Shown in pieces: positions 1 to 64,000 of a stretch of DNA of 64,000 nucleotides. Under the pieces are notes generated by a model. The model did no database searches. It saw only the letters and a list, made by a program, of their open reading frames with translations, and had not been told where the DNA came from. Location of the stretch: contig CM022674.1 of NCBI GenBank assembly GCA_012295275.1, positions 8,060,001-8,124,000 on the forward strand, read 5' to 3'. Both the position numbers and the translations under genes were made by a program. The DNA comes from Chrysomallon squamiferum. Its lineage: Eukaryota; Animalia; Mollusca. Within the stretch, counting starts at the first letter, position 1. Each line of letters begins with the position of its first letter.

Positions 1-425
1 GCCATTTTTTTTGGTTTAAAGTATCAGTTGTATATTTATGTAAAGTTATTTTTAAAAGCTTTTATTAAAAGTTTTATGTTACAGCTACGTCTACACATCA
101 TTAGATTTATCTGTTTTATATATATGCTGACTTTACTATATTAACATGAGATATTAACTTACTCTCTTGTAAATAAGACATTTATTATTAATTTAACTGA
201 ATTTATTTTGTTTTAGAATTAGGCAGACTGTCACAGATAAAGGAGGCTCTAACTGATCATTCTTGGTGTTGTTCCTTTAGAATTTCAGATACAGGATAGC
301 TAAACTAAACATAATAATCATTAGATATATGCTAATGTTACAGAATTAGCTGGATAAATGAAGTTTTTCCCAGTGACATTGTTGTTTTTTGTTATTATTG
401 TGTGTATTAATTTATTTGATCTGAG

Positions 426-1156
426 GACTAGGTAGACTGTCGCAAGCAGAGGAGTATTTGGCGCAGGCTCAGTGGACTGTACTGAAAACTCCCGAGTGTT
501 CTAATGCAATCAAGTCCAAACTGTATCGTAACCTCGGACTGCTCTACGCTGCTAAAGCTGATTATGAAGAATCACTGAGACAGCTTGCTGATGATGTAAG
601 TGCTTGATTAGTATACGGGCAGGATGATTAGGTCAGTGACAGGATTTGATTAGTGTAATACAGGGGAAACAATCTGACAGTATTTTTAATAATGTAATAA
701 ATAATTGTAGTGTTCTCTATCCCAGTTTAACCAGAATAAAATATCAAAATAATTCCAACATAACCATATAAATTTAAAAAGAGAAGTCTAATGAAAAGTA
801 GGCGAAGAAGTTAGAATTTACCAGGAAAGTACTTGGTTGTTGTTATTTTATTTTATTTCAGATCTTAGAATTAAATAGCTTATTTAATATAAATAAGGAA
901 TTATTGTAGAAACAAAAAGTCATTTAATTTTGTTTTGGTTTTTACAGATTTACCATGCCTCTGAGGAGTTTGGAACTGATGACATACGCACATCAGGTGG
1001 TTATTTTCACATGGCAAATGTCTTCTTCAGGCAGGGTAAAATGGACATTGCAGATTCACTGTACAGACAGGTATGTTAGTGTGTAGCCCTATAGCAATGT
1101 GTGGTGTACTTATGTCTGTGTATTTACTTGAGAAACGGACACTGTGATGTATATTT

Positions 1157-1203
<47 letters not shown>

Positions 1204-1716
1204 ACTCAGTATGTTTAAGTGGATGACTCACTGAGTGTGAGTAAGTGACTGAGTGAGTAATCAACTGATTGATTGATAGTTCACAAATTGTATAGTGAAT
1301 GTATTTAAGATATTGTGTATTCACTTAAATAGATATGTGTGTTTGTATGTTTACTTGAAGGACAGCTGTAATGTTAGACTAATACAGGTAACTGAAAATG
1401 TAAGTTAATTGGCTCAGTTGTTGAAAACATTTGTTCCTCATTTGTTCTGTCAGTGGGAGACAAAGGCTTATGTTTATCTGCTTTGAACTGAAACACCTAG
1501 TCATCATTTACATTACTGCTGGAGCTGCAGTTTGACCTTGACCTCTGCCCACTGTTTTGTTTGTTTTTATACCTGCAGGTCACTGATATCTGGTACAGAC
1601 ATCTGCAGAGAATTGTCTTGTCAAGAACCAAAACTCCAGAGACACCAAAGGGTGTTGGCCCAGGAGCTGTAGAAATTGTGTTTGAAGAAGAAGATAGTTT
1701 AGGTAGATTTAGTATA

Positions 1717-1747
<31 letters not shown>

Positions 1748-1887
1748 TTCTTTTTAAAAATGAAACAAATAATAGCTTTTTTTGCTTCTTTTAAAAAAAT
1801 TATGTCAAACATTTTACTTTTTACAGATTGTTGGTGTTATTCTGATACAGAATAATATGTATGCATTTATCTGTGTGTGTGTGTGTG

Positions 1888-1946
<59 letters not shown>

Positions 1947-2664
1947 TTAAAAAGATAAGTGTACCAAAATTACTTTTGTTAAATTATCTTTTCTGTTACA
2001 AAATTCTGTCCCAACACCCCCCCCACAAAAACCCCAACTAAATAGAGATATTTATAACTACTGCAGATGAAGCCCAGGAGGCCGAGGCTGTTCAAGTTCT
2101 GAATTCTATTTATGACATCAGAGAAAACCAGTCTAAAATAAACACTCAGGATCTGGCCATTGTTTGTCACGCTTTAGCCATGCTGTACTTTGTACTGCAG
2201 GACATCACACGAGTAAGTCATTAATCTTACACATATACACAAATGCCCTTGTTGGTATAAATAATTTTGTACACACGTTATTGATTAGTTTGTTTTTGTG
2301 ATCACTCTCCATTGAAATAATTATCAAGCAATTATTATAATTTCATTGTAACATCATTCGAAAAGTTTAAAAGAAAATGGCCTGTTAGTGTGACTTGTTG
2401 AGTGCAATGTTTTTGTATCCTGAGATTATCAGGAATATTTTAGCTAGCTGTTACGAATTCTTTGATCTTTATTTTTTGTATGGGAGGATGTATTATTTTT
2501 TTAAATAAACTGTTTTAGAACTGTTTCAACTGATATAACTATTGCTTTATCCACAGGCCAAAGAGTTTGGAAGGAAAGCTGTTGTGGCAAGTGATGGCAG
2601 TCCGGATAACAACTTTTCAAGAACAATTATTGAGTTTATGAAAATGTGTGAAAGAGTAAAATGA
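426..2664 (+). CDS. ZMYND12: ZMYND12 (zinc finger MYND domain-containing 12), 3' five exons; 5' part lies outside the window
   Basis: Phase-consistent GT-AG exons 426-595 (first acceptor could alternatively be 432), 948-1070, 1579-1702, 2067-2212, 2557-2664 (TGA). Translation GLGRLSQAEEYLAQAQWTVLKTPECSNAIKSKLYRNLGLLYAAK...IYHASEEFGTDDIRTSGGYFHMANVF...VTDIWYRHL...DEAQEAEAVQVL matches my recollection of the ZMYND12 TPR-like region. Confidence 0.9.
1161..1200. repeat. (GA)n microsatellite
   Basis: Pure GA run in a ZMYND12 intron. Confidence 0.95.
1873..1940. repeat. (GT)n microsatellite
   Basis: Interrupted GT run in a ZMYND12 intron. Confidence 0.95.
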
Positions 2665-4809
2665 ATAATTCCTGCTGATTACTTGCTTTCTATTTATTTA
2701 TTTATTTATTTTTATTTATATTGTTATTATTATAGTTTTTTTCATTTTTTTTTTTGAGTTCTTTCAACAGCTTTCGAAGAAAACTACCACACAATTCACT
2801 GGCCTAAAGCACATTGCTGTTTCTGTTCACATCTGAAATTCCCGGTTTATTAATTAAACACAGAAACATTTGTTTTGTTAGTATCGATTGGCTGTACAGA
2901 TAATTTCACTGTTTAACACAGGCATTACCTCGAAACAGTGATATGACTTCACTGGCAAAAAGGTACATCAGTATTCAGAAGTCTAGATTTGAATTTCTAT
3001 AATATTAACATTCTTCTTTTTTATATATTGTTATCTAATATTTATTTTGCGTGTTTGTTCCTAAAATCACTAGGTCATAAAACTGCTACAAATAAAAGAA
3101 ATTATTTTTTTTAAATATCTGCTTTCAAGTTTTTATTTTGTTTTGGGCGCTTGGAAATGAAGGATAAATTATTTTCAGGACTGTTCCTGTAGACTGATGC
3201 CTAATGTGATTACCTACCAGAAATATAGTATTTCTTAATGTCTTTTTTACGATAAATTAAGAGGAACTCTTTATATTTATTAACAAACAGCTGTATCTAT
3301 GATGGGTGCTAAAAGGGATTGTGCACAAATGATTTTTGTCACAGAATGTTACATGATAAAGAAGGTCACTGGAAAAAGCTCAAAATAACTAATATAAATA
3401 AGTGGCCACTCTAATCAGATTTGATTGTATTTGTATGTAACAGTAGAAAACATCCACTCATTGTTTTCCAGAGTTTGAAGTTAACAAAACAACAACTGTA
3501 TACTCACAGTTGGTTAGTTTGTTTCTACTTAACCAACTAGTTTAATACTAGAACTAAACAGTAATATAACACTTGTGTAGAGACATGCAGCATTGTATGA
3601 AAAAACCCAGTTAAAAACATCATCTGATGGGCTAATTGCATGACATTTGTGATTATTTACTCTGCACTCAACTTTTTAACTTTCCATGTACAAAAATAAT
3701 CATGAAAATGTAAACTTAAATCCTGTTTTTTTGGATTTGTTGTATTGTAACCTGAACTCTGATTACTGCAGTAACAAATAAACTTTCATTTAAAATATAT
3801 ACATATGTGAGTGTGTGGATGTGTGTTTTTTTTCAAGGACTGTGATAACTACTGATAAAATTATAATATTTATATTTATTGTTCATCTGTTAAAAATGGA
3901 AAACAGATGCAGTACAAAACAGAATTAATCAAATAAATAACAAATACCATGCATAAATAAATTAGCAACATTTTGGTAATTCTAGATTTGTAGATATTGC
4001 AGTGCACAAACAGAACAACATACAGGGTTCAAAACAATTTTGTCAGTGTTATTTGTCTTACATTGAAAGTGGTTACAAATTCTTTAAAACTGCTGGATAG
4101 GACATTTATTATGTTTATTCAGTGGTGATAAATACTGCAAAGAACAGTTGTATGATTTCTTTGTCATAAAGTAAAATTAATAACAAACTTGTGAAGATGA
4201 CATTTTTTTTCAATATTTTTACAATCTGTTTTACAAAACTGATACAACAGCAAAAGGAAAATGATTTTCAGACATCCTCACAAGCCTGTATTTTATTGTT
4301 GTACTTCATTAATGTCAATGACTGATTTCATGAGAACAGATAAACTAATAATTTAAGCTGTGTGTGGGCACACTACAGATTCAGAATCACATTCCCAGTG
4401 AAAGAAACCACATTTACCACTGAATTTCATTTACTACTGAACACAAAAATTACAACTGTAAATAAATCTGTGTTGAAATAGCACTTTACTTCATTTTAAA
4501 AACAACTGGAAACCACTGCACTCACAGAACAATTAAATATTCAGGTAGACTAGTTAGTTTCTATTAATTTCAACCATGTCAGCTAATGATAGTGTAGATA
4601 TTTAATTTATTAGGTCTGAAATAAATATAAAGTGTTGATACAAAACATACTGATAATATCTTTCATGTAATAATATTAACAGGAAAACAAACAGTTGATT
4701 CAGAGATGAAGTTTACTAATTTCCCATCTGGGAATTTAAAAGTAATAATAACTTAAACACCACACAGTATGAAAAAATATCCTATGAACTTTCCTATAAA
4801 ATGATTATA

Positions 4810-11752
<6,943 letters not shown>

Positions 11753-12260
11753 ACTGATACAGACTCTTAAAATTGTTTAAACACCTCGCTGGCATCGCGT
11801 TTTAGAAATATTCCAAAAGACGAAGTCGCACTGACATGTACAGACGAACATTCACGTGAACGGCTTTCTCAAACACATGCACGTACATTGCGCAGTTACA
11901 AGATGAACGGAAAGCAAACAAAAACTGACTACCGACCCATTTCCATCGCTGTTGCTTCTCTAGCGTACGGATGCTAATATTAGCACCTCGCGCAATCTCC
12001 CGGATAAGATTTCAGTAACAGCGGTAAACAACAAAGCGGGTTTTAGAAACAAGTAAAGCTAGTCATTAACGATGGTCACGTGATATAGACTGAAGTACGG
12101 ATAAATAATTAAAGTGCAGGAAGTAAGCTGTCATTAAAAAAAAGAATATGTTTAAACATAGTTTATTTTGTATGTATATCAGTGTTTATATACAGAGGAC
12201 ATTTTATAAAACACGTTTTATATTTCATGTCTGCGTAAGATAGAGTTCTGACTTCATGTG

Positions 12261-12263
<3 letters not shown>

Positions 12264-12327
<64 letters not shown>
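12264..12327. repeat. (GA)n microsatellite
   Basis: Pure GA run between the ARF-like promoter and the caspase A 3' end. Confidence 0.95.
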
Positions 12328-12330
<3 letters not shown>

Positions 12331-12845
12331 AAGTACATTTAGAAAAAAAATTCTAAACTATTTATAATTGGATAAAATACAAATACATGTAGTCTTCACA
12401 TATTTTATTAGTATTTCTAAAAGTTAAAAAAATTAAAAATACAGTACATTAATAAAAAAAAAATATTCAATATATAATTATTTTAATATTAAAGCTTCAT
12501 ATTTAATGACCTGAAAAAACGTCACACGTATAAATTAATTTAAAATTACAAAGTACATCAAACCTTTCACACTACAACTTGTTTCTTGGAAACTGTCGTA
12601 AAAAATTACAAAAATATGTCACCAGATAGATGAAGTTATAAAGCTGAATCCAATATTTTTTGTTCCTCTCTACAACTCGTTTATTAAAAGTTTTCCAATG
12701 CATTCTCCCATGTTGAAAATATAAAGATTCTTGACACATTAGACACTCTGCCACTATTTTAAATAGAACTGTCAGTTATTTTTTTAACCAAGTTTTTTTT
12801 TTCACTGTGATCTTAATCATATACACTGTGCCTTGTATTCATAGT

Positions 12846-15127
12846 TTAAAAGAATATTTTTTTTAAAATCCAACTAAAAATAATGATTATGATGAATATT
12901 ATCATGTCAGCGTAATGTTTCCAAAACCATTCCACTAAGAAAACACTTCCTTCTTTTCCTCCTCTGTAAGAAACATGCCCTGTAACACAGAAAACAAGTT
13001 AAATGTAAAGCTGTAAATAAAATAAATATAATGGTAAAGCTGTTACTTGATAGAAATAAAGTAAGTTAAAATGGTAAAGTTCTAAATAAATTAAACTGCA
13101 AGGTAAAGCTGATACATACAAAACTGAAAATATAATGCAGTAACTAATATTAAAAAGTCATTTATATATATTTTTCTAAAATTTTGTATTCCACATTACA
13201 GAAAAAAAAAAAAGATATAAAAATTAAAATTAAATGGTAAAAAATATCACATAACTTTGGCAGTCTGGCCATTGTGCTGTCCTGTCAAAGCTATTTAATG
13301 TTTTGTATGATTAAAAAACCAAACAACAAACAAACAAACAAATTCGTGGTTTCACTGATTTTATTTTAGTTTCGTATATTATTTATATTACAACTGTAAA
13401 ATGCATCTTTTATTTGTTTTATAAATCATCAAACTATATTCAGCTTAATTCTGTGTTCTTGTTTTATTTCATTTTAGGCATCCAATCTTATTTCATAACA
13501 AAGTATGTATAAAACAAAAGAGAACACTTTAAAAAAAATTGGTTATCATGGTCTATATTCGTGGCATCATCTCTTTGAGGGCAGATTAATTCGCTCTAAA
13601 GTTTCATTTTTTTCAGAATAATGAAGCTATCTGTACACTAGATGTGCAATGTTGAGAAGATGCAAAAATGGCTACATTCAGACATTTTTGTTATTCTGTG
13701 TTATATCTGATAATAAGTCAACAAAAACAACAAAATAATGGCTTTGAATGTCAAAGAATTTTTATCAAGTTATTTATACATGCAGACACAAAAATGTTTA
13801 AATAACAAAATGTATATGAAAAGATAAATGGTATTGTAGTATACTGTTGTTATTTACCTTGTATTGCAAAAATCATGTCACTTTGGTCTGGTCGACAGGT
13901 GATGTTTGACAGCTCCTCACAATTTCCCTGTGCAACATCATCTGCTACAACATCATTACATTGTGAAGCAGAAGCACAGCCCTTGTCCTCAGTACCTGCA
14001 ATTACATCATTAATTTATACACTCTGTATTCTTCTTTTATTTTAATATCAATCTTCTATTGATATTCTAAACCTATACTACAGCTATCTCCATATATTCT
14101 GAAAAGAAATGAATAAAAATAATAAGGAAAAAAGAAGGAACAACAAAGAACGCCTGTATTTAATAAGTGAATCACACCTGAAATAATGGCTGGATGACTT
14201 TCTTGTACTGCGGACATTCCTTCACTCAGAGCTGACTCCATTACTTGTGTGTTTTTATGATCTAAAAAAATAAAAATTAATAAAAATAATAAAAACGGAC
14301 ACATCAGCTGAATGAAAGTTTCAAACTTGAAACTACATGTATTAATCAGAAATTGAATAAAATAAAATAAAATGAAATAAAATAAAATAAATAAATAAAT
14401 AAATAAACAAATACAGAAATAAATTAATAACTAATTAACTAAAGAAGTCAATCAAATCAGTAAGTCAATACATAAAGTAAAAATGAGAAAATAAAGAAAA
14501 ACAAAAGCTGAATAATTGTATCTTACCTGTATTAAATGTGTTATTACCTGGGTTACTTTCTTGTACTGGTACAGGAATCCCTTCTATGCCCTGATACTCC
14601 ATTACTTGACGTTCATCATGATCAGATGACCTCTCTTCTCTCACTTTATATTCATTTTTCCTGATTTCATCAGCACAGTGTTGGTGACCAGTATCAATCA
14701 AACAAGATATAAAATCTTCATATGCCTCTTTTGGTCGTCTGTTCAGATCAGAAAGTAACATCTGAACTTGTTGAGTTCTTGTTTTGCAGGGCTTAAAATG
14801 ATAAATTTCAAAATTATTTCAAACTAATTGTCATCAGTGACAATGTTTATGCAAAGATTCATCTGAATATATCAGCCTCCACAACCAAACAAGATTGTTA
14901 TTTTAAGTTACAAATAAAGCTACAACATGAAACCATAAACAATTACATAGCTCCTTAGTAAATTTCTAAAACATATTTATGTCATAAAAATAAACAAAAT
15001 AAAACAAAACAACCCCCTCCAAAAACCAAACAAAAAATAAATACAATAAAATAAAATAATAAATAAATAAAACAGCTAAAAATAACAACAAATTTTGAAA
15101 AAATAAATGCTAATAATGCTGCTGCTG

Positions 15128-15158
<31 letters not shown>

Positions 15159-15423
15159 ACTACTACTACTACTACTACTACTACTAATAAATAATAAAAA
15201 TGTAAACAAAAAATAAAGGGAATAAATAAATTAAAAGCAGATGTTTAAAAATATTCTTAGTCGTGTGTGATGAAGAGAGAAATAATACCATCATCATAGG
15301 CTCCAACATCATTTCTGTAAAGATTCCTTTAACTAGAAGTTCATTCCAAAGAGTATCTGGTATGATATTCTCTATGAGAAACAGACGAGATAGAAAAAGA
15401 GCCTCTTTCTGAATGTCATCCAT
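12846..15423 (-). CDS. Caspase paralog A: protease-dead CARD protein lacking the large subunit, with a novel hydrophobic C-terminal tail (~251 aa)
   Basis: Exons 15423-15289 (MDDIQKEALFLSRLFLIENIIPDTLWNELLVKGIFTEMMLEPMMM), 14791-14527, 14261-14178, 13995-13858 (GTEDKG...PDQSDMIFAIQ), 12979-12846 (GHVSYRGGKEGSVFLVEWFWKHYADMIIFIIIIIFSWILKKIFF*). The joined frame is open for 756 nt. No SHG or QACRG exons lie between 14178 and 13995. Confidence 0.7.
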
Positions 15424-15525
15424 AATGGAATAACAAATATCCTAGTTGTCTGAATATGATTTCGAAAGTAATTAAAAACAGAAAATAATAAGAGTTAAAT
15501 ATCTACTTAACAGGTTGTCAAACAG

Positions 15526-15609
15526 AAAATCGAAACTCATAGAGGGGCTTTCCCAAATAAAATCCTGTCCCAGCATGTGTTTTAGAACCCATTTGGTCGT
15601 ATTGCGTCA
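15526..15609. promoter_or_regulatory. Putative immune/stress-responsive motif cluster upstream of caspase A (IRF-like, kappaB, C/EBP-CRE hybrid)
   Basis: GAAAATCGAAACT (~15526), GGGGCTTTCC (15544-15553) and ATTGCGTCA (reverse TGACGCAAT, 15601-15609). The last two motifs recur upstream of copies B, C and D. Confidence 0.4.
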
Positions 15610-15849
15610 GTACATATAACAGACGCAATTTAGGAGATACTTATTCTAATTTCATTTTTGGGGGTAGGTTAAAGATGTGCAAACTATGAGAAGAAACCAG
15701 CAACAAGCCAATAAAGGATACTGATTTTTATTTGAACTTTTATCACGACAGGAAACAAGTATATGCTTATTAATCGATATTTAATATGAATTTTAATATT
15801 ATTATGATTTATGGTTGACATTTATCCTCAAAATTAATTTCATTTGGAA

Positions 15850-15885
<36 letters not shown>

Positions 15886-18796
15886 TTTCAGATAAATTAC
15901 AATACATTAACTTCAGTTATGTTTAGTCTAATAGCTTAAGGAATTATTTTGTCTTTTTTACTAGTAAATTATTTCTTTTTAGAGGAAGTTCTTCCATCAA
16001 CGAGGTAGAAAATAGATTACACCTGAAGGAATGGACACAGTGTTGCAGCTATAGGTTTCGTAACTTTAAAACAAATTACGATGAAGAAAGTTGTTCATTT
16101 ATTATCTGTGGTAAATTTGAAACAGTTGTGGCCATCTCGGTTGATGTGCAGTTTGTTATTGCAGTTGGCTGAATAAATTTCTTTCAGGAGCGTTTGTTTT
16201 ATTTTTTTATTTTACAGTAAGAACGATGTATCTAACATTCATTTCATTTTTTTTTAATTTTTTTAATAAGAACGAACGTAAATTACCAGTTTTTAATCAT
16301 ATTAATAGTGAACGTTAACTTTCCAGATTTAGATCTTGTACATCTTGGACAGTGATATTTAATTACGTTACATCTTAAAGGATTAGAAAAAAGTTAAAAT
16401 ATCCAGAAATGCGAAGATCCAGAGTTTCATAGTCTGGAACGACTTTTTTTTTATTTCTGGGACTTTTTTCCATCTGGGGAGGGCAGTTATGTCTCACCGC
16501 TAGAGCTGTGAAATCTGTTCAGTGATGCACGTTAGAGATTCTTTTCTGTTAAAAACTAACTGCTCCATAAAACAATCCAAGGGTCCGCTTGTTACCAACT
16601 GAGGGGTTGCGACATGGACTGAATACTCGCCATATTTTTGACCCATGTTTATGACCCCTTTGATACAAAAACAAACTGAGTTTTGTAAAAGTGTAATTAC
16701 TGTAATATAAAGTAGATATCCTTTATTTAAACAAAGCTAAACATTAGGCAAACAAAGTGTAAACAAACTGCACTTAGGTGCTGCCAGGTACACGATAACA
16801 TGTGTAGACGATGTGTAACTGGAAGTTTGGTCGTATTGTAACTTTCAGCTTTCCATCGTGGGTCGTGCGTTTGGAAATCACTGGCTAGAGGAGAAATTAC
16901 TTCTTATTTCTCTAGCCTAGCGTAAAGCCTATACACGTAAATCTTTCTACTTACTTGATGAAAACTCTTCTGTTGATTGTGCTTTAGAAAGTTGCACTTT
17001 TTTTTTATGTCGCTCTGCGACTAATTCAATAAGACAATGCAAAATGTTCGCTATGTGTATTTATGCCGACTTCTGCTTTTGACACTAAAACTAAACGAGT
17101 GAATTCACTTAGGTATCAACACACACATTTATTATTAGTACTGTATTGTTTTGTTACTACTACTACTACTCTACCACTACTACTACTATTTTATTTATTT
17201 ATTTATTTTTACATTTAATTTCTTTTAGAAGGTCAAAGAAAGTTCAGACTACAGCTGCAGGACATATTGTTAAAATCAGGAATTTCTTGTATAAATGTCT
17301 GATAAAGTCTCGAAGCAGAGCTAATTACGTCAGCAATTACTGATTTAAATAATTATTACTGATCAATACGTTTTTATAAACTTTTTTCCAGAATAAGATA
17401 AACGTATTATGAACTTTATTTTACCTTTTATAACAATGGTATAAGACTTTGGGATATATACATTTGATGGAAATTTAGTTTTGTTAGTAAATCATTTAAT
17501 CTGAGTTGATTTTGTTTTGTACAGATGGGTATGTGTATCTTACAGACTTTTCAGGTATGGACATTTATTAGGAATGTTTTATCTTTATACATAATTTTTT
17601 TAAACTTAATTATACCTACGTTAGTTTATTCATACCTGACTTAGTCAGTGTACTTGAAAATTAATGTTATTTCGTTTCTTTTCTGTCCAAGCAAACATTG
17701 CCCTCCCGTCAACTCGCGCCTCTGTAAAACTTCTCTAATGTCGGCTTTTTGGAGAAGCGAACCACAGTACTAATGAACCTTTTTTTTCACTCGTGAAATT
17801 AGCCGTGTCACAAAGAAAATATAGCGATCTGCAGTCTGCCTATGACTGTGGTGTATCTCACATAATTTCTCTGTCAAACACACAAACACATACACACACA
17901 GAGAGAAAAAAAAGAAAGACAGAAGAGAAAGAAAGGAAGAGAGAAAGAGAAGGAAATCAATCTAAAAAATACAGGTAAAAAATAATAAACTATATGATAG
18001 TAGAGCATGCTTGCTGTAAATTACATGATTTAAATATGCCTATAAATAAATAAATAAATAAATATGTAGTATTATTGTTGTTGCATTTTTCTTTCTCTCT
18101 TACATATTATTATTTTTAATTTTTTCACTATAATCCTTATTATAACTATTTCGATCATAAAACTATATTACTTTATATGACTGAGTTAACTGTCCTAACA
18201 TGTTTTACTTTAACATTTAAAAAACACACTGAAGAGATCACATTGCTAGAACGTTAACGCCATGTCAGAATTTAGATTTGTTGATTGAGTATACTCTGTA
18301 GTACTGAAATTCTTAACTATTTATAAGTGGATACAATTTGCAAATACATGGAGTCTTCACATATTGTATTATTATCATTATCATTATTATTATATTGTAT
18401 TTTTTTAAATTAAAAAAAACAAACCAACAACAACAAAACAACACTATATTAATAAAAAAGAAAGATTTAATACATCATTTTGTTTAACATATTATTTTAA
18501 TGTTAATGTTTCATATTTTGACATTTTACTTTTTATGATCATTTTGTTAATTATTTTGTTTCTTGGAAGCTGTTGTAAAAATCTGTATGTGGGTGTGATC
18601 ATTTAGTTTTAAGCCAATCAATTTTTTTTCTTTTTATCACTTTTGGTCAAAATTTTATTTTTTGTTTCTGACCAATAAACAAAATATATATATTTTTTTT
18701 TTTTAATTTTTGGCATTCAATTTTGTTTTTCTTTAGTTAAAATGAGGTTCTAGCATCTTGAAAACTAAAAAACAAACATTTTTAATTGAAAAACAT

Positions 18797-21715
18797 CTAG
18801 TCAGGATTGAAAAACCATTTCTTTGTCAGCTGATTCAGTGGAGAAGGTAAAGTTTTAAAACCTTTTTTATGCTGAAATTCATCAACAATTTTTTTTGTTT
18901 ACCTGAAAACAAACAAACAGAAAAAAAATTAAATGCTTTTCAGAAATATTATTAATGAAACTAATCAAGTATTTGACAAATTTAACTTACTAAATTGAAA
19001 AACAATAATATTAGTGACTAACTTACTAATTTGACAAACAATATTCGTGACAAATTGTCTAATTTGACAAACAACAATATTAGTGACAAATTGATAATCT
19101 GGCAAATTATTAATTAGTTACAAATGTATTGACCAGTTTTTTAATAATTAAACAAAAAATATCATTTGTCCTCCATTCTACAGGGAAATATTTTTTGTTC
19201 ATCTCTACAAGTCTTTTATCAAAGGTTTTCCTATATATTCTCCCATCTTGAAAATATAAAGATTCCTTGACATTAATTTAAATAGAATCACCATTTACTT
19301 TTTCACCACGTTTTCTCTCTCATTATGATCTTAATGATATACACAGTACCATGTATTCCTAGCTCAAGATTATATTAAACTAAAAAGATGACTAAAAGTA
19401 ATGATTACCATGATTAACATGTCAGCTAGATGTTCCTGACGCCATTTCTGTGAGAAAACATCAACCAGGGCATTGATGAAAACACTTCCTTCTTCTTCAT
19501 TTCTGTAAGAAACATATCCTGTAACACAGAAAACAAGTCAAATGTTAAGTTGTAAATAAAATAAATGTAAGGTGAAACTGTTATGTGTCACTACTGACTG
19601 TTTGAATTTAATATTAGTTATTGATTAGTGAATTGAAGTTTACAATCTTCTTTACTCTTATTAAGAGTTAAATGTAAAGCAGAATATATTCAGCATAATT
19701 CTGTGTTCTTGTTTTGTTTCTTTTCAGCCATCCAATCTTATTTCATAACAAAGAATGCATAATAACAAAAGAGAACATTTAAAAAATTTGGCACCATTAG
19801 TTTGACAGAAGATTAATTCGCTCTAAAGTTTCATTTTGTGTTGTCATAAAAATAAAGCTATCTGTACACTAGATATGCAATGCTGTAAAGATGCAAAAAT
19901 GGCTTCATTCAGATATTTTTGTTATTCTGTGTTATATCTGATAATAAGTCAACAAAAACAACAAAATAATGGCTTTGAATTTCAAAGAATTTTTATCAAG
20001 TTATGTATCCATGCAGACACAAAAATGTTTAAATAACAAAATGTTTATGAAAAGATAGATGGTATTGTAGTGTACTGTTGTTATTTACCTTGTGTTGTAG
20101 CATGTGCAAAAATCATGTCACTTTGGTAGTGGCGAGGAGTGATGTTTAACAGCTCCTCACAATTTCCCTGTGCATCAACATCTGTTATCCTCAATAACTG
20201 CAATTACAACATCATTAAATTATACACACTATATTCTTCTTTTAACATTCTTGTATTGATTGATATTCTGAACCTATAAACAGCTACCTCAATATAGTAT
20301 TCCCCCGAATTATTATTATTATTGTCCTACTACTATTACTATTACTGTTATTATCACTATTATTACAACTATTATTTATACATAATCATCATTATCTGTA
20401 TTTTTTATCATTTTTCATTATTTTTAATTTTATTTTATTTTTCATTATAATTTTAGTGATTTGTTTTATTTTAAAATCTGAACCTTTTACTTACAGCTAT
20501 CTCCGTATATTCTTAAATCTTAAAATTATTATTATTATTATTATTATTATTATGTTATTTTTTTTTTTTTTTCACTATTTTTTTATTTTTATTTTTTAAC
20601 AACATTTTACATACCTCCACGACAAGCTTGTATAATAAAGAATTTAGGTTTCCCCTCTAGTTCTGGACACATCCTGTTACCAAACCAACTTTTGAGATCA
20701 TCCACTGTGATGTAGTTGTAAGGTACATTCTCAGACACATATCCATCAGTGCCAAAAATTTTGTCACCATGGTCACCATGTGAAAGAATGACCACTACCA
20801 AAGAATCCACAATTTTGTTGTCTGGATGCTTAGAAAACTCTTTAAGTCGTCTTTCCATTTCCTGTGAGAAATAACATTACTGATTCACACAGAAAGAAAA
20901 CAAAAGAATAATTTCTGAATTTAGAAAATTGACTTTGACACTGAATCACTGCTGAATTTTACTATTATTAATTTAACTTTACTATTATTAATTTTTATAA
21001 AATTTAACTTTGTACAAGGAAAACAACTAGTAACAGGTTAAATTCACTAAAACATAACAGCTTAAATTCTTCAAATTGTTTATTGCTTTTTGAATAATAA
21101 TGAATCCATAGATATAGATGGAAAAATTTAATGTAAATAGTATATAAACATTTTAAAATTCACTTAATAAAATTGAGAATATCTCTTAACATAAGTAATA
21201 ATTTTGAATTCTAATTTTGTTTTATTAAAGGATTGATTAGAAAAATAATAATAATAGTAATAATAATAAAAAGGAACTTTCATACTATGCAACCAAAATG
21301 TTTGCTTTTATATATATATATACATATTTTCTTAAATTCAGACAAATAATTGTATACTTCTGCAGGAAATCAATATTTGTAACTAACCTTAATAAAACAA
21401 AACAACACAACACACACAAAATTAAGAACAATACCTTTGCTTTCAGATCTCTGTCAGAACATACAGAATACCCCAACATAAAAAAGAGTTTTGACAACTT
21501 TTGACAATCAACATCAGTGCCATTACGTTTATCAAGGCTGTCAAAGTTATCATTGTTTACAATGTATACAAAACCCCTTGGTTCAGACTCCATTCTATAA
21601 ACATCCTGAAAAAGAAAGGTATTTTAATATGTATTTTAAAAATGTTATACATTTTGATAGTCACTTTTATGCTTCATTGTCAAATACACTTAATATTTAT
21701 TAATATTAAAGACTA

Positions 21716-21752
<37 letters not shown>

Positions 21753-23284
21753 TAGAAGTAATTTGTGTACTCACATTTCCCAAAACACAATTGTAATGGT
21801 ACGCAACAAAGCTAACTTTAAAGTAAGAATGAAGAATACATAAATATTCTTCTGTACACACACACACACACACACACACATGTGTGTGTGTTATTCTGAA
21901 TTATGTCAGTACAGATACAAACATGAAGTAAGTTTTTCAAATGTCATGACATTAAAATATCTGCTGAATTGATATAATAAATATTTAAAAAATAATTTAA
22001 ATAAATATAAAAATAAAGAAAGAAGAAAAGAGATGAATAAAAGTAATAAGGAAAAAAGAAGGAACAACAAAGAAAACCTGTATTTAATAAGTGAATCACA
22101 CCTGAAATACTTGTTGGATGACTTTCTTGTACCGGGGACATTCCTTCACGTTGATCACACTCCATTACATGTGTGTCTTCAAAAAAAAAAAAAAAAAAAA
22201 AAAAAGACATCATCTGAATAAAAGTATCAAACTTGAAACTACACGTATTAATCAGAAATTAAATAAATAAATAAATGTATTAAAATGTAAAAATAAATAA
22301 TTTAGTAAATAACTAAATAAAATAAAATAAAATAAACAAATACAGAAATAAATAAATAAATAAATAAATACTGAAATAAATTAATAACTAACTAACTAAG
22401 TAAATAAATAAAAAAATCGATAAATAAAGTAAAATAAGGAGAAAATAAAGAAAAACAAAAGTTGAATAATTGTATCTTACCTGTATTAAATGTGTTATTA
22501 CCTGGGTCACTTTCTTGAACTGGAGCAGGAATCCCTTCTTGTCGTTCACCATGACCAGATGCCCTCTCTTGTCTCACTTTATATTCATGTTTCCTGATTT
22601 CATCAGCACAGTGTTGGTGACCAGTATCAATCAAACAAGATATAAAATCTTCATATGCCTCTTTTGGTCGTCTGTTCAGATCAGAAAGTAACATCCGAAT
22701 TTGTTGAGTTCTTGTTTTGCAGACCTTGGAAAGTTAAATTTCTTAATTATTTCAAATTATTTGTCATCAAACATTATGACAATGTTATGCAGATTCACAT
22801 GAATATATCAGCCTCCATGCAACCAAACAAGACTGTTATTTTACTTGTCATACTTTAAGTTACAAATAAAGCTATAACATGAAACCATAAACAAGTACAT
22901 GTAACATAGCACCTCAGTAAATTTCTAAAACATATTTCTATCATAAAAACAAACGAAATAAAAATAACAAACCCCCCCCAAAAAAAATAATAAATTGTAA
23001 AAAAAGAAAGAAAGGAAAAAGAAAAAGACAAAAATGAAGAAAATAAAATTGTAAATAACTAATAAGAAAGAAATAAAGAAACGAAATAAATAAATTAAAA
23101 GCAGATGTGCAAACATATTTTAAGTCGTGTTTGATGAAGAGAGAAATAATACCATCATAGGCTCCAACATCATTTCTGTAAATATTCCTTTAACTAGAAG
23201 TACATCCCAAAGAGTATCTGGTATGATTTTCTGCACAAGAAATAGTCTAGATCGTAGAAGAGCCTCTTTCTGAATGTCATCCAT
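18797..23284 (-). pseudogene. Caspase paralog B: full exon set with intact SHG/QACRG but frameshifts in exons 7 and 9 (pseudogene or truncated product)
   Basis: Exons 23284-23153, 22724-22481, 22176-22102 (original acceptor deleted; in-frame cryptic AG), 21815-21775, 21605-21435, 20861-20615 (LSHG, QACRG), 20197-20089 (109 nt versus 144 in copy D; reads VIEDNRC*), 19518-19409, 18902-18797 (8-A run versus 7 in copies C/D; reads VNKKNC*). Confidence 0.7.
18975..19105. repeat. Degenerate ~32-35 bp tandem repeat in caspase intron 8 (paralogous copy at about 31450-31580)
   Basis: Recurrent TAATTTGACAAACAATATTAGTGAC-like units. Confidence 0.65.
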
Positions 23285-23682
23285 CATCAAAATGATTACG
23301 AATAAATTAAAAAAGAAAATAATTAAGAGTTAAATATCTGCTTAACAGATTAATCAAATAGGAAGTCGTAATACGGGCTTCCCCCAGTAAAAATAGCTCC
23401 ATTTAGAATTGTCTCAACAGTTTTAGAACCCATTTGGTCGTATTGCGTCAGTACACATAACGAACGCAATTTGGGAGATACTTATTCTAATTTCATTTTT
23501 GGGGTTAGGTTAAAGATGTGCAAATCATTCTAAAGATGTACAAACTGTGAGAAGAAACCAGCAACAAGCCAATAAAGGAGACTGATTTTTATTTGAACTT
23601 TTATCATGACAGGAAACAGTCGATATTTAATGTACTGACTTTTATTATTATTATGAAATATGGTTTACATTTATCCTCAAAA

Positions 23683-23713
<31 letters not shown>

Positions 23714-26336
23714 AATAACAATAATAATAATTATTAATAATTTTCAGATAAATCATAAATAATTAATTTCAGTTATGTTTAGCCTACTAATAGCTTAAGG
23801 AGATATTTTGTCTTTTACTAGTAAATTATTTCCTTTTAGGGGAAATTCTTCCATCGACGAGGTAGAAAATAGATTACACCTGAAGGAATGGACACAGTGT
23901 TGCAGCTATAGGCTTCGTAACTTTAAAACAAATTACGATGAAGAAAGTTGTTCATTTATTATCTGTGGTAAATTTGAAACAGTTGTGGCCATCTCGGTTG
24001 ATGTGCAGTTTGTTATTGCAGTTGGCTGAATACATTTCTTTCAGGAGCGTTTGTTTTATTTTTTTATTTTACAGTAAGAACATTCATCATTTTTAGTTAA
24101 TGTTAATAGTGAACGTAAATACTAACTTTTGAAAGAAGCAAGTTACGATTTAGATCTTGTACACCCATTGTGATATTTAATTAAGTTACATCTTAAAGGA
24201 TTAGAAAAAAGTTAAAATATCCAGAAATGCGAAGATCCAGAGTTTCATAGTCTGGAACGACTTGTGTATTGTTATCTTCTGGGACTATTTCTCCATCTGC
24301 AGAGTCAGTTATGTCTCACCGCTAGAGCTGTGACATCTGTTCAGTGATGCACGTTAGAGATTCTTTTCTGTTAATTAACTAACTGCTCCATCAAACAGTC
24401 CCAGTCGGTCCGCTCGGTGACTGATGTGGGTGATGAGGGGTGCGACATGGACTGAATACTCGCCATATTTTTGACCCACGGAAAAGTCTAACTCGACTTC
24501 TTTGATACAAAAACAAACTGAGTTTTGTAAAAGTGTAATTACTGTAATATAAAGTAGATATCCTTTATTTAAACAAAGCTAAACATTAGGCAAACAAAGT
24601 GTAAACAAACTGCACTTAGGTGCTGCCAGGTACACGATAACATGTGTAGACGAAGTAACTGGAGGTTTGGTCATACTGAATTTGCCCCCTAGTATATTCA
24701 GATTTCCCCCGCTTCTGGTCTAGTGATAGAAGTGACTTCTCCTTATTTTTCTAGTCCAGCGTAACTCTGGATGGGTAAATCTTCCTGTTTACACAGTGGA
24801 TTTGATGAAAATACTTCTGTTAATTTTATTTTTTAGAAAATTTGATGCATTGCTGTTATCTTAGGTCGCTCTACCGTTACGACTAATTCAATAAAACAAT
24901 GCAAAATGTGCGCCATATTTATGCAGACTTCTGCTTTTGACATTGAATCTAAATGAGCGAATTCACTTAGGTATCAACACATTTATTATTAGTACTACTA
25001 CTACTATTTTATTTATTTATTTATTTTTACATTTAATTTCTTTTAGAAGGTCAAAGAAAGTTCAGACTACAGCTGCAGGACCTATTGTTAAAGTCAGGAA
25101 TCTCTTGTATAAATGTCTGATAAAGTCTCGAAGCAGAGCTGATTACGACAGCAATTACTGATTTAAATAATTATTACTGATGAATACGTTTTTATAAACT
25201 TTTTTTTTTTTTTTTTTTAAAGATAGATATTGATATTAAACACATAAACAAGATAAATGTATTATGAACCGTATTTTACCTTTTATAATAATGGTACAAG
25301 ACTTTGGGATATCAAAATTTGATGGGTGTTTTGTTTTGTTAGTAAATCATTTAATCTGTGTTGATTTTGTTTTGTACAGATGGGTATGTAGAGACTTTTC
25401 AGGTATGGACATTTGTTAGAAATGTTATATCTTTATACATATTTTCTTAAAACTTAATTATATCTATGCTAGTTTATTCATACCTGAATTAGTCAATGTA
25501 CACAATCCCTTTACAATTAATGTTATTTCGTTTCTTTTTTGTTCAAGCAAACATTCACATTCCTCCATCTGTAGAACTGTTAGTATTATAATCATTTACA
25601 TATATGATAGCAAGGCATGTTTGTTTATTTATGTAGTATTATTGTTGTTGCATTTTTTCTTTCTAACATATTATTATTTTTTTGTTGTTTTAGTTTAATC
25701 CTCATTATAACCATTTCAATCATAAAACTATATTACTTTATATGACTGAGTTAACTGTCCTAGTATGTTTTACTTTAACATTTAAAAAACACACTGAAGA
25801 GATCACATTGCTAGAACGTTAACGCCATGTCAGAATTTAGATTTGTTGATTGAGTATACTCTGTAGTACTGAAATTCTTAACTATTTATAAGTGGATACA
25901 ATTTGCAAATACATGGAGTCTTCACATATTGTATTATTATCATTATCATTATTATTATATTGTATTTTTTTAAATTAAAAAAACAAACAAAAAAAACCGA
26001 CGAAGCAATATTAATAAAAAAAGAAAGATTTAATACATAATTTTGTTTAACATATTATTTTAATATTGGTTTCATATTTTATTTACATTTTGTTATTATT
26101 TTTGGCAATCAATTATTGTTTTTTTTCTTTAGCTTTAAAATGACATTTATTGCGCCTAGAAAACAAAAACACACATTTTTAGTTAAAGAGGTTCTAGTGT
26201 TGACCTGTGTCAGGATTGAAAAACCATTTCTTTGTCAGCTGATTTACTGGAGAAGCTAAAGTTTTAAAACCTTTTTTATGCTGAAATTCATCAACAATTT
26301 TTTTGTTTACCTGAAAACAAACAAACAGAAAAAGAA

Positions 26337-28297
26337 TTAAATGCTTTTCAGAAATATCTTTTGACAATCAACATCAGTGCCATTACGTTTATCAAGGCTG
26401 TCAAAGTTATCATTGTTTACAATGTATACAAAACCCCTTGGTTTAGACTCCATTCTATAAGCATCCTGAAAAAGAAAGGTATTTTAAAAGAAAGGTACAT
26501 TTTGATATTTACGATGTATTTGAAGTGCTTTTCAAGCTTTATTGTCATATACTGTTAATATTTACTAATATTATAGATTAAATATATATATGTATATAAA
26601 ATAATAATACAAAATTTATCAGTAATTTATAAAACGGTCATGTACTCACATTTCTCAAAGCACGTCGTTCATAGAATACAGAACTAACTGCAAATAAGAA
26701 TGATGCATACAAAAATATTCCTCTTTATTTTAAAGTGCAAATTCATTTAAAAAGGAAGATATATATATATATATATATTATATACACACACACAGACACA
26801 CACAATCATACAAAAACACACACACACACACACAGACACACACACACACACACACATATATTCATATATTATTCTGTATTATGTTAACATAGATACAAAC
26901 TTGAAGCAAAGTTTTTCAAAAGAAAATGTCTTCTGAATAGATATAATAAACATGAAAATAAATTAAAACAATAATAATTTAAATAAAGAAAGAAAGTAAG
27001 AAAGAAAGAAGAAAAGAAATGAATAAAAGTAATAAGGAAAAAAGAAGGAACAACAAAGAAAACCTGTATTTAGTAAGTGAATCAAACCTGAAATACTTGT
27101 TGGATGACTTTCTTGTACCGGGGACATTCCTTCATGTTGATCACACTCCATTACATGTGTGTCTTCATGATCTAAAAAAAAATCAAAGAAAAAAGACATC
27201 ATCTGAATAAAAGTATCAAACTTAAAATTACATGTATTAATCAGAAATTAAATAAATAAATAAATAAATAAATGTATTAAAATGTAAAAATAAATAAGTT
27301 AGTAAATAAATAAATAAGATAGTAAATAAATAAATAAAATAAAATAAACAAATACAGAAATATATAAATTAATAAATAAATAAATCTGAAATAAATTAAT
27401 AACTATCTAAGTAAATAAATCAGAAAATCGATAAATAAAGTAAAATAAGGAGAAAATAAAGAAAAACAAAAGTTGAACAATTGTATCTTACCTGTATTAA
27501 ATGTGTTATTACCTGGGTCACTTTCTTGAACTGGAGCAGGAATCCCTTCTTGTTGTTCATCATGACCAGATGACCTCTCTTGTCTCACTTTATATTCATG
27601 TTTCCTGATTTCATCAGCACAGTGTTGTTGACCAGTATCAATCAAACAAGATATAAAATCTTCATATGCCTCTTTTGGTCGTCTGTTCAGGTCAGAAAGT
27701 AACATCCGAATTTGTTGAGTTCTTGTTTTGCAGACCTTGGAAAGTTAAATTTCTTAATTATTTCAAATTATTTGTCATCAAACATTATGACAATGTTATG
27801 CAGATTCACATGAATATATCAGCCTCCATGCAACCAAACAAGACTGTTATTTTACTTGTCATACTTTAAGTTACAAATAAAGCTATAACATGAAACCATA
27901 AACAATTACATGTAACATAGCCCCTCAGTAAATTTCTAAAACATATTTCTATCATAAAAACAAACGAAATAAAACAAAACAAACCCCCCCACCCCCCAAA
28001 AAAAAAATTGTAAAAAAAGAAAGAAAGGAAAAAGAAAAAGCTAAAGATGTAGAAAATAAAATTGTAAATAACTAATAAGAAAGAAATAAAGAATGGAAAT
28101 AAATAAATTAAAAGCAGATGTGCAAACATATTTTAAGTCGTGTTTGATGAAGAGAGAAATAATACCATCATAGGCTCCAACATCATTTCTGTAAATATTC
28201 CTTTAACTAGAAGTACATCCCAAAGAGTGTCTGGTATGATATTCTGTACGAGAAATAGCGTAGATTGAAGAAGAGCCTCTTTCTGAATGTCATCCAT
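26337..28297 (-). CDS. Caspase paralog C: CARD-only truncated product (~208 aa) caused by a ~2.2 kb internal deletion; may be a pseudogene
   Basis: Exons 28297-28166, 27735-27492, 27171-27088, 26687-26650, then exon 5 from 26465 broken at 26358/26357 and fused to the end of intron 8, reading ...NGTDVDCQKIFLKSI* (stop 26337). The old last exon is still present at about 26194-26310. Confidence 0.6.
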
Positions 28298-28713
28298 CAT
28301 CAAAATGATTACGAATAAATTAAAAAAGAAAATAATTAAGAGTTAAATATCTGCTTAACAGATTAATCAAATAGGAAGTCGTAATACGGGGCTTCCCCCA
28401 GTAAAAATAGCTCCATTTAGAATTGTCTCAACAGTTTTAGAACCCATTTGGTCGTATTGCGTCAGTACACATAACGAACGCAATTTAGGAGATACTTATT
28501 CTAATTTCATTTTTGGGGGTAGGTTAAAGATGTGCAAATCATTCTAAAGATGTACAAACTGTGAGAAGAAACCAGCAAATAAGCCAATAAAGGAGACTGA
28601 TTTTTATTTGAACTTTTATCATGACAGGAAACAGTCGATATTTAATGTACTGACTTTTATTATTATTATGAAATATGGTTTACATTTATCCTCAAAATTA
28701 ATTTCATTTGGAA

Positions 28714-28765
<52 letters not shown>

Positions 28766-31259
28766 ATAATAACAATAATAATAATTATTAATAATTTTCA
28801 GATAAATCATAAATAATTAATTTCAGTTATGTTTAGCCTACTAATAGCTTAAGGAGATATTTTGTCTTTTACTAGTAAATTATTTCCTTTTAGGGGAAAT
28901 TCTTCCATCGACGAGGTAGAAAATAGATTACACCTGAAGGAATGGACACAGTGTTGCAGCTATAGGCTTCGTAACTTTAAAACAAATTACGATGAAGAAA
29001 GTTGTTCATTTATTATCTGTGGTAAATTTGAAACAGTTGTGGCCATCTCGGTTGATGTGCAGTTTGTTATTGCAGTTGGCTGAATAAATTTCTTTCAGGA
29101 GCGTTTGTTTTATTTTTTTATTTTACAGTAAGAACGATGTATCTAACATTCATCATTTTTAGTTAATGTTAATAGTGAACGTAAATACTAACTTTTGAAA
29201 GAAGCAAGTTACGATTTAGATCTTGTACACCCATTGTGATATTTAATTAAGTTACATCTTAAAGGATTAGAAAAAAGTTAAAATATCCAGAAATGCGAAG
29301 ATCCAGAGTTTCATAGTCTGGAACGACTTGTGTATTGTTATCTTCTGGGACTATTTCTTAAACCTGCAGAGTCAGTTATGTCTCACCACTAGAGCTGCGA
29401 CATCTGTTCAGTGATGCACGTTAGAGATTATTTTCTGTTAATTAACTAACTGCTCCATCAAACAGTCCCAGTCGGTCCGCTCGGTGACTGATGTGGGTGA
29501 TGAGGGGTGCGACATGGACTGAATACTCGCCATATTTTTGACCCACGGAAAAGTCTAACTCGACTTCTTTGATACAAAAACAAACTGAGTTTTGTAAAAG
29601 TGTAATTACTGTAATATAAAGTAGATATCCTTTATTTAAACAAAGCTAAACATTAGGCAAACAAAGTGTAAACAAACTGCACTTAGGTGCTGCCAGGTAC
29701 ACGATAACATGTGTAGACGAAGTAACTGGAGGTTTGGTCATACTGAATTTGCCCCCTAGTATATTCAGATTTCCCCCGCTTCTGGTCTAGTGATAGAAGT
29801 GACTTCTCCTTATTTTTCTAGTCCAGCGTAACTCTGGATGGGTAAATCTTCCTGTTTACACAGTGGATTTGATGAAAATACTTCTGTTAATTTTTTTTTT
29901 TAGAAAATTTGATGCATTGCTGTTATCTTAGGTCGCTCTACCGTTACGACTAATTCAATAAAACAATGCAAAATGTGCGCCATATTTATGCAGACTTCTG
30001 CTTTTGACATTGAATCTAAATGAGCGAATTCACTTAGGTATCAACACATTTATTATTAGTACTACTACTACTATTTTATTTATTTATTTATTTTTACATT
30101 TAATTTCTTTTAGAAGGTCAAAGAAAGTTCAGACTACAGCTGCAGGACCTATTGTTAAAGTCAGGAATTTCTTGTATAAATGTCTGATAAAGTCTCGAAG
30201 CAGAGCTGATTACGACAGCAATTACTGATTTAAATAATTATTACTGATGAATACGTTTTTATAAACTTTTTTTTTTTTTTTTAAAGATAGATATTGATAT
30301 TAAACACATAAACAAGATAAATGTATTATGAACCGTATTTTACCTTTTATAATAATGGTACAAGACTTTGGGATATCAAAATTTGATGGGTGTTTTGTTT
30401 TGTTAGTAAATCATTTAATCTGTGTTGATTTTGTTTTGTACAGATGGGTATGTAGAGACTTTTTAGGTATGGACATTTGTTAGGAATGTTATATCTTTAT
30501 ACATATTTTCTTAAAACTTAATTATATCTATGCTAGTTTATTCATACCTGAATTAGTTAATGTACACAATCCCTTTACAATTAATGTTATTTCGTTTCTT
30601 TTTTGTTCAAGCAAACATTCACATTCCTCCATCTGTAGAACTGTTAGTATTATAATCATTTACATATATGATAGCAAGGGCATGTTTGTTTATTTATGTA
30701 GTATTATTGTTGTTGCATTTTTTCTTTCTAACATATTATTATTTTTTTGTTGTTTTAGTTTAATCCTCATTATAACCATTTCAATCATAAAACTATGTTA
30801 ATTTATATGACTGAGTTAACTGTCCTAACATGTTTTACTTTAACATTTAAAAAACACACTGAAGAGATCACATTGCTAGAACGTTAACGCCATGTCAGAA
30901 TTTAGATTTGTTGATTGAGTATACTCTGTAGTACTGAAATTCTTAACTATTTATAAGTGGATACAATTTGCAAATACATGGAGTCTTCACATATTGTATT
31001 ATTATCATTATCATTATTATTATATTGTATTTTTTTTAATTAAAAAAACAAACAAAAAAACCCGACGAAGCAATATTAATAAAAAAAAGAAAGATTTAAT
31101 ACATAATTTTGTTTAACATCTTATTTTAATATTGGTTTCATATTTTATTTACATTTTGTTATTATTTTTGGCAATCAATTATTGTTTTTTTTCTTTAGCT
31201 TTAAAATGACATTTATTGCGCCTAGAAAACAAAAACACACATTTTTAGTTAAAGAGGTT

Positions 31260-34045
31260 CTAGTGTTGACCTGTGTCAGGATTGAAAAACCATTTCTTTG
31301 TCAGCTGATTTACTGGAGAAGCTAAAGTTTTAAAACCTTTTTTATGCTGAAATTCATCAACAATTTTTTTGTTTACCTGAAAACAAACAAACAGAAAAAG
31401 AATTAAATGCTTTTCAGAAATATTATTAATGAAACTAATCAAGTATTTGACAAATTTAACTTACTAAATTGAAAAACAATAATATTAGTGACTAACTTAC
31501 TAATTTGACAAACAATATTCATGACAAACTGACTAATTTGACAAACAACAACATTAGTGACAAATTGATAATCTGGCAAATTATTAATTAGTTACAAATG
31601 TATTGACCAGTTTTTTAATAATTAAACAAAATATATCATTTGTCCTCCATTCTACAGGGAAATATTTTTTATTCATCTCTACAACTCTTTTATCAAAGGT
31701 TTTCCTATATATTCTCCCATCTTGAATATATAAAGATTCCTTGACATTAATTTAAATAGAATCACCATTTACATTTTCATCACGTTTTCTCTCTCATTAT
31801 GATTTTAATGATATACACAGTACCTTGTATTCCTAGCTTAAGATTATATTAAACTAAAAAGATGACTAAAAGTAATGATTACCATGGTTAACATGTCAGC
31901 TAGATGTTCCTGATGCCATTTCTGTGAGAAAACATCAAACAGGGCATTGATGAAAACACTTCCATCTTTTTCATTTCTGTAAGAAACATATCCTGTAACA
32001 CAGAAAACAAGTCAAATGTTAAGTTGTAAATAAAATAAATGTAAGGTGAAACTGTTATGTGTCACTAATACTGTTTGATAAGTCAATCAAAACAACAAAA
32101 TAACGGCTTTGAATTTCAAAACTTTTTTATGAAGTTATTTATCCATGCATACACAAAAATACTTTAAATAACAAAATGTATATGAAAAGGTAAATGGTAT
32201 TGTAGTGTACTGTTGTTATTTACCTTGTGTTGTAGCATGTGCAAAAATCATGTCACTTTGGTCTGGGCGAGAGGTGATGTTTAACAGCTCCTCACAATTT
32301 TCCTGTGCAACATCTCTTACAAGGCTGTTATTTTGTGAAGTAGAAGATAAGGCCGCATCCTCAGTAACTGCAATTACATCATTAAATTATACACACTATA
32401 TTCTTCTTTTAACAGCAGTCTTGTATTGATTGATATTCTGAACCTATACAACAGCTACCTCAATATACTGTATTCCGAAATCTTAAAATTATTATTATTA
32501 TTACCGTTACTATTACTACTACTGTTACTGTTATTATCACTATTACAAATACTATTACAATTATCATAATCATAATGATTATTTTTATTATCATAATCAT
32601 CATTATCATCATTATTTTTATTTTATTTATCATTATAATTTTATTATTTGTTTTAATTTTAAAATCTAGAAACATTTTATCTTATTAATATTAATATTAC
32701 TACTACTATTACTGTTATTATTAATATTACAATGATTATTACTACTATTATCATCATCATCATCATCATTATTATTATTGTTATTATTATTTTTTTTTTT
32801 TTACTATTATAATTTTATTTTAATTTTTAAATTTTGAAACAACATTTACATACCTCCACGACAAGCTTGTATAATAAAGAGTTTTGGTTTGCCCTCTAGT
32901 TCTGGACACATCCTGTTACCAAACCAACTTTTGACGCTGTCCACTGTGATGTAGTTGTAAGGTACATTCTCAGACACATATCCATCAGTGCCAAAAATTT
33001 TGTCACCATGGTCACCATGTGAAAGAATGATCACTACCAAAGAATCAACAATTTTGTTGTCTGGGTGCTTAGAAAACTTTTTAAGTCGTATTTCCATTTC
33101 CTGTGAGAAATAACATAAATGATTCATACAGAAAGAAAACAAAAGAATAATTTCACTATTATTATTTATTTTTAAATTTACATTTGTACAAGGAAAACAA
33201 CCTGTACTGATTTTGAAATGGTGCACTGAAAATAACTAGTAACTGGTTAAATTCATAAAACATAGTAAACATCTGAAATTATTTTTGCTTTCTAAATAAA
33301 TAAGAGTCCATAGACATATAATGTAAATGGTATATGAACTTTTTAAAATCCCACTTAATAAAAGTGAGAATATCTGTTAATATATGTAATAATTTTGAAT
33401 TCTAATAATAAAAAGGAACTTTCATACTATGCAACCAAAATGTTTCCTTTTATAAAATACATACATATACATATTTTCTTAAATTCAGACAAATAATTAT
33501 ATAGTTCTGCAGGAAATCAATATTTGTAACTAACCTTAATAAAACAAAACAACACAACACACACAAAATTAAGAACAATACCTTTGCTTTCAGATCTTTG
33601 TGAGAAATTACAGAATAGCCGAACATAGAAAAGAGTTTTAACAACTTTTGACAATCAACATCAGTGCCATTACGTTTATCAAGGCTGTCAAAGTTATCAT
33701 TGTTTACAATGTATACAAAACCCCTTGGTTTAGACTCCATTCTATAAGCATCCTGAAAAAGAAAGGTATTTTAAAAGAAAGGTACATTTTGATATTTACG
33801 ATGTATTTGAAGTGCTTTTCATGCTTTATTGTCATATACTGTTAATATTTACTAATATTATAGATTAAATATATATATGTATATAAAATAATAATACAAA
33901 ATTTATCAGTAATTTATAAAACGGTCATGTACTCACATTTCTCAAAGCACGTCGTTCATAGAATACAGAACTAACTGCAAATAAGAATGATGCATACAAA
34001 AATATTCCTCTTTATTTTAAAGTGCAAATTCATTTAAAAAGGAAG

Positions 34046-34088
<43 letters not shown>

Positions 34089-35646
34089 GACACACACAAT
34101 CATACAAAAACACACACACACACACACAGACACACACACACACACACACATATATTCATATATTATTCTGTATTATGTTAACATAGATACAAACTTGAAG
34201 CAAAGTTTTTCAAAAGAAAATGTCTTCTGAATAGATATAATAAACATGAAAATAAATTAAAACAATAATAATTTAAATAAAGAAAGAAAGTAAGAAAGAA
34301 AGAAGAAAAGAAATGAATAAAAGTAATAAGGAAAAAAGAAGGAACAACAAAGAAAACCTGTATTTAGTAAGTGAATCACACCTGAAATACTTGTTGGATG
34401 ACTTTCTTGTACCGGGGACATTCCTTCACGTTGATCACACTCCATTACATGTGTGTCTTCATGATCTAAAAAAAATCAAAGAAAAACGACATCATCTGAA
34501 TAAAAGTATCAAACTTGAAATTACACGTATTAATCAGAAATTAAATAAATAAATAAATAAATAAATGTATTAAAATGTAAAAATAAATAAGTTAGTAAAT
34601 AAATAAATAAATAAATAAGATAGTAAATAAATAAATAAAATAAAATAAAGAAATACAGAAATATACAAATTAATAAATAAATAAATCTGAAATAAATTAA
34701 TAACTAACTAACTAAATAAATCAATAAATAAATACTGAAATAAATTAATAACTATCTAACTAAGTAAATAAATCAGAAAATCGATAAATAAAGTAAAATA
34801 AGGAGAAAATAAAGAAAAACAAAAGCTGAACAATTGTATCTTACCTGTATTAAATGTGTTATTACCTGGGTCACTTTCTTGTACTGGAGCAGGAATCCCT
34901 TCTTGTCGTTCATCATGACCAGATGACCTCTCTTGTCTCACTTTATATTCATGTTTCCTGATTTCATCAGCACAGTGTTGTTGACCAGTATCAATCAAAC
35001 AAGATATAAAATCTTCATATGCCTCTTTTGGTCGTCTGTTCAGGTCAGAAAGTAACATCCGAATTTGTTGAGTTCTTGTTTTGCAGACCTTGTAAAGTTA
35101 AATTTCTTAATTATTTCAAATTATTTGTCATCAAACATTATGACAATGTTATGCAGATTCACATGAATATATCAGCCTCCATGCAACCAAACAAGACTGT
35201 TATTTTACTTGTCATACTTTAAGTTACAAATAAAGCTATAACATGAAACCATAAACAAGTACATGTAACATAGCACCTCAGTAAATTTCTAAAACATATT
35301 TCTATCATAAAAACAAACGAAATAAGAATAACAAACCCCCCCCCAAAAAAATAATAAATTGTAAAAAAAGAAAGAAAGGAAAAAGAAAAAGATAAAAATG
35401 AAGAAAATAAAATTGTAAATAACTAATAAGAAAGAAATAAAGAAACGAAATAAATTAAAAAAGCAGATGTGCAAACATATTTTAAGTCGTGTTTGATGAA
35501 GAGAGAAATAATACCATCATAGGCTCCAACATCATTTCTGTAAATATTCCTTTAACTAGAAGTACATCCCAAAGAGTATCTGGTATGATTTTCTGCACAA
35601 GAAATAGTCTAGATCGTAGAAGAGCCTCTTTCTGAATGTCATCCAT
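31260..35646 (-). CDS. Caspase paralog D: intact CARD-containing initiator caspase (caspase-2/9-like), ~428 aa
   Basis: Nine in-phase exons 35646-35515, 35088-34845, 34465-34382, 33974-33937, 33752-33582, 33100-32854, 32367-32224, 31992-31883, 31376-31260, totalling 1287 nt. Motifs: YRMESKPRGFVYIVNN, KRNGTDVD, ILSHG, GKPKLFIIQACRG, PDQSDMIFAHATTQG, VSYRN..GSVFI, LTKKWFFNP. Confidence 0.93.
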
Positions 35647-38600
35647 CATGATCATTGATCATGAAACAACAAATAATAATTGAAATATCGCATCCACCAC
35701 TAATTTACCAATCATCCATAATTATTACCATCACATTATTTTCACTGGTTTAATGTATATAACAGTAGGTGAGGTTAATTCCAGTTGTCTGAAAATGATT
35801 TAGAAAATAATTAGAGTTAAATAACTACTTAACAAATTAGTCAAATAGGAAGTCGAAACTTGGGCTTCCCCAGATAAAAATAGCTCTGTTTAGAGTTGTC
35901 TCCTCAGAGTTTTGGAACCTATTTGGTCGTAATTGCGTCAGTACCCGGTGGGGAACAGTATTAGATATAACAGATGCAATTTAGGAGATACTTATTCTAA
36001 TTTCATTTTTGGTTGCTGTTTAAAAATGTGAGGATCATTCTAAAGATGTACAAACTGTAAGGAGAAACCAGCAACAAGACAACAAAGGACACTGATTTTT
36101 AAGTTAACTTTTATCACGACAGCAAACAAGTATCATGACGCTGATACCTTCATATACTTATTTCTCGATATTTAATGTACTGTATTTTAATACTATTATG
36201 GAATGTAATTTCTGAAGAAAAAAAAAAAATCTAGAAAGATATTATAATATAGTACAACATGTGTGTGTCTGTGTGTTAAAAATTATCCATTGTTTTAATT
36301 TCATGTTCAGGTTTCAATATTAATTTTATTGAGATGCTTCTAAATAAGTTTGCGACAATTATATTTTTATTTTCATTTTGATGTAGAATTTAGCAATAAA
36401 TATATTTTTTTTAAGTGGAATCAGTTATAACTTGTTTTATTAAAATGCTGTTTTCTTTTATACAACAAAAACATGGTGAGGAAACGTAAAAACAGTGAAA
36501 GAGTGAACTGGTTGTCTCTCGTGTTGATCAGTTCAGCCACACTCTAACAGTAAATCACTTTATTTATTCCTTGTTTCTGTATTCATTTACGTGTGTGGAT
36601 GTGCGTGCGTGTCTGGGAAATCTAAGGTAAAGTTAAATATTCGTTGGGTTTCACTTTAAGTTACATTATTAAGAAAAAATAAAATTATAAATAAACAAAT
36701 AAAAAGATTTTTGAGGCAGAGTTGCTTAGCAACAAAATGCTGTAATGTTGTTGCGCAAGTTACAGCATAGTTCATACTTCAAAATTATCTGTAGGCAATG
36801 TTGTGAAACAACATACTATCATAGTGGGGAAAAACGCCTCGTTTGGACCTGCCATAAGCAGATTAAAATAAAATATATTTAACTATAGCAACGTCAGTTA
36901 TAAAGCCAAAGTCGTCAAGTTACAATCCATCCAATCTAACAACAGACATATAATTAAATAAAATACCTAAATACATTAATACATAATGATATGAACCGGC
37001 TTCAATTAATGGGTATGCGCCGATTTAGGACTGCTTTAGACAAAAGATGTCTTATCCCAAGTAAATTGATTACGGCAATAATCTTGTCAACAATTAAAAT
37101 ACCTAAATACATTAATACGTAACGATATGAGCCGAGTGCTATAAAATAACGCATAAAATAACTATAAAATAACAGACCAGTGTCTCGTCTGCGACAGACA
37201 CGCCCGCTGACCTGTCAGAAAGTGTGCCCGTCGCAGACGTGCTTCACAACAGCTTGCTCTGATTAGCACGTTAATTTTTTTCATTCATTCATTCAGTGTC
37301 CAGTTACAACGCACTTGGCTGACCAGCAATAAACACTTTGGAACTCGGCTCATCTCTCTTTCATTTTTATATTTAGACTGGACCCCATTGCTCCCAGACT
37401 GCATTCCCCAAAGTAATTCTACAGCAAATAGTAACAGCAAAATAACAACCAAGGACAAATTGAACACGGTTATAATATCATCCATCAATAAATAAATCCT
37501 GTGTAAAAATGTTTTAAAAAACCAACAAACACAAGTTATTTATATTTCTTGTATTTTCTTTCACTCTAGAGCTATTTCACTCAAACCTAACAGTGACAGG
37601 TAACATACTACAGCATGTCAAAGAAAACATGAAGTTCAGCATTCATTTTATTAATTTTTTTTGTGCCAATATTGTATTAATAAACTGTTCACAAAAAATA
37701 CAGGAAGAAAAAAGAGCCTTTTTTTTCTGATCACTTGTTCATAAAATCTGCTTCGTTTATATGCTAGACAAAAACAAATGAACGACTGAATAAAATGTTG
37801 TATTAATAATAGACATTTACTCAAGATCATTACATTTATTAGCTGTCACAACAGATAAACATCATGTTCTTTCAGTACTCACACATTTGACACTGGATGA
37901 ACAGACAAATATAGATGTATCTGTTTGCATAATAACACTGGCCTAAATATAAATTGAAAATTTCAGTAATTTTTTGGAAACTGAAAACCAAACTTTGTTA
38001 ATTATTCAGTTTATACATTTGCATGTTACATTTTTGTTTTGTATCTAATAGCCAATCTTTGCTAATAATAATATTGACAGTTTGTATTTCCATATTACCT
38101 TTTTTTGCTAATAATAATATTCGTAGTCTGAATATTTCCATGAAAGAGTAATTTAAAAACACATTCCTTCACATCGGACTAACAGTTTGAATATTCATAC
38201 TTTCATCTTTGGGTAAAATTTCAAACTTTTTCTTTATTCAAAACTAATAATTTTTTTTATTGATATTACTTACTGTATATGGTTTTAAAGAATAACAAAT
38301 ACACACCTATAAATATACATGGATTGCAAACGTTACAAAAACTGCTCAGATATATAGCAATATAACAATCCCATTCTGTAACCGATTACATAACACACAT
38401 TCTATGAAAACATACAATAACACACTCATATATAAATAGAACACTAACTGAAAAATGATAAAATCTAGTAAATTCACAATCTTTTCAACATTCATAGGAT
38501 ATACATGTTTTAAAAAAACCTAATATTTATATACGTTAACAGAAGCTAAATAAAATACAGACCCCAAAATAACCAGAACAATAAAATTCTTAAATGTCTT

Positions 38601-41600
38601 AGAAACAAACAAAATTCTAAATGCAATTTTAAATGTCTTGACACAAAATTCTAAATACAATTTTAAATGTCTTAGAACAATAAAACTCTTATTAAAAAAA
38701 AAAAAAAAATTACAAACAGAACAAGATAATTCTAAATATAAATTTAACAGTGATAGAAACTGAACAATAAAATTCTAAATACAAAATATTTGTTCTTTGA
38801 AATTAAGTAATAAAATTCTAAACGTGGATTCTAAATGTCTAAACAATAAAATTTTAAACAATTATATATAAATATATTAACATGTCATAAACAGAACAGT
38901 AAAATCCTAAAGAAAAGCTGTAACTCTCCTAGAGGCAGAAGAATGATGTAATCATGAATTTTAATTGTTAGTAATTCTCAGTATTATGTCTAATATGCAG
39001 ATCCCGTTTATTCCATAAAACTGTTTAACAAAAACACTTTCTGTTTTTAATATTCATACATTTGCAAGTATGATAGTATAACCCATCAGTTGACTTTTTA
39101 AAGATGGGTATAAAAGAATTTAACTAGAGAAATTCAGTTAGTAGTGAATTATTGCAGAAAATTTAATTTCAAACAACAACCAATATTAAACATTTTTTTA
39201 TTTTAAATTTTCGGGTTGTTTTTTTTTCTGGAAGAAAAAATATATAAAATGTAAGATTGTAATATATTATTAAAAAGATATTATGAATTAAATATCGAAA
39301 CACATATTAACATGTAAAATTTGAAGCTTGGACAAATGAAAATACATGATTTGTTTACAAAGGCGCTAACATATATTTTAAATATGTTTTTTTAAAAGCA
39401 ATTATGGTGTATAAATAAAACATATTGTGAAAGTCTTCAGTTGTTGACAAGATTCAAAGAGACAAAATAAAATACATTTGTGAAAATATATGAATTGGAA
39501 GTTCGAAAATGGAAACAAAAGGAAAACATTCAAATATTGTTGCATAAAACAAAAAATAAAATCAGATAATTCTGAACTAGGAATGTTATTCTGTACGTGC
39601 ATACAGACATACACAGCGTTTGAAGATACAAAGCAGAGAGAATTTTGTTTCAGGGTGATATGTTCATTACAGCTAAAACTGCTTCAAAACCAGAGTTTAG
39701 TGGGTTTGTGCCAGTTATCTGTATGAAGTGTATGCCTTTGTATGAATAAACTTGTAAATGTTCACACTTTCTCCCACAAAAACACTTATCCACCAGAACA
39801 TACATGTGAACACACATAAGGTAAAAATGTCCCCCAACCTGCATTCATCAGCCACATTTGATCACTTACACAGGCTTATTTAACCACCAACACACACAAT
39901 CTACTACTATATTCACTGAACAGCACTGATGTGCTAAACCCCATTTTCATCCATCAACACACACAAACCACTGTCATTCAGACATCAAATTCTATTATTA
40001 TCCACCTACATGCACACCTAATCTTAAACCCACCCAGCAGAATTCATATATGAAATCTACTTTCATACACCAGTGATATATCACCCCTGTTTCCATGTGC
40101 TATAATATATCCCAAACCAATAAAGACACACATACATATACCAAACTCTCCTCTGATCCACCAACCAGTTTTTATTCCTGAACACTAACATGAAAACAAC
40201 AACCCTGCATTTAAACATGCGTGTAGAAAGAGGTGTCTATCAAAGCAGTGCAAATTAAAAGTTGCAATAAACCGATCATGTTGAGGTTTAGACGATTAAG
40301 AGAAAGCATTGAGAAAACAGAAAAAAAAAAATTATCACTAACCAGGTGTTTAAAACAGAATTATTTGCAAGCTAATCCTTGAGGTAGTACGAAACAATTT
40401 AAAAAGGGATTAAGCAAATTCACACCTCTCTCTATATGAATATGATAATAATGGTAGTGTGTGTGTCTGTCTGCCTGGGTTTTGTTCAAATATGAATTTA
40501 GATATACATGTATACATGTCTATTATGTATATATATATATATATAAAACACACATTCACACACACCCATATATCTGTAGATACAACTGTTTTGAGTGTAC
40601 ATCTGCGTCACACATGCCTGTTTCACAAATGTTGGTTTTCTGTTTATTTCTGCTGCAAGTTATTAGGTTCACAATTAGCTTCATGATACCTGGAGTGAGA
40701 TCAGGTCAGCAGAAATTATAAAAAAAACTTAAAGGCCTGTATGCAAAAATATGCATGTGGAAGGCATCAACTGAATGTCAGTGTATACACATGAAGGTAA
40801 GACAGCTGCATGCATGTAACTAAGTGCTTGTGAGAGACTTGTAACATTCAAACAGCCTAAGGATCAGTTTCTTCTGTCAGACTTCCAACTGAATCAGGTA
40901 AATGAAGCGACATTGAATGTATGGAAGACAATACATAGGAATGTTGTTTAACATGTATTGTACAAACTCCTCTTTTCTTGTTTGTTCACCACAGGTTTCT
41001 GATTATACATATTGCTCACACACTGATGGTATGTTGATGGATCATTTCTGATATGCTTCCATCAAAATGGTCTTAATGCATGTTTGTTATTGGCTATATT
41101 TCTGGATCTCTGACCACACAACTCTTCACTGAGTAAACTGTATGTAATGTGATGGGATTTCTTTCCCCAAAATTAAAAAATATTATGATCTTGAAATTGT
41201 TTGTGGACACAAGCAAATCACTGAAGACACTTAAAAATGTTCTCTGTTTTCATGTCTATGCACTGATACACTCTGAAAGCTAAAACTGATCATGCACCTA
41301 GTGAGGACACAAACCATGATTTCTCACCACAAGAAAACTATGACTTCAAAAAATGCTTTCTTTTATCTCTATCTGGAAAAGCATTTTGTATATTAAAATT
41401 ATTCATACACATCTATTAAAGCAAGACATGTGACTTAAAGAGTTCTGCCCAGTGAAAATGTCCATTTATTTAGTTTTATTTATTCTTAAATGTTCAGCTA
41501 ATCAGAGAAAGCAGGAATACAGCATAAAATTTTCAAATAGTATGGAACATATATTTTATAATATTTTGTAGTATTTTGTTTGTGTGTATGCATGGGTGCC

Positions 41601-42243
41601 TGCAGATATGTGTGCATTAAAATTCAAGTAAACAATTTTTGTTTTTCTCTTTTTTGGGTAGTAACACATACATAATAATATATATATTTGAATAAATATT
41701 GAATAATTTCAATATACCCATGTATCAGTATATAAAAAAATGTGTGTCATATTCCAAGGTATTTCATCACTGACTGTCACTGTATAACAAGTTCAAATAA
41801 CATCTGGACAGCTAATTTCAAGCCATCATGCTCAGGAATATTGCAAAGCAATTAAAAACCTGTCCACCTTCACTGACCCGCTCATAACTCATTACAAAGA
41901 TTTAACATGATGACACCTATTACCATGGCAACCACTTAATTCCTTTTGTATACAAAAATGTTTCAGTAAAGGGCAAATATAATGGATGTAGTTGTGTTGA
42001 TGCACATCAAAGTGACATGCTGACATTTACAAAACCCCACCTCCTAGCAGATGTTCAGTTTGTTGTGTTTAAAAAAAAAAGAAGTAATAAGTTGACTGAG
42101 TTTGTGGTCAGTCTGATTGTTGCTATGTTGTTGTACAAAGTGTTTAATACATACTGGTATAAAATATTGAACAATGAAATATCACATTGTGTTACTGACA
42201 GAATGTCCAAAACTGTGTCTGTCTGTATGTCACTGTGGGTATT

Positions 42244-42286
<43 letters not shown>

Positions 42287-42664
42287 AAAAGCCTATCTGT
42301 ATTCATGTAAGATGTGATTCTGTGATTTGTATGTCTCTTGTTTGTGTAGATGTATTTTTCACTAACTCAGTTTCACTTAAATACCTTCAACCCTCAATTA
42401 GCCTCATTTGAAAATAATATACTTCTTAGATATTGCACAGAATGTTTTACAAATTATGCCAAATAATAATATAATGTTATGTATATTTTATGTACAAAAT
42501 ATGTATTTACAATGAAAATGTTTCCAAAACTAAACAGATCATTTAAAAAATAATGGTCCACCTAAATATGTTCATGAAAATACTTCTCTGTCAAATATGG
42601 CTAAAGCATGATAAGTATTCATCACATTAGCAAAATAAATTATAAAACTAAAATAAACTGTTAA

Positions 42665-44134
42665 CTAGAGCTCTTGCAAAGCTTTGTCAAATTGGTCTTC
42701 ATCTATGGATATGCTAAAAGTAATCCCCAAAACCCCAGTTTCTCAGCAGTCCCTCCTGATAGTAGCAGAAGTTCCATCTTCTTCTGCAGATTTCCATTTT
42801 TGTAATGTTCTCGTATCCTAGCAACATGTTCCTTGGTCATGCAGATGTTGAAGATGGAAATGTTTTTGTTGTCACTGAAGATCTGAAGAATTAGAGTTCC
42901 TCGCTCTTGTTCAAAATACTTCACCACTTCGTTCTTTAAATGGTCGTCAAACAGTTTGTAAAATTCCGTAGCTTTTTCTTCATACTTCTTACCAGTGGAT
43001 TTCCACTTTTCTACCAAGGAATTTGAACCATTTACTGAATGTTTGGAACCAAGTATCTGTGAGTATCTTTTCAGTTCCACCAACTCTAAATTTCCATTGT
43101 ATCTCATGATAACAGGGTCAGTGTTTTCTTTGTTTTCTCCATCTGTCTTCATCCCACCTGGGTGTTCGTTTCTGTAATTTTTAAACCGTACAACTGAAAC
43201 ATCATTACAAGGATTATCTCCACTGTTTCTGGAGTTGTCTGTATTTCCATTCATTTCTGAGTCTTGTCTGATATGTCTCTGATTTGTTTCTGGGTAGCAT
43301 TTCCTTCCTGAGCTTGGAGAATACATTTTATCCTTGCTTGATGACTTTGAAGTAACTTCAGATTTCGACTTGTTTTTGTGACTGTCATCTCGTTTTGCTG
43401 AGTACTGTTTTGCTTTGTTCTTTCTTCGAAATGGAAAACACATGCACCAACACGTCCTCTGTGGTTTAACATCTTCTTCGTCTATATCCTCCTCCTGTGA
43501 GTGAGAGTAACTTAAAACACGAATTGGCCGTCGTGAAGCTGTTTCTTCTGGTTCTATCATCAACATGTTATCATAGGACTTGTGTAGTCGTCGCGGAGTC
43601 ATCTTCACTTCAACAATTTCACGTTTTTTGACTCGTTCAATGGGCGAGCCCTCATCTCTGGGCAGCAGAATTTTTATAGCTGCCACTTTAATCTGCACCA
43701 CCACCTGCCCTAAAAACATACACACAAAATAAAATTAATGCAAAAACACTTGATAATTTCATTGCCTCCATCTCATACTGTTGCTTGTTATGGATAAACA
43801 TGATGTGGTAATGCTTTGAATATTCTGCATACATTTTATCATGATGGGTAGTATATAACTTAAACTGTAAGTAAAATATTTGTTAACTGCTGTTTAATAA
43901 GAAATATCAGAAATACTATAATCTTAAAGTTTAATAAAATAATAAAATTAGTTTACCTTTGTGTCTTCTCTTCTCCCAATAACCTAAAATTAAAAAAAAT
44001 TGTTTTTTTAGTTAGTGTATAAGTAATTTACTCAGAAAATCAATAAGTATTAACCAATCTTCAATAATAATAATCATTAGATAACACCAACTCCAATGAC
44101 AACAATAATATCAAACAATAACAACAATATGTGT

Positions 44135-44168
<34 letters not shown>

Positions 44169-44536
44169 TTGCATTGTATGTATGTTATGTATAAGGGTAG
44201 TTTTGTTCATATATCATGAAAATTGTGTGTGTGTGCATGTTCTTTCTTACCTGTTCCATATATAGGTTTTATTCGCTGGGAGACATCGAGAGAACTTGCA
44301 AGATGAAGCTGTCCTGACTGTCGCAGGGCGTTGATGAACAGCGCCACGGCATTGTGACCGCCATCCTCCACGTACTTGAGCAGCGTCGTGTTGCGCTGCA
44401 GCTGTGACTTCTCCTGACAGATGTCAGTGACAACATCGCTGGTGAGGACGCCATGCTGGAGAAGGTAGTCGAAGATAAGTTCAATGTCAAGGCTCTCTAT
44501 AAGATCTTGATGGTTTGCTAACTGCTCTGTTAGCAT
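42665..44536 (-). CDS. CARD-domain protein with a disordered middle region and a probable TRADD-N-like C-terminal domain
   Basis: CARD exon 44536(ATG)-44251 (MLTEQLANHQDLIESLDIELIFDYLLQHGVLTSDVVTDICQEKSQLQRNTTLLKYVEDGGHNAVALFINALRQSGQLHLASSL), 27-nt microexon 43983-43957 (GYWEKRRHK), and last exon from 43709; all phase-1 GT-AG junctions. As assembled the frame stops at 42703. One extra G at 42733-42736 would extend it to a stop at 42665. Confidence 0.8.
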
Positions 44537-45842
44537 TATCAACAGGCTGTCAGTACCTGAAACATTATCAACAGGCTGTCAATACATGAAACATTATCAA
44601 CAGACTGTCAGTTCCAGAAACATTATCAACAGACTGTCAGTTCCAGAAACATTATCAATAGGCTGTCAATACATGAAACATTATAAACAGGCTGTCAGTT
44701 CTAGAAACATTATCAACAGACTGTCAGTACCTAAAACATTATCAACAGGCTGTCAATACATGAAACATTATCAACAGACTGTCAGTTCCAGAAACATTAT
44801 CAACAGACTGTCTACATGAAACATTATCAATAGGCTGTCAATACATGAAACATTATCAACAGGCTGTCAGTTCTAGAAACATTATCAACATTCTGTCAGT
44901 ACCTGAAACATTATCAACAGGCTGTCAGTTCCAGAAACATTATCAACAGACTGTCTACATGAAACATTATCAACAGGCTGTCAATATCTGAAACATTATC
45001 AACAGAGTGTCAGTACCTGAAACATTATCAACAGACTGTCAGTACCTGAAACATTATCAACAGGCTGTCAGTATCTGAAACATTATCAACAGACAATGAG
45101 TACTTGAAACATTATCAACAGGCTGTCAGTACCTGAAACATTATCAACAGGCTGTCAGTACCTGAAACATTATCAACAGACAATGAGTACTTGAAACATT
45201 ATCAACAGGCTGTCAGTACCTGAAACATTATCAACAGGCTGTCAGTATCTGAAACATTATCAACAGACAATGAGTACTTGAAACATTATCAACAGTGTCA
45301 GTACTGAAACATTATCAACAGGCTGTCAGTACCTGAAACATTATCAACAGACTGTCAGTACCTGAAACATTATCAACAGACTGTCAGTACCTGAAATATT
45401 ATCAACAGGCTGTCAGTACCTGAAACATTATCAACAGGCTGTCAGTACCTGAAACATTATCAACAGACTGTCAGTACCTGAAATATTATCAACAGACTGT
45501 CAGTACCTGAAATATTATCAACAGGCTGTCAGTACCTGAAACATTATCAACAGACAATGAGTACTTGAAACATTATCAACAGACTGTCAGTACTGAAACA
45601 TTATCAACAGACTGTCAGTATTGAAACATTATCAACAGGCTGTCAGTACCTGAAACATTATCAACAGACAATGAGTATTTGAAACATTATCAACAGACTG
45701 TCAGTACCGAAACATTATCAACAGACTGTCAGTACTGAAACATTATCAACAGACAATGAGTACTTGAAACATTATCAACAGACTGTCAGTACCGAAACAT
45801 TATCAACAGACTGTCAGTACCTGAAATATTATGAACAGGCTG
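44534..45842. repeat. 29-bp minisatellite, about 45 copies, overlapping the splice acceptor and start codon of the CARD gene
   Basis: Unit CATTATCAACAGGCTGTCAGTACCTGAAA with variants (GACAATGAGTACTT, CAATACAT, GTTCCA). Period 29 (ATTATC at 44535 and 44564). Confidence 0.97.
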
Positions 45843-48800
45843 CTAAAAGTCTATTTAAAATTGTGCCACCAAATTATCAATCCAGTCCTAAAGAATTATT
45901 GAAATTTCAAATTATTAAGTTGTTCCTGAAGGGTTACTGAAATTTGAAAACGTCATCCCAGTTCTGAACTGTCAATGTAATATAAAATTATAACAATCCT
46001 AATGTTAGAATTACCTAAGCAATAACACAGTTTCAAATTATCCACCCAGTTCTAAAGATTAATGAAATTTCAAGAAATCTGTGTTGACCTCCAACCATCA
46101 CCCATCACGTAGTATCATTTTTATCACTTATTTGTCCTACTTAATAAAAGGAGAGTTTTCAACATTTTATTTATATTCCTATAATGTCTTTTTACATTTA
46201 CAGATGATGATGACTAAATCCCCCCCAGGTCAAAAAACAAATGGTTATTCATTTTATTTTGCATAACTGATGTTTGTAGAAGTACATGAATTGTAAAAAA
46301 GCAATTATTTATCTTAGAAGTCAGTTCACTCTATTATAGCTTGAGGATAACAGTTTATTTTATTATCTATCAATCAGACTTATTTTTCACACTCCTCTGG
46401 GTAGGAGAATAATGATGTTATTTTATTACCTGAGGTACAATACCTTCTTTATCAAATATAGCTTTTTAATACATCTATTCCTCTTTATTTTTATTTCTAA
46501 TTGTTCATTTCTTTATTCATCTCTCTCTCTCTCCCTCTCCCTCTCGTTTTCCATTTATAATTATCTCTATATATTTCTTCTTCCTCCTTCTTCACAACTT
46601 TCTTCATTATTTTTCTCCCCTCCTCCCTTATTTTTCTTATCTTTGTTGCTTTGACCTCTGTGCCTGCCTACCTCTCCACCTTTCTCTGTTTTTATCGGTC
46701 CATCATTTTGTTTAGTTCAATGACCATTACTCAGTTTCTCTCTCCACTCTAACTAATGAACTTCACTTTGTATATAATAACCTATATCTCTGCTTTATAT
46801 TATTATTATATTTAGTATCATTTGTAATTAATATATTACACAGCATAACATTAATCTTTTTTCTATTCTTATTGATTAATGTCATTCTTTCTGAATCATA
46901 TTAAAAAAAAACAGAGACAAACATTCTATATAAAATAATATTTATAAATTATTTAACCTAGTTTTAATTTTGCTTACAACAATTACTCATTTATTATTAA
47001 TAAATTAATTTTGTTTTTTGTTTTTAAATAATTGTGGTCAAATCCTTTTAGTTCAGTAATAACAAAACATCTAATCCCCTAATAACTGCAGTTTAAAGGG
47101 ATAATTGTTTCATCCCTATGGTTAATTAACCACAAACAAGTCTTCAGTGAATTTTGTCTGCCAATCTCTATGTCCATCAGTTTGTCTAAACTTAATGGTG
47201 GTTTTGAGGCTGAACTCCAGGTGACTCTAGCTTCCATACAGCAAGTTTTGTAACTAATAGTTTTGACAAATTAATACTACATTTGCCATATGTTTAATTA
47301 CATATGATGACACAATACAATAATTTACCTGTCAACCTGGAATATGTTCAAATAACTCACCTGTAGTGTAACCAAAAACTAACAGCTGCTATGTGCACAG
47401 GTAAACAACACAAACCCCCATAATTACTGAAGCAGGTAATAGTGGTATTACATGCAGGGTGTTAAATACTGTTCCTGTTGTTAGCTACCTCACTGATCCT
47501 GATAGGCTGGTTAATTTGAGGCACTGTGCGATACTTTATCTACAATGGCTATCTACAGTACACTTGTTACAGCTTTATGGCTTTGACCTAGTACTGGTTA
47601 AAGAGAAATGGAGAGTGTCAGAATTTTCTGTAATGTCTTTTGTAACACTCGACTGATTCCTCGCACCACCCCCTTCTCAAACATCACGAACCCTGGCACC
47701 AGGCCAAGTTTATAGTATCAAATAATATTGTTTACACTTTACCTATGTGTATCATTTGTATCACAGCATGTGTGTGTGTGCATGCGTGTGTGTGTGTCCA
47801 TACATAGCTGAATTATGAAAAACACTTTTGAAATATCACAAATAATCATCCATTCAGCTTCAGTATTCATATTAAAATATTCTAATATAACCTTTTGGAA
47901 TGTTTAATATGAATAGCTAGTTGGGGTGAACAAATAACATTTAATGACATCTGAAAAGTGGTTTTCATAATGCACAACATTTGTTAAAAGTAGTTTTACT
48001 TTTTAAACCTGTCATGTTAATAACAATGAAATGAAAGGTGAAACAGAAATTTAAAACAAATCAGTGATATTTAATCTGAAGTCTGCTCATTCAAATACAC
48101 ACTACTGACTTTACCATCCTTTTTCCTTGTATGAAATCAGAAAAAACTCTGTTTTGATTTAATTCTTACTGACTAGCAGCTAGCCATCTTGTGTGTGCAC
48201 CAACCCATGAACAGCAATATTAGTGGTAAATCAAGTGTTTGTTTTACAGTGAGTTACAGCTAGTTAGTGAAATGTGAATATGGAAATGAAGGAATAAATG
48301 AATATTTTATGTATTCAATATGCTTTAGTACTATCAGCTGTTAGATGGCATACATAGATTTTGTATTATATGAGTAATGAGTGAGTCATTGAGTGAATGA
48401 ATATTTCAGAACAATTTCACATTAATAGTTTATAAGTGTGAGTCATATCTTAATGAAACTAGAGAGGAAACCTGCATCAGTTCTTCATAGGCTGCTCTGA
48501 ATAGTCAGTAGTAAAAGGATATTTTAATTTTAAATGTATTTTTATTCAAAATGCAGTATTAAGGATGAATCACTTTTTGTTGCAAAGCTTCAGAATTGCT
48601 AAATCAATAAACAGAAGTTTTAAAGCTAAAGTATTTAACAAAATTCATCATGTATTGTCAAACACAGTGGTATGTAAAGTGCTGTGCAGCTATTCCTTGT
48701 CTCACTTGTTAAATAGCATCACGAGATCTTTTTTACATTTTCCCATATATCTTTCTAGCAGTTACGTATTATGCAGAATTTATGGCTTTGATCGATTGAA

Positions 48801-49754
48801 ACAATTAATGTTTTAGTTATTGCTTTTCAACCTGTTGTTTTTCAAAGTTAATAATGAAATAAAAGCAGCAACAGACCTCTCAAAGGATTGATCCTGCAGA
48901 CTACAATACACCAGTCTAAGATGGAAACATTTCACAATGTGTCAGTATTAGCTGATATGTTATAAGAATTAGTCATCATTTATCATCTATGCTACTGAAG
49001 TGGAAGTTTATGGAATGATTATGTTATGAATTTACTTGAATGATTTCAGGCAATAATAATAATAACAATAATAATGATAATATAATAATAATGATGATGA
49101 TGATGATGACAATAATAATAATGATAAGATAATGATAATGATGATGATGATAATAATAATAATAAATAATAAATAATATTTTATAAATAATAAATAATCA
49201 TAACACAAAGTTCTTCAAACATTCAAATACTGACTCCACCCTGTCTAACAAGAGAGAAATAGGAAAACGTGCAAACAAAAGAAGCCGTAAAGAATGCACA
49301 TATTAATGCATGTCTCTCATGTATGATTTACACAGCATAAAAATAAACAAGGTGCATGTGCATCAGCTGTTGTCAGGAATGCTGAAGAAACACGTTCTCG
49401 CTAACAGAACACAGCAACGCGAGGCTGAGAATCAATTCCACCACAGTGACTCATTGTTTAATACCAGATGTCTGTTGTTATCACGTTTTCATCAAACAGT
49501 GGCAATTTAATAACGTAGAATATTTTACCTGTATTCCATTTTTAAAAAAAAGGTTTAAAATGTATAAAATGTATGTGTTATTAATTCATTGTTAAATACC
49601 TAATGTTTATTGTCATCAACATATTTACCTGTATTTTTCTATTTGTTCTTTAAATCTATATATATGTGGGTGTGTGAATAGTATATCATAAGTGTATTTG
49701 TTGTTAAATGCATGTCTGTATCTCTGTCATCAGTTTTTTTAAATATTCATTACA

Positions 49755-49812
<58 letters not shown>

Positions 49813-50304
49813 ATCACCAGTTATTTTTTTCATGAACTGGTTTGTGTATAAAGTGTAATGTCAGCTAACTCTTGCTGAAAATAAAGTCATAAACATTCAA
49901 ATTTAATTAGATTTTATTGTTCCATGTACGTGTTAAAGTGTTAACTGATAAAACTAACTTGACATGTTTTTTTCTACTGTTATTACCTGCAACATGAAAT
50001 ATAGGTTTAGTGTATTGTTTACACACTCAGAATGTGTGTGTGTGTGTGTGTATGGGTAGGTGAACACAAACACACACACACACACAAATTATAACCACAT
50101 ATAAACAGATGTATATTTTTGTTAATAAACTTATAAGGAGTAAAAAAAAAAAAAAAACGGAATCACACACACACACAAAAAAGTGTAATACATGATTTTG
50201 CTATAACTATTTTAATGTTCAAACAATAATGATATGTGACAAATAGATGGTAATTTATTCCTCAGTTAATTTTGCACCTGTCTGATTTAAAATTTAAAAC
50301 AGTT

Positions 50305-50545
50305 ACTTTCACTTTACATAGTCAGGTAATGATATAAAATACCAAAACATTAAAACTGATATTTCACTTTACATATTTAGGTAAATGATTTAATATATGA
50401 AAACATTAAAACTGATATTTCACTTTACAGATTCAGGTGAAGTATTTAATATGCGAAGACATTAAAATTGATGTTTCACTTTACATCTTCAGGTAAATGA
50501 TTTAATTTATGAAAACATTAAAGACAGACGTTTCACTTTATTTAT
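50305..50545. repeat. Degenerate ~56-bp tandem repeat, about 4-5 copies
   Basis: TTTCACTTTA recurs at about 50307, 50362, 50418, 50474 and 50531, with AAACATTAAAACTGAT-like sequence between. Confidence 0.8.
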
Positions 50546-52459
50546 TCAGTGACTGAAATATCATATTCCAAAATATTAAAGTAACATTTTAATAATATTT
50601 ACATAAATTTGTACCTGTCAGCAATTCCCACGTTATAAATCTGCTATTCACAGATTACAAAGTTATTATGCTGTTCCTTTCTGTGTCTACTGGCTGTGAT
50701 ATAACTTTTGTATGAAATGCTGTGTATTATCAGTGATTATTATTACATGAAATCATGTTAAACGGAGTTAGCCAGATTATATTTGGATTTGTGAAATAAG
50801 GTCAAGGCTTCATGAATAACAGAATGTACATAATCAGATTAAAGAGTATCCATTAGATTTTTGCTTGAGTACAAGATTTGAGCATTAACATAATCTTTTA
50901 ACTATAGAGAGGGCATAACATTACAGTATCATTTTCAGTCAACAAAAGTACTTGTATTTTAATTACTGCTGTTGAGAATTTTAACATTTTTGTTCTTTCT
51001 GTTACTGTAACGAAGTTACAATAACCTCACCTGTTTAAAAACATACCTGTGGTGTGGAATACTAATGATGTAATGTACCTGTAAGGATAACAAAAGGCCT
51101 AAACACTTTGAAGTAACTGCTTTGTTTTTCTCATAATTCACCTTAGCTAATTAATAACACAATACAGCATTATATGACATGTGGGTAAAGAAGCTGCCAT
51201 TTTTATTCCTTTCTGTGTATATAATCATATTTCACAAAGAAAAAAAATAATAGTATAATAATAATAATAAGCGCACACACACACACATACACACAGACAA
51301 AAACAAAGGTAGAGAGTTTCACTTTTTCAGTTATTTGCAATGGTGATGAAAGTAAACATGCTAAAGTGTTACTACAAAACTGCTTATTATTAGATTATAT
51401 AATATATCTATCACACAGACACAGTCACACACAGACACAGACACACACACACGTATACACACACATGCTTATTTCTAATACACTGGTCTCAAGAAGTAAA
51501 TAAATAGTTCATTCAATATATTCAGATTAATAATAATAAAAAATGAATAAAACAAATAAATAAATAAATAACCATAATATTAATAACCACACAAAATATT
51601 AATTTTGTATTATGACTGAGCACAATGAATGAGACAGCTTTTCATAAATTGTTTATATGGTCTGGAAAAACAAGTTGTTTTTCTATTTCCATGAATCTGT
51701 TTTGGAAACACTATAAAATTACTGATTAGAAATAGAAGCCTTCTATACGAATGACTTTAATCCTAAAACTGTCACTGTGGATTTGTGTCAAGTTTTGTTT
51801 TATGGTTTCTAAATAGTTTTTACAATTTTAGCTACATGAGTATGCTGTGTTCATCAGAAATGGATGTGAACTGGCTTGTGTGTCTTAACATATCAATAAA
51901 ATATGTACGTAAAAAAAAAATAGAACTTAAAAAAACTAAACTAAACTAAATAAATAATTAAATAATAATAATAATAATAAATAAATAAATATTTTAAAAA
52001 ACCACACAAAAAAACAACAAAAAAAACAAAAAAAACAACCCAATCATAAATAAAAAATAAATCTAAGAAACTAAATTAATAATTCCAATAACAATAATGA
52101 TTATAATAATAATAATAATAATAATAGTAATAATAATTAATATATATGTCAATTACACACACACACACACACAAACACAGAGACATATTAAAGAAACAAC
52201 AGAAAAAAAAGCTATATTGCCTTTCTTTCTTCAATGTCTATTGCTCAACTTAAAAGACCTCATTAGGAAAAGTCTGAACAATAGGTCTTTGTCTCTGTAA
52301 AGAGAAGAAATTCCACAGCATCTCAGTATATAGTTATCACTGTTACAATGTAAGGAGCCTGGTTTGTGGAATGCAAACTAAACATGTGTCTCAACATGGC
52401 AAAGTAACAAGAAAAAATGTAACTCATGTAACAGCATTCTTTCAACACAAATTAGCATC

Positions 52460-53403
52460 TTTAACTCTTTATTACCTATAAATATAACTATTTTAACTCA
52501 TTATTACCTATAAATATAACTATTTTAACTCATTATTAGCTGTATCAATAACTATTTTAACTCATTATTACCTACATACATAACTATTTTAACTCATTAT
52601 TACCTATATACATAACTATTTAAACTCATTATTACCTACATACATAACTATTTTTACTCATTATTACCTATATACATAACTATTTTTACTCATTATTACC
52701 TATATACATGACTATTTTAACTCATTATTACCTATAAACATAACTATTTTAACTCATTATTACCTATATCAATAACTATTTTAACACATTATTACCTATA
52801 TCAATAACTATTTTAACTCATTATTACCTACATACATAACTATTTTTACTCATTATTACCTACATACATAATATTTTTACTCATTATTACCTATATACAT
52901 AACTATTTAAACTCATTATTACCTGTATCAATAACTATTTTAACTCATTATTACCTATATACATAACTATTTTAACTCATTATTACCTATATCAATAACT
53001 ATTTTAACTCATTATTACCTATATACATAACTATTTTAACTCATTATTACCTATATCAATAACTATTTTAACTCATTATTACCTATATACATAACTATTT
53101 TAACTCATTAGTAGCTGTATACATAACTATTTTAACTCATTATTACCTGCATACGTAACTATTTTAACTCATTATTACCTGTATACATAACTATTTTAAC
53201 TCATTATTAGCTATATACATAACTCTTTTAACACATTATTACCTATATCAATAACTATTTTAACACATTATTACCTATATACATAACTATTTTAACTCAT
53301 TATTACCTGTATACATAACTATTTTAACTCATTATTACCTATATACATAACTATTTTAACTCATTATTACCTATATACATAACTATTTTAAGTCATTATT
53401 ACT
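52460..53403. repeat. 32-bp AT-rich minisatellite, about 29 copies
   Basis: Unit TTTTAACTCATTATTACCTATATACATAACTA with point variants. Confidence 0.97.
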
Positions 53404-54275
53404 CTAATGAATAACAGTAATAATGTTAACAGTAATAATAACAATAATTTTAACTCCATGTGTATATAATAAATAAACATATTCCATTCACTGAAAATCT
53501 GAAGAAGAGTTTTATTTTCTTTATTCTCATATATAAGCCTGTAAGCTGTTCAGGTTTGTTTCCACTTTGTAATTAAAGTTAAGTCAAGTATGTCTGTTAC
53601 AGTGTCGTGTTACGTCCATGATGCTAGAAACATTTTTCTCAGCAAGATCAGATAGATAATATTTACCAGCAACAGATTGGCTTTATCTCAGTGAAAGAGT
53701 TCATGCCTAGAAAACAACAGATTACAGGATCAGTTCCCTTAGCAGGCCAGTTTAGATATTATTAGCATCATCATCAGTTACTGATACATAAAAGATTGTG
53801 TTATGTGTTTTCCTGTCCATAATTTTCTAGTAATCATTAAAGCGGTAAAAATAGCCTACATATGTCAGATTTTATTTCTTATTATCATTAGAAAATGTCA
53901 TGTCTGTGACACATGACAATTTAATATAATATTCAGGGTCAGTAAACTGGTATTTTTCATTTATCTGTTAATCTCCACACTGGGTCAACCAGACATTATT
54001 TTAAACGAGAGAATGGCTGCAGGTTAATGAAATATCTTGAATGAGGTATATTTTATATATTGATTTGTGAGTTACACTGTTCTGTAGAAAACTCTATTGA
54101 TTTATGAAGCTTTTAAAGGGATGCATGGCATTACCTGAAGACTTTTATTCTTTCAATATTTGTGATTATTTCTGAGACTTAAAACCTGAGTTATCATTCT
54201 GTAATCTACACTTGTCAGTTATTACATATGGATCTTTTAGACACCTTGCCATGTATAATACATTTATATCTCACT

Positions 54276-54278
<3 letters not shown>

Positions 54279-54323
<45 letters not shown>
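54279..54323. repeat. (CA)n microsatellite
   Basis: Pure CA run. Confidence 0.95.
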
Positions 54324-54324
<1 letters not shown>

Positions 54325-55318
54325 TATCTATTATAGCAATGATAAAACAGTCATTATAGTTATGGCTGGAATAGACTAAATGTTTCAAGACTTGTGTGTA
54401 CATGGAAGAGCATTGATCTTTTGACCCTGCACTCCTCAGTGCACAGAGTTAAGACACAGAAAGGCCTACAGTTAATTTTCTTAACTTATAACTTTAAATA
54501 CATTTTATTATTTTTACTTAGCCAGGCATGTAATACACACAGACACAAATATACAAAACCAGATTTGAATTATTATTATTATTTTTTTTTTACAACATCC
54601 CATCCATCAGATATGCTGTATATTTTTCCAGGATAAATAAATGATTGGCAGAAGTCCAGTAGTGGCAGATTTCAAACTGACCCGTTCAGACTGACCAACA
54701 TTCCAGTACTAGTCACATGTTTTTGTGATTACCATACTGGTGTAGCACCATGTGAAATCTTCAGATTTAATAACACTGATGTCCAAACAACTGCCCAGTG
54801 GTCAACACTAGTGTATCTTAAAGAAAAAACTATTGATCTTTGTGACCAGTTCTCTGCACAGTTGTAAGTCACGTAACTGACAAATTGATACACGGAAACT
54901 ATTGATGTAAAAGTAACAGTAAATAAACAAAAGTGCACCTTTAGACATGTGAACACAATGCAGCCTGCTACATGTTTCTTTGTTACCGAAATCAATGTTT
55001 TCTAATAATAAAGTACTGACAAATACAATTCCAACCTTATTAAGTAGCATAATGAAGACATACATGAACACTGAGGTTTCCTTTTTTTAAATAAAAGCAA
55101 TAAAGAAAAAATATGTTTTTTATTTACCATCATCAATAAATAAAATATATGTATTTTTTTTGTTCCTTTATTATTATTATAATTATAATTATTATTATTA
55201 TTATTACTTTTATTTTTTTTTTAAATTCACTGTATGAAATTAGCCAATATTTTATTAAGTACCTGCTTTTGACACATTTATATCAAAATTGTAGATTATC
55301 TTGAACTGAAATGTCATC

Positions 55319-55419
<101 letters not shown>

Positions 55420-55790
55420 TCTGCATGGATGTATCTGCATGAACGTAAGAGTTTCAGGCCATTAATACAGTGCTACAATATTGTGTTATTATTTATAAAA
55501 ATAAATAACAGTCTGGTAATTACAAACACTAACATCAACATGGTTCAGCGAGTGCATGTTACACTAAGCAGTAATCAGTATATACGTGGTTTAGGCTCTT
55601 GAATGCAGATACAATACATTTGCAAAAACAATACTGTACAATGTTTATAATGAGTCACAACAATGTTACAATACAGTACAATGTAACGAACCTTCATACA
55701 ATGTAACGAATATAATGTAACTACCATTACTACCAGTATACTCATTTTCAAACGTTTTTTAAAGCTAAAAATCGGCTCTGATTTTCTTAC

Positions 55791-56160
55791 CATTCTGTTT
55801 TGCACTCAGCCCATCTTAGTTCCTGACGAGAAAAGATAACAGTACTCCACAGGTGAGGTGTGGTTCCTTTTCTGCCTCGTTCGCTACGTTTGTTCCTCCA
55901 ACATCTGCGTACTACTCGCTGACGCAGTACTTATCGGCTGCAGTCGCTGAACCTCGGTTTGTGTACAACAGGAAGAACTGCCTGCTGCTGCTGCTCATAT
56001 CATCTCTACAACAGATATCAGTTACAAGCCGCCTCTCTCTGTTTGCCTGACATTTCTTTGTGCGCTGGTTGCTGCTAACTTTAACTTTTTATCAGTAGCT
56101 ACCGTTTCACTTTTTTTCGCTCTAGTACAGCTGATATGCACTGACTACCATCGCTGTGTA
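55791..56160 (-). promoter_or_regulatory. CpG-enriched region ending in a minus-strand splice donor; candidate non-coding first exon/promoter, possibly of the CARD gene
   Basis: GC/CpG-richer block with minus-strand CAGAATG|GTAAGA at about 55791. I found no ATG-initiated frame that continues into the CARD exon. Confidence 0.3.
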
Positions 56161-56569
56161 GGCTGCTAGATTGGTTCTTGTCAGTTATTTATTTTCCAAA
56201 AAGTCGTTTCAAATGGCAGGTTTTAATAATAATACAACTTGTAATTGAAAACATTTATTTTATTGCTTTTGTTAACTGGAAATCTGTTAACTTACTCTGA
56301 AGTAATAGTTAATTATAGATAACATGTTAACTATTATAAGTTTGTTATAATTTTTATGAACAGTCTCATGTTATAAGGACAATATGATGTAGGCTAATTA
56401 TCAAATTAGCATAGGCAACTTTTACAGGAGACAAAATTAATTTACGTCTGTTAGGTGTTTTTATTATTATTATTATTTTTTGTTATAACAATATATTGTC
56501 ATTGATAAAACACGATATAATACTACTGCAGTGATTTAGAACAAGGATTAAGTAACAGTCAAAAATACA

Positions 56570-56609
<40 letters not shown>

Positions 56610-57005
56610 CAATGATGATGTTTTTTATTTTTTCATCATCATATTTTTTTTTCTTCTGATGTTATTGACTTCACAATAAACGCACCTTTGTCTTACCTCA
56701 TCAATACACATCTACTGAAATAGAATTAAAAAACAACAACACTGAAACCATGGCAACTGATTGTGAAATATGTTTCAATGCAATTTTATTAATAACCTTT
56801 TGTGTTATCTTCTTTCAATGTTGAACAAAGTTGTATTTATTAACTGACATTTTCCACATAATACAGTGTATTGTTTTACTATAGCAGTTTGTTGTTTTTG
56901 TTAGAACCTGGCTGGTAAAACTATGAAATATCAGACACAAAATTGATCTCTATCGGCTATAGTAAATAAATCATACAAAATTTGTCTAGACAGGTGAACA
57001 GACAC

Positions 57006-57042
<37 letters not shown>

Positions 57043-58528
57043 TTGGAATTTGTGTAAAGAAAATTAAAGACGACAAAAATACAATTATTTTAATAATAAT
57101 AAAAAAAATGAAATGAAATAAAACAATTAAATAAAATTAAAGATATAAAAAATAAAACAATTATTAAAATAAAGATAAAAAGTAATCATTAAAATAAAAT
57201 AAAATAAAACAAAAGAATAAATAAATAAAAATAAAGTTAAAAATAATTATTAAAATAAAACTAGAAAGTAATTATATACAGTTTTGCAATAAAAAGATCA
57301 GATAAAAAAACAAACAAAACAACAACAACAACAACAAAAACGTTAGGATAACAGGTTCTGAAATATTTAAATTTGAATTTAAAAAATACATATATTACAA
57401 ATTTGTAAACAAATCCTGAGATTTTAAAATAATAATTGTTATTAAATATGAAACATAACGAATCTAACAGTAGTTTGATATTTAGTATATTCAAAATATA
57501 CTAAAATGTTACAGTATAAAATTTTAAAAATTGATTTAAATTCTGAAATAACTTTTGAAAATTAATAAAACAAATTTAATTAAATAAAATTAAAACAATT
57601 TTTGGTTTAAATATTAGACTTTATAATATTATTATTATCATATAGATACATTAATAACTTTAAATTAAAAAATGATCAAAGAATAAAACTTCTGCGATTT
57701 CTAAACATTATCATTTGGAAATTTTTGACAAGGATCCAAAGATAACAGAAAGTATACTCCAGCGAAGTCAAACTTCAAACTGTTGATTATTTCTCTCCGC
57801 GTGTGCACGTGGATTGTGGGAAAGATACGACCTGCATGAAACCAGCGAACATGATCATACATACATCTGTTCTGTGCTCGACTTTGTCTAGACCCGCTAT
57901 CTTTAGCTCGCCCAACTCTTTAGTGCCAATAAAACACAGGGGAAATAATTTCTAAATTAACCAAACAGCGACTGGTTAATACTGGAGATGTGGAAAACCA
58001 GTTGCATAATAAATTGGCAAGGGAGAATTTTATTGAAGTTGTGTTTTTAATGTTAAGGGAGAGAAAAAAAAAATCTATAATGTTATGTTGTTTGACTGGT
58101 TAAGAATATTTTAAAAATTGAAAGAAAACCAAAACAAAAAAATAAAAAATAAACACTGAAAAAATAAACAACACACATACACACAAATAAAACCACCAAA
58201 AAACAACAAACCAAAAATTATTAATAAAATAAAATTAACCCCCCACAAAACTGCCTCAACAAAAAAAAAAAACAACAACGCAAAAATCAAACAAACAACA
58301 AAATTTGGTAATTAAAACAGTTGTATAATAATTACAGAGTTGATATTAAACATATACTTGAATTTTATATTAAATGATTTGACAGAAAAAAAAATGTCTG
58401 TTAACAATATATGGTCTGTTTGCTTTGTACCTGCATTTTCCTGTATTGATTTATGTTCTGAAGACGGGATGCAATGAGTTAGCTTGCAGCTAAAAATAAC
58501 TTGACATATTGTCTGGAGAAGAAAAAAA

Positions 58529-58560
<32 letters not shown>

Positions 58561-58769
58561 GAAAGAAAAAGGTTGATTTTATTAGAATGTTAACCTGACG
58601 AGTTGAGATAACAGGATCAAACTTGTATTTCCCATTCTAGCAATGTCTCAGAGGTGGAATATATGTAAGGATATGTTTTACCTTTGTCAAGGAAAGTGCA
58701 TATAAAAGCCTGAAAAGAGTCTGTGAATTGCAAATGAGTATGTGCGTGTGTGTTTTGTGTATGTGCGTT

Positions 58770-58802
<33 letters not shown>

Positions 58803-59283
58803 ATTTGTGTTTTTGCCTGTGTGTGTGTTACTTTAATCTGAAACGAAAAGACAGTTAACAGTCTCTTGAAGCTAATTAGTAAAATCATTGTACGTATCAA
58901 ATCAGTTGCACTGCCCACTATGCATGTTAAATAGATGTGTAAGTCTTGTTTCATAGTTATGGATATATGGTGGGGTTTTTTGTGATAATTTTTACATCGT
59001 TTTTGTTAGTTGAAATGAAGTGATCGAACACAGTGACATGTGCTGGAGTTTAGGTCAATGTGTTTTGTATGAACACAATTAATTGTTGTGATGTTTAGGT
59101 CAGTGTGCCATTTTGTTGATGTGTTGTCAATGTAGGCCGTATTGATGTAAATTAGAGATGTATCGTCAGTATATGCACTGATGTCAGTGACGTCTCGTCA
59201 GTATACGCACTGATGTTAATTAGTGACCTATCATCAGTATACGTATTGATATCAGTTAGTGTTGTATGGTCAGTGTATGTCTA

Positions 59284-59790
59284 TGTGCCATTGATACTGA
59301 CGTAAATTACGTTAGCGATTTATAGATCAGTGTGCCGTTGATACTGACGTAAATTACGTTAGCGATGTGTAGATCAGTGTGCCGTTGATACTGACGTAAA
59401 TTACGTTAGCGATTAATAGATCAGTGTACGGTTGATACTGACGTAAATTACGTTAGCGATGTGTAGACCAGTGTGCCGTTGATACTGACGTAAATTACGT
59501 TAGCGATGTGTAGATCAGTGTGCCGTTGATACTGACGTAAATTACGTTAGCGCTATATAGATCAGTGTGCGGTTGATACTGACGTAAATTACGTTAGCAA
59601 TGTGTAGATCAGTGTGCCGTTGATACTGACGTAAATTACGTTAGCGATGTGTAGATCAGTGTGCCGTTGATACTGACGTAAATTACGTTAGCGCTATATA
59701 GATCAGTGTGCGGTTGATACTGACGTAAATTACGTTAGCAATGTGTAGATCAATGTGTCACTGATACTGATGTAAATTGCATTAGTGAGC
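59284..59790. repeat. 47-bp CpG-rich minisatellite, about 10.5 copies, with internal palindrome
   Basis: Unit GTGCCGTTGATACTGACGTAAATTACGTTAGCGATGTGTAGATCAGT; TTGATACTGA at 59291, 59338, 59385 ... 59714. Degenerate related sequence at 59150-59280. Confidence 0.96.
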
Positions 59791-62700
59791 CCTTATGTAA
59801 AAGACATGAGGTGAACATGTCACAGATCAGCGTGTTCAATGGACACAAATAGGAGTATTTTTGATATTAACACCTACATTGCTTTTATCATCATCATCAT
59901 TATTTAAATTTGACTAAATTTTGGTCAACTATCCAGACTGATTTTAATAACATTTTATTTATAATGAAATTCAGTGCATACAATGGGTTTTGTAAAATGT
60001 GCATTATATTGCAACTTTCTGCTCAGTACTTTTCATGGTGGTCGACTGAGCTATTATTAATTTTGTCAAGCTATAGTTCATACTAAAATATTACAAAATC
60101 TTTTGACTAAATCTAACGTATTGTGTAGGCTCTAGGGCGGAGTAGCACTTGTGTTTACTTAAGTTAAGAGAGCTTAAAGTGAATATTTATCTTAGAGTTC
60201 AAATGTACATAGTGAGTGCATAATGCTGTTTTCAGAATGTGTCAGTCTAATACTGTTAGATATCCTATCTATGGGGTTATATATAATATATCATAAAAAT
60301 AATTTTACAGAATAAGCTATGTTATAGTGCAGTAGTGTATCTAGCTTATAATTCAAAATCAGATAATTCTTATGTAATTAGCAAGTTGTAATTGTAAAAA
60401 ATGGTTTTAATTTTCATAAAATGGTTCACAGACTGCAGGCCTGAGTGGATAATAATATACTATTTTAATATGAAACTGTAACATTCACTGAAAAATTAAA
60501 ATACAAAGTCAAACGAAAATAAAAATTAAAATGAAAAAATAAAATAAAACAAAATAAAATAAAATGCCTAAACAAATGATAAAATCTGCCACAGTTAAAA
60601 TTATTTCACTTCACTGAAAACAGATACAAAATGGAAGAAAAGAAGTAACTGGATGCAAACGCTAAAACAATCCAGTTATTTGCCAGTTTTAGTAATAAAT
60701 TTTATTATTTTATTGTATGGCAACTACAAAAATATAACAGAGTAATAACTGGATTTCATAAGAACATAATAAAATCCTAAATAACACGATTGGCCCACTT
60801 CAGTATTATTTATAACATGCAGCAGTTAGCACAGACAAGTGCAATTTAATAAACACAACACACATTTATCACGTAACAAAAAACTGCTGTCAGAAATAAT
60901 CAATTGTGCATTCGTTAACAAGCAACCTGTTCCAAAAAATTATTGAAAAGAAATCTTTATGCCTGAAAATGTGACGATTCTAATTTAAACTTGTATCATT
61001 TTCTCTTTAAAACTTCACGCAGTATATATATATATAATGCATAAGTATGTATGTATGTATGCATGTACATGTTTTAGAATAAGTAACCTCTACTCATCTT
61101 TCGACAGATAACCATTATCCACCTACTGGGATGGAAAACTAATATTTATCTGTTTGAATGAATCCATGTTTAAAGATTAGTCCATAATTCACTGACCTGT
61201 TTCAGTAGACAAGTCAATAAACAATGATGGTATAAGCTGTCTTTCTCTTCCTTACCAATGTGATTTCATCAGAGAAATAATGAGAAAAAAACATCATTAA
61301 GACAATATGCAGCAGATCACTTACAGCCATAGAGAAAGTCACTGCTGTTTAGTTGATGAAGATTAAGAAAAAGGTCACAGTATCTGTTGTTAATGATGAC
61401 AGCATTGTTCAAACTTTGATGGAATGTTATTCATCTCTGTGTCACACAAATTCAATTATACAACTCTGAAAACAATATCTTGCTGTGATGGCATTTATTC
61501 AGTTGGTTACATTTTTATACACTGCAGTAATTCCTGTAATTAACAGTTAATCAACAATAAAATACTTTCATTAGGTTGTTTTTATCATGAACCATGTCAA
61601 CAAGACACTAAAATGATCTTATGATAAGGATATGGTCCCAAAACAAAGAAATATCTGAACTGTAAACTGTGTCCATTATAAGCAATTTGTCCTCGTAACA
61701 ACAAAACTGGTGCTGGTTACATACAAGTGTATGAAACAGACTTATTTTGACAAACAAGTGAAAGCAATCAACAAAGTCAAGGTTTCACTTTTTCAGTTTT
61801 TTAACTATCATTTTTAAACTTGATTGAGGGTAAGAATTCTACACTATTATTATTATCATTAGTTTTTCAAAAACTTCTGAGATGTCCAATATGGAATGCT
61901 AATTAAAAAAATAATTAAAAAAATGAAAAAAAACTAAACTGATAAAATCTGAAAGTGATTGATTTTGTATGTGTTAGATAAAGCTTTATTAAGAAATATG
62001 TTTACTTTTTTTATGTATTTTAGATTTATCAAGTATAATTGCACACGATTTCAGGTGCATCAAAATTAACTTGACAGAAGACAAACATAAGGCTCCATTT
62101 AATAAAAATAACTTGCATTTGAGTGCATATTTTAAAAAAGCAGAAATACAAATAACAATACTGAAAATGATTTCAAAAAGGAACATTTATATATTCATTT
62201 TTTATAATAGTAATCCAGTTTTGCTTTTACCCAGACAGTATAATTCAGTATAATATAAAAGCTATTCTAATTTGATGTTTTTCACTTTCAGATTATTGGA
62301 AGCATTAAAAAACTATTCATAAGATAATTATTAATTTCTTCATTAAAAAAAAAAAAGAGTAATAAAAAATAAATATTAAAAAAAAAAGGTAACTTTCTCA
62401 GTTCTTATAAATAACCCAATTATGAGGTCCAACATATGATAATTTCTTTATAGAAAAATTGACAATAACATCATGAAAACTGTATTTAGCAGTTCTCTAG
62501 TTTATAATTAAACCATAAATATTAAACAAGAGTTGCTTCCCTTTGATCACTACACTTCATCAGTAAATGTACACTACAAAACAATAAACTAAGTAAGACA
62601 AGTAGTTGCACTGAAATGTAATATTCACACAAACTGTGAATATCTTCTCTAATTAAAGTTTGTTCACTGACCAGAACCATTAATAATTTCTACAAATTCC

Positions 62701-63048
62701 TCACCAAACCAAAACCAAGCAGAGGTCCATTTAAAAAATAACATTTTAATTCTCACACATTGTGTTTCTAGCACCTGTTAAATAAAATTAATAATATTGC
62801 CATGTTTTACTGGTTTATTTTAGACTTGTCTATACATATATTAATAAAGAAAGTAAAATATTTGTCATTTATACATCATACACAACAGGTTCAGTACCAC
62901 ACTGTGTTTTTGTTTCTCTGTAAAAAACTGTGACACAAAGCTTCAAGCAGGTTAATATTTACTTCCAATACAAAAATAACTGTTCTTTCTGAAACATGGC
63001 AAGTTGTCACTGGTTCCTATCACAATGTGTCAACATGACAATGCTGGA

Positions 63049-63885
63049 TCATTCCTTTGTGCCGCGGCTTTTCATCAAATTCTTCAGTTCGTTAGCAAGT
63101 GCAGCCTGGTTGGTTTTGTCAGCGAGTGGAGTAACTGAACGCAAACCATTAACAATGTCTTTTGTTTTCCCAAAATACACAATGTTCATTGTGCTTCTAA
63201 TTTTATTCTCCATTTCCTGAAACAACACATGACAAAGGGAAAATTCAAATAATTTAACATGCTCTTACACAGTCAAAATAACACCCTCCCTCCCACAACA
63301 AGCAGAATTTATGCTAATTTATGAACATAATATTTAATTTTGTTTTATAATAACTGTTGCATCAAGTATCTCAAAAACATGTTCTGTAGATTAGACAATT
63401 CTGTTTCAAAACCCTTCAAAGATAATAAAATGTCACACCTGAGATAAACAAATAAAAACTCACCTCTACTAGTTTGCCGATGTTGACAATGTGAGGTGAA
63501 GAATCAGATACAGCACAATCTTGTTCAATCTGATAAAATAAATAAATATCTCAGCCAAGTCAACATTTCAAATTTAAAAAAAAAATGTATTATTCTTTTT
63601 TGTGATTTCCTTTGCTCTCTAATGAAATTTTAGAATTAACAATGTACTTGAGTTACAACAGAATCTCTGGTAAATTATTTTTATCACATTTGTATCTGTC
63701 CAGTGCCTGGTTTTTTTTTCTTCTAATTCTACCACACTTCAAGTTAGTGGCACACCTACACTGGTAGTGAGTAAGTTAATTACTTATTAAATATGTCTAA
63801 AACAAATCTTAAAAATCAAAATCAAATGCTTGTAATTCATAAAATGTATCCACTTCTTATTCCTATATTACTCTTTGGAAAGTAA

Positions 63886-63920
<35 letters not shown>

Positions 63921-64000
63921 AAGAAAAACACAAAATAAAAATAAACAAACACTTTTCACACCTGTCTGGTTAAACTTCCTCCAAGATTCATTGTTCCTGA
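63049..64000 (-). CDS. CAPZB: F-actin capping protein subunit beta, last three exons (gene continues beyond window)
   Basis: Exons 64000-63962 ([13 protein letters not shown]), 63529-63464 ([22 protein letters not shown]), 63216-63049 ([27 protein letters not shown]...KSRGTKE*). These are hallmark CAPZB C-terminal motifs. Confidence 0.96.

Follow-up and report, generated by a model that had tools for sequence, protein, structure and literature searches.

The locus described here raises the question of what becomes of a caspase gene duplicate that has lost its catalytic exons: does it decay, or may it be turned into a protein of another kind? The window (the whole analysed stretch of 64,000 nucleotides) is AT-rich animal DNA (approximately 30% GC) carrying a gastropod CARD-caspase gene in four tandem copies, all on the minus strand. 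They are referred to as copies A to D, copy A being the duplicate in question. The other three are as follows.

31260..35646, minus strand: copy D, intact CARD-caspase gene, nine exons, 428 aa, with His251 and QACRG at 301-305
18797..23284, minus strand: copy B, damaged, exon-3 acceptor lost and exon 7 frameshifted
26194..28297, minus strand: copy C, deleted from the middle of exon 5 to intron 8 (junction 26358/26357), modelled product of 204 or 208 aa

Copy D has the make-up of a Peptidase C14 enzyme, i.e. the catalytic His, the Cys of QACxG, and both the large and the small subunit. Its catalytic exon is 63% identical to the Gigantopelta aegis caspase XP_041378168 (P0001), named 'Casp.2b' in the supplement of PMC11463336. 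In a tree of 19 proteins, D and P0001 were grouped with 100/98 support within a clade that also holds Haliotis, Mytilus and Aplysia proteins and is separate from the caspase-2-like proteins P0005, P0006 and P0009, although a tree of this small size cannot separate caspase-2b from caspase-Y for D. These affinities point to a gastropod as the most likely host. In copy B, a net 35-nt deletion in exon 7 leads to a stop shortly past QACRG (285 aa with exon 3 left out), and exon 9 has one additional A. Copies B and C differ from D by 1-6% and are much younger than A, yet frame or splice damage is present in both. Copy A shares exons and introns with D at a noncoding divergence of 8.5%, which identifies it as a duplicate of the adjacent CARD-caspase gene; a haplotype or a mis-assembly was ruled out by the 7-17% noncoding divergence of A from its siblings.

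Judging from its sequence, copy A is likely to give rise to a spliced product of 251 aa, the frame of which is formed by the five exons given below and interrupted by four introns, all of the GT-AG type.

15289..15423, minus strand: exon 1, CARD residues 1-45, with R11L and D27N relative to D and gastropod relatives
14527..14791, minus strand: exon 2, remaining CARD (with R55Q at the position of caspase-9 R56) and linker, including 21 nt not present in B, C or D
14178..14261, minus strand: exon 3, linker, an internally duplicated end of exon 2, with AVQES as against PVQES in D
14100..14101, minus strand: deletion junction, intron 3 fused to intron 6, exons 4-6 gone together with the catalytic His and Cys
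13858..13995, minus strand: fourth exon (old exon 7), encoding the inter-subunit linker and the beginning of the small subunit, with a 9-nt deletion and a 3-nt insertion
12846..12979, minus strand: final coding exon, formed by old exon 8 together with 45 nt of old intron 8, with a 24-nt deletion and a stop at 12848-12846
12889..12890, minus strand: lost exon-8 donor, AT in A as against GT in B and D
12680..12685, minus strand: AATAAA, 161 nt past the new stop, where B and D have GATAAA
12414..12652, minus strand: region containing the 3' deletion by which old exon 9 was lost

The lesions named in the initial annotation were all confirmed. Neither tblastn nor blastn matched exons 4, 5, 6 and 9 of D to any part of copy A, and at 14101/14100 the homology of A to intron 3 of D gives way to homology to intron 6, the flanking exons being both of phase 1. 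The in-frame 9-nt and 24-nt deletions of the small-subunit exons are both present relative to D (the latter bounded by two TGTTTTC repeats), and the exon-8 donor site reads ATC/ATAATC at 12891. There are four more coding length differences between A and D (three of 3 nt and one of 21 nt), all in frame, and the coding sequence past the junction runs for 272 bases without a stop or frameshift. The fourth exon has a weak acceptor and is in frame when skipped. No Peptidase_C14 match was obtained for the last two exons of A at E values up to 1, and A is not an active caspase. The AATAAA following the new stop was considered as evidence and dropped, since D has an AATAAA of its own nearby, which also made a simulation of this signal uninformative.

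The preservation of the reading frame bears directly on the possibility that copy A is a decaying pseudogene, in which the frame stayed open by chance and the hydrophobic end results from nothing more than the usual read-through of a T-rich intron, serving at most as a degradation signal. All six coding length differences from D are multiples of three, as against 14 of the 55 noncoding indels (p of about 1e-3 for five of the six); the indel rate of noncoding DNA would predict 3 to 6 frameshifts on the A line, and the probability of none is 0.05 to 0.002. The frame was left open after 50-70 random substitutions in only 2-6% of trials. These results support the earlier view that remodelling of copy A preserved the ORF in a manner unlike random decay. 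The open frame could alternatively mean that A remained a working caspase until late.

Substitution rates are less decisive. The dN/dS ratio of A versus D is 1.02 for the whole gene, 0.77 (p = 0.44) outside the tail, 1.06 in old exon 7 and 0.55 (p = 0.27) in the CARD, where purifying selection is not significant; in the tail alone it reaches 2.9 (p = 0.12), which is not significant because the tail contains just 14 synonymous sites. A ratio near 1 had been proposed beforehand as an argument against a functional copy A, and the whole-gene value formally fits it, but it is misleading, since it averages a value of 0.77 outside the tail with one of 2.9 within it, neither of which differs significantly from 1. 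The whole-gene ratio nevertheless counts in favour of a pseudogene, as do siblings B and C, which show that the array produces broken copies.

The strongest evidence against such decay comes from the C-terminus, in which two segments can be distinguished.

12849..12938, minus strand: remodelled tail (residues 222-251), differing from D at 29 of 87 alignable bases
12864..12905, minus strand: uncharged hydrophobic core M233-L246 of 14 residues followed by Lys-Lys, mean Kyte-Doolittle hydropathy 3.26, predicted helix

In the rest of the A coding sequence, 71 of 636 bases differ from D. In tests and simulations designed after the tail had been seen, the density of changes in the tail exceeded that in noncoding DNA (209/2461, 8.5%; Fisher p = 2e-10), in the adjacent 3' flank (30/174, 17%; p = 0.003) and at synonymous sites elsewhere (14%; p = 6e-4), while a scan for the densest 87-base window across the whole coding sequence gave p = 1e-4. 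Each of the 19 changed tail codons is non-synonymous (simulated p = 0.046). The changes are, moreover, directional: seven lead to Ile, two to Trp (requiring two base changes in one case and three in the other), a stop codon has become Phe, and Ser-Leu after the core has been replaced by Lys-Lys. The earlier observation of clustered substitutions yielding a hydrophobic end with KK was thus reproduced, the 251-aa frame ending in this very tail. Of the polarised sites in old exon 8, 8 of 9 have the D state in the Gigantopelta orthologue, as against 10 of 18 elsewhere (counts beyond residue 236 were left out, the alignment being non-homologous there), which indicates that the tail changes arose on the A line. 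As a check on the Lys-Lys ending, the initial annotation had pointed to the length of the A-run at 12857-12864; the check applies but does not discriminate, since runs of 7, 8, 9 and 10 all leave at least two basic residues after the core. A single error-prone repair event was also considered as the source of the cluster and rejected: the 7-base repeat would fit the 24-nt deletion but not 29 scattered substitutions that change residues.

The mean hydrophobicity over 19 residues is 2.52 at positions 233-251, compared with 1.1 in the best window elsewhere in A. When the exon-8 donor is disregarded in D, a 12-residue extension results, with a value of 1.81 over 19 residues. In simulations of the same post hoc design, 29 random changes reached the hydrophobicity of the A tail in 0.1-0.3% of trials (p = 0.001-0.003). 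It has been proposed that T-rich noncoding DNA yields hydrophobic C-terminal tails, which may specialise the function of the N-terminal part at membranes; hydrophobic read-through tails are frequently degraded (bioRxiv 2022.07.20.500724). As this source leads one to expect of T-rich introns, four of the eight introns of D also give hydrophobic read-through (1.6 or more), and intron 5, at 2.94, exceeds the tail of A. This property of the D introns speaks for the pseudogene reading; however, random read-through in the window matched the hydrophobicity of A in only 1.7% of starts, and in 0.24% when a basic end was included. Together with the scan result, the replacement character of all the changed codons, and six in-frame length changes without a stop, this makes a mere pseudogene very unlikely. 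The cluster looks like the product of selection on a translated, intron-derived anchor.

Structural prediction agrees with such an anchor. AlphaFold2, applied to the last exon alone, predicted a single helix (residues 9-42 of 43, mean pLDDT 84), and by hydropathy windows and AlphaFold2 taken together, A has one hydrophobic predicted helix near its C-terminus and no second hydrophobic segment, as expected for a tail-anchored protein. Its 14 uncharged residues are short for spanning a bilayer, and a length of 17-19 residues is reached only if Asp232 or the two Lys residues are tolerated. According to PMC5450235, hydrophobicity of 2.5-3.3 in tail-anchored proteins favours the ER, whereas a charge of +2 falls within the mitochondrial and shared range. 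The tail of A has a hydrophobicity of 2.5-3.3 and a charge of +2, i.e. mixed cues that lean towards the ER by these rules, so that for the putative anchor the ER appears somewhat more likely than mitochondria.

Whether the tail is translated would depend on splicing at the fused intron, where the deletion has created a new candidate acceptor.

14073..14100, minus strand: new junction acceptor, AG at 14100-14099 after a pyrimidine run, use of which gives 169 aa with a stop at 14075-14073

The 169-aa product would lack the tail, and its stop lies upstream of a further intron. It is therefore conceivable that the tail was once under selection, that the deletion of exons 4-6 came last, and that the new acceptor now diverts splicing mostly to a soluble, CARD-only product of 169 aa or to a decaying transcript. 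The junction acceptor (14098) scores 5.6 versus 0.3 for the modelled acceptor (13995), on a matrix built from just 10 acceptors of this window; it has 10 pyrimidines in 12 positions and contains the first AG past the donor. The order of the lesions, which cannot be read from a single genome, and the dN/dS of old exon 7 are compatible with such a diversion. On the other hand, the resulting intron of 79 nt would be shorter than all 15 introns whose length was determined, from copies A and D and from the ARF gene (182-878 nt). The homologous acceptor of D is also weak (-2.4), yet it is required for the intact caspase, and the 272 open bases past the junction again argue for use of the modelled site. 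Skipping of old exon 7, exon 3 or both leaves the tail in frame. Given the lengths of the known introns and this tolerance of exon skipping, a tail-bearing product may still be made, and we regard prevailing diversion as unlikely, although it deserves consideration.

The N-terminal part of A is a complete CARD: its family profile spans full caspase-9 CARD structures (E = 3e-16), and no MAVS chain was found among the 25 structure matches to this profile at E values up to 1. Exon 2 of A, which encodes half of the domain, matches PF00619 only (under the curated cut-off), and so do the full-length relatives P0001 and P0016, which show no RIG-I/MAVS-type CARD (Pfam CARD_2). The CARDs of A and D had been described as near-identical; the domain is indeed shared, but only 83 of 96 residues are identical (13 differ; 86%). 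Three of the changes derived in A affect conserved charged residues (R11L, D27N and R55Q). R55 aligns with R56 and R13 with R13 of caspase-9, and both arginines belong to the surface that caspase-9 uses for filaments and for Apaf-1 binding (PMC13626777). Arg occupies the R55 site in B, C and D, as it does in 9 of the 10 relatives covering this site; a Lingula relative has Gln there, like A, which indicates that the family at large tolerates the change. Asp27 is likewise conserved in 9 of 10 relatives and lost in A. While A retains R13 and has lost R56, copy C retains R56 and has lost R13 and R11 (R11Q, R13T). The CARD of A contains 11 basic and 16 acidic residues, as against 15 and 15 in D. 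We infer from these substitutions that the CARD of A may be one-sided.

A one-sided CARD at a membrane could act in two opposite directions. In the first, A would be a membrane platform on which clustered acidic CARDs seed the assembly of caspase D, partly replacing Apaf-1. The net acidic charge and the loss of basic-surface residues give A the asymmetry that Apaf-1 shows when paired with caspase-9 (PMC3775265, PMC13626777), Apaf-1 has been lost in molluscs and CRADD was not detected in Gigantopelta aegis (PMC11463336), and A has kept a TRAF-type motif of the kind through which TRAFs activate human caspase-2 (PMC6043850). Against this, A possesses no sensor or oligomerising domain, Asp27 has gone as well, and the caspase-derived CARD-only duplicates described in the sources cited below inhibit in vivo; we consider an activating platform rather unlikely. 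A bolder version is that A is a tail-anchored one-sided CARD, shaped by selection on the intron read-through and on one CARD face, which seeds the parent caspase at the membrane in an Apaf-1-less lineage, and in whose old inter-subunit linker Asp residues, some kept and some gained, would allow the caspase to cut the CARD off its anchor in a feedback switch; we put this forward only as a speculative, rather improbable extension.

The opposite direction, in which A acts as a brake, is the one we prefer, and it can be set out in steps. Exons 4-6, exon 9 and the exon-8 donor have been lost with the frame staying open into old intron 8, a T-rich intron that would have supplied a ready, mildly hydrophobic extension such as that obtained by reading through D. 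Selection may then have raised the tail to its present hydrophobicity, removed the first in-frame stop, and added the two Trp residues and Lys-Lys. The CARD, having lost one arginine of its basic surface while keeping a net acidic character, could accept the basic surface of a partner and pass assembly on poorly; tethered to a membrane, it would probably brake the intact caspase D, by analogy with CARD16, CARD17 and CARD18. To the full proposal, i.e. a 251-residue protein with a predicted C-terminal membrane anchor (ER rather than mitochondria) whose CARD binds and caps or sequesters that of D, we assign about an even chance.

The analogy with known CARD proteins requires some comment. Caspase-9b and caspase-2S are short isoforms in which exons are dropped, the CARD is kept and catalysis is lost, and they act as dominant negatives; they are, however, soluble splice isoforms of one gene, whereas A would be a gene of its own, in which the deletions are fixed, the small subunit is broken and the tail is new. 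CARD17 is said to act by a capping mechanism. CARD16 (COP), CARD17 (INCA) and CARD18 (ICEBERG) arose by duplication of CASP1 and inhibit CASP1 (PMC11630849, PMC3775265). Like A, they are tandem duplicates beside a CARD-caspase, they have no protease, and their locus contains pseudogenes; the CARD similarity to the parent is 81-97% for CARD16/17 (same sources) and 86% for A. They comprise about 90-110 residues, and these accounts describe no anchor, in contrast to the 150 further residues and the intron-derived hydrophobic tail of A, which arose independently and from a different caspase. As modelled, A is therefore neither little more than a CARD nor soluble (251 aa with linker and hydrophobic tail), the 169-aa alternative being nearer to a CARD-only protein. 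CARD19 (BinCARD-2) is also a small CARD protein with one membrane segment and a cytosolic CARD (PMC8997538), but in that source it is not described as caspase-derived, its membrane segment is central, and its distal C-terminus is required for mitochondrial targeting.

The resemblance to MAVS had been central to the initial annotation, which saw in copy A a convergence on the MAVS layout, with a TRAF-type motif as part of the remodelling. The motif lies in exon 2.

14555..14569, minus strand: PVQES motif, residues 120-124, in agreement with a published TRAF-binding consensus and already present in the parent caspase

The consensus is quoted in PMC6043850. PVQES occurs twice in intact D, because the end of exon 2 has been duplicated internally, and once in A, where the second copy reads AVQES; it is also present in P0015, a 122-residue piece from another species, and the word QE[S/T] is found in the linker of 7 of 11 clade members. 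The sequences thus identify PVQES as a family feature, possibly functional, that lies outside the remodelling. Vertebrate MAVS and oyster CgMAVS do share with A an N-terminal CARD, a TRAF-type motif and a C-terminal hydrophobic segment with a basic flank. Two of these three MAVS-like parts nevertheless come from a caspase (the caspase-9-like CARD and the inherited motif), and the proposed convergence did not hold. A furthermore has no proline-rich region or Death domain, its putative anchor is shorter and more hydrophobic, and its sequence gives no sign of RIG-I-like receptor binding. Oyster MAVS, by comparison, consists of a CARD, a Death domain and a TM segment, and was reported to bind TRAF6 but not TRAF2 or TRAF3 (PMC5557890). 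That A might serve as an antiviral adaptor on mitochondria, passing signals from RIG-I-like receptors to TRAFs, would be in keeping with the order of its parts and with the tail charge (PMC5450235); since its CARD belongs to another subfamily, its motif is inherited, its hydrophobicity favours the ER (same source) and molluscs have a separate MAVS (PMC5557890), such a role is highly improbable. Of the original proposal, the frame-preserving remodelling and the probable anchor stood, as did the idea that A serves as a decoy or adaptor for the caspase it derives from. A is most like a CARD-only decoy, and its likeness to MAVS and CARD19 is one of outline, A being a member of neither.

We also searched for relatives with the layout of A. 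A word-based search with exon 2 of A found no relatives. A profile search against 1.84 billion representatives gave 36 matches, none with this layout, and a search with the CARD profile gave four, all full-length caspases and no tailed orthologue; A and D themselves were not returned by either, so that this species seems to be missing from the collections and the negative outcomes carry little weight. The last 45 residues reached a hydrophobicity of 1.6 in only 2 of the 36 matches, namely P0018 (a 684-aa multi-CARD protein) and P0038 (a 160-aa piece). The closest relatives of the parent gene, P0001 of Gigantopelta aegis and the Haliotis CARD-caspases, are all full-length and, unlike A, have no tail. 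No caspase-derived anchored CARD was found in the literature searched, among the matches listed.

The best reading of copy A is therefore likely to be a membrane-tethered CARD decoy, comparable by analogy to CARD16/17/18 but with a new anchor. If expressed as modelled, A would be a caspase-derived CARD decoy outside primates, and the only anchored one found in the searches made. It would also document how an intron yielded a membrane anchor that was then tuned by selection, the ancestral state still being present in a neighbouring copy. This route from intron to anchor has been proposed in print (bioRxiv 2022.07.20.500724), but a locus that shows both states is rare; here the intron of D (before) and copy A (after) adjoin, and the substitutions can be counted. 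In the host group of A, CARD-caspases have to be activated without Apaf-1. The truncated copies A and C lack different conserved arginines on one and the same CARD surface, so that the roles of decoy and activator are directly testable against each other.

It is finally of note that three features had been overlooked in the initial annotation: the junction acceptor, the loss of a conserved interface residue in the CARD, and the hydrophobic read-through of half of the D introns.

Two short segments stand out in copy A, the remodelled member of the caspase array (251-aa model) that lacks the catalytic exons 4–6:

13960–13920, part of the old exon 7 encoding the inter-subunit linker, with the Asp before VAQ and added Asp
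12938–12897, residues 222–235, directly ahead of the hydrophobic core

In the former inter-subunit linker the Asp preceding VAQ has been retained and adjacent Asp residues have been gained, and copy A might therefore be cut by a caspase between the CARD and the anchor, at an inferred site. Residues Glu224, Lys228 and Asp232 are spaced i, i+4, i+8 and surrounded by aromatic residues, the pattern of an amphipathic helix that rests along a membrane surface.

Two other members of the array are damaged siblings of the intact copy D:

28297–28166, minus strand, copy C exon 1, with CARD residues R11Q and R13T
23284–18797, minus strand, copy B, with a CARD and a large subunit carrying QACRG, followed by a frameshift and a stop

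Basic CARD residues, including the equivalent of caspase-9 R13, have been lost relative to D in copy C as well, and its exon 1 diverges from that of D by 6%, versus 2.6% for intron 1. Copy C is a possible second one-sided decoy. Copy B, which retains the CARD and the large subunit with the catalytic-Cys motif (QACRG), looks like either a short isoform of a caspase or a pseudogene of recent origin. Two of its lesions (loss of the exon-3 acceptor and an additional A in exon 9) are located in homopolymers, and they could be assembly errors.

Anchored CARD isoforms could also be produced by intact copy D through intron retention, judging from two predicted read-through frames:

34381–34257, intron 3, 41 residues, hydrophobic score 2.03
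33581–33450, intron 5, 43 residues, hydrophobic score 2.94

P0062, a Haliotis asinina protein (caspase-9-like isoform X2), departs from the family at the position of the D exon 8/9 boundary, which suggests, at the protein level, that the same exon-8 donor is read through in a relative. The C-terminal tail of P0062 is non-hydrophobic.

Approximately 7 kb upstream of copy D, on the same strand, lies a further CARD gene, bordered on its 5' side by a repeat:

44578–42703, minus strand, CARD gene
44534–45842, 29-bp tandem array

One frame of this gene matches Pfam CARD (E 7e-14) and its 343-residue frame has no Pfam match; the product is a possible adaptor for the caspase.

Segments homologous to the inter-copy flanks of the array extend past copy A (7630–12414) and include no caspase exon. 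Other features of the window are as follows:

6787–4810, minus strand, gene for a GTPase of the ARF family (Pfam Arf, E 2e-18)
63264–63052, minus strand, piece weakly matching F-actin capping protein beta (E 8e-4)
50294–50549, minisatellite, period 56
52460–53402, minisatellite, period 32
59284–59785, minisatellite, period 47

Follow-up and report, generated by a model that had tools for sequence, protein, structure and literature searches.

In the primate CASP1 locus, gene conversion between CASP1 and its relatives CARD16 and CARD17 is described in the openly accessible part of PMC11383037. In invertebrates, too, inhibitors derived from caspases have already been reported: the caspase homologs CSP-2 and CSP-3 (csp-2 and csp-3) of C. 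elegans are reported, in the accessible part of PMC3591282, to inhibit apoptosis and to act on CED-3. A literature search, with subscription papers mostly beyond its reach, returned no description of the locus presented here or of molluscan CARD-only caspase copies.

Here we analyzed a 64,000-nucleotide window (the whole stretch of DNA, numbered from its first letter) from Chrysomallon squamiferum, a gastropod close to Gigantopelta aegis. Between 12846 and 44536 it holds four tandem CARD-caspase copies (A, B, C and D) and an unrelated CARD gene, E, all on the minus strand. A sequence-only reading had proposed five CARD-bearing genes on one strand within ~32 kb, which is correct, although E is no member of the caspase array. 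It had also proposed an independent enzyme-plus-decoy/adaptor module. We instead favor, with a probability of roughly 0.58, a tandem array in which D is whole and expressed and A, B and C are likely by-products of gene birth and death rather than a tuned set of decoys.

The array and its whole copy

The features of the locus are as follows.
4810..11752, minus strand: ARF-family gene flanking the array (Pfam Arf, 1.9e-18)
12846..15423, minus strand: copy A, a single open frame of 251 aa formed by exons 1, 2, 3, 7 and a read-through exon 8
12846..12910, minus strand: hydrophobic tail of A, the 5' end of intron 8 after splice donor loss (alignment to D, hydropathy)
15850..18796, minus strand: spacer after B, same origin as the spacer after D (caspase 3' flank and ARF intron 1), more diverged
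18797..23284, minus strand: copy B, with all 9 exons present; loss of the exon 3 acceptor, 35 bases missing from exon 7, an extra A in exon 9
23690..26193, minus strand: spacer after C, same origin as the spacer after D (caspase 3' flank and ARF intron 1) and 98.6% identical to it over a stretch including exon 9
26194..28297, minus strand: copy C, in which exons 1-4 and a portion of exon 5 run into intron 8 at ~26358; exon 9 intact, 208 aa read-through product
28700..31259, minus strand: spacer after D, caspase 3' flank and a copy of ARF intron 1, with neither promoter nor exon 1 of ARF (7062-11650 and 12348-12414 in self-alignment)
31260..35646, minus strand: copy D, CARD-caspase of 9 coding exons, 428 aa (sequence, Pfam, RNA contigs)
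35646-35515, 35088-34845, 34465-34382, 33974-33937, 33752-33582, 33100-32854, 32367-32224, 31992-31883 and 31376-31260, minus strand: the exons of D
35650..36200, minus strand: proximal upstream block of D, copied before A, B and C (alignment)
42665..44536, minus strand: gene E, with a CARD exon (44536-44251), a 27-base exon (43983-43957) and a long exon (43709-42665)

Copy D is intact, as had been claimed. Like other caspases (peptidase C14A), it carries SHG, QACRG and both subunits in one frame, and Pfam Peptidase_C14 matches exons 5, 6 and 8. RNA contigs stop where its exons end and include exon sites but no intron sites in 2/2 RNA runs, indicating that D is spliced and expressed, and from sequence and expression together we infer an active protease. 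Its best match is G. aegis XP_041378168.1, which is Casp.2b in the supplement of PMC11463336 and has the same CARD-linker-p20-p10 layout, with identities of 55% (CARD), 62% (p20) and 73% (p10). Casp.2b is also the best match of exon 6, at 63% versus 45% for Casp.2a. D is placed provisionally with lophotrochozoan caspase-2b, by best match and published label; caspase-Y was dropped as an identity on the strength of the supplement label. As a member of its family, D would serve as an initiator of the caspase-2 type, brought in via its CARD. In G. aegis one cluster alone closely resembles D, compared with four tandem copies in Chrysomallon squamiferum, which favors birth and death. A weak check there for CARD relatives of 30-243 aa scored none among 7 candidates.

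Pfam CARD matches were obtained for exons 1-2 of D, exon 2 of A and exon 1 of E, and none for exon 1 of A. Exons 1-2 of B and C are 0-6% from those of D, and their CARD is assigned by this likeness rather than by Pfam. The repeat unit consists of the caspase, ~0.5 kb of upstream DNA and most of ARF intron 1, with one end of the duplicated unit falling inside that intron, and none of the three spacers contains the ARF promoter or first exon. The array was likely built by unequal crossing-over. A first duplication would have left A beside ARF, the ARF promoter would have been lost once from the spacer, later crossovers would have yielded B and then C, and exchange with D would have refreshed the 5' half of B. 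The duplication exists in real DNA: the upstream junction common to B and C is present in 2/2 DNA runs from two studies, which speaks against the possibility, named with the sequence-only reading itself, that the array is an assembly artefact.

The proximal upstream block was kept by all copies, which counts against their being pure debris. A TGACGCAA site, whose motif identity we presume, occurs in the upstream blocks of all four copies, and what we take to be a kappaB-like site matches its consensus in A and C. Both serve as leads only, since each is one inherited site and ~1 per window is expected by chance. A GC-rich stretch near 37200 was dropped as the D promoter because it is a very high-copy repeat.

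Copies B and C and their lesions

Copy C joins mid-exon 5 to intron 8, with a stop 6 codons later, and ~2.2 kb of D is missing. It had been called CARD-only; it is indeed truncated and, like A, lacks the catalytic motifs of a caspase, but it retains the linker and ~36 residues of exon 5. The deletion is very young, since C differs from D by 0-2% along most of its length (in the majority of 250-base windows between 35230 and 28980), and it came too recently for its truncated form to have been shaped by selection. The C-D CARD dN/dS is 0.15 (p 0.011), a value that counts against birth and death. However, 8 of the 10 differences from D in exons 1-2 sit in exon 1, which likely represents an older allele.

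Copy B keeps all of its catalytic motifs. As assembled, the acceptor AG of exon 3 is replaced by a T-run, with an in-frame AG 9 bases on, and a run in exon 9 has one extra A that the sequence-only reading had missed. The loss of 35 bases from exon 7 causes a frameshift from the first AG of that exon but is in frame from the third. With the first AG, B stops 6 codons past QACRG (310 aa), which is the stop reported previously; with the third, 16 bases on, the frame is restored and the product is 377 aa. A single frame therefore hinges on acceptor choice. Messages with an early stop are likely removed by nonsense-mediated decay, and this would likely be the fate of the B message made via the first AG. 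In A and C the stop would fall in a last exon, which would spare their messages from decay.

B is a mosaic, with 10/802 differences from D over exon 1, intron 1 and exon 2 versus ~12% in the stretch running from exon 4 through intron 6 (p 3e-22). That B and C have whole CARD exons is mainly due to their recent copying from D. The claim that CARD and linker exons are intact in A, B and C does not hold for the linker of B as assembled, given its exon 3 acceptor. Five truncating lesions fall after the prodomain, in line with the earlier observation, but this pattern is within chance (P ~0.18), because exons 1-3 with their introns make up 28.8% of the gene span. In the large subunit, B and D differ at 23/418 exon positions versus 165/1313 in introns (p 3e-5), and the replacements comprise 2 B-derived and 8 D-derived residues, with 4 ambiguous. 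Judged from sequence, the large subunit of B was under constraint as part of a full enzyme until recently, and B would have worked as a protease up to then.

These features suggest an alternative, which we consider unlikely: B, and perhaps C, may exist as intact caspases in other animals, or indeed in the present one, the lesions being assembly errors or private alleles in a copy-number-variable cluster of enzymes. B may be whole in other haplotypes. The assembly does contain a one-base error at a run, the frameshift of E near 42732, where 4/4 runs have the extra base, and two of the three B lesions also lie in homopolymer runs. The 35-base loss does not, and the in-frame AG that would bypass it sits in the context richest in purines (7 T of 20 versus 10). 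In run X1 a minor form of exon 7 carries net-zero indels and resembles A and B, but RNA contigs (2 RNA runs, one study) have the D letters at 7/8 of the B-diagnostic sites listed. For C, DNA contigs are unbroken across both ends of the deletion in 2/2 runs, and its joint is not among the 15 listed of 45, although contigs cannot show absence. Contig depth against predicted 31-mer copy number lay in X1 between the values expected for a deleted and a whole C, and in X2 below either value, favoring neither.

Copy A and gene E

Copy A is the oldest copy. As had been read, it has no large subunit and carries a tail: exons 4-6 are gone, as is exon 9, and the frame reads through intron 8. The product comprises the CARD, the linker, a damaged small-subunit remnant and a hydrophobic C-terminal tail; Pfam finds the CARD only, with no caspase match in exons 7-8. 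All six indels of A are multiples of three, compared with 21/79 in non-coding alignments, and 251 codons are open. In neutral simulations the frame stayed open in 0.1%, 2.6% or 18% of runs if A was free for all, half or a quarter of the branch. The loss of exons 4-6 is phase-compatible, as are 12 of the 28 internal deletions. Deletions of 9 and 24 bases in the small-subunit core are both in frame (P 0.07-0.10) and likely occurred at or after protease loss, since it is the core that they strike. Differences from D are fewer in exons 1-2 (27/376) than in introns 1-2 (81/645; p 0.008), dN is 0.066 in the CARD versus 0.197 in exon 7, and an AATAAA lies 160 bases past the stop. By these measures A alone has evidence of a retained reading frame, and it may still be translated.

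A possible, though doubtful, interpretation is that A alone is a functional CARD decoy or scaffold that is translated, binds the activators of D through a CARD close to that of D and is maybe tethered to a membrane by its tail, with B and C as debris. The open frame and the low CARD dN argue for it. However, the CARD dN/dS of 0.48 is not significantly below 1 (p 0.15), so that neutral evolution of the CARD exons, named beforehand as fatal to the module, is compatible with A. The CARD dN is also near the 0.07-0.10 expected if A drifted while D was constrained, and part of the in-frame indels may have arisen before function was lost.

The tail is similarly ambiguous. Its best 19-mer has a hydropathy of 2.52 and is followed by two lysines, and a read-through 15-mer as hydrophobic as that of A begins at 2.4% of 11,347 non-coding start points. 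The corresponding read-throughs of D and B are already hydrophobic (2.03 and 2.37 versus 2.81 in A), so the tail is largely inherited from an AT-rich intron. Clearly less probable again is a further step, in which A would be a newborn gene, its protease lost in frame and its membrane tail taken from its own intron, with an origin independent of the primate CARD-only proteins. Such a CARD-linker-tail-anchor protein, a MAVS-like layout, would trap or concentrate caspase-2b and its activators at a membrane.

Gene E is spliced in 2/2 RNA runs and expressed. With exon 3 at 47% to Haliotis, it is an old conserved neighbor that predates the caspase array. Its long exon likely encodes a TRADD-N-like C-terminal domain, as proposed earlier: the domain of its G. 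aegis relative is similar to PF20694 clusters by features (0.92), with a model TM of up to 0.78. Atlas features and model together suggest PF20694/PF09034, at scores below the bar that the tool sets for naming, and the PF20694 HMM gave no match for E exon 3 or for 4 relatives. The AlphaFold model of the relative is confident in the CARD only (mean pLDDT 36.6, <50 at the C-terminal domain), and a PDB sequence search with the E alignment returned CARDs and no TRADD chain among 32 matches. Complex prediction with the G. aegis CARDs (Casp.2b with the E relative) yielded scores of 0.22 and 0.00, below the mark of 0.34, with the supplied alignments unused, and weighs neither way.

The full module, with A, B and C each selected as a decoy, E serving as an adaptor and all of them tuning D, is very improbable. 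It draws on the CARD kept by three truncated paralogs, the primate precedent including CARD homogenization, the dN/dS of C, the expression of E and the equal-sized contigs on which the G. aegis relatives of D and E lie. The accession numbers of these two relatives are 168 apart, which does not establish them as adjacent. Against the module, C is too young, B evolved as an enzyme, E predates the array and the lesion pattern is within chance. What survives of the module is the primate analogy and the retained frame of A. We therefore return to birth and death as the preferred account of the array.

Comparison with known systems

Should A prove to be translated and to regulate D, a mollusc would have gone independently down the path by which primates turned a caspase duplicate into a CARD decoy, and reading through an intron would be a way to acquire a membrane anchor. 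If A is silent, this is an ordinary caspase birth-and-death array, and its chief use is as a warning that run-length errors in this assembly can fake pseudogenes, as in E. A CARD exon search of representatives gave 31 matches, 10 of which were retrieved and 9 looked up; the short ones are mostly unnamed fragments, with no CARD-only family among them.

CSP-3 is a small-subunit-like protein without a CARD. The truncated snail copies resemble CSP-2 and CSP-3 in being invertebrate caspase homologs. Gene E differs from proteins with a TRADD-like N-terminal domain (PF20694) in pairing its likely counterpart of that domain with an N-terminal CARD, not a DED or death domain. Copy A recalls caspase-9b, as described in the accessible part of PMC5410359, in combining the CARD with small-subunit exons after in-frame removal of the large-subunit exons. 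In A, however, the loss is a genomic deletion, not splicing, and the small subunit, intact in caspase-9b, has lost 3 and 8 residues of its core as well as the entire last exon, damage too great for a match.

The primate analogy drawn in the sequence-only reading is a fair one. As far as the accessible part of PMC11383037 describes the CASP1 locus (CARD16/17/18 and CASP1 pseudogenes), both loci have tandem CARD-caspase duplicates, truncated copies beside the enzyme, and a CARD overwritten by enzyme sequence; the near-identical CARD half of B, next to its diverged middle, echoes the homogenization of CASP1 and CARD16/17. The CARD is the only Pfam domain in A, whereas C adds its exon 5 residues and B the whole large subunit, and the snail copies keep 70-160 residues or more past the CARD, unlike CARD16/17/18. 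The parent here is a molluscan caspase-2-type gene, probably caspase-2b, and not caspase-1, and the copies are much younger.

Structure of the caspase copies and gene E

Caspase exon borders were found by motif and then translated. Mapping and translating A–E in this AT-rich window (GC 25–37%) broadly bears out a five-CARD locus with D intact, as the sequence-only reading had it. Four tandem caspase copies (D whole, A oldest, C probably youngest) stand beside E, a CARD gene outside the array:

35646-31260, minus strand: copy D, 9 exons, 428 codons, with SHG and QACRG
from 28297, minus strand: copy C, exons 1-4 plus a portion of exon 5, joined to intron 8
23284-18797, minus strand: copy B, every exon present, three lesions
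15423-12846, minus strand: copy A, exons 1, 2, 3, 7 and 8 in one frame, 251 aa
44536-42665, minus strand: gene E, CARD (Pfam 3e-14)

The nearest named match of D is a Gigantopelta aegis protein (63% over exon 6), called Casp.2b in an excerpt of the PMC11463336 supplement. Copy C had been described as CARD-only; it also holds part of exon 5, and a stop six codons past the jump into intron 8 gives a 208-aa product. In copy A, exon 9 and the donor of exon 8 are gone, and the C-terminal residues derive from intron. In B, a T-run replaces the exon 3 acceptor, with an in-frame AG 9 bases further, so the claim that altered copies keep intact CARD and linker exons fails for the B linker. Exon 7 of B is also 35 bases shorter, and its exon 9 has 8 A compared with 7 in D and C. 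The stop proposed just after QACRG appears when B is read from the first exon 7 AG (six codons past the motif, 310 aa), but from the third AG the frame runs through to exon 9 (377 aa).

The frameshift at the end of E (42732-42733, at a base run) is a one-base assembly error, with the extra base in 4/4 sequencing runs, and the restored C-terminal end agrees with relatives. This proven error weakens the two B lesions that also lie in base runs, and it is one point in favor of whole B or C alleles, whose existence we nonetheless consider improbable.

Origin of the array and its traces in sequencing runs

The spacers after D, C and B match intron 1 (7062-11650) of the ARF-family gene that flanks the array at the A side, continuing straight into the segment at 12348. 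All three lack the ARF promoter together with exon 1 (11650-12348), at 18302-18307, 25867-25872 and 30932-30937, and the simplest reading of the sequence is a single loss in the ancestor of the spacers. Until then, a caspase copy would have had the ARF promoter upstream of it. The duplicated unit includes ~0.5 kb of D upstream DNA. Divergence between C and D is 0-2% in most windows, with a spacer 98.6% identical. Compared with D, B is a mosaic: the stretch spanning exons 1 and 2 has 10/802 differences, whereas exon 4 through intron 6 diverges by ~12% (p 3e-22). A is the most diverged copy (introns 9-15%). The array was probably built by unequal crossing-over with conversion, and a birth-and-death array of caspase-2b is our preferred reading (probability about 0.58).

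A ~250-base block in ARF intron 1 (7630-7882) is 83-89% conserved in the spacers, above most of its surroundings. It had no match in a Pfam scan and is possibly a regulatory element or a repeat. Its spacer copies are:

16349-16578: copy of the block
24155-24419: copy of the block
29221-29486: copy of the block

Upstream of all four caspase copies is TGACGCAA (35940, 28464, 23450 and 15609), and kappaB-like 10-mers lie upstream of A (15544) and C (28388). An acceptor-like site ahead of the start is kept in A and D and absent in B and C.

Contigs from two DNA and two RNA runs, both RNA runs from one study, were compared with D and E. The two DNA runs come from separate studies, and each contains the upstream junction marking B and C (depth 118.8 and 16.7), which shows that the duplicates exist beyond this assembly. 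Contigs of both DNA runs cross both ends of the C deletion unbroken, although contigs cannot prove absence. Contig depth lay between the values predicted for a deleted and a whole C in run X1, and under both of them in run X2. D and E are spliced in 2/2 RNA runs. Exons 6 and 8 contain 18 sites that separate B from D; of the 8 among the rows listed, the RNA letter is that of D at 7, and the eighth has the B letter in 4/4 runs, a weak hint that B is expressed below the level of D. In run X2 (31887-32938), exons 6 and 8 of otherwise D-like contigs show B-type letters, which suggests chimeric alleles or collapsed copies; the exon 6 B letters of this run, on a D-like intron 5, fit ongoing exchange.

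Run X1 has a minor exon 7 form at 32314-32326 (depth 35) with net-zero indels, A- and B-like, that may be an undeleted allele. The letter that the two RNA runs carry at 33063 (exon 6) matches neither the window nor either DNA run and is likely an allele. Between E and D, RNA contigs of both RNA runs cover 37548-38490 and 38754-39291, with no ORF >84 codons listed. A very high-copy repeat at ~37190-37285 (summed depth ~200,000 in X1 vs ~70 for single-copy DNA) is likely a SINE or MITE.

Possible selection on the retained sequence

The sequence-only reading took A, B and C as selected decoys and E as an adaptor, all tuning D. All five truncating lesions fall past exon 3; with 28.8% of the gene taken up by exons 1-3 and the introns among them, this has a chance of ~0.18. 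The 5' halves of B and of most of C are recent D copies. The C-D CARD dN/dS of 0.15 (p 0.011) favors that five-gene module, which we regard as very unlikely overall. In exons 1-2, 8/10 C-D differences are located in exon 1, and C exon 1 is likely an older allele with a history preceding the C deletion. The B large subunit was constrained (23/418 exon differences vs 165/1313 in introns) and is nearer the outgroups than that of D (derived residues: B 2, D 8, ambiguous 4; p 0.11), which makes it likely that B served as an enzyme until recently.

That copy A is a real decoy is doubtful, though less so than the whole module. Each of its six length differences relative to D is a multiple of three (21/79 in non-coding alignments), with one alternatively aligning as gaps of 2 and 1. 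In a neutral simulation with rates from the spacers, the frame stayed open in 0.1%, 2.6% or 18% of cases, depending on whether A had been free of constraint over the whole, half or a quarter of its branch. A appears, from its sequence, to have been selected for translation over much of its past, and may still be. Two deletions hit the small-subunit core, both in frame (P 0.07-0.10), and since they cut this core they likely arose at or after loss of enzyme function. Against a decoy, the A-D CARD dN/dS of 0.48 is not significantly below 1 (dN 0.066, dS 0.139; p 0.15), and the dN is close to the 0.07-0.10 expected if one copy drifts while the other is constrained. The A tail is hydrophobic (best 19-mer 2.52; over 15 residues, equaled by 2.4% of 11,347 non-coding starts), but the same intron read-through in D and B is hydrophobic too.

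Gene E and comparison with known systems

E is an old gene, conserved over exon 3 (66% to G. aegis, 47% to Haliotis); the window self-alignment found no duplicated DNA common to E and the array. A Pfam scan of its C-terminal domain gave no match, and in the Atlas the corresponding domain of a relative falls near PF20694 TRADD-like_N by features and model, below the naming bar. In G. aegis, the relative of D and that of E are on equally long contigs, which suggests the same chromosome without implying adjacency. An RNA contig carries 351 letters ahead of 44530, which makes untranslated exons upstream likely for E. A minisatellite (44534-45842, ~29-base offsets) abuts its start codon. The motif WCMCFPF at ~43430-43460, followed by a basic stretch, is conserved in all aligned relatives and is possibly a lipidation or membrane site. 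The CAPZB label proposed for the interval agrees with an F-actin capping protein beta match at 63052-63264, but this Pfam match is weak and below cut-off (E 0.00075).

Our literature search found no description of this caspase array locus. In the excerpts of the papers cited here, the nearest process analogy is CASP1 and CARD16/17, with duplication, pseudogenes and conversion (PMC11383037). Copy A resembles the caspase-9b described in PMC5410359 in layout; unlike caspase-9b, its small subunit is not whole. Worm csp-2 and csp-3 have been reported as apoptosis inhibitors (PMC3591282), so caspase-derived inhibitors in invertebrates are not a new kind. The CARDs of oyster caspase-2 genes are split over two exons (PMC7836458), an arrangement this array shares.
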